Below, piece by piece: positions 1 through 64,000 of a stretch of DNA of 64,000 nucleotides (positions within the stretch are counted from its first letter, which is position 1; each line of letters begins with the position of its first letter). The position numbers were made by a program, and so were the translations under genes. The notes under the pieces are model-generated. The model was not told the DNA's origin, searched no databases, and saw only the letters and a list, made by a program, of their open reading frames with translations. Origin of the DNA: Candidatus Cloacimonadales bacterium (GTDB lineage: Bacteria > Cloacimonadota > Cloacimonadia > Cloacimonadales > JAIOQZ01); NCBI GenBank assembly GCA_963662655.2, contig CAXXTU010000002.1, positions 1,568,001 through 1,632,000 of the forward strand. Direction: 5' to 3'.

Positions 1-1284
1 TCGAGTCTATGCTGTACCAGCGGAGCGACGCCGCATGTCGCGGGGGCTATCGCGCTCATCTACCAGCGTTACCCCGATGCGACGACCGATGAAGCGAGGC
101 AATATCTCATCGATGCCGCTTACAACGATACCAAGACTGGCGCGATCCCGGACGGGAGTCCAGACAATCGCTGGGGCTACGGCAAGCTCAACGCCTACGG
201 AGCATACGAAGCCTCCGCGTACCAGATAACTGAATCGATCGAAGGAGCGGGAGACTACTCCTTCGCAAATGGAGACGAGGCCGGAGCGCCAACGATTGCT
301 GATATCCATTTCAACAGTGAAGACATCGACAAAGTTACCGTCCTGAAGCACACGAACGAGTTCCCACCGGAGAATCCGGGCGAGGATCACACGGTCATGT
401 GCTGGTTCAACATCTCAACCAAAGGTGGAACAAGCGCCTTCGATTGCGATCTTACGCTCTACTACACGGACGATGAATTGAACAACAGCGGATTCGACGA
501 TCCGGCGAGTTCGGAGTCGAGGCTTGTCTTGTATCGCTACAATGGTGGCAGTTGGGTAGAGATGGGAGGAACGGTCGACACGGCGAGCAACTCGGTAACA
601 TTGAACGGTGTCTCGGAATTCTCCGACTGGTGCATCAGCGATCCCCAGGACACGACCCTGCCCAGCACGCTGATCGATATGATGTACTCCCAGACAACCG
701 GCCAGAACGTTCTTCTGCAGTGGGAAGTCGAATTGGAAAGCGACCGGATCGGCTACAACATCCTTCGGGCTGATGAAGATTTCATCGATGAAGCCATGCT
801 GCTGACGGCCAGCCCGATTCCCGCGCAGAACCAGCCTGCGGCGGTCATGTACCAGTATCTGGATGAATCAGCAGTGGTCGGAAATGTCTATTATTACTGG
901 CTGGAAATTCTCGAAGCCGATGGTCAGACCTCGCATATGGGCTCGTACCGCGTCGCGATCACGGACGAAAGCGAAGTCCATCCGGCGATCGAGTCCATAA
1001 CGAAACTGATAGGAAACTACCCGAATCCGTTCAATCCCAGCACGAAAATCATATTCGATCTCGCGTCGGAAAAGGATACCGAAATAGTCCGGCTCGACGT
1101 GTTCAATCTCAAGGGACAATTGGTGCGCTCGCTGTTCAACGGAACGATGGAGCCCGGTGCGAATCGGTCGATCGTCTGGGATGGCAAAGACAGTCAGGGA
1201 AGGCAGGTCTCCAGCGGGATTTACTACTACCGCCTGGACGTTGCCGAAAACCGGTTGACGGGAAAAGCGCTCTTGCTCAAATAG
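1..1284 (+). CDS. S8 (subtilisin-like) peptidase with C-terminal FlgD/T9SS-like sorting domain, 5' partial
   Basis: Frame 1 is open from base 1 and reads SSLCCTSGATPHVAGAIAL...NRWGYGKLNA (S8 catalytic-Ser region and C-terminal motif). It continues in frame into track ORF 397..1284, which ends GNYPNPFNPST...FNLKGQLV...WDGKD...SSGIYYY...KALLLK. Confidence 0.8.
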   Translation, partial: SSLCCTSGATPHVAGAIALIYQRYPDATTDEARQYLIDAAYNDTKTGAIPDGSPDNRWGYGKLNAYGAYEASAYQITESIEGAGDYSFANGDEAGAPTIADIHFNSEDIDKVTVLKHTNEFPPENPGEDHTVMCWFNISTKGGTSAFDCDLTLYYTDDELNNSGFDDPASSESRLVLYRYNGGSWVEMGGTVDTASNSVTLNGVSEFSDWCISDPQDTTLPSTLIDMMYSQTTGQNVLLQWEVELESDRIGYNILRADEDFIDEAMLLTASPIPAQNQPAAVMYQYLDESAVVGNVYYYWLEILEADGQTSHMGSYRVAITDESEVHPAIESITKLIGNYPNPFNPSTKIIFDLASEKDTEIVRLDVFNLKGQLVRSLFNGTMEPGANRSIVWDGKDSQGRQVSSGIYYYRLDVAENRLTGKALLLK

Positions 1285-1312
1285 CGCATGATTAAATCGT
1301 GAACTGCCGCGA

Positions 1313-1459
1313 GGCGGGAGCAGATACGTTCGATCCCCGCCTGTGCAGGGTGTTCCACAGCTATTTTCGGCTTTGTCGTAGTCCAAACGAAATCATGTTA
1401 GTGGAATTTAGCTGTGGTATATCCCTGTGCAGGCGGGGATCGGGCGAAGATGCCACGCC
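1313..1459 (+). repeat. dispersed covarying hairpin element, copy 1
   Basis: CAGATACGTTCGATC-cccgcctgtgcag-GGTGTTCCAC...GTGGTATATCC-ctgtgcaggcggg-GATCGGGCGAAGATGC. Confidence 0.9.
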
Positions 1460-1528
1460 GGTCGGACGAGAAGCAACATACTCGATTCTGCACTCGAATG
1501 AGCACATCGAAATCGATAAAGGAAACCC

Positions 1529-1759
1529 ATGAAGCCGCGAGATATTGTTGACGTCGAAAAAAAGCCAGACACCTGCCCGGCATGCGGACAAACGCTGGCT
1601 GAAATTCATTATGGCACCCCACAAATGAATGCACAACTCATTCAGGGGCTTTCAACAGGTTCAATTAAGCTTGGTGGTTGCTGCACGACCGGCAACGACC
1701 CCCAATTCTACTGCGCGAAATGCGGGAAATACTACCGGGTGCCTAAACCCACTCCATAA
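1529..1759 (+). CDS. small Cys-rich (zinc ribbon-like) hypothetical protein
   Basis: CPACG...YG.P...LGGCC...CAKCG; AAGGA RBS upstream. Confidence 0.7.
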   Translation: MKPRDIVDVEKKPDTCPACGQTLAEIHYGTPQMNAQLIQGLSTGSIKLGGCCTTGNDPQFYCAKCGKYYRVPKPTP

Positions 1760-1990
1760 GGATTGAAAAAGCGCTATCTACGCTCCTGCTGCGCCATGAA
1801 GAAAACGGACATCACCTGTTCCACGATATTCTTGTAAATTATACCCGTCACAACCGTAGCGACGAGCATTTACACACCCGTGAACTCAGGCGTTCGGAGT
1901 TTATCGCCGCTTTGATTCATAACGAAAGACATTCAGCATTACATAAGAAGTTAAATCTGAAATGATGTGTAATGGGATAACCTTGTGAGC

Positions 1991-2218
1991 CTATTTCCTG
2001 GATAACTTTTCGGCGATTACCTCAATCCTCTTGCTCTCGAAAGGATAGAGGTCGATCGGGACATGATTTGCGCCAAACCTCATAGCGATTCGATAGCGTG
2101 CGCATTTCGCGTATTCCGCTTTGCAATACACCTCTTTCATGGACGCTTCCGTAGATGCTTTTTGTGGCATTTCCCCATTGAAAAACGGGCACATTTCAAG
2201 CTTCGGACAATCGCTCAT
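1991..2218 (-). CDS. small Cys-rich hypothetical protein
   Basis: MSDCPKLEMCPFF...YC...CARY...VPIDLYP; AAGGGG RBS before this Met. Confidence 0.6.
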   Translation of the reverse strand: MSDCPKLEMCPFFNGEMPQKASTEASMKEVYCKAEYAKCARYRIAMRFGANHVPIDLYPFESKRIEVIAEKLSRK

Positions 2219-2280
2219 CACTTCCCCTTTATTCTCAATGATAACCACCAGACAGGATAAGACAACTTGATTTATTTATT

Positions 2281-2853
2281 TTATTCGTCACATGGCTTTT
2301 CTTGCTCACTGTCCATAATGCACGAAATAAAGAAATGGTACAGACGCTGTTTATCTTCTCTGCGCTCCTTAAATCGATCGATTGCCTGATCGATCATATC
2401 GTTCAACTCGATGAATTCCTCGCGTGCTAAAAACAGTTCGCTCGACGAATACCGCTTCGCTCCACCCTCTTTTCGATTACTCAGCGCGATGAACTTCTGT
2501 TTGCTCTCCTCGAAAAGCTGCTCGGCTCCGGATGCGAAATGAAGATTGACCTTCATAACCGTCCCCGGGTCCAGTTCCTTGCACGAAAGCTTGAAAATCA
2601 TCGCCGTCGGCTCGTAGTATTTTGCAATGATTCCGTGAATCTCTTCCGTCTTCACAAGGTGCAGTATTCCGATATCTTCCAGCTTCTTCACATGGAAATG
2701 AACATTCGCCGGTTTTACGCCAAGCTTCTCCGATATCTGCTTAACGGTCATGGCTTGTTTGCTGTTACGCAGCACATTGAGCACTTCCTGGCGCTTCTCG
2801 TCCACCAGTATCTTTATATGACTCGGGTCTGTTATTTCTCTGACTGTTTGCAT
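2281..2853 (-). CDS. ArsR-like winged HTH transcriptional regulator
   Basis: RQEVLNVL...MTVKQISEKLG...VHFHVKKLEDIG...EIHGIIAKYY; divergent from the S41 peptidase gene; GAGGAG RBS. Confidence 0.8.
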   Translation of the reverse strand: MQTVREITDPSHIKILVDEKRQEVLNVLRNSKQAMTVKQISEKLGVKPANVHFHVKKLEDIGILHLVKTEEIHGIIAKYYEPTAMIFKLSCKELDPGTVMKVNLHFASGAEQLFEESKQKFIALSNRKEGGAKRYSSSELFLAREEFIELNDMIDQAIDRFKERREDKQRLYHFFISCIMDSEQEKPCDE

Positions 2854-2975
2854 ATCCAATTCTCCTCGGATGCCATACTTAACGAGCGAGCATTTTTGTA
2901 CAATAAAAAAAATGTTTGACATTTGAAACGTTCAGCTATAAACTAACGTTAGATATATATTTAATGGAGGCTTCT

Positions 2976-4304
2976 ATGAAATACTTTGTTACGCTTTCTT
3001 TTATCCTTGCCATTTGTCTGATCGCAGCTCAAGATACTGACCCACCTGAGCTTACTGCTCAGTACAAGCAAACATTGATTGATTCATTGGCTGATGCCTT
3101 CAATCGAATTTATATCTTTCCTGATAAAGGTATCGCAATTTCGAAAACCCTTCAGGATGATCTCTCTTCAGGCAAATTCAACAACATGAAGGACCCAATC
3201 GAGGTCGCGGAAAAAATCACGCAGTGTGTCCTTCAGGCATGTCCGGACAAACATCTCGCCGTGTTCTACGCTCCTGGAATGGTCCAGCAAATCCGTATGG
3301 AAGAGAGCCAGTCGGAAGAACAGCAAATCGCGGCACATAATCGGATGCTGGAAATGGAGCGTCAGGAGAACTTCGGATTCAAGAAAATCGAAATACTTGA
3401 AGGCAACATCGGCTACTTACGTTTCGATTCATTCTCCATGCTCCCCGAGGCTTACGCTACAGCTTCAGCCGCCATGAATTTCCTGTCCAATACAGATGCC
3501 ATTATCATCGATCTACGCCACAATGGCGGTGGTTCCGCCGAAATGATTCAGTTCATCTCCAGCTATTTGTTCCCGGAGAATGAAAACACGGTACACCTCA
3601 ATACATTCCACCATCGCGAAACGGACACGACCTCACAAACATGGACGCTCCCCCATGTTCCCGGAAAACGTAATCCGAAAGCCAACGTGTACATTCTAAC
3701 GAGCGATTATACCTTCTCAGCCGCCGAAGAATTCACCTACAACCTCATGAACCTCGATCGCGCGACAATCGTTGGAGAAACAACCGGCGGAGGCGCGCAC
3801 CCGGTCAAATTCAAAGCTATCGACAACTGGTTTATTGCAAAAATACCCAATGGCCGGTCGATTAATCCGATCAGCAAGACGAACTGGGAAGGAACCGGGA
3901 TTGAACCGCACATTCAAACCGAGGCCGATTCCGCACTGGACGTTGCCTATCGGAAAGCGATCGAAAAACTACTGGTGCAGGCTGAGCCCTTTGCAAGAAT
4001 TAGATATGAATGGGCTTTGGATGGTTTGCTTCTCAAGGATAAAAATTACAAGCTCACACGAAAGCAACTCAAAGCCTTTGCCGGGGAATACGGGCCCCGC
4101 ATTGTTCGCTATCGCGACGGCAATCTCTTTTACCAGAGAAACGAAATCGAGTACCTCATGGTTCCGTATAAAGAAGACTGTTTCGCGCTCGAAGGCCTGG
4201 ACAACTTCCGCATTCGCTTCGAACGCGGCAGCAATGGAGAAATAACCTCCCTGAACGGCCTATATCACGGTGGAAAACGAGATTCATCCCCAAGAACAAA
4301 ATAA
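2976..4304 (+). CDS. S41 family peptidase (IRBP/tricorn-like), secreted
   Basis: Signal peptide; GNIGYLRF, IIDLRHNGGG, TFSAAEEF, IVGETTGGGA, WEGTGIEP motifs; GGAGG RBS. Confidence 0.9.
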   Translation: MKYFVTLSFILAICLIAAQDTDPPELTAQYKQTLIDSLADAFNRIYIFPDKGIAISKTLQDDLSSGKFNNMKDPIEVAEKITQCVLQACPDKHLAVFYAPGMVQQIRMEESQSEEQQIAAHNRMLEMERQENFGFKKIEILEGNIGYLRFDSFSMLPEAYATASAAMNFLSNTDAIIIDLRHNGGGSAEMIQFISSYLFPENENTVHLNTFHHRETDTTSQTWTLPHVPGKRNPKANVYILTSDYTFSAAEEFTYNLMNLDRATIVGETTGGGAHPVKFKAIDNWFIAKIPNGRSINPISKTNWEGTGIEPHIQTEADSALDVAYRKAIEKLLVQAEPFARIRYEWALDGLLLKDKNYKLTRKQLKAFAGEYGPRIVRYRDGNLFYQRNEIEYLMVPYKEDCFALEGLDNFRIRFERGSNGEITSLNGLYHGGKRDSSPRTK

Positions 4305-4361
4305 TGCATGATTCTCAAAGAGAATCGAAATACCTCCTGGTCCTGGATTGTTAGCATACGC

Positions 4362-4387
4362 AAGGGCTGGTCAACGCCAGCCCTTTT
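4362..4387 (+). terminator. intrinsic terminator after S41 peptidase
   Basis: aagggctgg-N6-ccagccctttt. Confidence 0.6.
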
Positions 4388-4414
4388 CCTCACGATGTAT
4401 TTCGCAAGCCACGA

Positions 4415-4561
4415 GCTTCGAACAGATTCGCTCGATCCCCGCCTGTGCAGGGTGTTCCACAGCTATTTTCGGCTTTGACGTAGTCCAAACGATATCATGT
4501 TAGTGGATAATCGCTGTGGTATATCCCTGTGCAGGCGGGGATCGGGCGAAGATGCCGAAGC
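4415..4561 (+). repeat. dispersed covarying hairpin element, copy 2
   Basis: Outer stem gcttcg/cgaagc; core nearly identical to copy 1. Confidence 0.9.
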
Positions 4562-4618
4562 GTTCGATTACAGAATGAAACCATCTCTCTTCTCTCCTCC
4601 CCCATCCAGCTTCAGACA

Positions 4619-4649
4619 ATAAAAAAAGGCTGATCTTCACCAGCCTTTT
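4619..4649 (-). terminator. intrinsic terminator of the EF-G2...PASTA operon
   Basis: aaaaggctg/cagcctttt stem with a long A run on its left. Confidence 0.6.
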
Positions 4650-4666
4650 GAACAATAAAACGTAGG

Positions 4667-5263
4667 TCATTCCCCCACATCGTCCAGCAACTCCTCATGG
4701 AGCCGCTTGCGGGGTGAACTGTCGGGTAATTTCCCCATACTAATAAACAGCGTCACCTGCGTCCCTTTGGGAACCATGGATTCGGAAGACGGCTGCGTAA
4801 AGATAATCTTGCCGTTCTCAACATCTTCAGAGTAACGTGTCTGTATCTTCTGATTTACATCCAGTCCCATATTTCGGAGCGTCAGACGAGCCTCTTTACG
4901 GGTCATGTTCACCAGGGATGGCAAGGTCACCAGCTCCGGGCCATCACTCACGACAACCTCGATAACCCTCCCCATCTTGGTGTTGGTTCCAGCCTCGGGC
5001 TTCTGCGAAATGATTCTGTTCTTCTTGACCTCATCATTGAATTGACGCTCTGTCTCTTGAATATAAAGGTGCTGCTCCTTGCATCGCTTCCTCGCAACGT
5101 CGAAATGCAAACCGGTCACTTCCGGAACGCGAATCTCCTTGCCATGCCTGGTAATCATGTTCATGACCATGTTGGTTCCGAAAAAACCGATAAGAAACAC
5201 CACGAGAAGAAACCCGATCGCTCCTCCCGCTATTGATATGATTTGTATTATTTTGTTCTTCAT
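4667..5263 (-). CDS. PASTA domain membrane protein
   Basis: N-terminal TM helix and two PASTA repeats (VPEVTG...IISQKPEAG; LPSLVNMT...IIFTQPSS). Confidence 0.85.
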   Translation of the reverse strand: MKNKIIQIISIAGGAIGFLLVVFLIGFFGTNMVMNMITRHGKEIRVPEVTGLHFDVARKRCKEQHLYIQETERQFNDEVKKNRIISQKPEAGTNTKMGRVIEVVVSDGPELVTLPSLVNMTRKEARLTLRNMGLDVNQKIQTRYSEDVENGKIIFTQPSSESMVPKGTQVTLFISMGKLPDSSPRKRLHEELLDDVGE

Positions 5264-5296
5264 AGTTCACTAATACCCATTCGTACGATGCTCGTG

Positions 5297-6619
5297 TCAA
5301 GCTTTTCGTCGCATTAGCGCGCCAAAAGCCCCGTCCATCATATGCCGATGCGGAATCGTCTTGTAAAATCCCTCGCTCGTGTATTGACTCGCCAGCTTCT
5401 CCGAGGCGTCTACCAACTCAAAATCCGGATGCTGAGCAAGGAACTGCCTTACCTGATCCTCGTTCTCGCGCTTGTTCATTGTACATGTGCTGTACGCAAG
5501 AAAACCCTCCGGGCGAACAAATTTCGCTCCATAGTGGAGCGCGCTTTCCTGAATCTTCAGCAGTTCTTCCAGATCCTGCGCTCGCTGCCAGCGAAGCTCA
5601 GACTTCTTCTGAAGCACGCCCCAGCCAGTACACGGCACATCCAGCAGCACACGATCATAAGCAGGCGCGACCGGACCGTAGCGGAACGAGTCTTCCACAA
5701 TCGTTCGCACGTTGTTCACCTGCAAGCGCTGCAAGGCTTGCTTGATCTTCTTCACCTTGTTCGGAATACGGTCGATGGCGATGATCTCACCCTGGTTCTG
5801 CATCTTCTCGCCGATGTAAGAAGTCTTCCCACCCGGGCCGGCGAACAGGTCCAGAACCGATTCCCCGGGCTGAGGATCGAGCAGCTCCACCACCAGCGCT
5901 GCCGAGGCGTCCTGTATGGAGAAGTACCCTTCCTCGAAGGCTACATCGCTCAAGACTTCGTTGGGCTGATTGGTCGTCATCATCATGCTCGATGCTGTGC
6001 TAGGCGTAAGCTCGATATCCTTTCGTGAAAAATAGGCGATGAGCTTCTCGGCGCTTGTTTCGATCTGGTTGACACGTACATTGAGACGCGGCACATCGTT
6101 GAAGTACATGCAGAGCATCTCGGTCTCATCCTCGCCCCAGGTATCCAGCCATATCTGAATCAGCTCCGGAGGATAGGAGTACTCCAGCGCCATTCGTTGC
6201 ACCGGGTCTTCCGGATAGGTTACCTTGTTCGGGTCCCGCTGGTACGAACGCAGAACCGCGTTGATGAAATCCGCGACCCGCTGGTCGAATTTCGACTTCG
6301 CAAGATCCACGGTCTCGTTTATCGCCGCATGATCCGGGATGTTCTCGCAGTAGCGCAATTGATACAACGCCATGTAGAGGAGAATCTGCACCTTCAAATC
6401 CGTCTTGTCGAATTTTACCGCGTCCGTGTAGAACGTTGCGATATGATGCAGGTGCTCCCGCAGCTTTACCGTTCCTTTGACGATGGTGTAAAATAAATCG
6501 TGATTGCCGTCGGCGTTCTTGATTTTCTTGCCGACATTGCGAAGAAGGTTGTCAGAGAAGGCGTTGTCTTTTAAGACTTTCGTGAGTACTTTATAGGCTT
6601 CAGCTCTTTCGTTTACCAT
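5297..6619 (-). CDS. rsmB: 16S rRNA m5C967 methyltransferase RsmB/Sun (NusB-like N-domain)
   Basis: HAAINETVDLAK, FINAVLR, QDASA, DLFAGPGGKT, LLDVPCTGWG, YSTCT motifs. Confidence 0.92.
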   Translation of the reverse strand: MVNERAEAYKVLTKVLKDNAFSDNLLRNVGKKIKNADGNHDLFYTIVKGTVKLREHLHHIATFYTDAVKFDKTDLKVQILLYMALYQLRYCENIPDHAAINETVDLAKSKFDQRVADFINAVLRSYQRDPNKVTYPEDPVQRMALEYSYPPELIQIWLDTWGEDETEMLCMYFNDVPRLNVRVNQIETSAEKLIAYFSRKDIELTPSTASSMMMTTNQPNEVLSDVAFEEGYFSIQDASAALVVELLDPQPGESVLDLFAGPGGKTSYIGEKMQNQGEIIAIDRIPNKVKKIKQALQRLQVNNVRTIVEDSFRYGPVAPAYDRVLLDVPCTGWGVLQKKSELRWQRAQDLEELLKIQESALHYGAKFVRPEGFLAYSTCTMNKRENEDQVRQFLAQHPDFELVDASEKLASQYTSEGFYKTIPHRHMMDGAFGALMRRKA

Positions 6620-6651
6620 ATCTTGATCCTATCGTCAGGATAGAACATCGT

Positions 6652-7245
6652 TCATTTCTTGTAAAGGAATCGTATAACATCTTTGATAAGAATTTCGGCG
6701 TCGCTGTATTTCGCCGGCTCGTAGACCTTCTTGATGGCTTTGGAAATCTCCGGTTTTTTGTAGCCGAGCGCTTCCAGCGCAGATTCGGCTTCCTGCACAA
6801 TCTCCGTTCGCTGCACAACCGAATCGCCCTCCGGAAGCTTGATTTGCTGCACTCTGTCTTTCAAGTCTATGATCACACGTTCGGCAGTTTTCTTGCCCAG
6901 GCCGGGCACGGTCGCGATGAGCCGTGCATCGCCCGATTCGATCGCCTCGACCCAGTTCCTCACCGACATCCCCGAAAGCGCTGCCAGCGCACTCTTGGGG
7001 CCGATCTTCGATACGCTTAGCAGCAGGCGGAACATGTCTCGCTCCTCGGGGGTGTGAAAGCCGTACAGCCTGATTCCATCCTCGGACATGCCGAAATGGA
7101 TCAAAAGCTTCGCCTTCTCCCCCGCCTTCGGGAGCTTCTCATAGGTGCTGAGCGGGATGCTTACCTCGTACCCCACACCCATGCAGTCAAGAATCACATA
7201 TGAAAATTCCTTTTCGGCAAGCAAGCCTCTCAGGTATGCAAACAT
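6652..7245 (-). CDS. ruvA: Holliday junction branch migration protein RuvA
   Basis: MFAYLRG...GVGYEV...LYGF...VSKIGPKSAL...VPGLGKKTAERVIIDLK...ALEALGY. Confidence 0.95.
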   Translation of the reverse strand: MFAYLRGLLAEKEFSYVILDCMGVGYEVSIPLSTYEKLPKAGEKAKLLIHFGMSEDGIRLYGFHTPEERDMFRLLLSVSKIGPKSALAALSGMSVRNWVEAIESGDARLIATVPGLGKKTAERVIIDLKDRVQQIKLPEGDSVVQRTEIVQEAESALEALGYKKPEISKAIKKVYEPAKYSDAEILIKDVIRFLYKK

Positions 7246-7263
7246 ATCTTTCCTTTTCCGAGT

Positions 7264-7752
7264 CTATCGATTCAGCAGTCCCGATTTCAGCCGATTGAAG
7301 TGGCAAAGCGCAATGGCAAGCGCGTCGGCGGCGTCCTCGCAGGATGGAGGCGTGATCTGCGGCAGGAGTTGCCCGATCATGTAGCGCACCTGCTGCTTGG
7401 TCGCGTTGCCGTTACCGACGACGGATTTCTTCACCTCTCGGGGGGAATATTCGTAAACCGGTATATTCTGCTGAGCGAGCGTCATCAGAATGGTTCCGCG
7501 AGCGTGTCCGAGCGTAAAAGCGCTCTTGAGATTCTTTCCGTAGAAGATGGTTTCAACAGCCGCATGGTCGGGATGATACTCGTCGAGAATTTCTCTAAGT
7601 TTTACGTGAATCGATAGGAGTCTTTGCGGTAGGCTTTGTTTTGTGTCGATTTTGATTGCGCCGCTTCCGGCAGCCAGGACTTTCCTGCCTTCGATCTCCA
7701 GCAAGCCGTATCCGAAGATACGGCTGCCGGGATCAATACCAAGGATGATCAC
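7264..7752 (-). CDS. ruvC: crossover junction endodeoxyribonuclease RuvC
   Basis: [44 protein letters not shown]. Confidence 0.96.
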
Positions 7753-8498
7753 TGTCCTGCGATCCTCTCCATTACTTCGTCTGAGACTTCATAGTTCGCG
7801 TAGATTTTCTGGACGTCGTCGAGGTCCTCCATCTTTTCGATGAGTTTGAACACGCGTTCGGCAAAATCGTCGGCGTTGATGGTGTTTTTCGGAATTCGTG
7901 TCAACTCGGCCTTCTCGATGGTGAAATCTTTCTCGAGCGCTATGTTGACAGCGTTGAAGTCGTTCAGCGATGTGAGAACTTCGAAATACTCGTCATCGTC
8001 GAGAAGAACGTCTTCCGCACCAGCTTCCAGGGCTGCCATCATGAATTCGTCCTCGTCCTGACCGCCTTTGGGGATCAGGATGGAACCTTTCTGTTCGAAA
8101 TTCCATGATACCGCGCCGTTTTCGGCAAGGTTACCGCCGTACTTGGTGAAGGTGTGGCGAACTTCGGCAACCGTGCGGTTCTTGTTGTCCGTCATCACTT
8201 CGACCAGAACAGCCACGCCGTTGGGGCCGTAGCCTTCATACATGAATTCTTCGTAGCTTACGCCTTCAATTTCGCCGGTACCGCGCTTGATTGCCTTTTC
8301 GATGTTATCTTTGGGCATGTTGGCGTTACGCGCGTTCGAGACGGCTGTGCGAAGACGCGGATTGGTATCGATATCTCCACCGCCGTTTTTTGCAGCGATG
8401 ATGATTTCTTTAGCCAAACGGGTGAACAGCTTGCCGCGTTTTGCGTCGGCTGCACCCTTTTTATGCTTTATCGAGCTCCATTTATTATGTCCTGACAT
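7749..8498 (-). CDS. yebC: YebC/PmpR family protein
   Basis: [15 protein letters not shown]...YEGYGPNGV...TDNKNRT. Confidence 0.96.
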
Positions 8499-8525
8499 TT
8501 TGCCTCCGTTAGGGCTGGGCCCGGT

Positions 8526-10580
8526 TTAGTCCTGTTCTTTGTACTCGGCGATGACTTTTTCGGCTACTTCGTACGGCACGCGTTCGTAGTGGGAGAATTC
8601 CTGCTCGAAGCGTCCGCGACCCTGCGTGAGGGATTTCAGTGCGGGGTAGTAGCTGAACAATTCGGCCAGCGGAAGCTGAGCGTTAAGAATCTGCTTCTTG
8701 CCGGACTGCTCCATACCGAGAATCTTGCCGCGACGGGTCGAGATATCGCCCATAACGTCGCCCATATATTCGTTCGGGATCACGATCTTCACCGTGTGAA
8801 TCGGTTCGAGAAGGATCGGATTCGCCTTCGCGAAACAGGCCTTCAGACACTGGGATGCAGCGATCTTGAATGCCATTTCGGAAGAGTCCACATCGTGGTA
8901 GGAACCGTCGTAGACTTCAACGCTGATATCAACGACTTTGTAGCCGGCGATGACGCCTCTGTCCATGGTTTCCACAACGCCCTTTTCGATAGCGGGGACG
9001 AACTTGCTGGGGATACGCCCGCCAACAATCGAATCGATAAATTCGTAGTTCTTGCCGCGCTCCGACGGTTTAAGGCGGAAGTAGACTTCGCCGTACTGAC
9101 CGCGTCCACCGGATTGTTTTTTGTGGCGGTATCTCTCGTCGGCGTTACCGGTGATGGTCTCGCGATAAGGGATGCGTGGGGTTTCGAGAACCGCTTCGAC
9201 CTTGAAGCGCTTCATGAGGTTCTTCACGACCAGGTTGATCTGCTGTTCGCCGGCGCCCGAGAGAATCTGCTCGTGGGTTTCGGTGTTCAGCTCGAGACGC
9301 ACGGTCGGGTCTTCGTCGAGAAGCCGGGTGAGCGCTGCGCCGATCTTGTCTTCGTCGCTCTGGTTGGCTGCACGGATGCGCTGCCAGTAGATCGGAGAAG
9401 GAAGCTTCGGGCTCGGGAAGCAATACTTGGCGTTGGTAGGAACGATGGAGTTCATACCGCGAGCGAGTTTAAGCTTGACCAGTCCGCCGATTTCACCGGC
9501 GCGAAGCTCGGTTGTGTCGGTGCGGTTCTTGCCCTGCACGTAGGAAACGGCGCCGATCTTGTCTTTACCGTCTTTTTCGGGGATCAGAACGTCCATGCCG
9601 CTGCGAAGCGTTCCCGAGAGAACTTTCACATACGCGATGTCGCCGATGTTCGGGTCTGCGAACGATTTGAAAATGTAAGCGTAGAGTTCGCCATCCGCGG
9701 AAGCCTTGATCTTCTTGATCTCGCCGTTGAAATCGGCAGGGACTTCAGGGCGATCAGCCGGGGACGGAAGGTAATCGATGATCGCGTCGAGAAGCGTCTC
9801 GACACCGACATCCTTGGTCGCGGAGGTTGCGAAAACCGGAACAACGATACCTTTGTTGATACCGACTTTTATACCGGACGCGAGTTCTTCGTCGGTCAGT
9901 TCGCCTTCCTCGAAGTACTTTTCGAGAAGCGTGTCGTCGGCTTCGGCAACGGCTTCCATGAGTTTCATGCGTGATTCTTCAACGAAATCGGCCATGTCGT
10001 CCGGAATCGCGGTTACCTTGCCGTCGACAAAGGCTTTGCCCTTGACGATGTCGACAACGCCATTGAATGTATTTTCCTTACCGATCGGGATGATCAGCGG
10101 AGCTGGGATGATCTCCGAGTTTTCCTGAATCATGTCGATTGCTTTCTGGAAATCGGCGTGCTCGTTGTCCAGGCGGTTCACGATGATCGCTTTTGCGATC
10201 GCGGGATTCTTCGCCATCAGTTCGAGCGGGAGCTCGAGACTCACGTCGAATCCGGCAGCGCCGTTCACAACCATGAGGGCTGTTTCAGCAGCAGTGAATC
10301 CGGCGATCTGCTCGCCGTAGAAATCCGGGTAGGAAGGGGCGTCGATCATGTTGACACGGGCGTTCTTCCAATCGAGATGGCCGATCGAAAGACTGATCGA
10401 CATTTTCTTCTCGATCTCTTCCGGATCGAAGTCCATTACTGTATTGCCTTCGTCGATCTTGCCGATTCTCGAAGTCGCTTTCGCTTTGTTGAGCATGTGT
10501 TCGACCAGAGTGGTCTTGCCTGATCCGCTACCGCCTACCAAAAGGATGTTTCGGATGTTCTTCATTTCATAGTTTTTCAT
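8526..10580 (-). CDS. elongation factor G-like protein (EF-G2/FusA2 paralog)
   Basis: EF-G domain IV/V motifs KKQSGGRGQYG, YDGSYHDVDSSEMAFKIA, LLEPI, MGDVMGD; non-canonical G-domain motifs. Confidence 0.9.
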   Translation of the reverse strand: MKNYEMKNIRNILLVGGSGSGKTTLVEHMLNKAKATSRIGKIDEGNTVMDFDPEEIEKKMSISLSIGHLDWKNARVNMIDAPSYPDFYGEQIAGFTAAETALMVVNGAAGFDVSLELPLELMAKNPAIAKAIIVNRLDNEHADFQKAIDMIQENSEIIPAPLIIPIGKENTFNGVVDIVKGKAFVDGKVTAIPDDMADFVEESRMKLMEAVAEADDTLLEKYFEEGELTDEELASGIKVGINKGIVVPVFATSATKDVGVETLLDAIIDYLPSPADRPEVPADFNGEIKKIKASADGELYAYIFKSFADPNIGDIAYVKVLSGTLRSGMDVLIPEKDGKDKIGAVSYVQGKNRTDTTELRAGEIGGLVKLKLARGMNSIVPTNAKYCFPSPKLPSPIYWQRIRAANQSDEDKIGAALTRLLDEDPTVRLELNTETHEQILSGAGEQQINLVVKNLMKRFKVEAVLETPRIPYRETITGNADERYRHKKQSGGRGQYGEVYFRLKPSERGKNYEFIDSIVGGRIPSKFVPAIEKGVVETMDRGVIAGYKVVDISVEVYDGSYHDVDSSEMAFKIAASQCLKACFAKANPILLEPIHTVKIVIPNEYMGDVMGDISTRRGKILGMEQSGKKQILNAQLPLAELFSYYPALKSLTQGRGRFEQEFSHYERVPYEVAEKVIAEYKEQD

Positions 10581-10855
10581 AAGTTCCTCGTTGTTTCCTT
10601 TCTATTTCTTTTCAATTCATTCATGATTCATCCAGCGATCGTCCACTACGAGAACCTCCCGGCTCTCCTTCAGGACATTACCACATTAAATCGGAACGCG
10701 TTTAAAATCAATTGGTTCCACGCACATCCCCATCGAGACAAAAGCCTTTCGCATGGTAATGATGCAAGTTTTCAATTTTTTGAAGACGGATAATCTTGTC
10801 AAACTATTCCGTTAGAAGAATTAGTGTGACTCAAAACTGAACATCCGATGATGAC

Positions 10856-11062
10856 CTAATCGCGATACTTATTCCAGAAATGACGAATAAGGAAATATCC
10901 GATCACGAACTGTAACAGCCAACAGATGAAATCGATGAGTAAATACAACGCGTTGAAATCACTGTGGAAAAGCCTCCACTGGAAGTTGAAGAAATAAAAA
11001 AGCATCCCCTTTAAAAAATAGAGAACCAGGATTGTGATGATTACCAGGAAAATTCGTTTCAT
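10856..11062 (-). CDS. small two-TM hypothetical membrane protein
   Basis: 68 aa, two hydrophobic segments, AGGGAG RBS upstream. Confidence 0.55.
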   Translation of the reverse strand: MKRIFLVIITILVLYFLKGMLFYFFNFQWRLFHSDFNALYLLIDFICWLLQFVIGYFLIRHFWNKYRD

Positions 11063-11111
11063 TGTGCTCCCTTCTTACTCTTTATTCGTTGCTTACGAAA
11101 ACATCAACATA

Positions 11112-11244
11112 CTCGGGTACAGATTCGTTCGATCCCCATTCTCGTCGTGGTGTTTCACACCCTTACCACCGCACTCTCCCCTTCCATTCGTAGGGGTGTG
11201 GTATATCCACTACGAGAATGGGGATCGGGCGAAGATGCCCCGAG
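11112..11244 (+). repeat. dispersed covarying hairpin element, copy 3
   Basis: Outer ctcggg/cccgag; stem gatccccattctcgt/acgagaatggggatc; GGTGTTTCAC/GTGGTATATCC core; unrelated apical loop. Confidence 0.9.
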
Positions 11245-11277
11245 CGCCGACCTCGCAGCGACATTCTCTCGATATCT

Positions 11278-12579
11278 CTATTTGAGCAGCAACGCCTTGC
11301 GCACCGCCTTATCTCCGCCATGCTCCACCATCATCAGGTATACGCCCGACCCAGCGGATTTCCCCGCGGAATCGACTCCGTTCCAGCGGAACAACCCGGT
11401 TCCGGCAGAAACGTCATACCGATCCGCCCGGTATACAAGCTTTCCCCGGATATCGTAGATGCTCAGTTGCGTCTCCCCTGGAGATTCGACGCTATACGCG
11501 ATCGAGACTTCCGGATTGAATGGATTCGGGTAAAGCGACAACGACAGCGCCGATTTTGCTTCCGCCACCGTTTCATCGTCAATTGCATAACCCTGCAAGA
11601 CAATCTCTTCGTAGTAATCTCCACCCGCTATCTCGAAGTCGCCCTGATACGGCATGTACGCAAAATGAGTCACCGCGAAGCCGTACGTTCCATCGAGAAG
11701 CGGTACGGAAAACACACCCGTGGAATCGGTGGTTGCCACCGCGAAATCGTTTGGATTATTCTGGTTCGTTATCAGAATTGCTGCATTGTTGACCGGATTT
11801 TCCTGCGCATCCATTACGATGCCCTCGAAACAGCCGTCAGGCTCTGAGTACAGGAAGTTCACCCCCGTCATGTGCCCGTTAACTATAAGAACCTGCGCAT
11901 CCGGCGCGACGTAGCTTCCCTCCAGATCCAGTAAACTCAGCACGCCGACAAAGCACGTTGCCTCAGGGAGATCGTCCGGCACGAATATCTGATAGGTTCC
12001 CAGGATGCCGGTCATCTCCGAAAGCAGGTAACGCCCCTCACCCATATACGCCAGCAGGGCTTCAAGCGAGAAATCCTCCATCAGCTCCATCACTTCTTCA
12101 AGGCCGACATTATAGAATGAATATACCAGAGCTCCAGGAACCGGCAAGTCAATCCACGAACCCTCCGATGTGACCGAACCGACGATCGAGTAGTCCGAAT
12201 CGAGCTGTTCGAACGAAAGCGTCACGGAATCGGAAACGCCATCGTCCGTAACCGTAAATATGATCGTGGCAGCCTCGGGAAACGATACGAAATTGCTGAA
12301 GCCAAATGCGAATATGCCATCGACGCCGGTTTCGTCCATCGCGCCGCCATCTTCCAACGGTTGGTCCTGTGTATCCATCACCGGAAGCTCCATGCCCATC
12401 GCACTGATCGTGATGGCGTAGTCGGCAGCGTTGCCCTCCGATTCGAATTCAAAATAGACTGCAACGGAATCGCCAACAGCGATCGATGCCTCATCCTGAC
12501 CATTTATCGTAAAATTGTGTGCAGCGCTTAACAGGGTTGATATTGCAATGAGGACAGCAAACAGGTATACCTTTTTCAT
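11278..12579 (-). CDS. secreted protein with carboxypeptidase-regulatory-like domain and FlgD/T9SS-like C-terminal domain
   Basis: Signal peptide; GIVMDAQENPVNNA..TTDSTGVF; C-terminal YPNPFNPEV..IYDIRGKLV..WNGVD..SGVY..KALLLK. Confidence 0.75.
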   Translation of the reverse strand: MKKVYLFAVLIAISTLLSAAHNFTINGQDEASIAVGDSVAVYFEFESEGNAADYAITISAMGMELPVMDTQDQPLEDGGAMDETGVDGIFAFGFSNFVSFPEAATIIFTVTDDGVSDSVTLSFEQLDSDYSIVGSVTSEGSWIDLPVPGALVYSFYNVGLEEVMELMEDFSLEALLAYMGEGRYLLSEMTGILGTYQIFVPDDLPEATCFVGVLSLLDLEGSYVAPDAQVLIVNGHMTGVNFLYSEPDGCFEGIVMDAQENPVNNAAILITNQNNPNDFAVATTDSTGVFSVPLLDGTYGFAVTHFAYMPYQGDFEIAGGDYYEEIVLQGYAIDDETVAEAKSALSLSLYPNPFNPEVSIAYSVESPGETQLSIYDIRGKLVYRADRYDVSAGTGLFRWNGVDSAGKSAGSGVYLMMVEHGGDKAVRKALLLK

Positions 12580-12678
12580 CTCGACTCCTTATTCTGCGGA
12601 ATATAACAATTATATCCACACATAAGCGCGTGTCAATGATAATCTTCCTGTATTGTCATCAGCATTTCCCATGCAAAC

Positions 12679-12706
12679 AAAAATCCCCGGCGATGAACCG
12701 GGGATT
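12679..12706 (-). terminator. intrinsic terminator after GLUG protein
   Basis: aatccccgg/ccggggatt stem with an A run on its left. Confidence 0.55.
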
Positions 12707-12726
12707 GATATTTCACGCTCGTACAA

Positions 12727-15700
12727 TCAGTTTTTCCTTCCGGGTGTTTCTGCGACAACCGTTTTCCTGGCATTGCTTCGATTTCCCCGGCCCTCGTCGT
12801 CAATGTACGATTTGAACATATAGAATCTACGATTCCCGCTCATGGGGGCAATCCAGGAAGTGTTATCGAAGACTCCGCTTGTGTCTTCGGTAAAAATCCC
12901 GTTTGGGGAGTCGCTGGAGTAGATGCGATAACCGTCCACATACGGCAGAACATCCCATGTGTAAACAACATCACTACCCATAGTCATGAACGAAAGGTTA
13001 TTCGGCAACACAGGAACCACAGGGGTTCCCTCTTCCCATGAGAGAAGCGGATAGCCGCTATTATTCACGCCGTCGAGCTTCCAGAAATCTTCGGTACCGT
13101 TCATCGTTTCACCCTTGAAATCCCACCCGTTGAATATGAATGTATTGGAATCTTTCATTTGATCGGTGGGCAATCCAGTGCCACCGTTGCTGGTTGACAT
13201 TCCTGATGTGGCGGTATCGTAGAAGCAGTTCTGGATATTGGTGGCGCTTCTGCTTGCGATGAATCCTGCGGCATTGGTAATGCCGTCGACAAATCCCGTG
13301 CTGAAGCAGTTGACGATCGCGCAGCCATCGGATGCAGCGCCGACAAAGCCCGCAACAGCATCATTGCCAGTCACCTGTCCGGTGCTGTAGCAGTTTTCGA
13401 TTGTCGTGTCGATACATTGCCCGACCGCCCCACCGACTTGATTGACGCTGGAGACGTTACCGCTGCTGAAGGATGTGTTCAATTCTGCTGTGATCAATTC
13501 GCCGGCGATACCTCCGCAAAGATCGAGATTGGACGAAACCTCACCCAGGTTGCAGCAATCGGTTATCTCCCCGTAGTAATGGTATCCACAGATGCCGCCA
13601 ATCCCCGATCTTCCGTCGATATCTCCCGTATTGCAGCAATCGATGATCGCCGTCTCCTGGTTCCATCCCGCGATACCGCCGGAATGATTTTCGCCGAAGA
13701 TTCCGGCTGCGTTATGGCATCCGGAGATCGTGGATCCCCAGGTAATTCCTGCCATTCCGCCGATGTAGAACGTGTCGCCGGTAATCTGCCCGGAGGTATA
13801 GCATCCCGCGATCGTCCCTGCCTCGAGTCTGCCTGCGATGCCTCCGCTATTCATTTTTGCGATAATATTGCAGTTTGTAAGACGTACATTCCGAACCGTG
13901 CCATAAACGATATACCCGAACAAGGCTTGATAGTAACCGTCCGGGCGATTGATCTTGAGGCCGTCGATCGCGAAGTCCTGTCCATCGTAAACCCCCACGA
14001 AGTAATCCGAGCTAGAGCCGATGGGCTTAAAACCTTCGCTGTCATTGTAACTCTCGCCTTCTGTGGCGTCGATATCCGCGATCTGGACGAAATGAGCATC
14101 CCAGACGTCACTCTCTTCGCTCAGCCAGTAAAGATGAGAGAAATCGGCAATTTGATACGGGTCTTGTTCCGTACCGCTTCCGGTTGGAATTCCGCCGACG
14201 TTAGTATATCCCTGCCAGCTAAGGAAGGGATAACCGCCATTCTCGACAGGATTGACGCCCCAGATATCATCGGTTCCGTTGGCCGACTCGTCCATCATGT
14301 CCCAACCGCCGAGATAAAAGGTGATATACGACTGCATTTCGGCAGTACATAAGCCGGTCCCTTTTACACTCTCCTCAACACCGGAGGCATCCACATCCCA
14401 GTAACATTGCCGGAATGTACCCGGCATGCCATACCCAACGATGAATCCGCCACCACCGTTGGGAATACTGCAAGTACTGTAGCAGCGTGTAAAGGAGTTA
14501 TCGGATGACGGGATGTACATGAAACCACCCGCATGGTTCGCCGGCGCGTTGATCACGCCATGGCAGTAGCAATCAACGGCGTTTATCGCGCCATTCGTCG
14601 AGCCGATAAAACCGCCACCAGTCTCCACCACTGTAACGTCCATCGACGAGAAGCAGCGCTCCACAGTGAATCTGCGACCTTCCCCGATCAATCCTCCGGG
14701 TGAATTTCCTATGACCGATCCGGTGCATGAAGACTCCAGGATGATTGTGCTGAAGCTTTCATCAGGTAGCAATTGGCCCACCGCTTTCCCGACGAAGCCG
14801 CCCGTGAATTCGACACCAATGATCTCGACATTGCCGGAGCAACCCGTAATAGCGGTGTCCGAGATGCTGCCTGCGAGTCCGCCTATGGAGTCGCCGCCCT
14901 GAACTGAGCCTCTGACAGAGCAGCCGATAACCGTTGAATTCACCGCCTTCCCGACGAGACCTCCCGCGGTATCCGAAGCTACGATACTTACATTGGTCAG
15001 TTCTATGTTCGCGACATTAGCCGAGTCCAAGTATCCGAAGAAACCCTGGTAAGAGCCTGAGCCGGATATGTTCAGTCCGTCAATCGAATACCCTTGTCCG
15101 TCATAGTAGCCTGTGAAAGGCAATACATCGTTTCCGATCGGTGTCCAATTCGTGCGACTACTTAGTTCGATGTCCGCAACCTGCAAGTAGTAGTCTCCCC
15201 AATTCCCCGACGAATTCGCCATCCACAATAAATTCTTCATCACCGCAATCCGGTAGGGATCGGCTTCCGTACCCGCGCCATCGGGTTTCTCCGGGCTGCC
15301 TGCCGTATGTTCGTATCCCTGCCATGCGAGGAATGGATAACCGTCATTCTCGGAGGCGTTCAAGCCCCAGTAGTCATCGCTGCCGTTGCTGTATTCGTCG
15401 ATGAAATCCCATCCATTGTCGTAATAAGATGCAAGTTGCTTCATCTCAGCCGTTGTCAACCCTGTTCCGCCTTCACTGATCGAGATCCCCGACAACTCGG
15501 CATCCCAAAAGCAATCGACGACATGAGGCGAGGTAAAAAGGTCGGCGACAAAACCGCCATTGTTTAACGATGATCCTGTCATCGTGCAAGCGGAATAGCA
15601 GTTCTCGGTTTTGCTGGTATCCAACATTTGCGCGGCGAATCCGCCGGTTGCATTCGCGCAGATCGCGATCGTACCCTGGTTGTATGAATTGGATATCTGC

Positions 15701-17499
15701 GACGTTCCTCGCATTCTTCCGACAAAGCCTCCGACATTGCCGCAATCAACCGAGATATCACTAATGCAGTAGCAGGAATTTACTTCGGAATTCAACATTT
15801 CGAATACAAATCCCGCTCCTTGATTCTCTCCAGTAATTATACATGCTGCCCTGGAATTTTCGATCAGGGTGTGGTTCGTGATTGTTGAGACCATCCCAGC
15901 TCCACAATAGAAACTTTCAACCGAGCCCCCAGCGGTACACCCCGTGATTGTGGAGTTAGCGGCCTTTCCGACCATACCCCCAACATCGTCGCTACCGGAT
16001 ACCGTCACGTTCGTCTCGCAATCTTCAATCGCGCTTGTGTCGGATACAAAGCCGGCCAAACCTCCGATATAGTTATTTCCGTCGGTGATATCGCCGGTTA
16101 CCTTGCAAGTAATGAACCACGAGTTAACGGCCGATCCGACAAGTCCCCCGACACGCGACGCTCCCGTAATGTCTACATTGATCAACCTCAAGTCGTGAAC
16201 CATAGCGTTTTGAGTATACCCGAACATACCCTGATTATCTGTATCGGGGCGGTCGCATATAAGATTGGAAATCCTGTACCCGTTTCCGTCGAACGTTCCA
16301 GAGAAGGGGATGCTGCTATGTCCGATCGGCCTGAAGCCGGCTCCATTCGCCCAGCTCTGAGTATCTTCAGCATTGATGTTTGACGACATGCGGAAGTATT
16401 TATCCCAGTAGTCAACCCGGGAACTGAGCCAGAGCAGATGATCAAGCTGTGATATTGTGTATGGATTGCTCGAGATGCCTTCTCCGGATGGTTGTGTGCC
16501 GGCGGGAGGAAAATGTTCGTATCCTTCCCAGGCAAGGAAGGGGTAGCCTTCGTTGTAAAGTCCGTTCATGCCCCAAATGTCGTTCGTGCCGTCGCCGGAA
16601 TCCACCATGAAATCCCATCCTATTGTCTGGTAGGGGGCAATCTCTTTCATGTTGACAGTTTGAAGCCCTATTCCGCCGAAGCTTGAAGTCTTTCCTGAGC
16701 TGTCCGTATCCCAGACGCAGTTTAATATCAAGTAGTTATCCGAATAACCGACAAGCCCCCCAGTAAAAGTCGATCCGTTAACCAGGCCTGTACTGTAGCA
16801 GGATTGAGCGGAGGAAGAGTAATTAGCTCCCAGCAATCCACCGACATAGCTTGTGCCGGTCACCGTCCCGCGTGCATAGCTTGATGTGATTATCGCATTG
16901 TTGTTCGTCTTCCCAACAAGTCCGCCGGTGGCGTCTGACCCTGTAACATTGCAGAAACTCCAGCAATTATCGATCACACTGTTTACACGCAGGAATCCGA
17001 CAAGTCCGCCAGTGGAGCCTGAGCCGGTTACCGATCCTGTGCTGTAGCAGTTTATAATATGTGATGTCCCGGCACATAACGAAGCAAGCGCTCCAACTCT
17101 CGTATCGCCAGTGATACTGCAATCCGTGATACCCAAATTCTGGATTGTCGCACCATTAACACGCCCAAAGAGGCCCTGATCATTGGCGGTTCGATCGATA
17201 AACAGACCGTCGATCTTATAGTGATCTCCGTCGTAAGTACCGGTAAAATCGGTATCTCCATCTCCTATAGGAGAAAATCCGGCACCGCTGTTCCAACTGG
17301 AAGTCCCTGAGGCGTCGATATCGTCCGTCTGAATGAAGTGACTCGACCAGCTTCCAGAGTTTGTACTGAGCCATAAAAGATTGTTGAGCGAATCGATTTC
17401 ATAAGGACTACCCGATGTACCTGAGCCCACAGGCTGGGTTCCATCGGCGAACAGGCCGAGTGAAAGCAGCAAAAAAACATATACCGGCAAATAACGCAT
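12727..17499 (-). CDS. large secreted GLUG-motif repeat (adhesin-like) protein
   Basis: Signal peptide MRYLPV..., GGAGG RBS; four modules G.G...PY.I..L.W...F.G.YDG...(GGLVG)n...GYP.L.W. Confidence 0.85.
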   Translation of the reverse strand: MRYLPVYVFLLLSLGLFADGTQPVGSGTSGSPYEIDSLNNLLWLSTNSGSWSSHFIQTDDIDASGTSSWNSGAGFSPIGDGDTDFTGTYDGDHYKIDGLFIDRTANDQGLFGRVNGATIQNLGITDCSITGDTRVGALASLCAGTSHIINCYSTGSVTGSGSTGGLVGFLRVNSVIDNCWSFCNVTGSDATGGLVGKTNNNAIITSSYARGTVTGTSYVGGLLGANYSSSAQSCYSTGLVNGSTFTGGLVGYSDNYLILNCVWDTDSSGKTSSFGGIGLQTVNMKEIAPYQTIGWDFMVDSGDGTNDIWGMNGLYNEGYPFLAWEGYEHFPPAGTQPSGEGISSNPYTISQLDHLLWLSSRVDYWDKYFRMSSNINAEDTQSWANGAGFRPIGHSSIPFSGTFDGNGYRISNLICDRPDTDNQGMFGYTQNAMVHDLRLINVDITGASRVGGLVGSAVNSWFITCKVTGDITDGNNYIGGLAGFVSDTSAIEDCETNVTVSGSDDVGGMVGKAANSTITGCTAGGSVESFYCGAGMVSTITNHTLIENSRAACIITGENQGAGFVFEMLNSEVNSCYCISDISVDCGNVGGFVGRMRGTSQISNSYNQGTIAICANATGGFAAQMLDTSKTENCYSACTMTGSSLNNGGFVADLFTSPHVVDCFWDAELSGISISEGGTGLTTAEMKQLASYYDNGWDFIDEYSNGSDDYWGLNASENDGYPFLAWQGYEHTAGSPEKPDGAGTEADPYRIAVMKNLLWMANSSGNWGDYYLQVADIELSSRTNWTPIGNDVLPFTGYYDGQGYSIDGLNISGSGSYQGFFGYLDSANVANIELTNVSIVASDTAGGLVGKAVNSTVIGCSVRGSVQGGDSIGGLAGSISDTAITGCSGNVEIIGVEFTGGFVGKAVGQLLPDESFSTIILESSCTGSVIGNSPGGLIGEGRRFTVERCFSSMDVTVVETGGGFIGSTNGAINAVDCYCHGVINAPANHAGGFMYIPSSDNSFTRCYSTCSIPNGGGGFIVGYGMPGTFRQCYWDVDASGVEESVKGTGLCTAEMQSYITFYLGGWDMMDESANGTDDIWGVNPVENGGYPFLSWQGYTNVGGIPTGSGTEQDPYQIADFSHLYWLSEESDVWDAHFVQIADIDATEGESYNDSEGFKPIGSSSDYFVGVYDGQDFAIDGLKINRPDGYYQALFGYIVYGTVRNVRLTNCNIIAKMNSGGIAGRLEAGTIAGCYTSGQITGDTFYIGGMAGITWGSTISGCHNAAGIFGENHSGGIAGWNQETAIIDCCNTGDIDGRSGIGGICGYHYYGEITDCCNLGEVSSNLDLCGGIAGELITAELNTSFSSGNVSSVNQVGGAVGQCIDTTIENCYSTGQVTGNDAVAGFVGAASDGCAIVNCFSTGFVDGITNAAGFIASRSATNIQNCFYDTATSGMSTSNGGTGLPTDQMKDSNTFIFNGWDFKGETMNGTEDFWKLDGVNNSGYPLLSWEEGTPVVPVLPNNLSFMTMGSDVVYTWDVLPYVDGYRIYSSDSPNGIFTEDTSGVFDNTSWIAPMSGNRRFYMFKSYIDDEGRGNRSNARKTVVAETPGRKN

Positions 17500-17654
17500 G
17501 TTTTTCCTCCTTTGACAATATGTACAAACTGAATACGATTTACCGAATGATGTCAAGATTTTTACTTTGAGGAGGTTATGTGTAAGATTAAAAAAAATCC
17601 CCAGAAACGATATTCCGGGGATAAGTTTTTCAGATTATTTGATTGATATTGAGG

Positions 17655-17828
17655 TTATGGAGAGTCGATACAATTTACCGGACACTCCTGAGCGCACGCT
17701 CCGCAATCGACACATTTCTCGGGATTGATCCAGCGTTTCTCATTGACTTCCGATATTGCTTCTACAGGACAGACGACTTCACAAGCCCCACAGTTAATGC
17801 ACTCGTCCTTCCGGATATTGAAAGCCAT
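17655..17828 (-). CDS. 2[4Fe-4S] ferredoxin
   Basis: CINCGACEVVCP and CVDCGACAQECP; GGAGG RBS before MAFNIRK. Confidence 0.92.
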   Translation of the reverse strand: MAFNIRKDECINCGACEVVCPVEAISEVNEKRWINPEKCVDCGACAQECPVNCIDSP

Positions 17829-17952
17829 ATCGCCTCCTTGGTATTCATACGACAATATGCCGCCGGACCAAGTCAAGACAAATTATATCTTTGAAATAAA
17901 GAAAGATAGCTTTCCCTGAGCGGATTTATACACTTCTATTTTTTTACCTTAA

Positions 17953-18291
17953 TCACAGAAGCCGCGAAGACTTGGTCGGTTTGGGCGTTTTCACGACAAG
18001 GATCCTCAGCGTTGAACCCGAGCGATTGTGCCAGCAGTGCGGGATACTCTTCGGGCTTTCGATCAGCGTGTCACGAACCACTTCGAGACTCTCGTCGCCA
18101 ACATCCACGACTCCGGTACCTTCCAGAACATAAAAGAACACATCAACAGGTGTGATATGGGGAATCAGGGACTCTCCGGGCTCGAGCGTAATGTGCATAA
18201 CCTGAGCGTTTTCTTTTTCGTATATTTTGCTGACTTTCACCTTGTGAGGCGTTTCAAGCAATTTTGCCATCTTGTATGTCATGATATTCAT
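17953..18291 (-). CDS. cupin domain protein
   Basis: LEPGESLIPH..P...FYVLEGTG...PH..HN. Confidence 0.85.
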   Translation of the reverse strand: MNIMTYKMAKLLETPHKVKVSKIYEKENAQVMHITLEPGESLIPHITPVDVFFYVLEGTGVVDVGDESLEVVRDTLIESPKSIPHCWHNRSGSTLRILVVKTPKPTKSSRLL

Positions 18292-18487
18292 GATTTCTCC
18301 TTTTTTCATCGAAATGCGCTCGAAGACAATAATGTCCCGTTTCCGCTTTGAAAGAGTATTTGCTATAGTTCAAAGCTGTAGAATCATTTCGATTTCCAAT
18401 CACGGGGCAAATACTCTTCCAAAGCGGAAAGCGTCCCAAAATCGCTGCGCGATCCCACCCATTGATGCGAGCGCATTTCGAGAGAGT

Positions 18488-18516
18488 GGGAGGCTCGAGA
18501 TGAATTCGAGCCTCCC
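18488..18516. terminator. strong hairpin just downstream of hcp
   Basis: gggaggctcga/tcgagcctccc perfect 11-bp stem, no clear U tract. Confidence 0.45.
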
Positions 18517-18525
18517 GGATTGCGT

Positions 18526-20151
18526 CTATTTTCCTGCCATCATAGCAGCCACGTCGTCTTCGACGGAGCCGATAGGTTTAATGTCGAAGTTTTCCACGAG
18601 CACCTTCGCGACGTTGGGCGAGAGGAACGCCGGCAGGGTTGGCCCGAGGCGGATTCCCTTCACGCCGAGGAAGAGCAGCGCGAGCAGCACCGCAACGGCC
18701 TTTTGTTCGTACCAGGCAATGTCGAAGGAGATGGGCAGGTCGTTGATGTCGTCGAGCCCGAAGACCTCCTTGAGCTTGAGGGCAATGACCGCGAGCGAAT
18801 AGGAGTCGTTGCACTGACCGGCATCCAGCACGCGCGGGATTCCTCCGATATCGCCCAGATCGAGCTTGTTGTAGCGATACTTGGCGCATCCTGCGGTGAG
18901 GATGACGGCGTCCTTGGGAAGCGCTTCCGCGACTTCGGTGAAATAGGTGCGAGACGGGAATCTGCCGTCGCAGCCGGCCATCACGACGAATCGTTTGATC
19001 GCTCCTGATTTGACTGCTTCCACGACCTTGTCCGCGAGCTGCATCACCTGATGATGCGCAAATCCGCCGACGATCTCGCCCTTCTCGATCTCAACGGGTG
19101 GCTTGCACTTCTTGGCCAGTTCGATGATTTCGGAGAAGTCCTTCCTGCCGCCCTCGGGACGGTTCGGGATGTGTTTCACGCCCGGGTAGCCGACGATCCC
19201 GGTGGTGAAGATGCGATCCTTGTACGAATCCTTTACCGGGACGATGCAGTTGGTGGTCATGAGGATGGGGCCGTTGAACGACTCGAACTCCTCGTTCTGT
19301 TTCCACCATGCGTTGCCGTAGTTGCCCACGAAGTGGTCGTATTTCTTGAATGCGGGGTAGTAGTTGGCGGGAAGCATTTCGCTGTGGGTGTAGACGTCCA
19401 CGCCGGTGCCTTCAGTCTGTTCGAGCAGTTCCTGCATGTCCTTCAGGTCGTGACCGGAGATGAGGATGCCGGGGTTGTTGCGGACGCCGATATTGACCTT
19501 CGTCAGCTCCGGATTGCCGTAGGTGGAGGTGTTTGCCTCGTCGAGGAGCGCCATGGTGTTGACTGCGACTTCGCCTGTCTTGAGGGTAAGTGCGATCAGA
19601 TCGTTGATGGGAATATCCTTCGTGGTGGCCGCCATCGCCTCAATGATGAAGCTGTAGATATCCGGATTCTCCTTGCCCAGCACGGCGGCGTGTTCGCCAT
19701 ACGCGCAGATGCCCTTGATTCCGTAGGTGATCAGCTCGCGCAGAGAGCGGACGTCTTCGTTTTCGGTCTGTAACACGCCGACAGTTTGCGACTTCGCGAT
19801 TATATCCGCTTCGTTGTCCGAATACCACGTGGCGCAGTCCGGTAGATCACTCGTGACGTTGAATTTCGACTTGAGGGATTCCCGCAGTTTGAGAGCGGCC
19901 TTGATCTGCTTTAAAAGATCGTCGCGGTCGAAATTGGCGTTGGTGATGGTCTTGAACATGGATTCCATGAAGAATTTGCCTGTGATTGAATCGACCGGAT
20001 GGCCCGATTTTTCCTGAATTACGGCTGCGCCCTTGAGCGTGTAGATCAATAAATCCATCATATCAGAGGTTTCCGCGGATTTTCCGCAGACACCCTTCGC
20101 GAAACGGCAACCCTTGTTGCCTGCATTTTCCTGACACTGGTAACAGAACAT
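18526..20151 (-). CDS. hcp: hybrid cluster protein (hydroxylamine/NO reductase)
   Basis: [46 protein letters not shown]. Confidence 0.97.
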
Positions 20152-20161
20152 GTATTCCTCC

Positions 20162-20977
20162 TTATTTGATTTGTCCGTCGATGGTTACGATGTTGAGCTT
20201 TACGAATAGAATCTTGCCTGCAAGTTCAAGCGCTTTGCGAACGATCATCTCGGTTCCGCCGCAGCAGGGAACCTCCATTCGCACGATGGTGATGGACTGG
20301 ATGTCCTGATTTCTGAAAATCTCCGCCAGCTTTTCGATGTACTGGTCAAGTCCCTTGTCCAGCTTGGGACAAAATGTTATTACGACTTTGCCGTTCATGA
20401 ACTTATGGTGAAAATCCGCATAGGCATAAGGTACGCAATCCGCGCTGATCAACAAGTCGGCTTTTTTCAAGTACGGCGCGGAAGGGTTGAGCAGATGAAG
20501 CTGTACCGGCCAGGTGCGCAACAGGGACGGCATCTCGCGCGGCTCAATTTTTTTTTGCTCAGCTTCGATCTTTTTCGCCGCGCTACCGGGGCACCCTCCT
20601 TCAACGCTGCACGACTTGTTTTCGAGCTCGGGAATCGCAACTCCGCGCTCCCTGAGGCTTTCCAGCGCTTGCGAAAGGTACACCAGTTCACCGTGATCCT
20701 TCAGGTGCTGGAGGTGCGCCTTGATTGTGGCGGGACCCGCTTCGATGATGTAGGGCAGCACCTTCCGCTCGTCGTATGGCTCCGCCTCGCGTTCCTCGAT
20801 CGAGATCGCACCCAACGGGCACTCTCCGATGCACGCGCCCAGACCGTCACACAAGTAATCCCCTACCAGACGGGCCTTGCCGTCGATGAGCTGCAGCGCG
20901 CCTTCCGGGCAACCCGGGATGCAGGCTCCGCAGCCGTTGCATTTGCTTTCGTCTATCGTGATAATCTCTCGTTTCAT
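20162..20977 (-). CDS. 4Fe-4S dicluster protein (hcp-associated)
   Basis: [51 protein letters not shown]. Confidence 0.88.
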
Positions 20978-21005
20978 TTTATCTCCACTGTGCTTTTTGC
21001 ATTTT

Positions 21006-21026
21006 TGTTTGTGAATACTCACTAAC
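21006..21026. promoter_or_regulatory. putative TetR operator upstream of the 4Fe-4S-hcp operon
   Basis: TGTTTGTGAATACTCACTAAC; 19/21 match to the reverse complement of 21700-21720. Confidence 0.6.
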
Positions 21027-21067
21027 TCTTTTTATTATACAAATATGTAGCGCTTTCCATTTCATTT

Positions 21068-21649
21068 TCAGCTTTTCAAAAGGGTTCGCAGTGATTGAAT
21101 CAAGGAATGTCCCTCTTCCACCAGATCGAACCGGTTCCCTTCGAGAATCCAGCGCGTTACCAGCAAGCGCAGGGCTCCCACGGTGATCATGAAGATGTGG
21201 TCGAAGGCGATGTCGTTGCGAAGTTGTTTGCTTTCGGAGGCTTCCTGCAGCGCTCCGCGGATGAAAACGCGGTGCTGCTTCATCATGGCGAGCATCATTC
21301 CCGCGAGTTCCTCTTCCATGCTGAAGTTCGATTCGTTCATCAGGACTTTCGCCCAGGTCGGGTGCGTGGTGAAGTAGTGGAACCGCATCGCGAAGAACGC
21401 GTCCAGCTTGTCGATTCCCGCCAGGCTCCGATGCTCGATCTCCTCATGAATCTCTCGCATCCGCTCATCGAAGCAGCGAATGATGGTCGCGAGGATATCC
21501 TTCTTGCTTTCGAAGTGGCGATACACCGCCGGTTCGGTGAAGCCGATCGCCTTCGCGAGGTTCTTGATCGTCAAATTCTGCACGTCGCGGGTGGCGATGA
21601 GCTCCACCGCCTTTTCGATGATCTCTGTCTGTCGTTCGGTCAGTTCCAT
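21068..21649 (-). CDS. TetR/AcrR family transcriptional regulator
   Basis: TERQTEII..A..LI...LTIKNLAKAIGFTEPAVYRHFESK. Confidence 0.93.
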   Translation of the reverse strand: MELTERQTEIIEKAVELIATRDVQNLTIKNLAKAIGFTEPAVYRHFESKKDILATIIRCFDERMREIHEEIEHRSLAGIDKLDAFFAMRFHYFTTHPTWAKVLMNESNFSMEEELAGMMLAMMKQHRVFIRGALQEASESKQLRNDIAFDHIFMITVGALRLLVTRWILEGNRFDLVEEGHSLIQSLRTLLKS

Positions 21650-21699
21650 TTATACTCCACTTTCGCTGTTTCGTTTTCACTTCGTGAAAGCCGAACGCT

Positions 21700-21720
21700 G
21701 TTAGTTAGCATTCACAAACA
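21700..21720. promoter_or_regulatory. putative TetR autoregulatory operator
   Basis: GTTAGTTAGCATTCACAAACA upstream of tetR, between a minus-strand TTGACA (about 21748) and the start codon. Confidence 0.6.
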
Positions 21721-21891
21721 AGATATTCCAGAACGCTCGGGATGTCAAATAGTTTTTTTCCCGGCTGCTGTATTACGCGCTATGCAATGCCCGGCAATCT
21801 ACAGCCATGGCTTTGTAACAGCCTGCGCCGAAAATACATTGACACATGAATCCCCCGCATTAAGAAAAGGAAAACGTATTGGAGAGATGAT

Positions 21892-23634
21892 ATGGCGGAG
21901 TGGGTAAGATATGAGGTGGGCAAACGTGTGCACAGACCACATTCAAGAATTTCAGATAGGAAGCAATTTGAATATCGTATTGAAGTACTTTTCATTAATG
22001 AAGATGGCGATATTGTTGAGAACAAGAAGTATTCTTTAGCATCAAATAAAGATATCCAGAAAGATATCCAAGCAGGAAAAGACATCAACCTAACACATTG
22101 TTTCATAGAGAGATTATCTATAGGACTAAGCGAGAAAGACATATTGTATGAAAACCATATAGATATTAAGAGTATTATAGCTGTCGACTCCTTTTTTGAT
22201 AACGGGATTAAGCTCTCAGGTGCACATATACAAGGTCTCGTTTCTTTCAGCTATTCTCGATTTGGTTACGGCATAAAAGAGTTTGAAAGAATGGTTTTCA
22301 AAAAGGGAGTCAGTTTTAGCCAGACTCATTTCTTTGATGGCCCAATATCATTCTATAAGACAGAGTTTTATGGGAAAATGATTCAATTTAATGGCATGGA
22401 TTATGGAGACGGAAATATAAACTTTTCCAATACTACCATAAAATGCGACGGCTTCGATATGAGCTATGCAAAATTTCTTCATGGCCACATTTCATTTAAA
22501 TTCTCCAAACTAAACTGCAGCAATATATATTTTACAAACATAGATTTTGGCATTGGCAATGTGATATTCGATTTTGCTATTTTCGATGCACCTCTCGTGT
22601 CTTTTAGTGAATCTATATTCGATAGCGGATTTATAAGTTTTGATACAACCGAGTATAAAGGCAAGCTGTTGGATTTTACTCGAACAGAATTCACAAATAG
22701 TAAATTGAATTTCAGGGGAGGTGATTTCGATAACTCCAGCATTAACTTCCACCTGACCAGTTTTACTGACTGCAAGCTTGAAATGTATCAGTTTGCTATT
22801 AATTACGGCGACGCAGTCTTCAGAGGAGTTACCTTAAACAATTCTATAATTAATATCCAATCCTCATTTATCAAGCTAATCATTATTGATTCATTAATGT
22901 TAAATAACCCCGCGAGCCTTAAAGATTCAAATTTCAATTATGTCAAAATGACCAATTGTACATTCTATGATATAATAGATCTTACAAACACAACAATTGA
23001 CACCCTCATACTTCAGGACTGTCTGAACCTCGGATGCCTGAAAATCAAATGGAAAGAAAACAACCTTGAAAAAGCAATTGAATCACTTATTGATTACAAG
23101 GAATGCAGCAACCAACACCACCGCGCCGCCGAAACCGCCCTCCTCCTGAAAGAAAACTTCCGTAAGATGGGGCGATACGAGGACGAGGATTGCGCGTATT
23201 ATACCTATATGAAGCATCAAATACGATACGAATATCTTGAAGGAAAGAAAGATAAGCATCGTATCTGGAATTGGACGAAATTCCAGTTCAAGAAATGGAT
23301 TTATGAAAGACTGGGTGGGTATGGTACAAAACCATTCAATATCTTCGTATCAATGCCGTTTGCTATCGGCGCATTTGCGGCAATTTATTGGTACGTAGTT
23401 TCAAAATGCCATCTTGGGTCTACGGCTTTCAAAGATGTTACATTGACAGATTACAGTCTGGAAACATTTACTCAAATGCTCTACTACAGCGCAATTACTT
23501 TTCTTACAATTGGGTATGGAGATTTCTCACCGATCAATCCCTGTATTCGCGCCCTGGCCAGCTTCGAAGGGCTGATTGGGCTGCTGCTGATATCCTACTT
23601 CACAATCGCGTTTTCACGTAAGGTCCTGCGCTAG
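21892..23634 (+). CDS. pentapeptide-like repeat protein with C-terminal two-TM potassium-channel (Ion_trans_2-like) domain
   Basis: Repeated xxF.xxxF beta-helix pattern; GYGTKP, LYYSAITFLTIGYGDFSP, ASFEGLIG; AT-rich. Confidence 0.8.
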   Translation: MAEWVRYEVGKRVHRPHSRISDRKQFEYRIEVLFINEDGDIVENKKYSLASNKDIQKDIQAGKDINLTHCFIERLSIGLSEKDILYENHIDIKSIIAVDSFFDNGIKLSGAHIQGLVSFSYSRFGYGIKEFERMVFKKGVSFSQTHFFDGPISFYKTEFYGKMIQFNGMDYGDGNINFSNTTIKCDGFDMSYAKFLHGHISFKFSKLNCSNIYFTNIDFGIGNVIFDFAIFDAPLVSFSESIFDSGFISFDTTEYKGKLLDFTRTEFTNSKLNFRGGDFDNSSINFHLTSFTDCKLEMYQFAINYGDAVFRGVTLNNSIINIQSSFIKLIIIDSLMLNNPASLKDSNFNYVKMTNCTFYDIIDLTNTTIDTLILQDCLNLGCLKIKWKENNLEKAIESLIDYKECSNQHHRAAETALLLKENFRKMGRYEDEDCAYYTYMKHQIRYEYLEGKKDKHRIWNWTKFQFKKWIYERLGGYGTKPFNIFVSMPFAIGAFAAIYWYVVSKCHLGSTAFKDVTLTDYSLETFTQMLYYSAITFLTIGYGDFSPINPCIRALASFEGLIGLLLISYFTIAFSRKVLR

Positions 23635-23649
23635 CGGCCACCCGGCGCT

Positions 23650-23831
23650 CCACACGCAGATTCGTTCGATCGTGAGCGGAATCGTGGTGTTTCACACCCG
23701 ATTTTCGGCTTTCGTGCAACGAATACGAGATCTTCGAACGAAAGTCAATCGCGGAGCGAAAATACGAGAGTGGATGATCGGGTGTGGTATATCCACGATG
23801 GAGCGAGGGATCGGGCGAAGGTGCGTAGTGG
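23650..23831 (+). repeat. dispersed covarying hairpin element, copy 4
   Basis: CAGATTCGTTCGATC..atcgtGGTGTTTCACacccgatt...gatcgggtGTGGTATATCCacgat..GATCGGGCGAAGGTGC; middle stem partly unpaired. Confidence 0.85.
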
Positions 23832-23899
23832 CAACCACCCCGCAGCAATCAACTCCCTTCCCCCATCCTGCTAATCGTGCGAATCGTGTGAATCGTGAT

Positions 23900-24682
23900 T
23901 CAAACCCCTCCCCTGAACGTGTCCCACGCGATCTTCACAAACAGCAGCGCCAGTACAGCGATAAACACGGGGCGAATCACTCTTCCGCCCTTCTTCAGTA
24001 CAAAGCTCGATCCCACAACGTTCCCGCTAACTCCCGCGACCATCGCCGGGATCCCCACGTAGAACAACACCTTGCCGGCGATCAGGAACGAAATGAGCGC
24101 TGCCACATTGGAAGCGAGATTCACCACCTTGGTGTTGGCGTTCGCGGTAATGAAATCGTACTTCAGCATGACCGTGTAGAACAGGATCAGAAAGGAACCC
24201 GTCCCCGGACCGAAGAAGCCATCGTAAAACCCGACTACGAATCCCGCAAGCATCGCGAGCTGAATGCGCTTCCGGCGCGAGATTTTCCCCGAGTGGTTCT
24301 CATGCCCGAGCTTGCGATTCATCAGGTAAAGCACCGTCACGACGGGAAGCATCACCAGCAAAATGTAGCGCAGGAAACCCGGATCGAGAACCAGCACCGT
24401 ACGAGATCCGGAGAAGGAACCAACCAGCGCAAACACAGCGCTCAGCACCGCGATACGCACATCGATAAGACCGTGTTTGAGATAGCGCGCGGTTGAAAAG
24501 AGGGTTCCGAACATCGAGGAGAACTTGTTGGTTCCCAGCACATAATGCGGCGGAAGCCCGGCTGCCATGTACGCGGGAACGGTCAGGAGTCCCCCGCCTC
24601 CTGCAATGGAATCAACGATTCCCGCCAGGAAGACGAGCGGAAGAACAATCAGATAGATTTGAAACAGTTCAGGCGGTATCAT
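23900..24682 (-). CDS. TSUP/TauE-SafE family transporter
   Basis: AGIVDSIAGGGGLLTVP, GTNK, GFYDGFFGPGTGSF, KVVNLASN. Confidence 0.92.
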   Translation of the reverse strand: MIPPELFQIYLIVLPLVFLAGIVDSIAGGGGLLTVPAYMAAGLPPHYVLGTNKFSSMFGTLFSTARYLKHGLIDVRIAVLSAVFALVGSFSGSRTVLVLDPGFLRYILLVMLPVVTVLYLMNRKLGHENHSGKISRRKRIQLAMLAGFVVGFYDGFFGPGTGSFLILFYTVMLKYDFITANANTKVVNLASNVAALISFLIAGKVLFYVGIPAMVAGVSGNVVGSSFVLKKGGRVIRPVFIAVLALLFVKIAWDTFRGGV

Positions 24683-24802
24683 ACGGTTTTTCGATTGAAA
24701 TGCCGTAGATTCATTGGATACATCAATCGGATAATTCTCTCTAAAAACAATTTCCGTCTCCTCTATTTTCCTATCTCATGATTTGCCAAAGCGGAAATTG
24801 TG

Positions 24803-25768
24803 TCATTCATCGGTTTCGGGCGAAGGCGGAAGGTCGTACTTCTCTTCGGGAGAAGCCTTTGCCCCCGGCTTTCCTTCCGGGATATTGTTGTAAAAACGCG
24901 TGGTGGGATAGGCGAAATCAATATCCGGGCACTTGGCGAACTCATCGAGTATTTCCTCCCAGATTCGCTCGCTGGTTCCCCTGCGGCTGCGTACCTTTGT
25001 CAGATAACGTAGCGTCAGGAGCACACCGCTGTCTTCCACCGATGTATATACGATCGGCGTAAGATTCTTATAGAATATCATGTATTTCTTTGCCGCAAGC
25101 TGTATTTGCTTCGAGACATCCTTGCTGATATCCTTGGAATGCCTAACGATAATATCCGTGAGAATATTCTTTGCCTTCCTCCAGTTACTCTCGAATGTGA
25201 CCAGCACAGGAATTTCGTTCCAGATGTAGTCAAATCCCTTCTGATAATTGGAAAGCGGTTGCTGGAAGACCAATCCGTTGGGAATGTTGATCATACGCCC
25301 GGTACTTTGGTCGGCGTGCACCCAGTTACCGATTTCCAAAATCGTGAACATGAACGGGGCCTGATCGATCACATCGCCGGCAAAATCGCCAATCTGGATG
25401 CGGTCTCCAACGCGGAATGGCGTGCGACTGATGATGAAAATCCAGCCCGCGAGATTCACCAGAAAGTCTTTTAGGGCAATCGCGACACCTGCTGATAGAA
25501 GCCCGAAGAAAGTTGCCAGAGATTGCATCCCCGCGAACCATTGCCTGCCAATCAGGAGCAGTCCGATAAACATGGTGAAATAGGATACTGTTTTTCGCCA
25601 GTTGTAGCGGGTTTTAATGTCCGTAATTCTTGAGAGAAGAAGGTGATTGATAATTATACGAACAATAGTTAATAGTAGAATGATCAGAATCGAGATGATC
25701 AATTTGGTCATCGAGGATTCGTCAAACTTCAGAAAAATTTGTTGCGCTTCCTTCAGAAATTGCGTCAT
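24803..25768 (-). CDS. MscS family mechanosensitive channel
   Basis: GLLSAGVAIALKD..N...PFRVGDRIQIG...GDV...IPN. Confidence 0.9.
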   Translation of the reverse strand: MTQFLKEAQQIFLKFDESSMTKLIISILIILLLTIVRIIINHLLLSRITDIKTRYNWRKTVSYFTMFIGLLLIGRQWFAGMQSLATFFGLLSAGVAIALKDFLVNLAGWIFIISRTPFRVGDRIQIGDFAGDVIDQAPFMFTILEIGNWVHADQSTGRMINIPNGLVFQQPLSNYQKGFDYIWNEIPVLVTFESNWRKAKNILTDIIVRHSKDISKDVSKQIQLAAKKYMIFYKNLTPIVYTSVEDSGVLLTLRYLTKVRSRRGTSERIWEEILDEFAKCPDIDFAYPTTRFYNNIPEGKPGAKASPEEKYDLPPSPETDE

Positions 25769-26943
25769 TCATTTAATCCTTTAACAGCCCATTTAAGCCT
25801 GTCCAATGCCGTTATCAGCACACTCGCCGGACACGCGAAATTCAGCCGGGCGAATCCGCTGCCGTTCGTCCCGAAAATGGTTCCCGGATCGTGAGCGATC
25901 TTCGCCTTTTCAAACCAGAATTTCTCGAGCTCTGCATCGGTTAGCCACAGTGCACGGCAATCCAGCCACGCCAGATAGGTGCCTTCCGGTTCGATCAGCT
26001 TGATCTGAGGGATGTTTTCTTGCAAGTACTCGCGAATGATTTTCAAATTGTTCCGCAAATAGTCAAGCAATTGTTCCAGCCATTCCTCGCCCTCTTCGTA
26101 AGCTTTCTCGAGCCCCAGCGTCCCGTAAAGGTTGCCGATATACACGCCGGTCTGGAACCTTACTTGGTCGAACTTCTCGCGCATTTCTCCATTCGGAATA
26201 ACGATGAAAGATGTCGAGAGCCCCGCCAGATTGAAGGTCTTGCTGGGAGCATAGCAACTGATGGTGTTGCTTTTGAAGCGTTCGTCGAGCGTCGCCAGCG
26301 ACCGGTAGCGATGGGGCTTGAAGACGATGTCGTAATGTATGTCATCGGAGATAACCGGCACATTGTGAGCGAGGCACAGCTCTCCAAACTTCCGTAGCTC
26401 TTCTTCTGTCCAAACACGCCCCACCGGGTTATGCGGATTGCACAAGATTGCCAGGGAAATGCCTTGACTCAGCTTCGCTTCCATATCCGCGAAGTCCATT
26501 TCGTAGCGGTCAATGTCGTTGATGAGCGGATTCTCGACCACTACGCGTCCGTTGGCCTCGATTACCTCGAAGAAGGGGCGGTACACCGGCGTCTGTATCA
26601 GAACGCGATCCCCGGGGTTTGTATAAGCTATAATGCTGAACGCAAGCGCTGGGATCACGCCCGGAGTTGTTGAAATCCATTCCTTTTCTACCGCCCATCC
26701 ATGCCGGCGGTTCATCCACCCGATGATTGCCTTGTAGAAGGAATCCGTGTTTCCAGAATATCCGAAAATCCCATGCCGGGATCGCTCCACAAGCGCGTTG
26801 ATAACCGGCTGCGGGCAGAGAAAATCCATGTCCGCCACCCACATTGGAAGCGCGTCGCCACACCCCAGAAACGCATGGGCGAAATCCCACTTGATCGATG
26901 CGGTGTCGCGACGCTCTATAATTTGATCAAAATCGTATTTCAA
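25765..26943 (-). CDS. MalY/PatB family PLP-dependent C-S lyase (cystathionine beta-lyase)
   Basis: PMWVADMDF, LCNPHNPVGRVW, SDDIH, SKTFNLAG, EGTYLAWLD, RLNFACP. Confidence 0.92.
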   Translation of the reverse strand: MKYDFDQIIERRDTASIKWDFAHAFLGCGDALPMWVADMDFLCPQPVINALVERSRHGIFGYSGNTDSFYKAIIGWMNRRHGWAVEKEWISTTPGVIPALAFSIIAYTNPGDRVLIQTPVYRPFFEVIEANGRVVVENPLINDIDRYEMDFADMEAKLSQGISLAILCNPHNPVGRVWTEEELRKFGELCLAHNVPVISDDIHYDIVFKPHRYRSLATLDERFKSNTISCYAPSKTFNLAGLSTSFIVIPNGEMREKFDQVRFQTGVYIGNLYGTLGLEKAYEEGEEWLEQLLDYLRNNLKIIREYLQENIPQIKLIEPEGTYLAWLDCRALWLTDAELEKFWFEKAKIAHDPGTIFGTNGSGFARLNFACPASVLITALDRLKWAVKGLNE

Positions 26944-26978
26944 TCCGATACCTCTTTCATTTCATTTCATGGGGTATC

Positions 26979-27533
26979 TCACTCAACCTCCTGATACCTG
27001 TCAACAAAAACGAATTCGTTAAGCGGCTTTCTTGGCGCACGCGTTTCTTCTTCCTCTTTCCGCTTTGGATTACCGGAGAGATCGGCCTTTTTCCCAAAAC
27101 ACACCAGCGTAATGACATTGTAGTCACCCGGGATTTTCAGCACTTCACGCACCTTTCTCGGGCTATATCCGGCTATCGCATGAGCCACAAGTCCCAATTC
27201 CGTCGCACGAAGCATCATGAAACCCGCGCTCAGTCCGGTGTCGAAGAGGTAATACTCGCGATCGTGGATAACGCAGTCGTCCTCTTTCTTGCTGAACACC
27301 GCCGCGACCATCGAGGCGTCATGGCACCACTCGTTACCCTGTGAATAAACGGATTTCATCTCATCCAACACTCTCGGATCCCTCACGAATACGTAGCGCC
27401 AGGGCTGATTGTTGTAGCACGAAGGCGCTAATTGCGCCGCTTCCGACAAGTGCCGGATCATCTCGTCGGTGATTTCCACCTGCTCAAGCGCCCGATGCGA
27501 TTTCCTTGTATGTATTGCATCTATAACTGACAT
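26979..27533 (-). CDS. nitroreductase family protein
   Basis: IHTRKSHR, APSCYNNQPWRY, DTGLSAGFMMLRATELGL. Confidence 0.9.
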   Translation of the reverse strand: MSVIDAIHTRKSHRALEQVEITDEMIRHLSEAAQLAPSCYNNQPWRYVFVRDPRVLDEMKSVYSQGNEWCHDASMVAAVFSKKEDDCVIHDREYYLFDTGLSAGFMMLRATELGLVAHAIAGYSPRKVREVLKIPGDYNVITLVCFGKKADLSGNPKRKEEEETRAPRKPLNEFVFVDRYQEVE

Positions 27534-28247
27534 CGCTTCCTCCATTAATTTCGTTACATATTTCATTTATTTGATAGTATAACATTTTTCTAGAAAATGC
27601 AATCGTTTTCTGCTCCGATATAGAAAATCAACCTGCGCTCAGAGCGATGAAAGGTATAAGCCTGATATAGTCCAAAGAAAATTGCTTATCGTTTTTCAGC
27701 TGAGGACAATCGAGGAAATGCCCAGGATTCACCTATCCAACCCTACATCATCATTGATGGTTATAGCTGCAAGTGCACCACAGAAAATCCTTGACAGACA
27801 AGCTATATGTCACTTGCTGAGTAAAATGCATGTGAAAGCATGTTGTTTACTGGGTGCATTAGAATATGTGCCTTGCCCTATTTGAAGGGACACCAGTCCT
27901 TTGAAAGGATAGCCTTGCTTAATGAAATATTCTCATTATTACGCTTCTAGTGATGAGGAGATAAAAAATTCAAGCGCCACACTCTTACACCCTTGATGAT
28001 GGTCTTGCATATAAGACAAATCCCAGCGCTACATTTAAAAGTTTGAAACAAGGCCGAGCAGAGGATGATTAGATTGAAAATTCTTTTGAAGCATTCTACA
28101 ATGAACAGATTGCACAAGTAATTGTTTGGCAACAAGGTATGCTTTCATTTTGAATACATTGCTCAAAACAATCATAACAACATTGAAAACAGTTGATTTC
28201 AGTATTGATGTGCTGGATGATCCCGTTTATTCAGGAGGACATGGAAA

Positions 28248-29804
28248 ATGAATTTCAGCAGCAAAGTTCTGTATTCTTCTATTATTCTGGCATGTATCTT
28301 ATTCACCATCGCCGTCGTTTATGCATCCTGGAATGGGACAACCAATCGTCATGATGACAATTGGTATGTAAAGAACATGGATCATTTTGTAAAAACTGGC
28401 AAAATGGACAGTAACCAGATTTTCCCAATTACAATAGTAAAGGACCGAACAGCCCCCCCACCTTTTATGCATAAGATTCCAACAACGATCATCGTTATAC
28501 CCTTTATCTTCGCTTTTGGAAAATGGTGGGGCTGGATTATAGCCCATATATTCTATTCCTTGTTAACGGGTTTTCTTATTAGTCGCATTGTACTGAAGCT
28601 TTCTGATTCTCAATACAGGAATTACCTTTCCGCAGCAACCTTCATTCTCTATATTATTTTCGTAAACACAATCTACGTCACCTCCCATGCACTAAGCGAG
28701 GTATCAATAACGGCTTGCTTAGTCGTATTCCTCTATCTTTTTTTGTTCTCGAAACGCTCTGTCGTTACCGTTGTTTTGTTTGGTTTGTTGGCAGCGCTAT
28801 GCACGAACAGTCGTTCGAATTTACTCGTTCTGAGTTTCCTGATAGGTTTTACGTTCCTATTTGACCCTGAATACTCCTGGAAACGTAGATTAGCCATATT
28901 TGCTATTTATTTTGTAAGCTACTACTTGTCTTCTAAAGCCATAAGCGCAAGTCTGGATAAGCTTCAAATAGGCATGCTTCCGATTATCTTCAGGCCCGGA
29001 CAAGGCGATAACATGTCTCATTATTTTGCGATAAACGGGGAAGCAAATACATTAATTGAAGTCCTGAAAAATTCTGTCACATATTTGCAGTATCAGTTCA
29101 TTGGAAAAAGTCTTCAGCACTTCCTATTCTTGTTCTTCCCAAATCTGTTTATCATCTGGGCAATAACTCAAATCCCCAGACATGAACAAGCAATTGTTAC
29201 GAGGCTGAAACATTTTGTAATACTAATGATCATTGGCCACCTTGCACTTATCTTTGTATTCCAGATACAATATCGCTACATCCAGATCATTTATCCGGCA
29301 ATTCTCGCATTCTTTATGGTAACCTTCCCGTTTGGCAAGTTCAAGAAGTATGCATCAATTGCATTAGTTTTATATGTCCTCATCAATATTGGCGCAGGCG
29401 GCCTTTATGCAAGGAAAAACAATCAAGAAGCCTTGGAATCAGCAAAAATAAATTCAGAATATTCGCAATTGCTGGAGAAGATGGATGATGACTTAAATCT
29501 GATCACGAATTGTTCGCCGTTAGTTCTTGCAAATACCTGTACTGACAGAAATATCATCCTGTTCAGGGACCAATATAACAGACAGAATATCGTGGATTGG
29601 GTTGACAGATTCAATTGCGGATGGGGCCTAATAAGAAGTTCAGATGCATTCGATGCTTTGAAGGAGACTTACCAAGTCATCCTTATAGATGAACAGCAAA
29701 TTGATAGTCGTACTGTATACCTTTATCAGTTTATCAAGAAGCAAACGCCATCTATCGACGATGCAAACGCATACGAAGTCGATGCCTCTTCTGTTGGCCA
29801 ATGA
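28248..29804 (+). CDS. polytopic membrane protein, probable GT-C glycosyltransferase (ArnT/PMT-like)
   Basis: TM followed by an HDD loop, many TM helices, LSE and ..RY..Y.P motifs; AT-rich; AGGAGG RBS. Confidence 0.55.
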   Translation: MNFSSKVLYSSIILACILFTIAVVYASWNGTTNRHDDNWYVKNMDHFVKTGKMDSNQIFPITIVKDRTAPPPFMHKIPTTIIVIPFIFAFGKWWGWIIAHIFYSLLTGFLISRIVLKLSDSQYRNYLSAATFILYIIFVNTIYVTSHALSEVSITACLVVFLYLFLFSKRSVVTVVLFGLLAALCTNSRSNLLVLSFLIGFTFLFDPEYSWKRRLAIFAIYFVSYYLSSKAISASLDKLQIGMLPIIFRPGQGDNMSHYFAINGEANTLIEVLKNSVTYLQYQFIGKSLQHFLFLFFPNLFIIWAITQIPRHEQAIVTRLKHFVILMIIGHLALIFVFQIQYRYIQIIYPAILAFFMVTFPFGKFKKYASIALVLYVLINIGAGGLYARKNNQEALESAKINSEYSQLLEKMDDDLNLITNCSPLVLANTCTDRNIILFRDQYNRQNIVDWVDRFNCGWGLIRSSDAFDALKETYQVILIDEQQIDSRTVYLYQFIKKQTPSIDDANAYEVDASSVGQ

Positions 29805-29944
29805 GATGTATATGACGGCAAGTGATCATCTTCAATGACCCCGGGGCTTCCTGCAAGAAGTGCCGGGAATATTTTTCTGCTCCGCGCATTTTTTCTTGAC
29901 ACGAAAGCGAAGAAAATGTTTTTTGCAAATCACCGAACGCAAGG

Positions 29945-30020
29945 GGCGGGATAGCTCAGTTGGTAGAGCAGAGGCCTGAAAAGCCTTGTGTCCCCAGTTC
30001 AAGTCTGGGTCCTGCCACCA
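29945..30020 (+). tRNA. tRNA-Phe (GAA)
   Basis: GGCGGGA/TCCTGCC acceptor stem, GCTC/GAGC D arm, GAGGC-CTGAAAA-GCCTT anticodon arm, CCCAG-TTCAAGT-CTGGG T arm, encoded CCA; 76 nt. Confidence 0.97.
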
Positions 30021-30026
30021 TAGATT

Positions 30027-30053
30027 AAAGGCGCTGTAACAGCGCCTTTTTTT
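30027..30053 (+). terminator. intrinsic terminator after tRNA-Phe
   Basis: aaaggcgctg-taa-cagcgcctttttt. Confidence 0.8.
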
Positions 30054-30101
30054 CTTGCTATTTTTCAGTGATTTACCAATCTATGTTTCGAGGTTAACAA
30101 A

Positions 30102-31646
30102 ATGGCACAATATCAGATAAAGAACGTATCACACCCGCTTACAGCAAATCCCGACTTCGTTCAGGCAGCCGCGGTAAAATTGAGATTGCCGGAAGAGCAG
30201 CTCAAGAATTGCAAGATTCTCCGCAGATCGCTGGACGCCCGAAAGAAAAACCAACTCCGCTGGATATTCACCCTTCTTGTCGAGTTCGATGGAACTCCAC
30301 GCCCCCATCCGGACATTGTCCCGTATGCACAAAAGCCGGTGGAAGAACTTGTAGAGAAAAAGCTTTCCGGCGAAAACCCTGTAATCATCGGTGCGGGGCC
30401 CTCCGGACTCTTTGCCGCGCTGGCAATGGTCAGAAAAGGCCTCAAGCCCTGGATATTCGATCGCGGAGACGCACTGCCGGAGCGCATCGAGAAAACGGAG
30501 ACCTTCTGGCGCACCGGGGAACTCGATCCGGAATCGAACGCCCAGTACGGCGAAGGCGGCGCGGGAACTTTCTCCGATGGGAAACTGACCGCTCGCTCCC
30601 GTGACGGATTCTCCGAGGATGTGTTCAACGCACTGATTCAATTCGGCGCACCGGAGGATATCAGCATCGATTCGCATCCGCATCTCGGCTCCGACGGCAT
30701 CCGCGAGGTTATCGGTCGGATGAGAAGTTGGATGGAAGAGCAAGGCTGCCGCTTCTTCTGGCGGCATCGACTGACGGATATCACCATCGAGAACAATCGC
30801 ATCACCCGCATAAAAGTCGGAGATATGGAAATCTCGCCGGAAGCCGTCGTCATCGCACCGGGAAATTCCGCAAGAGACACCTTCCGGCTCCTTTACGACA
30901 GGAACGTTCTTCTCGAGTCGAAGCCATTCGCTGTCGGTTTCCGCATCGAACACCCCCGCAATTTCATCGATCATGTCTTCTACGGCGAACGAACCGATTT
31001 CAGCCTGTCTGGCGCAGCGACCTATCGCATGACGGCCAAGGCGGGACCTTACGGAGTATACACTTTCTGCATGTGCCCGGGCGGAGACGTCATCGCCGCA
31101 GCCTCGGAGGAAGGATATCAGGTGACCAACGGAATGAGCAATTCCGCGCGGGACGCCTTCTTCTCCAACAGCGCCGTCGTGGTGACGGTCAACGAACAGA
31201 ACTTCGGTAAAAACGTGCTTGCAGGGATCGAGTTCCAGCGCAGGATCGAGAAGAAATGTTTCAACGACTCCATGCCCTATTTCGCACCATCGCAATCCGC
31301 CGGGGAGTTCTGCAATATGCGCAAGGCAAACCTTGCACGAGCCTCTTACCGGCCAGGAACCTTTGGCTTCGATCTGAAGACCATCTATCCGAAAGACCTT
31401 ACCCGGGCCCTGCAAACAGGCCTCAAGCACTTCGAGCAACTGGTTCCGGGATTCGTCACCCGAGGCGTCTTGATCGCGCCGGAGACCCGTACATCGTCCC
31501 CGGTTCGCATCCTGCGACGCAAGGACGACGGAGCATCCGTCTCCTGCGAAAACCTCTTCCCCATCGGTGAAGGCTCGGGATACGCCGGAGGCATCGTAAG
31601 TAGCGCTGCCGACGGTTATAAATTGGGAATCAGCTTCGGTATATAA
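30102..31646 (+). CDS. NAD(P)/FAD-dependent oxidoreductase (uncharacterised conserved family)
   Basis: IIGAGPSGL, GEGGAGTFSDGKL, PHLGSD, FCMCPGG, ETRTSSPVRI, GEGSGYAGGI. Confidence 0.88.
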   Translation: MAQYQIKNVSHPLTANPDFVQAAAVKLRLPEEQLKNCKILRRSLDARKKNQLRWIFTLLVEFDGTPRPHPDIVPYAQKPVEELVEKKLSGENPVIIGAGPSGLFAALAMVRKGLKPWIFDRGDALPERIEKTETFWRTGELDPESNAQYGEGGAGTFSDGKLTARSRDGFSEDVFNALIQFGAPEDISIDSHPHLGSDGIREVIGRMRSWMEEQGCRFFWRHRLTDITIENNRITRIKVGDMEISPEAVVIAPGNSARDTFRLLYDRNVLLESKPFAVGFRIEHPRNFIDHVFYGERTDFSLSGAATYRMTAKAGPYGVYTFCMCPGGDVIAAASEEGYQVTNGMSNSARDAFFSNSAVVVTVNEQNFGKNVLAGIEFQRRIEKKCFNDSMPYFAPSQSAGEFCNMRKANLARASYRPGTFGFDLKTIYPKDLTRALQTGLKHFEQLVPGFVTRGVLIAPETRTSSPVRILRRKDDGASVSCENLFPIGEGSGYAGGIVSSAADGYKLGISFGI

Positions 31647-31691
31647 GATATTGCTCAATCGAAAACGATGATCAGACGCAAGGAGAAGCCC

Positions 31692-32342
31692 ATGCAGAGA
31701 GAGATCAAGGTTATGCAGAAAATCCTGAACACCAACGACACGATCGCGCAACAGCTTCGTGAGAATCTGAGAAAGCGGGGAATCACGTTCGTCAACATGA
31801 TCAGCGCACCCGGTTCCGGCAAGACGAGCCTCATCGAGGCGACCGCCGGCAAGACGGACAAAAGACTGTTCGTGATCGAAGGGGACATCCAGACAACTTT
31901 AGACGCTGAGCGGGTATCGGGCAAGGGAATCGGAACATACCAGATCAATACCGGTCTCTTTGGGGGTTCGTGCCATCTGGAGGCCGATTGGATTCGCGCA
32001 GCGCTCGATGAAGTCAGTCTCGACGACATCGATATTCTGTTCGTCGAGAACATCGGGAACCTGGTGTGCCCCGCCGAGTTCGATATCGGAGCACACCATG
32101 GCGTGCTCCTCCTCAGCGTGACGGAGGGCGAAGACAAACCACTGAAATACCCCCTGGCCTTCCAGGTAACGCACACATGCGTCATCACGAAAACGGACCT
32201 CCTGCCCTATCTCGATATCGATATCAAGAGAATTCGCGAGAACATCAAGAAGGTCAATCCCGACATGAGGATCATCGAGTGTTCAACGAAAACTGGAGCA
32301 GGATTGGACCCTTGGCTTCGGCTCCTGAATGAAATAGGGTAA
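31692..32342 (+). CDS. hypB: hydrogenase nickel incorporation GTPase HypB
   Basis: SAPGSGKTSL, IEGDIQT, CHLEA, ENIGNLVCPAEFDIG, SVTEGEDKPLKYP, TKTDL. Confidence 0.92.
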   Translation: MQREIKVMQKILNTNDTIAQQLRENLRKRGITFVNMISAPGSGKTSLIEATAGKTDKRLFVIEGDIQTTLDAERVSGKGIGTYQINTGLFGGSCHLEADWIRAALDEVSLDDIDILFVENIGNLVCPAEFDIGAHHGVLLLSVTEGEDKPLKYPLAFQVTHTCVITKTDLLPYLDIDIKRIRENIKKVNPDMRIIECSTKTGAGLDPWLRLLNEIG

Positions 32343-32706
32343 CGCTCATCGGTTCCCTTCATCAATGTTTCTTCCAATATATTCTCGTAGCCAGTTCTCG
32401 TCTTGTAGAAAAGCTATCGTTCTCGTATAGTCAAACCATTCGTAGCATGAAAAGGCATTTTTTTTACGAGAATCCCCGCATGGAATTGCGTTAACCATTG
32501 CTCATTTTTAGCGACGACCCATTGAACATGATTCTGCGTTGACGCATACATATTCAGAAATCATTCCCAGTGATTTCACCTTACGACAAACGCTATTTAT
32601 TGAGCCGTGCTCACTATCTTTCACAAAAGCCCCAGTCAAACTTTTTTGATTGACACGATTCATACAACGACCTCATGTATGGTTATTTACACCAGCTGGA
32701 GGTACT

Positions 32707-34890
32707 ATGGATTCGATTAACCAATCATCGAACAAGTCACGATTGTTCTCTTGGCTATCTCTGGTCGTTATGCTCCTGATGTTCATCCTGGGAATCACCG
32801 CTATCGTTCAAACAGGCTCACAAAGCGGCGTTACAGGCTCATTCTCGTCCTCCTTTTCCTGGCTCACACTCTACATTGTCGCTTGCTTAATTGGCCTGGG
32901 AATCAACTTCTATTTCATTTTATCGGCATTCGGGAAACAGAAATGCCAGATCAAAACGCTTCACGACGAAGCCTGCGCAATGGCAAAAGCAATAGAATCC
33001 GGCAATCTCTCCTATCGAGCAAATACGCAGAATGTCTGTAGGGAATACCAGGCGATCCTCGAATGCTGCAATATTATCCTCGATACCTACAACGAACCCC
33101 TGAAGCTCATGCAGAGCCACATCGAGAGCATCGCCTCCGGTGAGATTCCGCCCATCATCGAGAAGAAGTACGAAGGCGAACTCGATCTCATCCGGCTCAG
33201 CATCAATAAAGCGACGCGCGTCACGGAGAATCTCCTTTCCGAGGCAAGGCTGCTTATCATCGCTATCAAGGCCGGCAAGCTCGATGTTCGCGGCGACTGG
33301 TCTAAATTCGAGAATCGCTGGGCGAAGCTGATCTACGGCATCAACGAAGTAGTCGAGAACTTCGTTGCGCCGATACAGATCACCTCCGAGAAGATTCTGG
33401 CGATCAGCAAAGGTGAAATCCCCGCGAAGGTGGATCAAGCGTTCGAGGGTGATTTCAATATCCTCATCACCAGCATCAATACCGCTATTGACGGCCTGCA
33501 AGCGCTCAAGAACGCCAAACAAATCCTTCAAAAGGTAGCCGTGAACGATCTCACATCACGGGCTTCAGAGAACTATCATGGGATATTCAACGATATCTCA
33601 CAGGCGGTGAACGAGGTCATCACGAATCTTGTAAGCATTCAACACGTGGCCGAGAACATCTCCGCCGGCAACCTGAAAGACCTCAAGGAATTCAAGAGCA
33701 TCAAGAAGCTGTCCCCAAACGATAAAATTACGCCCTCTTTCCAGGCAATGATCGCCGCGATAAATTCAATGGTCGAAGAGGCCCGTGCGCTCATGCGTGC
33801 AGCCCTGGAAGGAAACCTGAACGAACGTGCCGACCTCGAGCTGTATCAGGGAGAGTTCCGCACGGTCATCAGCGGTATCAACCAGATCATGAACGCAATC
33901 CTCAAGCCCATCGAGGAAGTGATGGAGGTGATGGAACGCATGGCGGAAAAAGAGCTCACATGCCGCGTCGAGGGAAATTATCGCGGAGAGCTCGCGGAGT
34001 TCAAGGACAACGTGAATTTCGCGGCGGAGAATCTCAGGCTTGCCCTTGAGCAGGTTGGAGCATCCGTAATGCAGATCGATTCGGCTTCCATCCAGATATC
34101 CGACGGCGCGCAGAGCCTCGCCCAGGGTGCATCCCAGCAAGCCGAGTCGCTTCATACGGTTACATCCAACGTCAAAGAGATGGATCGCCTTACCCGGCAT
34201 AACAGCGAAAACGCGGACGTGGGCGCAAAACTCTCCCAGGAGACCATCGATAAAGTCGAATCAGGAGCCGAGGCGATGACCCGGATGAACCAGGCCATTT
34301 CGGCAATCGCGCTTTCCTCGGAGGAAACCGGTAAGATACTGAAAACCATCGATGAAATCGCGTTTCAAACCAATCTCTTAGCGCTGAACGCAGCCGTCGA
34401 AGCCGCGCGAGCGGGAACGGCGGGAAAGGGATTCGCCGTTGTCGCGGAAGAGGTTAAGAATCTGGCGCAGCGCAGCGCGGCGGCAGCGCGAGACACCGGT
34501 AAGTTGATCGAGGAATCCAAAATAAACGCGCAGCACGGTGTATCGATTGTGCAGGCGGCGACGGAACAGTTTGTGGAGATCAAAACGAGCATCGAGAAGG
34601 TGAACGGGATCATCCAGCAGGTGAGCGAGATTTCAAAGGCGCAGACAAGCGAGCTGGGCACGATCAACGCTGCGATCAGCGAGCTGAATCAGGTTACCCA
34701 AACCAACGCGGCCAACGCAGAGGAATCTTCCAGCGCTTCGGAGGAATTGCGCAGCCAGGCTCACGAACTCAAGGCGATGGTCGGGCAATTCGACATCCGC
34801 AACTGCAACAAGGAACAAGTCGAAGTAAGAAGACTCCCAGAGCCCGTAAAGAGGTTCTCGAACTACGAGCTCATCGAGCAGGATGAGTAA
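32707..34890 (+). CDS. methyl-accepting chemotaxis protein with poly-HAMP region
   Basis: Two TM helices, repeated HAMP-like units, [31 protein letters not shown] signalling tip. Confidence 0.93.
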
Positions 34891-34896
34891 GAAGCG

Positions 34897-36564
34897 TTAC
34901 TGATAGTTTCTCAGCGCTTCGGCGATATTCAGGGAGTGATCCCCGATGTGTTCGAGATGCCTGAGGAGATCGATATAAAGCAATTCAGCCCGTACATCAG
35001 CGCCTTCGTGGATGCGATTACGGGCTCCTTTTTTCAGCTTGTTCCGGGACTGATCGACCTTCTTCTCAAGCTCCTGCGCGAGGCAGAGTTCATCCTCGCT
35101 AAGGTGGCGAATCATGCGCTCCTGAACGAAGGAGAGGAATCTCACGACGATCTCGGAGAAAGCCCTGATCTCCTCATCCGCTTTCGGATGAAGCTGAATC
35201 TTTTTATGGCGCTTCTTCTCGATGAGTAGTATCAGCCGGAACGCGCTGTCCGCGATGTTTTCCAGCTCATGTACCATACGCAGCATACTGTTGACGTTGT
35301 TCATCGTCTTCTCGCCGCCACCCTCTTCCATACAATGCACAAGGAAGAGCGATATCTGCTCCTGCATCTGGTCGGTATAATCTTCCCGTTGCTTGATCTC
35401 GTCGACCACCTCGCCCATGCGCTTGTCCGGATTATGGAACACTTCCAGGGCGTCGAGAACCATCTTGCCGCTGATTTGAGCCATCTTTTTGATCTCGGAT
35501 TGGGCTTTGAAGAGGTTCATTTGCACGGTGTCCTGCAAACCGGAAGATAGGTAAACCAGCTTGTAGACTCGCGATGCCTCCTCTTTCTTCTCCTTCACCA
35601 GTCGCTTGACGAGTGCGGCGAACGGAGGGATGAACGGGAGGAATATCAATGTATTCGTAATATTGAAAACTGTGTGGAACAGCGAAAGGTTTAGCGGGAG
35701 ATTCTCTTGAAGCGTGGAATCCCACGGCGCGAGCCATGTGACGAACCGGAGAAACGGAAGGAACAGCACCGTCATCCAGAGGACTCCGAACACGTTGAAC
35801 AAGAAGTGCGCTCTAGCTGCTCTCCGGGCGTGCACGTTCGTTCCGATCGACGCCAGATAAGCCGTAATGGTTGTTCCGATGTTCTCGCCCAGGACAATCG
35901 CGGCCGCCGTCGGGAAATCGATCCAGCCCTTGAACGCCATCGTGACCGTCACCGCCATCGCCGCGCTGGACGACTGAACAATGACCGTCAGTACCGTTCC
36001 GACAGCGACAAAAATAACGTACGACCAGAATCCCATGCTCGCGTAGTCCTTCAGGAATTCCAGAACTTCAGGATGATTCTTGATATCCGGCACCGAATCT
36101 TTCAGGAAGGTGAGTCCGAGGAAGAGCAGACCAAAACCAACCAGGATCATTCCGAGATCCTTGCGGCTGTGCTTCTTCGAAAGGATGAATGGGAATCCGA
36201 TACCGATGATGGGGATGGCGATCGCGCTGATCTTGAACTTGAACCCGAAGAAAGAAACGATCCAGGTGGTAACGGTCGTACCGATATTCGCGCCCATGAT
36301 CACGCCGATTGCCTGCTCGAGATTCAACAGCATGGCGTTGACGAAGCTGACGACCATCACCGTCGTTGCTGATGACGATTGCACCAGCGCGGTTATAATG
36401 AAGCCGGTGAACACCGCGACCATGCGATTGCGCGTCATGAAATTCATGATGGACTGCATCCGCTCGCCGGCAAGCTTTTGGATGCCGTCGCTCATGATGC
36501 GCATTCCATAAAGGAATACCCCTAAAGAACCTAACAGATGCAACAACGATACGATAAAACTCAT
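34897..36564 (-). CDS. Na/Pi cotransporter family protein with PhoU-like C-terminus
   Basis: Two QSSSA motifs, GANIGTT/GENIGTT, ELENIAD and LEHIGDH. Confidence 0.92.
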   Translation of the reverse strand: MSFIVSLLHLLGSLGVFLYGMRIMSDGIQKLAGERMQSIMNFMTRNRMVAVFTGFIITALVQSSSATTVMVVSFVNAMLLNLEQAIGVIMGANIGTTVTTWIVSFFGFKFKISAIAIPIIGIGFPFILSKKHSRKDLGMILVGFGLLFLGLTFLKDSVPDIKNHPEVLEFLKDYASMGFWSYVIFVAVGTVLTVIVQSSSAAMAVTVTMAFKGWIDFPTAAAIVLGENIGTTITAYLASIGTNVHARRAARAHFLFNVFGVLWMTVLFLPFLRFVTWLAPWDSTLQENLPLNLSLFHTVFNITNTLIFLPFIPPFAALVKRLVKEKKEEASRVYKLVYLSSGLQDTVQMNLFKAQSEIKKMAQISGKMVLDALEVFHNPDKRMGEVVDEIKQREDYTDQMQEQISLFLVHCMEEGGGEKTMNNVNSMLRMVHELENIADSAFRLILLIEKKRHKKIQLHPKADEEIRAFSEIVVRFLSFVQERMIRHLSEDELCLAQELEKKVDQSRNKLKKGARNRIHEGADVRAELLYIDLLRHLEHIGDHSLNIAEALRNYQ

Positions 36565-36726
36565 TTCACTCTCCCGAAGCCAAACTTATGTGCTTTGTGT
36601 TAGGAAGCAAACACAACGTCAACAAGAAAATCGTGAAAGGTAGAATGGACTCGACAAGAACTACAGATAAACGCAGGTATAAGTTTATATAAGGGAATCG
36701 TTTTTTTCTGAACAACCCTCGTGAAT

Positions 36727-37407
36727 CTACTCGAACGCGATCAGTTTCCCGGTTGGAATTATAAGATGTCCTAAATGATCCGCAATCTTATGTGCGTCCC
36801 GTTCAAGAAGTTCCCACTCCGATTTCGAATAATCGTCCCGAACCGCGAAGACCTTCATCCCCGCATTGATAGCAGCCAGCACGCCCGCATGAACATCCTC
36901 GAAAACCAGGCAACGCTCCGGCTCCACATTCATGTGGTTCGCGGCGGCCAGGAAGATATCGGGGAACGGTTTCCCACGGAGATCGCCCTCTCCGGCGATA
37001 ATAACATCGAAGAAGTTCAGGATGCCGTTTGCCTTGAGAACCGTTTCCGCCAGAAACTTCGAATTGCTGGTCCCCACCGACATACGGATGTCGTTGTCGT
37101 CGAGAAGCGCCAGCAGCTCCAGCGCGCCGGGCTTCAAGCCAACGTCGTGCTTGTAGTGATGCGCAACCATGTCGGTCCACTCAGCGATGATCTCCTCCGG
37201 CGTCTCCGGGAGTCCGAACTTCGCCTTGAAATAGATCGCGACTTCATAGAAGCTGTTCCCGTCTTCCATATCCTTGAAAAGGTTGTCCGGCACCGCGATA
37301 CCGCGCTTTTCGAGGAACTCCACATCGACCTGCGTCCAGATCCCCATCGAGTCGATGAGCGTTCCGTCCAGATCGAAGATTACCGCGTCGATTATTCTTT
37401 TCATCAT
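36727..37407 (-). CDS. HAD family phosphatase (beta-PGM/Cof-like, IA)
   Basis: IFDLDGTLIDS, GKPFPDIF, VFED; true start MMKRII overlaps the phnE-like stop (ATGA). Confidence 0.88.
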   Translation of the reverse strand: MMKRIIDAVIFDLDGTLIDSMGIWTQVDVEFLEKRGIAVPDNLFKDMEDGNSFYEVAIYFKAKFGLPETPEEIIAEWTDMVAHHYKHDVGLKPGALELLALLDDNDIRMSVGTSNSKFLAETVLKANGILNFFDVIIAGEGDLRGKPFPDIFLAAANHMNVEPERCLVFEDVHAGVLAAINAGMKVFAVRDDYSKSEWELLERDAHKIADHLGHLIIPTGKLIAFE

Positions 37408-38396
37408 ATATCCAGTAGTTTTGCTCTGACCTTCCCACTCACCAGGTCCATGAGCCACACGGTGAGAGCAATTAGCCAGATGATTACGCCGACATTGCGC
37501 CAGGCGAGCATTTGCTGCTGCTGCTGAAGCGCGAGTCCGATACCGCCACCGCCAACGAAACCGACGATGGTCGCCATGCGGACGTTGATATCCCAGCGAT
37601 AGATTGTGAATGCCAGAAATGGGGACAGTATCTGCGGGATCACCGCGTACCACCATACCCAGAATCCGCCCGATCCCGTGGCCTTGATCGCCTCGACCGG
37701 TCCTGGATCGATGTTCTCGATCTGCTCGGAATAGAGCTTCGTCAGCGCCGCTACAGAGTGGATCATCAGGGCCAGCATACCGGCGAATGGTCCGATTCCT
37801 ACCCACACGGAGAAAATGATCGCCCATACGATTGCCTCCACCGACCGGAACACCGTGGCGATGGTGCGCACCAGAAGATATACACTATTTCCAAGCCAGG
37901 TGCGGGGCATGAGGTTGCGTGAGGCGAGAAAACTGAAGCCGAACGCGAACGGGATCGCGAATACCGTTGCCAGAAACGCGAGGTAGATGGTCTCCGCAAG
38001 CGCTTTGAGAAGCGGCATGAGCAGCGAAAGGTTCGGCTGGAAGATTCCAGACACGATATGCTGTGCGTTGCCGGCCCGGGTGAAAAACTTGTACGGATCG
38101 ATCTCCACCAGCACCCAGCCAACCACGAACGTCAGCACGACGGAGAGAATGATCGTCCACGAACCGATGCTGCGGAACCAGGAGAGCTCCTTCCTGCCCA
38201 TGATCGTGCGTGTACCCGGGCTGTCGCCAATCGCGTTGAAAACAACCGCCGGAATCCACCCGAACAAAGCGTAATACCATATATCGCCCGAAGGCTGAAA
38301 CCATTTCTGCACGAGGTACGTGATACATCCGCCCAGATAGATCCACAAGAGGATGTCCAGGCCCATTGCCTGGGTTCGTTTCTTCTGACCCTTCAT
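37404..38396 (-). CDS. phnE: phosphonate/phosphite ABC permease (PhnE/PtxC-like)
   Basis: ETIYLAF, GIGPFAGMLAL, KLYSEQIENIDPGPVEAIKATG, YRWDINVR. Confidence 0.85.
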   Translation of the reverse strand: MKGQKKRTQAMGLDILLWIYLGGCITYLVQKWFQPSGDIWYYALFGWIPAVVFNAIGDSPGTRTIMGRKELSWFRSIGSWTIILSVVLTFVVGWVLVEIDPYKFFTRAGNAQHIVSGIFQPNLSLLMPLLKALAETIYLAFLATVFAIPFAFGFSFLASRNLMPRTWLGNSVYLLVRTIATVFRSVEAIVWAIIFSVWVGIGPFAGMLALMIHSVAALTKLYSEQIENIDPGPVEAIKATGSGGFWVWWYAVIPQILSPFLAFTIYRWDINVRMATIVGFVGGGGIGLALQQQQQMLAWRNVGVIIWLIALTVWLMDLVSGKVRAKLLDI

Positions 38397-39154
38397 CGGA
38401 TTTCCACCTCCTCGGCATCCTCCCCGTATATCGACCGGAACCGCTCGTTATCGACGGTCTTCGGATCGCCGTCGTAAACAATCTGGCCATCCTTGAGCGC
38501 GACAACCCGCGAACCGTACTTACGCGCCAGGCTCAGAAAGTGCAGCGAGCATATCACGGTAATTCCGTCATTCCTGTTCAGCTCGCCCAAGTAGCGCATG
38601 ACCGTATCCGCCGTGGCCGGATCGAGGCTTGCTACCGGCTCGTCCGCCAGAATCAATTGCGGCTCCTGCATCAGCGCTCTAGCTATCGCCACGCGCTGCT
38701 GTTGCCCGCCACTGAGGTTACGCACCTGACGCCTGGCGTAATCGGATAAACCCACGCGCTTCAGCGCTGTTTGCGCTCGTTCGACTTCCGCTCGCTTCCA
38801 TGGAAGAAACAGAGCCCCGAGTCCATCCTGATAACCCAACCGGCCCGTCAGGACGTTGGTCAGAACGCTCAGATTCCGAATCAGATTGAACTGCTGGAAG
38901 ATCATACCGATGCGGTGGCGGATTCTACGCAACTCCTTGCTCCTGGCGGTCTCGACATGCTGGTCGTTGAAAACGATCTCACCGCTGGACGGTTCGATCA
39001 GCCGATTCAAGCAACGGAGCAGTGTTGATTTCCCCGAGCCGGAGAGTCCCAGCAAGATCACAAACTCCCCCGCTTTCACATCGAGGTCGATCCCCTTGAG
39101 GGCGTGCGTGCCATCCGCGTAGTATTTATGTAACGACTTGATTTTTAGCATCAT
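38393..39154 (-). CDS. phnC: phosphonate ABC ATP-binding protein
   Basis: [47 protein letters not shown]. Confidence 0.88.
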
Positions 39155-39157
39155 CAG

Positions 39158-40060
39158 CTACTTGATGAAGGATTCCGCCGACAATTGCAACGTTTCGAGC
39201 GTGTTGCGCACAACATCGTAATCGCTGTCGTCAGCAGGCACGAAGCCGTCGATCTCGTACAGGGTCTTGAGAATCTCGTGTCCCTTTTCGTCCTCTGCAA
39301 TCTTTAAAAGCGCCTGAACGATCTGCTGCTTCATCTCTTCCGGGAAATCCACACGGAACGTTACGGTGTCGTTGGGAATCCAATCGGTGAATCCGATGGG
39401 AACAACCTTCTCCATCACGTCGGGACGCGTCTCGAGCACGTGAAGACGGGCATCCTGAGGTTCCCCGTCTTTCGGGGGCGACCAGTAAGTGCACCCGACA
39501 TCCGCGTTTCCTTCGTACACCGCGATGACAGCCTGCGGATGTCCGCCGGTGAAGAAGAATTTTGCCGGTTCGATGCCCTTCTGCTTCAAGAGCGCGGAAG
39601 GATAGATATGCCCGGAGGTCGATGCCGCATCCGTATACGCAACGACCTTACCCGCGATGTCCTCTATCGATTCGATGCCGCTGTCGGCCCGTGCCACAAA
39701 TTCACCCTTGTATTCCTTCAAGCCGTTCCGAACTACCGTCAGACCGACCTGCGCGTTATACTTCTGATTAGCCAGCACATAAGCAAAAGTCGCCAGCCAT
39801 GCCACGTCCGTCTCGCCCGTATTCATCGCTTCAATTACCGCCGCGTAACTGGTTGGAACGCCCACCTTGAAATGAAGACCCGTCTCGGCCTCGAGCAACT
39901 CCGCAATCGCATTCGCGCCCGTTATCACCCGTCCGGCTTCCATCGAAGGAACAAAGTACATCTTTATGGGGTTCCCCTCGGTTCCCAACGCGGCCTTCTC
40001 CCCACCGCATCCCGCGACAAGTAGAACACCCGCTATAATGATCCACGTGATAAATTTCAT
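39158..40060 (-). CDS. phnD: phosphate/phosphite/phosphonate ABC substrate-binding lipoprotein
   Basis: Lipobox LVAGC; SYAAVIEAM; STSGHIYP; GGH; IPND. Confidence 0.85.
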   Translation of the reverse strand: MKFITWIIIAGVLLVAGCGGEKAALGTEGNPIKMYFVPSMEAGRVITGANAIAELLEAETGLHFKVGVPTSYAAVIEAMNTGETDVAWLATFAYVLANQKYNAQVGLTVVRNGLKEYKGEFVARADSGIESIEDIAGKVVAYTDAASTSGHIYPSALLKQKGIEPAKFFFTGGHPQAVIAVYEGNADVGCTYWSPPKDGEPQDARLHVLETRPDVMEKVVPIGFTDWIPNDTVTFRVDFPEEMKQQIVQALLKIAEDEKGHEILKTLYEIDGFVPADDSDYDVVRNTLETLQLSAESFIK

Positions 40061-40155
40061 GATAACTCCACAAAAAAAATTTCATGACAACAAAACCAAT
40101 CTACACCCAAGCAAGCAAGTTATTTTCTCGTGAATCAAATCCGGGTAATCTACGA

Positions 40156-40289
40156 GGCGCGAGCGGATTTGTTCGATCTCCCTTTTCGCCGTGGTGTTTC
40201 ACGACGGAGTAGTTCTTCATATCATTTTTTGTTTACGGAGTCGTGGTATATCCACGGCGAAAAGGGAGATCGGGCAAAGATGCCGCGCC
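40156..40289 (+). repeat. dispersed covarying hairpin element, copy 5
   Basis: Outer ggcgcg/cgcgcc; TTTGTTC/GGGCAAA compensatory variant; perfect 20-bp gatctcccttttcgccgtgg/ccacggcgaaaagggagatc. Confidence 0.9.
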
Positions 40290-40445
40290 GGTCGGACACA
40301 GCAAGTAACATAGCTCGCTCTTCTCCCCGTCCTGCTAATCTCGCTAATCCCGTAAATTCTGATTCAAACAATCTCTCCTCGAAACAGAGTAGCGCCTATT
40401 ACGTTTACCCGTTATACTATATTGATATTCACAGGAATCAATAGA

Positions 40446-41177
40446 ATGAAGCACACATTGTATCTATTCACATTATCACTTCTCTCATTCTCGTTTCTCG
40501 CCGGAGAAACGACAGATCGGGATTCGACCAAATCAAGTAACTTCCTGCAAAGCTACGAGGCAACGTACATCATTCCGCTGGCTCTGATTGGCTATGGATT
40601 TATCGCTGTCGAGAGTGAGCAACTGAAGTTTTACAACTACGAGACACGTGAAGAGTTGCAGGAGAACATCGATAGAAAGTTCACCATCGACGATGTATCG
40701 CAGTACGTACCCTTTCTCTCGGTCTACGCGCTGAACGCAATAGGAATCGAGGGGAAAAACCGCTTCAAGAAACGAACCTGCGTCCTCGGCACAGCCTACG
40801 CCATGATGGGCGCAACCGTCCTCAGTCTCAAGAAAATGACCAGCGTCAAGCGGCCCGACGGCTCCTCGCGAAATTCATTTCCATCAGGACACACGGCAAC
40901 CGCTTTCATGGGGGCGGAGTTCGTCTATCAGGAGTACAAAGACGAATCCATCTGGTACGGTGTCTCCGCCTACTTGATTGCTGCGGGAACCGGATTCTTC
41001 AGAATGTACAACAACCGTCATTGGCTTTCGGATGTCTCTGCGGGGGCCGGTATCGGTATGATCTGCACCAAGCTCGCTTACTTGATACACGATGAGATGA
41101 AACTCAGCTCGTACTGCATGGTTGTGCCATACTATGATGCCCGGCACCTGGGCTTCGCGTTCAATATCGGGTATTGA
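40446..41177 (+). CDS. PAP2 family phosphatase
   Basis: K...RP, SFPSGHTA, R.YNNRHW.SDV.AG motifs. Confidence 0.9.
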   Translation: MKHTLYLFTLSLLSFSFLAGETTDRDSTKSSNFLQSYEATYIIPLALIGYGFIAVESEQLKFYNYETREELQENIDRKFTIDDVSQYVPFLSVYALNAIGIEGKNRFKKRTCVLGTAYAMMGATVLSLKKMTSVKRPDGSSRNSFPSGHTATAFMGAEFVYQEYKDESIWYGVSAYLIAAGTGFFRMYNNRHWLSDVSAGAGIGMICTKLAYLIHDEMKLSSYCMVVPYYDARHLGFAFNIGY

Positions 41178-41184
41178 CTTTCTG

Positions 41185-41213
41185 CCTGGGTACGCGGACG
41201 TCCAAGTCTGCAT
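41185..41213 (+). repeat. REP-like palindrome, left inverted copy
   Basis: CCTGGGTACGCGGACGTCCAAGTCTGCAT; 25/29 identical to the reverse complement of 41979-42007. Confidence 0.75.
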
Positions 41214-41243
41214 CACTCGGATCGCCAAGCCTTTGTTTGATAA

Positions 41244-41873
41244 TCACTTATTGCTATTACTTTTGCTCTTCTTTGTTTCTGCGGTGTTAGGGAGGGTGAT
41301 TTGCTGAGAGATGTTGAGTTTGCTGATGGTATCGATTATAGTCTTTATATCTTTCTCGATGCTCTTTACTTTAGTAAATACATCGTCTTCTAGCTTTGGA
41401 TGGCGGACTTGATAAACTTGAGTCGCATCTTTGAATGCACCAGATTGTTTGTTAGAACCAGGATTCACTACAGCAATAATAATTGCTTCAAGTTGAGTAA
41501 GGGCTAGATGTGCATCTACATTGTCAATTTCATCCTCATTGGACTTACGCCCAAACCATGAGAATGAGTCCCAGCTATTCGCTAACGGTCCTGTTTTATG
41601 TGATCTCAGTCTCTTAAATATTGTTTGCTTTGTTTTCTTTCCGTTCCACTCTTTTACACCAGCTTGTCCTGCATAAATCAGTTCTCCATCCCGGAATAGA
41701 CAATAGACTCCGATATAATCTCCAAAATTTTCAGGAGTATTCTGCTCATTAATTCTTGGAGCGCCTGGGGTATCGAGTACTGCGCTGGTTTTTCCTAACA
41801 TTGCACCTGAATTTTTCTGCCGTCCCCAGAAAACATCTTTCTCTGACCAGAATAGCCCATAATGTGTAATCAT
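41244..41873 (-). CDS. GIY-YIG-like nuclease
   Basis: GVYCL...LIYAGQAG...IFKRLRSH...LEA.II...N pattern; AT-rich; AAGGAG RBS. Confidence 0.7.
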   Translation of the reverse strand: MITHYGLFWSEKDVFWGRQKNSGAMLGKTSAVLDTPGAPRINEQNTPENFGDYIGVYCLFRDGELIYAGQAGVKEWNGKKTKQTIFKRLRSHKTGPLANSWDSFSWFGRKSNEDEIDNVDAHLALTQLEAIIIAVVNPGSNKQSGAFKDATQVYQVRHPKLEDDVFTKVKSIEKDIKTIIDTISKLNISQQITLPNTAETKKSKSNSNK

Positions 41874-41978
41874 GATGTGCTCCTTTTAGTTTGATAAATG
41901 TATATGTGAATGAATTACCATGATTGTCAATCGAAATATAATTCTATTCATTGAAGCAAACATAGCGAGGCATTGAAA

Positions 41979-42007
41979 ATGCGGACGAGGACGTCCGCGT
42001 TCCCAGG
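41979..42007 (-). repeat. REP-like palindrome, right inverted copy
   Basis: Minus strand CCTGGGAAC-GCGGACG-TCCT-CGTCCGC-AT with a perfect 7-bp internal stem. Confidence 0.75.
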
Positions 42008-42014
42008 GGGATAG

Positions 42015-42047
42015 AAAAAGCCCCCGCTTCGTTTGAAGAGGGGGCTT
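42015..42047 (-). terminator. intrinsic terminator of rnf operon
   Basis: aagccccc-g-cttc/gaag-a-gggggctt stem with an A run on its left. Confidence 0.55.
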
Positions 42048-42062
42048 GTGGGAGGTTTATCC

Positions 42063-42956
42063 TTAAGCTTCTTGTTTCTGTTTTTCTTCCAGCGCTTTCT
42101 TGGCTGCCTCTGCCTTGGCCTTGGCCGCAGCTTTCTTCTCGGCACGGATTTCCTTGAGCGGATCGAAGATCGCCCCCGTCGGGCAAACATCCGCGCACAT
42201 ACCGCAGTTGATACACTTGTCGTAGTCGATAACGGCCACATTGTCCACGATGGTAATCGCTTCCTTCGGGCACTTCTTCACGCAGAGCGAACAGCCGATA
42301 CATGCGGTGCCGTTACCGCAGTTCTTCTTCGCCACCGCGCCTTTATCGTGCGACATACACAGCACGTGAACACGCTTCTTCTTGTCGACCAGCTCGATCA
42401 GGTTGCGCGGGCAAGCTTTGACGCAAGCGCCGCAGCCGGTACACTTATCCTTGTCGATAACGCGCATTCCGTTCTCGTCCAGTGAGATCGCGTCGAAGAG
42501 ACATGCCTCGATACAATCGTTCTGGAAGACGCAGCCGAAATCGCAAAGATTCGGGCCGTTCGAGAGCGCGATAGCTGCTTTACAGGTCTTGATGCCTTCG
42601 TATTCGTAGCGGAAGAACGTGTTGTTCTTGCCGCCGCTCTGGCAGTGGATCACCGCAATCTTGGGATCGGCAGCGTCGGCTGTCATTCCCATAATCTGAG
42701 CGATTTTCTCCACCACGTCAGCTCCGCCCGGCGCACACCGATTGATCGCGACACCTTCGCTCACGATCGCTTCGGCGTACCCACCGCAGCCGGGAAGGCC
42801 GCAAGCGCCGCAGTTCGCGCCCGGAAGCGCTTCATTGATTTGTTCGATTTTCGGATCCACTTCAACGTGAAACACACGTGAAGCAAACGCCAGGACCAAT
42901 CCGAAGATCAGACCCAGGCCACCGATGATTGCGATTGGAATGAGTATCATTATCAT
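42063..42956 (-). CDS. rnfB: Rnf complex subunit B
   Basis: [21 protein letters not shown], multiple 4Fe-4S motifs. Confidence 0.93.
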
Positions 42957-42974
42957 ATCTTCACCTCATTTCCA

Positions 42975-43562
42975 TCAGATTTTGAATCCGGCAAATCCGC
43001 CGAACGCCAGCGCCATACAGCCGGCAACGATCAATGCGATCGGCATTCCCTTCATCGCCACAGGCACTTCCGCCTGCTCCAGGCGTTCGCGAATACCCGC
43101 CATCAGAACCAGCACGAGCGTGAAGCCCACACCCGAGAAGAATCCGTTCATGACGGAACCGATAAATGTATATTCTTCCGTGATATTCAGAATGGACACA
43201 CCCAGCACGGCACAGTTTGTCGTGATGAGCGGAAGGAACACGCCCAGCGATTTGTAAAGCGCCGGCGCGACTTTCTGAATCACCATTTCCACAAACTGAA
43301 CCAGCGCCGCGATCGTGAGGATAAATGCGATGGTCTGCAAATACCCGAGATTGTTCGGCACCAGCAGGTAATACTGAATCAGCCAGGTGATTGTCGATGC
43401 GAGCGTCATGACGAAGATCACCGCCATGCCCATTCCGATCGCCGAATCCAGCTTCTTCGACACGCCGATGTAGGGACAGAGTCCCAAAAAGCGTGCCAGC
43501 ACAAAGTTGCTGACGAAGATCGACATGATCGCCAATGTAAACATACTTCCAATAAATTGCAT
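42975..43562 (-). CDS. rnfA: Rnf complex subunit A
   Basis: [29 protein letters not shown]. Confidence 0.95.
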
Positions 43563-43591
43563 GCGTTACTCCTTGTTTATCCGAAGTTCGC

Positions 43592-44188
43592 TCAATGCTT
43601 CTTCTTGAAGATTTCCATCAAGCCCATCAAAAGACCGAGCGTGAGGAATGCACCCGGAGCCAGAATCGCGGCAAGCATCGGCAGGCTGCGATAAGCTTCG
43701 GTAAGAACGTTCATACCGAGGAATTGGCCGGCGCCAAGGACTTCGCGGATTCCACCCAGCACCACAAGCGCCAGGGTGAATCCCAATCCCATGCCGATAC
43801 CGTCGAACATCGATTTGAGGACATTGTTCTTACTTGCGAACGCCTCCGCGCGACCGAGGATGATACAGTTCACCACAATCAGCGGAATGAACAGCCCCAA
43901 GCTCTTGTGCAGAGCCGGAACATACGCGTGCATCGCCATATCGACGATGGTCACGAAGGACGCGATCACCACGATGTAACAGGGGATACGAATCTTGCTC
44001 GGAATCAGATTCTTGATCAACGATATGATAATGTTCGAACAAACAAGCACGAACGTCGCCGCCAGCCCCATGCCAATCGCGTTGGCCACCGAGGTGGTAA
44101 CGGCGAGGGTCGGGCACATGCCAAGCGCCATCACGAATACGGGGTTTTCCTTGATGAAACCTTTTGTCATTTCTTTCATCGCGCTCAT
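43592..44188 (-). CDS. rnfE: Rnf complex subunit E
   Basis: ENPVF..LGMCPTLAVT, PLIVVNCIILGRAEAFA. Confidence 0.95.
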   Translation of the reverse strand: MSAMKEMTKGFIKENPVFVMALGMCPTLAVTTSVANAIGMGLAATFVLVCSNIIISLIKNLIPSKIRIPCYIVVIASFVTIVDMAMHAYVPALHKSLGLFIPLIVVNCIILGRAEAFASKNNVLKSMFDGIGMGLGFTLALVVLGGIREVLGAGQFLGMNVLTEAYRSLPMLAAILAPGAFLTLGLLMGLMEIFKKKH

Positions 44189-44796
44189 GATTGTGCTCCT
44201 TCGGTAGCGGTTTTCAGGTACTCGATACCCAGCTTGATGGAGTTTGTCACTGCGCGGGACGTGATGGTCGCACCGGTGATACTGGTCACCTTGCCGCCAT
44301 CTTTATCTACCGCGAGGGTCGCAGGGGTCTGCCCCGCGAACTGCGACATGAAGTTATCCGAGGTACAGTTTGCACCAAGACCTGGAGTCTCCGACTGATA
44401 GGTGATCTTGATCTTATTGACCTCGAAATCACCCGCCGGATTGAGCTTCACGCCCACCATGGTCTGCACGGTACTGCTGTAGCCCTTTCCAAAGGCTTTG
44501 AATACGTAACCGACGGCGTTGCCTTCGGCGTCCATCGCCTTGTAATAATAGAACATGCCGCCTGCTCCACCCGCGCTCAGCTTGAGCGGGTCTTCCTCCA
44601 CCGCAACTTCCACTGCGAGGGAGTCCAGCACGAACTGGCTGGCGTCCGGCAATACTTCCATGCGCGCGCTGCTCTCTTCGAGCTCCGCGTTTTTCTGTAT
44701 GATCGGCTCGGTCTTGCCGTTGACAAACGCCAGAATACCGCTGGCGATGCCGGAGATGACCAGGAGCACGAGTCCGAGTTTTATGTAGTACATCAT
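44185..44796 (-). CDS. rnfG: Rnf complex subunit G
   Basis: Start MMYYIK; KGYS, ETPGLG, ITGATITSRAV FMN-attachment motif. Confidence 0.9.
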   Translation of the reverse strand: MMYYIKLGLVLLVISGIASGILAFVNGKTEPIIQKNAELEESSARMEVLPDASQFVLDSLAVEVAVEEDPLKLSAGGAGGMFYYYKAMDAEGNAVGYVFKAFGKGYSSTVQTMVGVKLNPAGDFEVNKIKITYQSETPGLGANCTSDNFMSQFAGQTPATLAVDKDGGKVTSITGATITSRAVTNSIKLGIEYLKTATEGAQS

Positions 44797-45872
44797 TTTT
44801 TCACCTCCCCGAACGCTTTGGGAACGGTGTAGCGATCGATGAGCGGCACCGCGATGTTCATCAGCAGGATGGAGTAGGAAACACCTTCGGGGTAGCCGCC
44901 GACAAGGCGAATCACCACCGTCAGCACGCCGCAGCCGATACCGAAGATCAGTCGACCGCGCTTGGTTACCGGCGATGTCACCATGTCCGTGGCCATGAAG
45001 AACGCGCCCAGCATCAAACCACCGGAGAGGACGTGGAAAACGCCCAGGGTGTAAGGTCCGCTGGCGAATCCGTTCAGGCCGCCGAAAAGGTAGCTGAGAA
45101 CAAAGACTGTTCCGATATACGATACCGGAATGTGCCATTCGATGATATGTTTGTAAACCAGATAAGCCGCACCGATCAGAAGCGCTGCAGCAGATACTTC
45201 ACCGATCACACCGCCGATGTTGCCCCAGAATAGGTTGGAGATGGTCTCCCAGCGGGTGAGTTCGAACATCACCTTCTCGGCGATGTCGGGGCTGACCTGC
45301 GACGCGTCGCGAAGGGCCTTGATCGCTGTGAGCGGCGTCGCGCCCGTGATAGAATCGAGGTTGCCCAGGGAAGCCAGGTTTCGCAGGCTTTCCCTGCCCA
45401 ATCCACTGATGGACGGGCCGGCGATTCCGCGAATCGTGGGTGTGAATTGTGCAGTTGTAAGCGTTGGCCAGGATGCCACCAAAAATGCCCTTGCCAGAAG
45501 CGCGGGGTTGAAAGGATTGTGTCCCAGGCCACCGAATAATTGCTTGCCGATCGCGATCGCGAACACGGACCCGACTACCGGCAACCACCATGGGGAGGCA
45601 ACGTTCAGGTTGAACGAGACCAGCATGCCGGTCACCACGGCGCTACCGTCGGCAATGGATACTTCCTGCTTGCGCAGCTTCTGGATCGCGGCCTCCGTCA
45701 CCACCGCGGCGATCACGCCGTAAACGGTGAGAAGAAGCGCTTGGATCCCGAAGAAATACACACTGGCTATCAGTGCCGGTACCAGCGCGATGACAACTTT
45801 CCACATCACCGAACTGACCGAAATCCGATCGTGAAGATGAGGGGACGCCGATACTGCGTATGTGTTATTCAT
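44793..45872 (-). CDS. rnfD: Rnf complex subunit D
   Basis: SPH, DGSAVVTG, FGGLGHNPFNPA, TGATPL, GEVS, FFMATD. Confidence 0.95.
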   Translation of the reverse strand: MNNTYAVSASPHLHDRISVSSVMWKVVIALVPALIASVYFFGIQALLLTVYGVIAAVVTEAAIQKLRKQEVSIADGSAVVTGMLVSFNLNVASPWWLPVVGSVFAIAIGKQLFGGLGHNPFNPALLARAFLVASWPTLTTAQFTPTIRGIAGPSISGLGRESLRNLASLGNLDSITGATPLTAIKALRDASQVSPDIAEKVMFELTRWETISNLFWGNIGGVIGEVSAAALLIGAAYLVYKHIIEWHIPVSYIGTVFVLSYLFGGLNGFASGPYTLGVFHVLSGGLMLGAFFMATDMVTSPVTKRGRLIFGIGCGVLTVVIRLVGGYPEGVSYSILLMNIAVPLIDRYTVPKAFGEVKK

Positions 45873-45888
45873 AGTTCCTCCAGCGTCT

Positions 45889-47214
45889 CTACTTTTTCGC
45901 TTTTCTAAGTTCAAAGATTTTCGCCTTGCCGATGTCGATCCACTGGATCAACTTGATGTGCGAGGGACATACGAACGCGCAACTGCCGCATTTCATACAG
46001 TCCATCACGCCGGCTTTCTCGGCGGTTTCCCAGTCAGAATATTTTACACTTCGTGCAATCATGCTCGGGATCAGGTTCAGGGGACAGATATCCACGCAGC
46101 GTCCGCAACGCAGACAGGTGTGCTCCGCATCCTTCTTCGCTTCTTTTTGATCGAACAGAAGCAAACCTGAGCTGCCCTTGCCCATGGGAGATTCCAGCGT
46201 TGGAATCGAGATTCCCATCATCGGGCCGCCCGAGATGATCTTTCCTATATCTTCCTTGACCCCACCGGCGAAATCGAGGAGCTCCTGGAACTGCGTTCCG
46301 ATGCGAGCCTTGATGTTCTTGGGATTCTGGACGATACGCCCGGAAACGGTGATAATTCTCTCGATCAGCGGTCTTTTATAGCGAACCGCTTCGTAGGCCG
46401 CAATGGCGGTTCCCACATTCTGAACCACCACGCCTACTGCCATCGGCAAGCCACCCTTGTTCGGCACTTTCCGCTTCGTGGCCGCGTAGATCAGTTGCTT
46501 TTCCGCGCCTTGCGGGTACTTGATTTTGAGGCCCTCCACCTTGATGTTGGATTCACCCTTCACCGCGTCTCGCATGATCTTGATCGCGTCGGGTTTGTTG
46601 GCCTCGATCCCGATGATACCCTGCTTCGCGTTCACAACCTTCATGAACAGCTTCAGTCCGGCAACGATGTCCGAGGGGCGTTCGAGCATCAGGCGGTAGT
46701 CGGCTGTCAGATAAGGTTCGCATTCCACACCGTTGATCAGAACGGTGTCGATCGGGTTGTCCTTCGGGGGGGATAGTTTGACGTGCGTCGGGAAGCCAGC
46801 GCCACCCATACCGCAGATACCTGCGTCGGCGATGCGCTGCTTGATTTCTTCCGGGGGAAGTGACGCGTAGTTCTGATCGTCGATCAGGTCGATCCACTTC
46901 TCTTCATCGCTACCGGTTATCTCGATGGCCATTTGCATCGTGCCGGTGGGATGCGGGAATTTTGCGATTTTCGTTACCTTGCCAGTGATACTGGCGTGCA
47001 TGGGAATCGATACGAATCCGCCCGGCTCTGCGATCTTCTGGCCAGTGACAACCTCGTCACCAACATTCACGATCGGCTTTGCCGGCGCTCCGATATGCTG
47101 GGAAAGCGGAATAACCACCTTCTTCGGGATCGGAAGCTCCTCGATGGATGCGCCTTTCGAATATTCCTTGCTGTCGTGCGGATGGACTCCGCCCGGAAAC
47201 GTTTTCAGTCCCAT
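45889..47214 (-). CDS. rnfC: Rnf complex subunit C
   Basis: GGVHP, QHIGAP, GMGGAGFPTHVK, ECEPYLTAD, YPQGAEK, GGPMMG, two CxxCxxCxxxCP. Confidence 0.95.
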   Translation of the reverse strand: MGLKTFPGGVHPHDSKEYSKGASIEELPIPKKVVIPLSQHIGAPAKPIVNVGDEVVTGQKIAEPGGFVSIPMHASITGKVTKIAKFPHPTGTMQMAIEITGSDEEKWIDLIDDQNYASLPPEEIKQRIADAGICGMGGAGFPTHVKLSPPKDNPIDTVLINGVECEPYLTADYRLMLERPSDIVAGLKLFMKVVNAKQGIIGIEANKPDAIKIMRDAVKGESNIKVEGLKIKYPQGAEKQLIYAATKRKVPNKGGLPMAVGVVVQNVGTAIAAYEAVRYKRPLIERIITVSGRIVQNPKNIKARIGTQFQELLDFAGGVKEDIGKIISGGPMMGISIPTLESPMGKGSSGLLLFDQKEAKKDAEHTCLRCGRCVDICPLNLIPSMIARSVKYSDWETAEKAGVMDCMKCGSCAFVCPSHIKLIQWIDIGKAKIFELRKAKK

Positions 47215-47454
47215 ATTTACTCCTGCAGAACGTTTTCCTGAAAGCAGAAACCCGGGTCATGCCCGGTAATACGTTGTATTATAATGTGTTATGCCTGATT
47301 GTGAGATGTGACACATCTCGCGGCACTATAAAGTGTCAGTTATAAGACCCACTTTGATTTGTCAAAGGATTCTTGTTTTTTCAGAGTTTTCTTTGGGATT
47401 GTGCTGTGTCCCGTCCTGAAATAGGTTGACCGTTGGGTCGAAGGAGGCTCAGGT

Positions 47455-47862
47455 ATGGGAGAAAATGTGAAACGACGGGCGAAGCGTTGCGAGGTGAAGG
47501 CGCGTGTTCTGCATCACGTGCTGACGAGCGACTACTGCGTGGCGGAGCTCGCGGAGCAGTACGACATATCCGTTCGCACGCTGTATCGCTGGATCAAAGA
47601 GGACGCCGTGAAGCCGGCGCGACGCAAGGGAGCTCAAAAGCGAGGTCGCATGGCGAAAGAAGATTACAAGGACAAGACAATCGCGGAGCTGGAGAAGAAG
47701 GTGCAGGATTTGCAGGCTGCGTTGAGCGAGAAAGTGCTGGAGAACTGCGCGTTGCAGGCGATCGTGAACGTGACCGAGCGCAAGTACGGCATCAGCGCAA
47801 AAAAAAAGACTGGTTCGCTGTTATCACCGAATGTCGAGCTGTCGCGAAAGAAAGAGAAGTAG
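47455..47862 (+). CDS. IS3 OrfA (HTH plus coiled coil)
   Basis: VAELAEQYDISVRTLYRW HTH; AGGAGG RBS; ends just after an A9G run. Confidence 0.85.
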   Translation: MGENVKRRAKRCEVKARVLHHVLTSDYCVAELAEQYDISVRTLYRWIKEDAVKPARRKGAQKRGRMAKEDYKDKTIAELEKKVQDLQAALSEKVLENCALQAIVNVTERKYGISAKKKTGSLLSPNVELSRKKEK

Positions 47863-48680
47863 CCGCGAACATGCAGGTGATTTGCGGCTTGTTCGGTCGC
47901 AGCAAGCAGAGCTACTACCAGCACAGGAAGCGGCTCCATCGGCTCCAGGCGGAGGTGGAGGAGATCGTATCCGCCGTGCGCGAGATTCGCGTGAAACAGC
48001 CACGCGTCGGGGCGCGGAAGCTGCAATACATGCTGAAGGCGCACGGGCTCGAGGTTGGTCGCGACCGGCTGTTCGGCATCCTGCGCGACTACGGGCTGCT
48101 GTCGACGGCGTACCGCTCATACCTCCGCACGAGCCTGGGCAGCCGCAGTCGACACCCGAACCTGGTGAAGGACATCATCGCTCGCCGCGTCGGCCAGATC
48201 ATCGCGAGCGACATCACCTACATCCGGTTGCAACGCGGATTCGCCTACCTTTCGCTGACCTCGGATCAGTACTCGGACGCGATCCTGGGATATTCGCTGC
48301 AGCCCGACCTGCGCACGCATGGTCCAGCGCTCTCTCTGAAACGGGCGATGAGGTCGTTGCGCAATGCCGGAGCCGTGGATATCAAAGGCTGCATCCACCA
48401 CTTCGATCATGGTACGCAATTCACCAGCGCCTGCTTCCAGAACGCGCTGCGACGCTACTGCTATCGCACCAGCATGACCGGTCCGGGCAAGTGCTACGAC
48501 AACGCCAAGGCGGAGCGCATCAACGGGATTCTGAAGCACGAGTTGGGGCTGGAACGGAGATTCAGGGACTTCGACGACGCGCTGAAGTACGTAGAGGAAG
48601 CAGTTCGGATCTACAACGAAGAACGGCTCATCATCACGCAGGGCTACCGCACACCGAACGAGATATTGAACGCAGCGTAG
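47799..48680 (+). CDS. IS3 OrfB DDE transposase, -1 frame (OrfAB fusion by frameshift; own ATG at 47871)
   Basis: SDITYI, HHFDHGTQF, DNAKAERINGILK.E, YNEER motifs. Confidence 0.88.
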   Translation, partial: KKKDWFAVITECRAVAKEREVAANMQVICGLFGRSKQSYYQHRKRLHRLQAEVEEIVSAVREIRVKQPRVGARKLQYMLKAHGLEVGRDRLFGILRDYGLLSTAYRSYLRTSLGSRSRHPNLVKDIIARRVGQIIASDITYIRLQRGFAYLSLTSDQYSDAILGYSLQPDLRTHGPALSLKRAMRSLRNAGAVDIKGCIHHFDHGTQFTSACFQNALRRYCYRTSMTGPGKCYDNAKAERINGILKHELGLERRFRDFDDALKYVEEAVRIYNEERLIITQGYRTPNEILNAA

Positions 48681-48726
48681 GAAGCAATCGAAATGAAATC
48701 AAACACGAAAAAGCTGGTCAACTATT

Positions 48727-49938
48727 TTAGGACGGGACATCCTGGAACGTCCTGAAAAACCGCTCGACCACCTTGGCGCGCGCGTTGTAAGCCTTGGCAA
48801 ACGCCACGCCGATGCCGAGTCGCGGGAAGATACCCTCCAACTCCTTGCTGAGGTCGTGCTTCTCCCAATGCTTGTTGAACAGTTTGCTCCGGAACGCTTT
48901 GCCATTATCGAGATACACGTACTTCGGCTTGCCGCCCCAGTGCATGATCGAGTTGCGTAACGCGAGCAACACATGCTGAGAATCTTCCGAGACCGCCAAC
49001 GATGCTCCCACCGGGTAACGGGAAGCCCAGTCGAAGAACATGATCATCGTCATGCGCCTGGGCTTTCCGGTAGCCGGATCGATGATGTCGAAAGCAAGTT
49101 TATGCCCGTCGGCAACCCAGACGTCGCCGACCTCGAGTTCGTCACTGCGAAGGATGCTGAGGATGCCGGTCTCCTTCAGCGACTTCTTGCCGTTACGAAG
49201 TAAGTTCCACTCAGGCTTGTGGCTGTCGCGCCACTCCTCACACCAGCGGCGTAGCGTCCTTTCGCTCGATGGTGACTCCAGCTTCTGCAAGGTTTCCATC
49301 TGCTTCAGCTTGCGGATGGCCGACCCGATGGATATGCGATTGGGGTTGAGCAGCAGGTGCAGCAGGAAGTTCTGTTCGGTCTCTGTCGCCTTACGTGTGG
49401 CTTCCGCGACCGTGTACTTGCGGATGAGCGACCTGGCGTCTCGTCCCGCTTTGACGTAGTTCCGCACCCAACGACGCAATGTCCGCTCGCCGCGATGTCC
49501 CTCGACCACGTACAGCTCCGGCATGAAGCGTCTGTCGTTGTAAGCTTCGACGATTGTCTTCCACGCATCCGTCTTGGAGTCAGCCCGACTCAGGACTTCA
49601 AGAATGGCGTCGCAGAGCTGCGCACGCAGATGCGCCTGCTCCTGAAAATGCATGGGTTCGGTGTGCCTGGGGCGCAGGTCGGGTATCGTCTCGTCCCGTA
49701 GAGCTGGTACCGAAATCGAGACTGACTCTTCTTGTTCGTCCTCTTCTGAATCGTGTGCTGTTTCTGGCTCTGTCGGCGTCTCAGTCCTCTCATCTGGGAC
49801 AGCATACAGCTTGCGACGCCCTCCCTGCGGCAAGGTCTCGTAGCGTGACTCCCATCCCTTCTCCCGCGCTATCTTGACTGCTGTCGGACGTGATACGTTC
49901 AACATGTCCTGCAATTCCGAGCATGTCATCCAATTCAT
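48727..49938 (-). pseudogene. Mu-like (MuA) DDE transposase, C-terminally truncated by IS3
   Basis: N-terminal Mu DNA-binding-like domain (AREKGW..GGRRKLY), VWVADGH, YLDNGKAF, AKVVERFF; the last codons and stop lie inside the IS3 IRR. Confidence 0.85.
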
Positions 49939-50171
49939 CCGATCCTCCTTCTCGCGTCTCTCGCATTTATGCTAAATGCTTCTCCTGTAATCTGACTCAA
50001 TTCCGGTTCGAGAAGTTCGAGGAATGCGTCAGCTTTTCGCATATTCTTCTCGCCCCTCATATAATATTCAAGCATCCGCATCGAAATTCCTATGGTTTCA
50101 GAAATCTCGGAAATGCTGATTCCTTTATGCTTTATGGCAGCCTTGAATTCGTTTTGCGTGTACTTTTTCAA
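49935..50171 (-). CDS. Ner/Cro-like small HTH protein
   Basis: ISISEISETIGISMRMLEYYMRG HTH; coupled (ATGA) to the transposase. Confidence 0.7.
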   Translation of the reverse strand: MKKYTQNEFKAAIKHKGISISEISETIGISMRMLEYYMRGEKNMRKADAFLELLEPELSQITGEAFSINARDARRRIG

Positions 50172-50314
50172 TCCCTTCTCCCTTCCGCTGAAAATTTTCC
50201 ATTGACACCGGTTCGTGTTTGTGCAATTTCGAGTTCATGCATCAATAAAGAAGAATTGCGTGCGAAATGTCAACAGATTTCTCGCATAAACTGTAAGTCA
50301 TTGCAGGAGAAAGC

Positions 50315-51058
50315 ATGGAAGTAAAAGACAGATTGGCGGCTGTAGTTAAGTCGTTAGAAATGAAAAAGATGGATTTTGCGTCGTCTATCGGCGTGTCAAC
50401 CGGAAACCTCTCGGACTGGCTCTCTGACAAGAAAAAGAGCAAACCGTCCATCGATGCGCTGGTTCGTATTTGCGAAATGCATGCCGTGAACATGAACTGG
50501 CTGCTCACAGGACAGGGCTCGATGTTCATCGAACCCTTCCCCGAAGCGTTACTCGAGACCGAGGACGGCAAGAAGAAGCGGCTCGAAATGCTCAAGCACA
50601 CGGTCAAGACCATCGATGGCAGGCCGTATAACCCGTCCGACAACTACTTCAGCCGGACGGTGAGTCTGCCGGTGGAAGCGGAGATTGCTGCGGGGCCTCC
50701 CGTCAAAGCGAAGAAAGACAGCCTCGCGTATATCGAAATCCCGCGCGTGTTCCTTTCGAGCGATACGGTGAACTACTGCGTGTTTCGAGTGAACGGTCAC
50801 AGTATGGAGCCGAACATCCATCATGGCGACATCGTGGTCATTCATTACAACTACGACTGGATGAGTCTCGATGGTAAGGTCTGCGCTGTTCGAACCGATG
50901 ATGGCATCACGCTGAAGAAGGTCCAGCTCGTACCGAAGAACAAACAGGTACTCCTCCTCCCATTCAACAAAGACTACAATGTCATCGTGCTCGACGAGGA
51001 TTCACCAATGGACGTTCACCTCGTGGGTGTGGTGGTGATTCAGTTCAGGCTATATTAG
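50315..51058 (+). CDS. CI/LexA-like repressor (XRE HTH plus S24 peptidase)
   Basis: FASSIGVSTGNLSDW..KSKP, NMNWLLTGQG, IAAG, FRVNGHSMEP, TLKKV. Confidence 0.9.
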   Translation: MEVKDRLAAVVKSLEMKKMDFASSIGVSTGNLSDWLSDKKKSKPSIDALVRICEMHAVNMNWLLTGQGSMFIEPFPEALLETEDGKKKRLEMLKHTVKTIDGRPYNPSDNYFSRTVSLPVEAEIAAGPPVKAKKDSLAYIEIPRVFLSSDTVNYCVFRVNGHSMEPNIHHGDIVVIHYNYDWMSLDGKVCAVRTDDGITLKKVQLVPKNKQVLLLPFNKDYNVIVLDEDSPMDVHLVGVVVIQFRLY

Positions 51059-51129
51059 AAGAATTGGCGAGCATCGGTTCGATCGGGTTCGTTTCACCCG
51101 GTCGTTTGACGCTCGCCTTTTTCATTGCG

Positions 51130-51214
51130 TTTTACAAACGTTTTACAGTCGCTCTTTTACAAACGCCCTTTACACACGTTTACAGACGCCCCTTTTACAG
51201 TCGCTTTACAGACG
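51130..51214 (+). repeat. cluster of seven TTTACA(N)-type short direct repeats
   Basis: tttacaaacg, tttacagtcg, tttacaaacg, tttacacacg, tttacagacg, tttacagtcg, tttacagacg. Confidence 0.8.
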
Positions 51215-51483
51215 ATATCCCATGAGCTTACGCGAATCTCCACGGAAATAACGGCTTAACACGGCTGCGAGAGTGGAACCCATGTGCCAAACCGGTGGCA
51301 TCGAACGGGACGAAACGAACCGTTTCTGCCATTTCTTTACAAACGCTTGCAGACGTCTATCTCGCAAGTCCGTCGATGCTTGGGTGGAAAACCGAGCGTC
51401 TGTAAACTTCTGCCAAGGGGGTGTCATTTAATATGTGCAAATCCCACTCTTTTCCTAAAATAGTTCAGCAAAGAGATTCAGGT

Positions 51484-51537
51484 AGATGCCCCCAAAACCT
51501 CACGGGAGGATATTCGTTCATTTTCACGGGAGATATT
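51484..51537 (+). repeat. partial/degenerate copy of hairpin-element end
   Basis: agatgcccc followed by caaaacctcacgggag (identical to 52334-52349) and gatattcgttcattttc. Confidence 0.7.
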
Positions 51538-51550
51538 AGTGTTTAACACC

Positions 51551-52243
51551 CTATTCGTCAAACTTACTGAGCTCTCGCTCCAGGCAATCGGGGCAAATGG
51601 AATGTGTAGGTTTTGCGCCGGAGATATCCTTGACGTATTTCTCGACAGATACCCATTCACCACTGTCCTCCCGCACTTTTTTACAATAGCTGCAAATCGG
51701 GTAAATTCTCGAAAGCTCATCCAGCAAATGATCACACTTCTTCACTTCTGCTTTTGCCATCACAACGCGAAGAGACAGCTCGATCATCCGCTTGACCTGC
51801 TTGATAATAACCAGATGCAGATCGTTGTGCTTATTGCTTTTGTTGTCCAGAAAGCAAACGGTACCGAAATTTTCCCCATCCGGACGATGAATCGGCATAC
51901 CCGCATAGCTAATGATTCCGAACTGGACCGCGGCGTCATTATTTCTCCAGGCTTTTTCTTTCAGCGCATTGGGTATCAGGTTGACGCCCCTGCTTTTCAA
52001 TGTATATTCACAATACCAGCCAGATTCGGGATATTGCGAAATGAAGTCAGCCGGATATGGATTGCCTTCTGTGTGGCTTGATAAAAGAATCTCGATTTCA
52101 TTCCCATCGACGCGCGTTATCAGTCCAGCTGGAACGCCAAGAAATTCTGCGGTTTCATCTAACAAAACCTGCCATTCATCAAGGATGTCCTGCGATAGTA
52201 GGTCTCGTGTTACTGGATTCTTCGGAAGCTTATTAGCGCTCAT
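51551..52243 (-). CDS. GAF domain protein with C-terminal PICSYCKK motif
   Basis: WYC..T..IPNA..SYAGMPI..DG..FGTVCFLD GAF pattern; PICSYCKKVR..W..THSICPDC. Confidence 0.8.
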   Translation of the reverse strand: MSANKLPKNPVTRDLLSQDILDEWQVLLDETAEFLGVPAGLITRVDGNEIEILLSSHTEGNPYPADFISQYPESGWYCEYTLKSRGVNLIPNALKEKAWRNNDAAVQFGIISYAGMPIHRPDGENFGTVCFLDNKSNKHNDLHLVIIKQVKRMIELSLRVVMAKAEVKKCDHLLDELSRIYPICSYCKKVREDSGEWVSVEKYVKDISGAKPTHSICPDCLERELSKFDE

Positions 52244-52340
52244 ACAGTTCCCTTGTGTTTCTATCAATATAAGCAATTTCATGGGGTTTGAAAAGCATTT
52301 ATGCAAACTGTTTTAAAATTTAAGGCAACTCATCAAAACC

Positions 52341-52559
52341 TCACGGGAGCAGATTCGTTTGATTTCCCGCGAAATTGTGGTGTTTCACACCCAATTTTCG
52401 GCTTTGGCGTAGTCGATTTTAGGTTTCGCGTAGCGATAACCTGGAATCCCAAAGACGAAATCATGAACGATGTGATTTCGTTCCTCGAAATCATGTTAGT
52501 GGATAATCGGGTGTGGTATATCCACATTTTGCGGGAAATCGGGCGAAGATGCCCCGTGA
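52341..52559 (+). repeat. dispersed covarying hairpin element, copy 6 (longest)
   Basis: Outer tcacggg/cccgtga; GATT/AATC compensatory variant of GATC/GATC; nested hairpins in the loop. Confidence 0.9.
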
Positions 52560-52613
52560 TGCAATCGGGAATCAGATCATCCCTGTCAGCATAAGCAAGC
52601 CGCTAACCACCCA

Positions 52614-53573
52614 TCACTTCAGCAGTAACGCTTTTGTGATCCGCTCCTCACCGCCGGCATTGATCCGTATCAGATACACGCTACTCGCAACAGCTCGCTC
52701 CCCGGAATCGCGTCCATCCCATACGATTGAATGAGTACCAGCCTCGAGGCGTTCATCGAGAAGCGTTCTCACTTTCTGCCCCCTGAGATTGTACACGACA
52801 ATCTTCACATCCGTACAAACCGGGATGTCGAAGGATACCGTTGTTTGCGGATTGAAGGGATTGGGATAACAGACAAGCTCGATGGCCGGTGGCTGGAGAA
52901 TCGGGTCATCCATCGCGAGAACGGTCGAGTCGCCATAGAAAACGCCGTTGATTTCGCAGGCAATGAGCTGAGCCCACCCATCTTCGATTTCCTCTTCAAT
53001 CGGACCGAAATCGTGTGTCCAGGTTTGAAAAACCTGCGTATAATCGAAGGCAAATTGCTTGCAAAAATGCGACTCACCACCGAAGAGATTTCTCTCGCTG
53101 GAACCCTCGAATCTCTGAATTGCGGGATATGGCGATCCGAAATGGAATGGAAAAACGCAGCATGCCTCGTTGTCCTCATCCAGAGCCCAGTTGAAGTAGA
53201 GCAGTTCGACGGTTTCCGGATTGTTATCGTAATCCCCGGTGTCGAGGACAAAGATCGAGTCCCCGCGATTGATCTCCCATATAGGCTGGTAATCTCCACC
53301 TCCGATGCCCACGACACCGTAATAAGTCTCGCCATTCACGAGCGTATCGGCAACAACCTCGCGACCGATGATTACCCACGGATCCTGACCCGGATTCCAA
53401 AGTGACTGGAGATAATACCACCATCTATCGCCAACATGTAGAAGATTGATGCAGGTACGATCTTGCCTCGCGGGGCCATCGGCATGAATCACAGAAGAAG
53501 TACGGACAAGAGGTTGAATCGAAAAAAGAAGAGACAAGGAAAGAAGCAAAAGCAGCAATACTTTTGTTCGCAC
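52614..53573 (-). CDS. secreted protein with FlgD/T9SS-like C-terminal domain
   Basis: GTG start, signal peptide; CYPNPFNPQT..YNLRGQKV..WDGRD..SSVY..KALLLK. Confidence 0.75.
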   Translation of the reverse strand: MRTKVLLLLLLSLSLLFSIQPLVRTSSVIHADGPARQDRTCINLLHVGDRWWYYLQSLWNPGQDPWVIIGREVVADTLVNGETYYGVVGIGGGDYQPIWEINRGDSIFVLDTGDYDNNPETVELLYFNWALDEDNEACCVFPFHFGSPYPAIQRFEGSSERNLFGGESHFCKQFAFDYTQVFQTWTHDFGPIEEEIEDGWAQLIACEINGVFYGDSTVLAMDDPILQPPAIELVCYPNPFNPQTTVSFDIPVCTDVKIVVYNLRGQKVRTLLDERLEAGTHSIVWDGRDSGERAVASSVYLIRINAGGEERITKALLLK

Positions 53574-53630
53574 AAGACACCCCCATAAGTTAACAAGAAC
53601 CTACCAGAGAATCCATTGCTGTCAAGTACT

Positions 53631-54446
53631 TTATGCCCTTCGCTGACGAATGGCCTCATACAGAACAATCGAGGTCGCGCATGCGACATTCAGGGAACTC
53701 GCGCTACCATGAATCGGGATGTTAGCCACTGAGTCCGAAAACTCGGTCAATCGCTCGCTCATTCCCACCGACTCGTTGCCAATAATCAGGATTGTCGCCT
53801 TGCGAAAATCAATCTGCCCAATCTCTTTATCGCCACGAGCGCTTGTCCCGACAACCTGAACGTCCGTATTCATCCCCTGCAATCGTTCCTTCATCTCATG
53901 AATAATGCGGTACGACTCCGCCTGGATAACGAGCATAGTGAAGATCGTTCCGATACTCGCGCGAACCGTCTGCGGATCATACAAATCCGCTCCGTGACCC
54001 GTTGTAATCACCAAATCTACGCCCAAGGCATCGCAGCTTCGTATAATGCTACCTAAATTCCCGGGGCTCCCCGGCCGATCCAGAACTACGATCAACGGAC
54101 TCTCGCCGAAGGAAACCTCCTCCAGCTTCCGATTCCGGATATTCGCCACAAGAACAATCTCGGGAATCTCTTCCCGGTCGCACAGCTTCGTCATGAGCGC
54201 TTCAGATAAGGCATACTGCTCCGAATCGGTAAAGACTGCCAGCACATTCTGGGCCCAAGTTGAATGCTCGCCATCGCGATACAAAACGGCATGCACGGGC
54301 CAGTTCCGCTCAATGACCAGATTGATCGCCTTGACGCTCTCAACCAGAAACAAGCCCAACTTCGTCCGCTTCTTCCGATTTGTCCGTAGCGCTTGAAATT
54401 GCTGGAATGTGGCATTCTCCACAGTAATCTTACGTACATTTTCCAT
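53631..54446 (-). CDS. TrmH/SpoU family RNA methyltransferase (AviRb-like)
   Basis: DRPGSPGNLGSIIRSCDALG, IGNESVG, IPIHGSASSLNVA..LYE. Confidence 0.9.
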   Translation of the reverse strand: MENVRKITVENATFQQFQALRTNRKKRTKLGLFLVESVKAINLVIERNWPVHAVLYRDGEHSTWAQNVLAVFTDSEQYALSEALMTKLCDREEIPEIVLVANIRNRKLEEVSFGESPLIVVLDRPGSPGNLGSIIRSCDALGVDLVITTGHGADLYDPQTVRASIGTIFTMLVIQAESYRIIHEMKERLQGMNTDVQVVGTSARGDKEIGQIDFRKATILIIGNESVGMSERLTEFSDSVANIPIHGSASSLNVACATSIVLYEAIRQRRA

Positions 54447-54456
54447 AGTGAAATCT

Positions 54457-55554
54457 CTATTCCTGCGCCCGAATCAATTCAACCATCAGGTCATCGCCCA
54501 ACTGCTCGAAAGAGTCCATCTTCCAGCGGACGGCCTCGCCGATCGTTCCTGCTACCGGCTCCGGCGCAAAACCCTTGCCCCCCCCCAGAATACAGTTTCC
54601 GTAGAACATCGTAAGCTGATCCGCAAGTCCCTCTCTCAGAAATGATGCGACAACCTTCGGGCCGGCTTCTACCATGGCCATCATGATACCCCGCGAGTAT
54701 AATTCTTGCAGCACACCGTCCAGCGTTAGCCCCTCCGGTGTTGACCCGACAGACACCACTTCCACCCCAAGCTCATTGAGAGATCGAGCCTTGTCCGATT
54801 CAGCCTTTCCTTGCGTGGTGAACACCCAGACCTGTTGAGCATTGGCCGAGCGTACGATCCTGGACTCAAGCGGAATCCGCAGTTCCGAATCGAGGATCAC
54901 GCGAACCGGCGCACCGCAAGGCTCATCGAGCCGGACATTCAGCCTGGGATCGTCGCCGAGAACCGTCCCGATCCCCGTCAATATCGCGTCCGTGCGATTA
55001 CGCATCCGGTGCACCCTGTTTCGAGCAGCCTCCCCCGTTATCCACTGTGAAGTTCCATCCTCAGCCGCCAGCTTCCCGTCAAGCGACGCAGCGATCTTCA
55101 CCGTCACAAACGGTCGCCTCTCTTTCACAAAATGCAGATACGGCCTGAGTTGCCTGAGTATCGCTTCTTCCTCGATTCCGCTGTGGACTTCGATACCGTT
55201 CTCCTCCAGAATCCCACCGCTCAGGTTGCACACCTTTGGATTGGGATCGAGAACGCCTATATACACGCGCTTGATTCCGGCGCGAATGATCGCATCCGTG
55301 CAGGGAGGCGTTCTCCCCCAGTGGCAACACGGTTCCAGCGTGACATACATATCTGCGTCACGCGCTTGTTTCCCCGCATCCTTCAGCGCGACCACCTCCG
55401 CGTGATCCATCCCGCAAGGCTGCGTATAGCCCTCTCCCACAACGTGTTCGTGCTTAACGATAACCGCCCCCACAAAGGGATTGGGAGAAGTCCTGCCTTT
55501 CGCTTTTTCCGCTTGCTCGATGGCTTTTCTCATGTAAAATGAAGCATTGCTCAT
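54457..55554 (-). CDS. ribD: riboflavin biosynthesis deaminase/reductase RibD
   Basis: PNPFVGAVIV, HAE, TLEPCCHWGRTPPC, SLDGK, SQWITG. Confidence 0.95.
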   Translation of the reverse strand: MSNASFYMRKAIEQAEKAKGRTSPNPFVGAVIVKHEHVVGEGYTQPCGMDHAEVVALKDAGKQARDADMYVTLEPCCHWGRTPPCTDAIIRAGIKRVYIGVLDPNPKVCNLSGGILEENGIEVHSGIEEEAILRQLRPYLHFVKERRPFVTVKIAASLDGKLAAEDGTSQWITGEAARNRVHRMRNRTDAILTGIGTVLGDDPRLNVRLDEPCGAPVRVILDSELRIPLESRIVRSANAQQVWVFTTQGKAESDKARSLNELGVEVVSVGSTPEGLTLDGVLQELYSRGIMMAMVEAGPKVVASFLREGLADQLTMFYGNCILGGGKGFAPEPVAGTIGEAVRWKMDSFEQLGDDLMVELIRAQE

Positions 55555-55567
55555 ACGACCTCTCTTT

Positions 55568-56251
55568 CTATCCCCAATCGATTTCGATAGCGTATGGGTT
55601 GGGATCCTTTATTCCGGCGCGCTTGAAAGCCTGGATGCGTAAATGGCAGCTATCGCAGGTACCACAGGCAACATCGTTGTCGCGGTAGCAGCTCCAGCTC
55701 AGCTCGAACGGCGCACCCAGCTCCCTGCCGAGTCTGATAATCTCCGCCTTGTTCATGTGGATCACCGGCGTATGAATCTCGATGTGCGTATCGTCCCTCG
55801 TACCGGCGTCAATCGTCAGGCCGAAGCGCTTGTAAAACACGTCCCTGCAATCGGGATATCCGCTGGAGTCTTCCTCCACCGCTCCGATGTAGATCCGCTG
55901 CGCGCCGATCACTTCCGCCCAGCTAACCGCGATGCAGATCAGATGCGCGTTGCGGAACGGCACGTACGTATCGGGAATGCCGGATTCACCCTCCGAGTAA
56001 TCCTTCACGTCCATGGAGAGATCGGTCAGCGCGGAGCCCCCAATCTCGGCAAGATAGGAGATATCAACCGATCGACAACCCGCTGGCTTGAAGTGCGTGC
56101 AGAGTTTCTCGAAAAGCTCCGCTTCCTTCTTCTGCGTACGCTGCCCGTAGTTTGCGTGAAGGAAATGGACTTCGTCCGATTCCCTTCCGGCAATCGCAGC
56201 CGTTACCAGGCTGTCCATTCCACCGCTTACAAGTATGATTGATTTGATCAT
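55568..56251 (-). CDS. queC: 7-cyano-7-deazaguanine synthase QueC
   Basis: SGGMDS, YGQR, TYVPFRN, SGYPDCR, SWSCY, CGTCDSC.LR. Confidence 0.95.
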   Translation of the reverse strand: MIKSIILVSGGMDSLVTAAIAGRESDEVHFLHANYGQRTQKKEAELFEKLCTHFKPAGCRSVDISYLAEIGGSALTDLSMDVKDYSEGESGIPDTYVPFRNAHLICIAVSWAEVIGAQRIYIGAVEEDSSGYPDCRDVFYKRFGLTIDAGTRDDTHIEIHTPVIHMNKAEIIRLGRELGAPFELSWSCYRDNDVACGTCDSCHLRIQAFKRAGIKDPNPYAIEIDWG

Positions 56252-56334
56252 CGCGTTCCTCTTCTTATCATCTGATAATTCTTTATATTCTTCGTACGGT
56301 ACGTGCGTCAAGTAAAGAGTAATCTCATAAAATG

Positions 56335-56364
56335 AAAAGCCGGCAGATTTCTCTACCGGCTTTT
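56335..56364. terminator. bidirectional intrinsic terminator
   Basis: aaaagccgg/ccggctttt. Confidence 0.6.
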
Positions 56365-56381
56365 CTATTTCGGGTTGATGG

Positions 56382-57737
56382 CTATTTCAGCATCAGCATT
56401 TTGCGGGTGAACGTTGATTCGCCCACGGTAAGCTGATAGAAATAGATTCCGCTTGGTTGATCTTTTGGTTCCCAGCTAACCCTGTGTATCTGTCCACCGC
56501 TTCTCTGCTGATGGTCGATCAGGGTGTTGATCAGCTGACCCTTCATGTTGTAAACCTTGAGGGTGATTTCGCTCGATTCCGCGATGTAGAAGCTGATCTC
56601 CGTGCTTGGGTTGAAAGGATTCGGATGGTTCTGGTTGAGCTGAGCGAATACGTCCGTGCTCGGAACACTCTCGCCACCCTCTTCGCCATCCTCGAGAATC
56701 GTGATCTGAACTGGACCGTGGAATCTTGACTGTCCGCTCATTTCCTTTGCTTCCAGCCAGTAGTAGTAGGTCATTTCCGACTGGATATCTCCGTCGGTGA
56801 ACTGGTATACCTGTTCGGCTGAGATATTGTTCGCTTCCACGAATCCCATGTCGTATGCGTCAGCGATGTCGTCGTTTGCACTGCGATAGACCTGATAGCC
56901 CATCATATCGCTTTCGGACTGGGTTACCCATTCCAGAAGAACGTAGTTCTCGGAGGTGAGTACTGCTTCAAATGAAGAGAATTCGACAGGAAGTGAGCCG
57001 TCGTCGTCGTTGAAATAAACAATGTCCAGCACCATTGTCGGGATGGTGTCGTCAATTTCAAGCTGACGGTTGGCAATTGCACCTTCCCAGGTTGAGCCGT
57101 TAACGAATTTGTATTCGATATACGGAGTTGAACCGCCGGAGAAGAGGACATCGCCTGCGTAAATATTACCACCCTGGTCGGTCAAGGTGTTCGCACCAAC
57201 TGCCCAACCATTGAATGAGCCGGCAACAGAGATTGCGCCTTCGACACCGGCAACGCTCATATCGACTCGGAACGTGACCGTTACATCCTGTCCAAGAGGA
57301 TCACCGTAGAAGAATTCACCGGGAGCTGCTGCCGTGAAGGGCCCATGACCGTTCTGGTCTGTTCCGTATGAATAGGTTTCGTCGGTAGTATCATAGCCTT
57401 CACAGTAAAACTCTGCAATATCGCCAGCTATATAAGTACCACCGGGAATCGTAGCGGTATATTCGTCGTTGCTTCCGACATCTCCATTATAGGTCATTGC
57501 CACGGAATTGTATACCGTTTCACCGGAAAGCCGGTAATAGAATGTCGCCGTTATACCAGCGCCCTGGCCACCGCTGTTAGTAACACCATCTTTCCAAATC
57601 TGGTAATAAACATTGAGGTCATTACCAGGTACATGGAAGGTTTCCTCATTCGGCCAGATGTTTCCGCTCCAGCCTATCGATGCGTTCAAAACAAGCACAA
57701 CTGAAACAAGCATGAAAAGGATTGCAAAACGTTTCAT
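56382..57737 (-). CDS. secreted protein with CBM20/starch-binding-like domain and FlgD/T9SS-like CTD
   Basis: Signal peptide; VTFRVDMS..VAGSFNGW..EYKFVNG..WE; LPVEFSSF..W.TQSE; QNHPNPFNPST..KMLMLK. Confidence 0.7.
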   Translation of the reverse strand: MKRFAILFMLVSVVLVLNASIGWSGNIWPNEETFHVPGNDLNVYYQIWKDGVTNSGGQGAGITATFYYRLSGETVYNSVAMTYNGDVGSNDEYTATIPGGTYIAGDIAEFYCEGYDTTDETYSYGTDQNGHGPFTAAAPGEFFYGDPLGQDVTVTFRVDMSVAGVEGAISVAGSFNGWAVGANTLTDQGGNIYAGDVLFSGGSTPYIEYKFVNGSTWEGAIANRQLEIDDTIPTMVLDIVYFNDDDGSLPVEFSSFEAVLTSENYVLLEWVTQSESDMMGYQVYRSANDDIADAYDMGFVEANNISAEQVYQFTDGDIQSEMTYYYWLEAKEMSGQSRFHGPVQITILEDGEEGGESVPSTDVFAQLNQNHPNPFNPSTEISFYIAESSEITLKVYNMKGQLINTLIDHQQRSGGQIHRVSWEPKDQPSGIYFYQLTVGESTFTRKMLMLK

Positions 57738-57890
57738 GTTGAACCTCCTCTATTTTTTTTCTTTGCACTCTTTCACAATACTAAGACAACCAAATGAATT
57801 TCTGCTTGTCAATATTTTTTTGTTTCAAACACATAATTTATTACAAAATGATTCCATACTTCTTCCGCTCGCAAATGATAAAAAAAGCAA

Positions 57891-58071
57891 CATCGTGAGC
57901 AGGTTCGTTCGATCGCCGCCTGTGCAGGGTGTTCCACAGCCGATTTTCGGCTTTCGTGCAACGAAAACCTACTCATGAACACTGTGATTTCGTTCTCCGA
58001 AATCATGTTACTGGATAATCGGGTGTGGTATATCCCTGTGCAGGCGGCGATCGGGCGAAGATGCCACGATG
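57891..58071 (+). repeat. dispersed covarying hairpin element, copy 7
   Basis: Outer catcgtg/cacgatg; gatcGccgcc/ggcggCgatc compensatory change relative to copies 1 and 2. Confidence 0.9.
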
Positions 58072-58160
58072 CTGAGATCACCGAGAACGTCTCTCCCCCT
58101 CCTTAGAACGAGAGAAGAGTAGGGGGAATTATTCCCCATCATGTAAATCCTGCTTCAAAC

Positions 58161-58188
58161 AAAAAAAGCCGGATCATCCGACCCGGCT
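58161..58188 (-). terminator. intrinsic terminator after dehydrogenase gene
   Basis: agccgg/ccggct stem with A7 on its left. Confidence 0.5.
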
Positions 58189-58209
58189 CCAATTTTGTGA
58201 AAATTATAT

Positions 58210-59130
58210 TTACTTGTTCACCTTGAAGGTCACATCGCCCTTTTCAAAGAAGGCGACAATCTGGTTTGCAGCGGCAAGACCGGCATTGATGTTCGCTTCT
58301 TCTGTTTGCGCACCCATTTTCTTGGGCGTGAAGTAGCAGCGACCGGGGAATTTCTCGAGCATCTCGTCCGCCACGTTCGGTGCGATGTCGGAGGCATACT
58401 TGAAGTCTCCGCGCTTCTCCATGATCTTCAGCAGGTCTTCCTCGTTAACCACTTCCTTGCGGGCGGTATTCACGATGCAAGCGCCCTGCTTCATCATGCT
58501 CATAAGCTGGAAGTTCACCATGCCGCGAGTCGCTTCGATCAGAGGCAGATTCAGCGAGATATAATCGCAGGAAGAGTACAGCTCTTCAACCGTGGCAACC
58601 GGCTTCACACCGTCTTTTTCCATCACTTCCGGTTTTACGAACGGATCCAGCGCGCAAACGTCCATGTCGAATCCCTTTGCGATACGCGCAATATTCATCC
58701 CCACGTGACCGTACGCGTGGATACCGAGTCTCTTTCCTTTCAATTCCGTACCCGCTTTTCCGTTGAAAAGACCACGGGCAACGTAAACCATCATACCTAG
58801 CGCGAGTTCTGCAACCGCGTTCGAGTTCTGTCCCGGTGTGTTCATCACGGTTACACCCTTTTCGGTGGCTGCCGCGAGATCAACGTTGTCGTAACCTGCT
58901 CCCGCGCGCACAACAATCTTAAGGTTTTCTGCTGCGTCAATAACGTCCGCAGTCACTTTGTCACTGCGAATGATAACTGCGTCGACGTCCTTCACCGCAT
59001 TCAGCAGATCGGCTTTATCGGTGTATTTCTCAAGAAGTACAAGCTCGTATCCGGCTCCTTCGCATATCTCGCGAATACCGTTCACAGCTACCGGTGCAAA
59101 TGGCTTTTCGGTTGCAACTAATACTTTCAT
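58210..59130 (-). CDS. D-3-phosphoglycerate dehydrogenase-like (short type) 2-hydroxyacid dehydrogenase
   Basis: IIRSD, RAGAGYDNVD, NTPGQNSNAVAEL, GIHAYGHVG, NTAR, KKMGAQT (Lys in place of the catalytic His). Confidence 0.85.
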   Translation of the reverse strand: MKVLVATEKPFAPVAVNGIREICEGAGYELVLLEKYTDKADLLNAVKDVDAVIIRSDKVTADVIDAAENLKIVVRAGAGYDNVDLAAATEKGVTVMNTPGQNSNAVAELALGMMVYVARGLFNGKAGTELKGKRLGIHAYGHVGMNIARIAKGFDMDVCALDPFVKPEVMEKDGVKPVATVEELYSSCDYISLNLPLIEATRGMVNFQLMSMMKQGACIVNTARKEVVNEEDLLKIMEKRGDFKYASDIAPNVADEMLEKFPGRCYFTPKKMGAQTEEANINAGLAAANQIVAFFEKGDVTFKVNK

Positions 59131-59225
59131 GATTCCTCCATTTATCGTGTTTTGTGTTATTTCTCATGCCACGTCTTTTGTGGTCAAGTTTAATCCATAA
59201 CGAAAATTACAAAAATCATAAATCC

Positions 59226-59948
59226 TCAGGATTCAATCCACTGCGTAACGAGTTCAGGCAGAATTTCACCTGCTTTCCCCTGATGAAATTCGTCGATATA
59301 CCCGGCGTTCTGCGGTCGTTCGAGATTAATCCCAATCGTCATTGCGCCAACGCTTTTCGCGATCGCCAGGAACTGCGCGGCCGGATACACCACTCCGCTA
59401 GTGCCATCGACAATCAGATAATCGCAGCAGCGCAGGATATTTATAATCTCGTCCATTCGGTAAGGCATCTCGCCAAACCACACAATGTCCGGTCGCATGG
59501 CTGCCCCGCACCTTGCGCACACGGGAACGGCTTCGGCCAAATCAAGCTCGCCCGTCGCCTGGGGATTCCCGCAATTGCTGCAAAATGCTCGATGCAGCGA
59601 TCCGTGCATTTCCAAAACGCGATTGCTTCCGGCTGCCTGATGCAGTCCGTCCACATTTTGCGTGATGAGATGAAATTGATCGCCCGAAAACGCTTCCAGG
59701 CTCACAAGCGCATGATGCGCAGCGTTGGGCTTGCTGTCCAACGCGTTATCGTAACGGTATCGATAGAATCGCCAGACCATCGCCGGATCCCGACGGAAAG
59801 CCTCCGGTGTCGCCACATCCTCGAATCGATGCTGCTCCCAGAGACCGCCCCTGTCGCGGAAGGTCATGATGCCCGATTCAGCGCTGATCCCCGAGCCCGT
59901 AAGCACCGCGACTTGTTTATCTTTCCCGAACCTGAGGGATGTTCTCAA
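59226..59948 (-). CDS. cobB: NAD-dependent deacylase (sirtuin, CobB-like)
   Basis: LTGSGISAESGI.TFR, TQNVDGLH, HGS, two CxxC, RPDIVWFGE, GTSG.VYPAA; TTG start inferred from overlap with the upstream stop. Confidence 0.88.
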   Translation of the reverse strand: MRTSLRFGKDKQVAVLTGSGISAESGIMTFRDRGGLWEQHRFEDVATPEAFRRDPAMVWRFYRYRYDNALDSKPNAAHHALVSLEAFSGDQFHLITQNVDGLHQAAGSNRVLEMHGSLHRAFCSNCGNPQATGELDLAEAVPVCARCGAAMRPDIVWFGEMPYRMDEIINILRCCDYLIVDGTSGVVYPAAQFLAIAKSVGAMTIGINLERPQNAGYIDEFHQGKAGEILPELVTQWIES

Positions 59949-60679
59949 CAATCCACCTTCTGAATCGTGCGGAACGTAATCACCTCGGGGATTCCGGATG
60001 ATTTGAATTCTTCGTGCGAGCCGTCGAACACGATCTTGCCGGCATGCAGCATGACGACACGCTCGGCCACCTGCTCGATGCAATAGAGGTCGTGCGTAAT
60101 CACGATGGACGTGATTTCCAGCGTCTTGTTGAGCTTGTGGATCAGCCCCACGATATCCGTCGCGATGATGGGATCGAGTCCCGTTGTCGGTTCGTCGTAG
60201 ATGATGTATTTCGGTTCGCGGATGATAGCCCGGGCAAGTCCCACGCGTTTTTTCATGCCTCCGCTGAGTTCGGAAGGCATCTTGTCGTTGACATCCGGGA
60301 GCCCCACAAGCGTAAGCTTCTCCTGAACCAGCGCTTCGATCTCTTCGCTCGATAGCTTGCTGTGCTCGACCATGGGCAAAGCGACATTCTGAAACACGTT
60401 CATCGAGTCGAGCAGCGCTGCTCCCTGAAACAGCATGGAAAGCTTTTGCCTTACGCGCTTCTTCCCTCTACGATCGAGCGTGAACAGATTCTCCCCATCG
60501 ATCAGGATTTCACCTTCCCATGGATGGAACAATCCTTCGATCGTCTTCATGAGAACCGTCTTCCCGCTTCCGCTCGAACCCACAACCACGGTGGTCTCGT
60601 TCTCGCGTATATCCAGATCGATTCCATCGAGGACAACCTGATCGCCAAACCCGACCTTGAGGTTGCGAATCCGAATCAC
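59945..60679 (-). CDS. ABC ATP-binding protein (MlaF/Ttg2A-like)
   Basis: GSSGSGKT, LFQGAALLDSM, PSELSGGMKKRVGLARA, YDEPTTGLDPI. Confidence 0.88.
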   Translation of the reverse strand: MIRIRNLKVGFGDQVVLDGIDLDIRENETTVVVGSSGSGKTVLMKTIEGLFHPWEGEILIDGENLFTLDRRGKKRVRQKLSMLFQGAALLDSMNVFQNVALPMVEHSKLSSEEIEALVQEKLTLVGLPDVNDKMPSELSGGMKKRVGLARAIIREPKYIIYDEPTTGLDPIIATDIVGLIHKLNKTLEITSIVITHDLYCIEQVAERVVMLHAGKIVFDGSHEEFKSSGIPEVITFRTIQKVDC

Positions 60680-62340
60680 TTGAACGGTACTCCGGTCACC
60701 TTGATATCATCCAGCTCCCAGCTCGTTGCCTTGTCTTTGGCAGAGCAACGATACCGGAAAGCGATAAACACGTTCTTTCCACGGAAGCGGCTGATATCCA
60801 GATATCCCGAATGCTCCCACTCGTATTCGCCTTCTGAGAACTTCGCGGGAAGGTGATACCACTCGGTCGATTCAAGCTTCTCACCGGGGATGTATTCGCC
60901 ACTGATCATCACTTCAAGTCCTTCCATGATGTCGGTGTGGCTCTTTGCTGTCTCGAATTGCAGCGTGATCTTGCTATACGGCTCCAGATTCAGTGGCGGG
61001 GATATCAACCAGTCGTCGGAGGGTTCATCTCCACGGAATCCGCTGATTTTAATGAAATTGCGCCCACCGTATTCGGAATGATACCAGTTCTTGTTGCTGG
61101 CGACGCTTATGCGCTTCCAGTCGTGCTCGTTATCCTCAAAAGATTCTTCAAGAATGGTGACTTCACCCGGCTGAATGCCTCTTCCGTATAGTGGAAGGGT
61201 GGAAAGGAGATTGTCCCCGTAAAATATATCGAGCGAGTCCGCGTAAATCCTGTTTTCTTCCGGCATGAACCGCAAGTACAAGCCACGATTGAGCGCTCCG
61301 CCGTTGGGGTACATGATCATCCGGTCGGCAAAGGGCTTATCCTGCATGTGGGCCATCATGAAACCTTTCGGCGCCACGACCGTCACGGGCATCTCCAGAT
61401 TCCTGCCGCTTATGACGTAGAGCACCTCGGAGTAGGAGCTGTCCGTCGCGACATCGCCGAAGCGAATCTCGGGCATCGCCGGCATGATCCTCGGCTCCTT
61501 CGACGGTTCTCCCCAAATCATCTCCGCGTACTCGGGGTGATCCACAAACGGATTCCGGTTATGCTGGTACGTCTCGAATATCCCGTTGTTACGGGTTCTT
61601 TCGCGATCATCCACCGGATCGAGCGTATTCCACTCCAGCAGACTCGACAACCGGCCATAATACGGGCCGGATGTTCCGGTCTCATCCACGATCTCCAGAT
61701 CGGGGCTGTCATTTCCACCCTCGTAGCGAACCGCCATATAGAATATCATGCGTGCCACGTCGCCCTTGATCTCGTCGCGAGGCTCCCACGAATCGAAATC
61801 GGTGAAGGAGCCCTTCGCTTCCTCTTCGGGGTATCCTCCCCAATCAAAGTCCTTCGCGCCTTTCGCACCGTTGGTGGAACGGTCCACCGGACGCAGGTGA
61901 TGAATATCGGTGTAAGCCGTGTCCGACATCTCGGGGAATCCGTGGCTCTTCGCCCATATATGCTCACGATTCCAGGTATCCTCGATCGTGATTCCGTATT
62001 CGGCCATGTAATCGACTTTGTTGCCGTGGTCGGCGAATTTCTTGTTCTGCGAGCGTCCCGTGTAAAACAGGATCATGTTCTCCGGATTTTCGGGATCCTC
62101 GTCCAGGTCCATCATCATCTCGCCCACGCCGATTTCATCGCTGAAATACGGATACGCCGTATGATCCCTGATCAGACTGTGCAACCCGTGCTTGAGTTCA
62201 GCGCCCGTCATTCCTTCCACCGGAGCATAATACATCGTTACGACATCCACCGAGTCCTTTTCTCCCGCAGCTTGCGGGATGTTCGAGCATCCGCACAGCA
62301 CAAGGACGATTGTTAAAACAAAAAGTGCGTATTTTATCAT
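60676..62340 (-). CDS. endonuclease I family (Bsn/EndA-like) lipoprotein with C-terminal accessory domains
   Basis: Lipobox LCGC; WNREHIWAKSHG, TDIHHLRP, KGDVARM.FYMAVRY, NRNPFVDHPE. Confidence 0.88.
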   Translation of the reverse strand: MIKYALFVLTIVLVLCGCSNIPQAAGEKDSVDVVTMYYAPVEGMTGAELKHGLHSLIRDHTAYPYFSDEIGVGEMMMDLDEDPENPENMILFYTGRSQNKKFADHGNKVDYMAEYGITIEDTWNREHIWAKSHGFPEMSDTAYTDIHHLRPVDRSTNGAKGAKDFDWGGYPEEEAKGSFTDFDSWEPRDEIKGDVARMIFYMAVRYEGGNDSPDLEIVDETGTSGPYYGRLSSLLEWNTLDPVDDRERTRNNGIFETYQHNRNPFVDHPEYAEMIWGEPSKEPRIMPAMPEIRFGDVATDSSYSEVLYVISGRNLEMPVTVVAPKGFMMAHMQDKPFADRMIMYPNGGALNRGLYLRFMPEENRIYADSLDIFYGDNLLSTLPLYGRGIQPGEVTILEESFEDNEHDWKRISVASNKNWYHSEYGGRNFIKISGFRGDEPSDDWLISPPLNLEPYSKITLQFETAKSHTDIMEGLEVMISGEYIPGEKLESTEWYHLPAKFSEGEYEWEHSGYLDISRFRGKNVFIAFRYRCSAKDKATSWELDDIKVTGVPFK

Positions 62341-63149
62341 TGATCTCCCCTCTTCAATCGATCGGCGGTGTCTCGCATCCGCGTCAACCGATCGTGATCC
62401 AATGGATTTTCCCAATAGCCGTTCTCTTTCAGCCACGATCCGATGATGAAGCCATCGGCATATTCCCAGTATTCTTGCAGGTTGTCCGCCGTAATCCCCG
62501 AGCCGACCAGCACGGGAATATCGACCGCCTTCGCCACAGCGTCTATCTCGACCGCGTTCGCCGTCTCACCGGTCGCGGCTCCCGTGACGATCACACCGTC
62601 CGCGAGAAAGAATCTCGCTGCCTTGGCTGTCTCCACAATGTCCACGTCCGCCGTTATCGCGTGCGAGGAATGCTTCTTCTTGATGTCCGCAAAGACGGCT
62701 ATCCCTTCCGCGCCGATCGCTTTGCGATACCGCAGCAGCTCTCCGGCGCAGGCGTTCATCAACCCTTCGTCGGCCACGTGGGAAAACACAAATCCCTCCA
62801 CACGAATGAAGCTCAATCCCGCTGCAAGCGCGACGGCAATCGATTCCTTCCCGGCACCGGCAAGTATCTGAATCCCGCAGGGGATTTTTAACGTTTTAGC
62901 TACTTCGCAGGCAATCGCCGTCATCGCGGCGGTTATTTCCGGCCCTACCCGGCGGTTCATATATGGAACATCGTGCATGTTCTCCAGCATCACGGCATCG
63001 AAGCCGGCTTCCTCGATCATTCGCGCTTCCGCAACGGATTTTTCGATGATCTCGGACATGGAAAGCCTTTGCGCAGGCGTCCCCGGTAGCGCCGGCACGT
63101 GGACCATGCCAATCAGCGCTTTGGGAGGCAGTGAAAAAAGTGTGATCAT
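62337..63149 (-). CDS. BtpA/SgcQ family protein
   Basis: IGMVH..ALPG.P, EN.HD.PY, DIKKKH, ADGVIVTG..TG, VGSG. Confidence 0.9.
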   Translation of the reverse strand: MITLFSLPPKALIGMVHVPALPGTPAQRLSMSEIIEKSVAEARMIEEAGFDAVMLENMHDVPYMNRRVGPEITAAMTAIACEVAKTLKIPCGIQILAGAGKESIAVALAAGLSFIRVEGFVFSHVADEGLMNACAGELLRYRKAIGAEGIAVFADIKKKHSSHAITADVDIVETAKAARFFLADGVIVTGAATGETANAVEIDAVAKAVDIPVLVGSGITADNLQEYWEYADGFIIGSWLKENGYWENPLDHDRLTRMRDTADRLKRGDQ

Positions 63150-64000
63150 ACATGTTTCCTGTAATCGGGATTGACGACTTGCGGAGGGATAAAGCCCTCA
63201 ATGATGGCGATGGCGTTCTCCGCGCACATCAAGCCCATATTGTTTCTCGTATCGATTGTCGCGCTGCCTACGTGCGGCAGGAGAACGACGTTGTCCAGCT
63301 TCTCCAGCCCGGGATAGATATCTGGTTCATCTTCGTAGACGTCCAGACCCGCGGCTGCGATTTCGCCATCCTCGAGCGCGTGGTAAAGCGCCCGTTCGTC
63401 CACCACCGGTCCCCGTGCCGTGTTGATGAGGATCGCCGAGTTCTTCATTTTTACAAACTCTTTGATGCCGATCAAGTGGTTTGTCTGAGCAGTTAGCGGG
63501 ACGTGCAGACTCACGAAATCGGACATTTCCAGGAGAAGATCGAGCGGACAGAACTTCGCGTTGTAGTCCCGCTCGAGCAGAAAATTGGGCGAATTGCTGC
63601 AATAGATGATGTTCATGTCGAATCCAACAGCCCTCTTGGCCATCGCCGTGCCGATTCGCCCCGTCCCGACGATCCCCAGCGTCTTCCCGGTGATATCCGC
63701 TCCGAGAAAGAGAAGGGGCGACCATCCGTGGAACTTCCCCTCGCGGGTGAATCTATCGGCTTCCACAACGCGCCTCGCGCATGCGAACAGAAGCGCCCAG
63801 GCGACGTCCGCGGTGGCATCGGTGAGAACATCGGGGGTGTTGGTTACGGGAATGCTTTTCTGCGTGGCGTATGCGATATCGATGTTGTTGAATCCGACCG
63901 CGTAGTTCACGATCCCTTTCAGGTTGGGATTAGCGTCGATCACTTCGCGATCGATCTTTTCCGAAAGCATGCAGAGGAGAATATCGCACTCCTTCACGCC
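63146..64000 (-). CDS. D-glycerate dehydrogenase/glyoxylate reductase, 5' partial
   Basis: YAVGFNNID, NTPDVLTDATAD, GTGRIG, INTARG, GLDVYEDEP, PHVGSAT; frame runs off the window end. Confidence 0.9.
   Translation of the reverse strand, partial: GVKECDILLCMLSEKIDREVIDANPNLKGIVNYAVGFNNIDIAYATQKSIPVTNTPDVLTDATADVAWALLFACARRVVEADRFTREGKFHGWSPLLFLGADITGKTLGIVGTGRIGTAMAKRAVGFDMNIIYCSNSPNFLLERDYNAKFCPLDLLLEMSDFVSLHVPLTAQTNHLIGIKEFVKMKNSAILINTARGPVVDERALYHALEDGEIAAAGLDVYEDEPDIYPGLEKLDNVVLLPHVGSATIDTRNNMGLMCAENAIAIIEGFIPPQVVNPDYRKHV

Follow-up and report, generated by a model that had tools for sequence, protein, structure and literature searches.

Intergenic palindromic repeats confined to a single genus are an already known kind of element. 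ERIC/IRU, Correia and bcr1 are imperfect palindromes of 100-150 bp that lie between genes, are restricted to a genus or family and reach tens to hundreds of copies; for several members of this class, we know of no transposase. Other described elements are hairpins or have a strand preference. Compensatory changes are reported for REPIN hairpins in PMC3116915, and the process acting on BIMEs is described as possible on both strands in PMC3333891. In chromosomal integrons, the foldable strand of attC sites lies on the template of the leading strand in 25 of 30 cases (PMC5371416), and for IS200/IS605 elements PMC3971601 and PMC6006769 place the active strand on the template of the lagging strand and describe a chromosome-wide, replication-tied orientation bias.

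Here, we characterize a dispersed, intergenic imperfect palindrome of ~140 nt from a Cloacimonadales genome (G000). The window, the whole stretch of 64,000 nucleotides that was analysed, holds seven copies, every one on the + strand. A covariance model (R1), built from 45 copies of which two come from the window, finds exactly these seven on the + strand (92.8-133.7 bits, E 2e-25 to 1e-37), while their opposite strand scores merely 30-41 bits. The motif GTGGTATATCC occurs exactly seven times, always within the copies, and GATCGGGCGAAGATGC (at most one mismatch) and CAGATTCGTTCGATC (at most two mismatches) are located at the same seven copies and absent elsewhere on either strand. Model and motif matches therefore agree with the original prediction on the seven hairpins, and the single compensatory changes it had read from the sequence are present as well: copy 5 has TTTG/CAAA, copy 6 has GATT/AATC, and in copy 7 a C-G pair has become G-C. 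Its notion of a seven-member family holds for the window and falls for the genome, where 129 distinct matches were found in a genome-wide model run that missed four further copies with long apical inserts, copy 6 among them. This amounts to ~133 copies in this 3.8 Mb genome, dispersed ~29 kb apart. The hairpin itself was correctly recognized, but its length was underestimated: the conserved span runs from 11 nt 5' of CAGATT to 9 nt 3' of GATGC (cGAGgCGtGAG...CACGcCGGt), with sharp ends, as information content is zero outside -11 and +9, and the newly delimited ends contribute a bulged A as well as an outer stem of 6 bp that covaries. A comparison with Rfam matched no family, in keeping with the claim that the repeat is not a described one.

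The copies differ in the length of their modular, expandable apical domain. In the following, the neighbouring genes of copies 1, 2, 4 and 7 are named by Pfam, gene contexts come from crude longest-ORF gene calls, and motif positions are listed in the order CAGATTCGTTCGATC, GTGGTATATCC, GATCGGGCGAAGATGC. Copy 1 (1307..1467; 104.4 bits, E 6.8e-29; motifs at 1321-1335, 1414-1424 and 1438-1453) is a medium form with a core of 133 nt, flanked on one side by the end of a subtilase/T9SS-tail gene, whose stop is at 1284, and on the other by a terminator-like site on the minus strand (1595-1569). Copy 2 (4409..4569; 99.4 bits, E 2.1e-27; 4423-4437, 4516-4526 and 4540-4555), also medium, sits between convergent genes for an S41 peptidase and a PASTA protein, which end at 4304 and 4667, respectively, and its minus-strand neighbour has a terminator-like hairpin of its own (4649-4624). 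Two copies are short: copy 3 (11106..11252; 116.3 bits, E 1.8e-32; 11120-11134, 11198-11208 and 11223-11238) lies between, and antisense to, two minus-strand genes for EF-G and a T9SS-tail protein, and copy 5 (40150..40297; 133.7 bits, E 1.1e-37; 40164-40178, 40243-40253 and 40268-40283) occupies a spacer whose neighbours diverge, a phosphonate-binding protein gene (-) on one side and a PAP2 gene (+) on the other. The long form is represented by copy 4 (23647..23838; 92.8 bits, E 2.1e-25; 23657-23671, 23784-23794 and 23809-23824), which has a core of 168 nt with an apical insert and lies between convergent genes for an ion-channel/pentapeptide protein and TauE, and by copy 7 (57886..58078; 98.7 bits, E 3.4e-27; 57900-57914, 58025-58035 and 58049-58064), between, and antisense to, two minus-strand genes for a T9SS-tail protein and a 2-hydroxyacid dehydrogenase. 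Copy 6 (52336..52566; 97.1 bits, E 1e-26; 52350-52364, 52513-52523 and 52537-52552), the longest of the window with a core of 203 nt and an extended apical module, likewise lies between, and antisense to, two minus-strand genes.

The repeat folds into a single long hairpin with fixed non-Watson-Crick features: one A is bulged, G.A and U.G each occur in tandem, and there is an internal loop of 4x5. Compensatory change is seen in 29 of the 39 predicted pairs, and 94.5% of cells are paired, compared to 79.8% after shuffling and 33-49% when partners are slid. The covariation score of 0.419 (0.147 in shuffles) was reached by none of 500 shuffles. Between nearest-neighbour copies (mean identity 77%), 141 compensated double changes stand against 78 single breaks, and 62 single changes that keep pairing against 17 double breaks; change per site is 0.16 in stems and 0.28 at unpaired sites, and G.U outnumbers A.C among the variable pairs by 70 to 15. 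The predicted selection on a folded single strand is thus borne out by pairing, covariation, double changes and wobble pairs alike. That the fold presents two fixed sites at a fixed distance, as the original prediction proposed, is a hypothesis rather than a finding. Selection for folding acts on one strand only, and this strand is singled out by constant differences between the arms, namely the bulged A, G.A and U.G. With RNA parameters, the sense strand is stabler than the antisense strand in 128 of 129 copies (mean -14.1 kcal/mol); with DNA parameters, this holds for 121 of 129 (-4.1 kcal/mol). The RNA fold has a mean of -77 kcal/mol. The asymmetry is unaffected by which strand the neighbouring genes would transcribe (p 0.86).

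What, then, sets the orientation of the copies? The foldable strand is placed near-absolutely on the lagging-strand sequence. In the sister species G001, 31 of 32 copies obey this rule; in G000, where dnaA (C2:2766490) and dif (796583) coincide with the turns of the GC skew, it holds for 92 of 124 copies (p 6.5e-8), and the majority persists in every gene context (convergent 35:17, divergent 16:1, antisense tandem 28:7, sense tandem 13:7). Minority-orientation copies show no greater decay (p 0.44). The lagging-strand sequence is the leading-strand template, and the foldable strand almost always points against the fork. Orientation does not depend on gene direction. For 96 of 129 copies, the closest end of a gene is its 3' end, at a median distance of 13-14 nt, and relative to that gene 44 copies are sense and 52 antisense; in tandem spacers the numbers are 20 and 38. 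Convergent spacers harbour 52 of 124 copies, compared to 389 of 2258 spacers overall, and 17 of 129 copies overlap a neighbour's stop codon. The element ends carry no direct repeats of at least 3 nt, that is, no target-site duplication. Outside the hairpin there is no conserved flank in which a promoter or terminator could lie, nor is the hairpin followed by a T-run; inside copies 1-3, no promoter-like or terminator-like sites were found.

The family is present in all four species of one genus of uncultured Cloacimonadales (G000 and 3/3 others). The order's other genera, represented by 37 genomes, lack it, and so do all 148 genomes that cover 52 other genera of the phylum. Copy number varies several-fold between species (129 in G000, 32 in G001), and so does site occupancy: a conserved syntenic stretch of 20 kb carries three copies in G000, none in G001 and G002, and one in G003, which is located elsewhere and on the opposite strand. 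The G001 spacer orthologous to that of copy 3 is ~145 nt shorter and lacks the copy, and further sites occupied in G000 are empty in G001. There is no sign of recent movement, and the copies are old: no two share more than 93.5% identity (median between nearest neighbours 82%), unlike the ISL3 and IS3 copies of G000, which are >99% identical, and no excised or empty-site variants were seen in contigs of the two runs holding the window. Some degenerate copies, truncated copies and orphan halves also occur. G002 and G003 share one copy at the same site, flanked by spermine-synthase-like and Memo/AMMECR1 genes; there, differences affect 6 of 78 stem sites (two compensated pairs plus a G.U and a break) and 18 of 61 unpaired sites. 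Compensation of this sort at one fixed site agrees with a host function no less than with a selfish element.

Taken together, we consider the repeat a likely non-autonomous mobile DNA element of REPIN/attC type, whose folded single-stranded DNA would be the substrate of a putative trans-acting enzyme, with a probability of about 0.5. Of the two options originally offered, a single-stranded DNA substrate and a multicopy non-coding RNA gene, the evidence leans to the former and away from the latter: orientation is strongly tied to replication and independent of genes, and the hairpin lacks a conserved flank. The copies would have spread, now or formerly, via a single-stranded DNA form, and some protein may read the bulged A, the 4x5 loop and the tandem G.A and U.G. 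Coupling of insertion to the fork could produce the replication bias. Alternatively, copies might be excised and lost when the foldable strand is on the lagging-strand template, so that those on the leading-strand template persist. This second route matches reports for attC sites of chromosomal integrons. Several points weaken the mobile reading: the enzyme searches yielded no cognate gene, the candidate enzymes do not fit, neither signs of recent movement nor excised variants were seen, the polarity is opposite to that of IS200/IS605 and the compensation at a fixed site suits a host function equally well. As the original prediction had it for the window, no cognate enzyme is in view: Y1-HUH, IS110 and TnpB genes were not found in the G000 genome, and a Y2 search of it gave no matches but carries little weight, as its control was silent too. 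The best two tyrosine recombinases fall well short of integron-integrase cut-offs and were rejected as ordinary XerC/XerD types. A reverse transcriptase was rejected as well: the sole RVT_1 match in G000 is a Drt3b-like, defence-type fragment preceded by an in-frame stop, and the other three element-bearing species did not show this gene.

A structured RNA, either a multicopy small RNA gene or a cis-acting 3'-UTR hairpin of the kind suggested for REP and ERIC elements, which would halt RNA polymerase or exonucleases, is possible but unlikely. The very stable RNA fold, the tandem U.G and G.A typical of RNA helices and a strand asymmetry far larger with RNA than with DNA parameters speak for it; so do the closeness to and overlap with stop codons, by which read-through transcription of most copies is probable. 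However, orientation to the nearest gene is random, antisense copies prevail in tandem spacers, and the asymmetry ignores which strand the neighbours transcribe. There is no flank that might bear a promoter, no T-run and, in copies 1-3, no internal promoter-like or terminator-like site, and Rfam gives no match. The 31 of 32 copies against the fork are not predicted by an RNA and would mean head-on transcription.

Quite improbable is a host-kept DNA signal for the fork or for chromosome organization, read on the template of the leading strand and no longer mobile; re-priming or a site for a nucleoid or replication protein would be examples. The polarity in both genomes, the good preservation of old copies, the compensatory change at the shared site and the undiminished minority copies are consistent with such a signal. 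In addition, ATATCCACG, two positions off the DnaA box TTATCCACA, occurs in 74 of 129 copies, and both its variant letters are also found in boxes beside dnaA. Yet the CCAC of this DnaA-like motif covaries with its partner rather than being fixed, the family is limited to one genus whereas replication machinery is universal, and both occupied sites and copy number (32 versus 129) differ among sister species.

We give very little credence to a retro-mobile element, in which reverse transcription of sense RNA would take place at the fork, with the nascent leading strand as primer. With such priming, the sense strand would come to lie on the leading-strand template, which would match the observed polarity, and the RNA fold is strongly favoured, but the only RVT_1 match in G000 is the Drt3b-like gene with its upstream in-frame stop, not found in the other three species, and the copies have neither a poly-A nor any other tail at the 3' end. 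That the copies are neutral relics of an extinct MITE, palindromic by descent only, is disfavoured and exceedingly improbable: absent recent copies, transposase searches that yielded no cognate gene and decayed copies and orphan halves would fit, but the excess of pairing-keeping over pairing-breaking changes, the slower stems and the lack of target-site duplication do not.

Finally, we would like to place the repeat, read as a mobile single-stranded DNA substrate, among the known systems. It resembles ERIC/IRU, Correia and bcr1, by description, as a long, intergenic, lineage-restricted palindrome. Its sequence is unrelated as far as Rfam tells, and descriptions otherwise set it apart: it lacks terminal inverted repeats with target duplication and features a replication-strand bias and a modular, expandable apical domain. 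With IS200/IS605 it shares the absence of target duplication, a replication-tied orientation bias and, as proposed here, folded single-stranded DNA. However, TnpA and TnpB genes were not found in G000, the entire element is one hairpin instead of two different subterminal ones, and the polarity is reversed, with the foldable strand on the leading-strand template, against the fork. Like REP, BIME and REPIN sequences, it is extragenic, high-copy and lineage-specific, lies mostly at gene 3' ends, has arms that are imperfect inverted copies forming a hairpin and occurs in adjacent copies as inverted tail-to-tail doublets (6/6); as in REPINs, conserved blocks are parted by variable paired segments with compensatory changes (PMC3116915). 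Unlike REPs with a RAYT (TnpA-REP), it has no Y1-HUH gene found in its genome, and it is one 140-nt hairpin without a GT[AG]G tag 5' of a short hairpin of 20-40 nt. Its arms differ fixedly and single out one strand, and its strong replication-strand bias is not reported in the REP papers considered. From attC sites it is set apart by copies ~29 kb apart rather than arrayed behind cassettes, by the absence of a GTTRRRY box from its 3' end and by the lack of an integron integrase, the best two tyrosine recombinases fitting XerC/XerD. Nevertheless, it resembles attC in that structure is conserved over sequence, one strand folds, unpaired bases are fixed and the apical part varies, and, as in chromosomal integrons, the foldable strand is found on the leading-strand template.

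The original prediction had described seven intergenic hairpins in the window (1313-1459, 4415-4561, 11112-11244, 23650-23831, 40156-40289, 52341-52559 and 57891-58071), and exact motif, near-motif and covariance-model matches return these, all on the forward strand, and no others. GTGGTATATCC occurs exactly seven times in the window, once per copy; with both strands searched, the 16-mer GATCGGGCGAAGATGC (at most one mismatch) and the 15-mer CAGATTCGTTCGATC (at most two mismatches) fall at the same seven places only. R1, a covariance model of the family trained on 45 short-form copies from the source genome (G000), two of them from the window, likewise matches the window at exactly the seven, with 92.8-133.7 bits on the forward strand, while their opposite strands score 30-41 bits only. 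Chance cannot be the source of this agreement between motif and model at seven places, and the shared layout and the single compensated changes that had been listed are visible in the alignment of the seven. The limits first assigned to the element fall short of its full extent: conserved ends lie further out, cGAGgCGtGAG 5' of CAGATT and CACGcCGGt 3' of GATGC, beyond which the information content is zero, so that the commonest form measures about 140 nt. Over the whole of G000 (3.81 Mb, 51% G+C, two contigs), R1 returns 132 rows, three of which are opposite-strand echoes, leaving 129 distinct copies scattered over both contigs; four further copies with long apical inserts, among them window copy 6, lie outside this set and bring the family to about 133 copies, or 0.5% of the genome. 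The commonest class has a core of 109-117 nt (68 of 108 motif-defined copies), and a second size class one of 164-168 nt (19 of 108).

RNAalifold on the 45-copy alignment gives a single long hairpin of 39 pairs. It rises from a variable outer stem of 6 bp at the foot through a bulged A, three pairs (GCA/UGC) and a tandem G.A / A.G to a conserved helix, UUCGUUCGAUC/GAUCGGGCGAA, whose two adjacent U.G pairs are present in 42 and 43 of the 45 copies. Above this helix come a stem of variable sequence (about 11-14 bp), a 4x5 internal loop (UGUU / UAUAU) with G-C closing pairs, and a further stem leading to a tip whose length and sequence vary freely. This apical part is built of modules: it is missing from some copies (cores of 66-86 nt), and long forms carry an extra hairpin module there. 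In the copy at C2:1736706-1737085 (C2 being the contig that holds the window, at C2:1568001-1632000), the apical loop contains about 3.5 tandem units of a module of about 71 nt, and window copies 4, 6 and 7 owe their 'long form' to the same module, whole or partial; the hairpin's apical domain thus behaves as an expandable cassette. Two copies, at C2:2292348-2292485 and C2:2599689-2599830, have symmetrical arms, the usual left motif being replaced by the reverse complement of the right-arm motif.

That selection acts on a folded strand had been proposed from the window alone, and compensatory changes, slid-partner controls and a nearest-neighbour analysis now bear this out. Compensatory changes are found in 29 of the 39 pairs of the 45-copy alignment; paired cells amount to 94.5% of 1741, against 79.8% in column shuffles, and the covariation score of 0.419 (0.147 in shuffles) is reached by none of 500 shuffles, in an alignment drawn from one genome and with a shuffle control that takes no account of kinship. 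When partners are slid by one to three columns, paired cells fall to 33-49%. Since the copies are related, each was also compared with its nearest neighbour (37 copy pairs, mean identity 77%). Compensated double changes number 141, single changes that keep pairing 62, single changes that break it 78 and double changes that break it 17; differences per site among nearest neighbours are 0.16 in stems and 0.28 at unpaired positions. The slid-partner controls and the neighbour comparison are stronger arguments for a selected fold than the shuffles. The constraint also distinguishes the two strands. With the two invariant U.G pairs excluded, the alignment holds 70 G.U and 15 A.C cells, and folding is more stable for the sense strand (the foldable strand, as written) than for its complement in 128 of 129 copies under RNA parameters (means of -77.2 and -63.0 kcal/mol) and in 121 of 129 under DNA parameters (-39.8 and -35.8). 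This asymmetry is equal whether transcription from the neighbouring genes would read the sense strand (-14.3) or the antisense strand (-14.9; p 0.86), which makes it a property of the element and not of a host messenger. We regard it as firmly established that one defined strand is under selection to fold.

The orientation of the copies follows replication. On C2, the turning points of the GC skew are near 0.8 and 2.7 Mb: dnaA lies at the skew minimum (C2:2766490) with clusters of TTATCCACA boxes on both sides, and the dif site of G000, ATAATATATATTATGTAAACT (C2:796583-796603), a perfect match to the dif-like consensus, lies at the maximum, giving replichores of about 1.97 and 1.71 Mb. In 92 of 124 C2 copies the foldable strand lies on the lagging-strand sequence, the template of the leading strand (p 6.5e-8). 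This bias is present in each of four spacer types, with lagging-to-leading counts of 35:17 in convergent, 16:1 in divergent, 28:7 in tandem antisense and 13:7 in tandem sense spacers. Gene strand cannot explain it, because only 53% of G000 genes are co-oriented with replication by crude gene calls; relative to the nearest gene, 44 copies lie sense and 52 antisense. In the closed genome of G001, another species of the genus (dnaA at 1,657,872; negative skew between about 3.65 Mb and 1.65 Mb, passing through 0), the foldable strand has this same placement in 31 of 32 copies, a two-sided binomial probability of about 1.5e-8 by our own arithmetic. Decay of the minority-orientation copies was considered and set aside, their scores being no lower (p 0.44). 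That replication sets the orientation of the hairpins is firmly established, and the bias is among the strongest known to us for a non-coding repeat.

The copies favour the ends of genes. By longest-ORF gene calls, which make the counts approximate, 96 of 129 copies have a 3' end as their nearest gene end, with the stop codon a median of 13-14 nt away; 52 of 124 copies occupy convergent spacers, against 389 of 2258 among all spacers, and in 17 of 129 the stop codon of the facing gene is inside the element. Six adjacent doublets, all tail-to-tail, occur in G000. Their members are only 52-63% identical, which makes them separate arrivals, and local palindromic duplication was rejected as their source. 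Around the window copies the genes are ordinary (subtilase and other type-IX-secreted proteins, S41 peptidase, EF-G, TauE, a phosphonate-binding protein and others), and within window copies 1-3 no promoter-like or terminator-like sites were found. Several other features of these surroundings may be recorded. Window 1003-1065, in a gene ending at 1284, shares 80-100% identity over 29-62 nt with many places in the sister genomes and codes for a portion of a C-terminal sorting domain of type IX secretion (FlgD_ig/CHU_C), a domain also present in several gene neighbours of hairpin copies. A tRNA gene at 29945-30017 is the sole Rfam match in the window (68.2 bits). A UmuC-like Y-family polymerase gene (IMS, IMS_C, DUF4113; C2:834834-836517), preceded by a small ORF, is flanked by a full and a truncated copy, inverted to each other. 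A conserved leader upstream of Thi4/ThiC/ThiD, a putative TPP riboswitch by its resemblance to the consensus, lies at C2:780760-780980 in G000 and at 1640-1760 of a G001 stretch (L064); in both genomes a hairpin copy sits just upstream of the leader's promoter region, in opposite orientations and from different subfamilies.

Among the genomes searched, the family was found in one genus only. The motif pair is found in records titled Candidatus Cloacimonadales bacterium, and a scan of other genomes, as had been proposed, recovers the family with R1 in all three other species of the genus (32 copies in G001, at least 38 in G002 and at least 60 in G003), in none of the 37 genomes that represent the order's other genera and in none of 148 genomes (52 genera) from other genera of the phylum. 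Viral contigs gave no match to the motif pattern; metagenome contigs gave two, neither confirmed by R1, which also did not confirm a Cryomorpha record, the sole genome-collection match outside Cloacimonadales. Occupancy varies between the species. Over 20 kb of conserved synteny, three copies occur in G000, none in G001 or G002, and one in G003, in a different spacer and on the other strand; at copy 3 the G001 spacer is the shorter by about 145 nt, and the site corresponding to the G000 copy at C2:1963003 is empty there. Two sites are shared, one downstream of the thiamine operon (G000 and G003) and one between spermine-synthase-like and Memo/AMMECR1 genes (G002 and G003). At the latter, 35 of the 39 modelled pairs are identical, and of the other four two are compensated, one is now U.G and one is broken, while 18 of 61 unpaired positions differ; for this one locus, the comparison shows constraint acting on the hairpin in place.

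The copies within G000 are also diverged, with a highest pairwise identity of 93.5% and a median nearest-neighbour identity of 82%, in contrast to the 13 ISL3 and 8 IS3 copies of the same genome, which are >99% identical. It is firmly established that the hairpins are old, genus-specific, structured repeats. Against window 1-20000, contigs from three public sequencing runs stop at copies 1 and 2 and run across copy 3, with contig joints near 1335-1437 that are a product of paralogous copies; none in these runs is joined across an empty site. A look for RNA data on window 1-10000 among public runs gave no entry. A role of the copies as synteny breakpoints was rejected: five of nine element loci from the other species have flanks that lie apart in G000, and a background of 30 breaks in 57 adjacencies (20 random G001 windows) leaves no enrichment. 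Literature searches on palindromic repeats in Cloacimonadota and on intergenic repeats in acidaminovorans yielded nothing of this kind.

What, then, are these hairpins? The structural part of the original prediction is supported, and on present evidence the family is not a categorically new system. Sharp ends, no target duplication, variable occupancy and genus restriction suggest that the element is, or once was, mobile, and we consider the likely reading, at a probability of roughly 0.5, to be a single-stranded DNA hairpin element akin to REPINs and attC sites and served by a putative enzyme. Its orientation bias would arise either because insertion is coupled to the replication fork or because copies that carry the foldable strand on the lagging-strand template are lost preferentially. 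An element of this kind leaves the missing recent copies, the reading protein and the fold kept at fixed sites to be accounted for, and for this reason two rivals stay. The first is a structured RNA; replication polarity and independence from transcription argue for DNA as the relevant single strand, and we think this reading unlikely. Slightly less likely again is a host signal. A bolder and similarly doubtful proposal is a new class of replication-polarised hairpin, whose 140-nt single strand, with the fixed bulge, the G.A and U.G pairs and the loop as its signature, would be recognised by an enzyme or a partner in the replisome that belongs to none of the HUH, DDE, IS110 and integron-integrase repertoires; it might be a novel single-stranded DNA recombinase system or a host signal that could act on the leading-strand template, for example in restart or re-priming after fork uncoupling.

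The value of the family lies in an unusually rich, well-supported structural signature, a clear choice of folding strand and a strong orientation bias. Intergenic palindromic repeats are common, and to our knowledge a mode of spread is known among them for the REP-RAYT family only. The hairpins can be used to test the integron-derived idea that substrates made of folded DNA persist only in the template of the leading strand, and since the known single-stranded DNA transposases that can be checked were not found in the genomes, they make a good system in which to look for a new hairpin-reading enzyme. In practical terms, short-read assemblies of these Cloacimonadales genomes come apart at the repeats, and R1 can flag the genus in metagenomes.

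Finally, we would like to set the family beside known systems. As had been supposed, no Rfam family matches the hairpins: for six copies searched at E values up to 10, only models of microRNA precursors and thermometer hairpins came up, scoring 15-30 bits where the cut-offs are 85-150. Several local candidates were rejected as partners. The tyrosine recombinase 41 nt from the copy at C2:1153439 is a XerD-type gene, and for one of six tyrosine recombinases to adjoin a copy is, by our estimate, about half likely by chance. The single reverse transcriptase is a Drt3b-like, defence-type gene that one query did not find in the three other species; it lies at C2:981049-982608, is nearest to antiviral Drt3b/Drt4 though far below the cut-offs, and has an in-frame TGA between its ORF pieces. 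Genes enclosed by two copies are all ordinary (thiamine genes, UmuC-like polymerase, DUF58, MscS, signal peptidase, HemN, helicase-HNH), and the likeness of the hairpin to a DnaA box is weak because part of the motif covaries. As to MITEs of DDE transposases, direct repeats of at least 3 nt around 108 copies are not above the permuted expectation at any offset, the ends of the multicopy ISL3 (13 copies) and IS3 (8 copies) are unrelated to the hairpin in a survey that covers single-copy insertion sequences in part, and no left and right hairpin halves separated by a gene were found. The ISL3-family element (DDE_Tnp_ISL3; C2:365544-366899 and 12 other places, >99% identity) duplicates an 8-bp target. 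Three of its 13 copies lie within 65 nt of a hairpin, and targeting of the hairpin was rejected: all ISL3 copies are in A/T-rich 8-bp targets, and the A-tracts beside terminators explain this nearness. The window's IS3-family element (47404-48739, rve/rve_3 in ORF 47433-48677), one of eight G000 copies with >99% identity, is unrelated to the family. Searches of G000 for the IS110 family and for Y2 gave no match, the Y2 control being silent as well, so that the Y2 result carries no information. A dif-like site would be expected of a Xer-dependent, IMEX-like element; among four matches to the ATAATATATATTATGTAAACT pattern (at most three mismatches) there is no hairpin copy.

In IS200/IS605 elements the active strand lies on the lagging-strand template, according to PMC3971601 and PMC6006769; the hairpin family has the opposite polarity, and neither a TnpA (Y1) nor a TnpB gene was found in G000 (no PF01797 or PF07282 match). 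REP sequences are defined, in PMC6006769, as imperfect palindromes of 20-40 nt with GT[AG]G 5' of the foot. The hairpins resemble REPs and REPINs in being extragenic and present in many copies (129+4), in inverted arms that form a hairpin, in compensatory changes and in inverted doublets. They differ in having no GT[AG]G-tagged short palindrome, the unit being about 140 nt with the ends cGAGgCGtGAG / CACgcCGGt, and in two arms that differ from each other in fixed ways. The RAYT gene that usually accompanies REPs, flanked by repeats, was not found in G000 when this was checked as proposed: none of seven candidates matches PF01797 (Y1_Tnp) in a genome that is 98.95% complete, by a search that, run as a control, recovered this gene family from 6 of 14 known genomes. 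The foot of attC carries the R'' / R' boxes RYYYAAC ... GTTRRRY. These boxes are not in the hairpin family, whose foot reads GGCGTG-A-GCAGA ... GATGC-CACGCC, and whereas attC sites stand in arrays behind cassettes, next to an integron integrase, the hairpin copies are dispersed; no integron integrase was found, the best two tyrosine recombinases reaching 111-128 bits where the integron-integrase cut-off is 265, and both fitting XerC/XerD. What the two share is conservation of structure over sequence, a single foldable strand and a variable apical part, and the likeness extends to replication: according to PMC5371416, the foldable strand of attC lies in the template of the leading strand in 25 of 30 chromosomal integrons, and that of the hairpin family is likewise on the leading-strand template.
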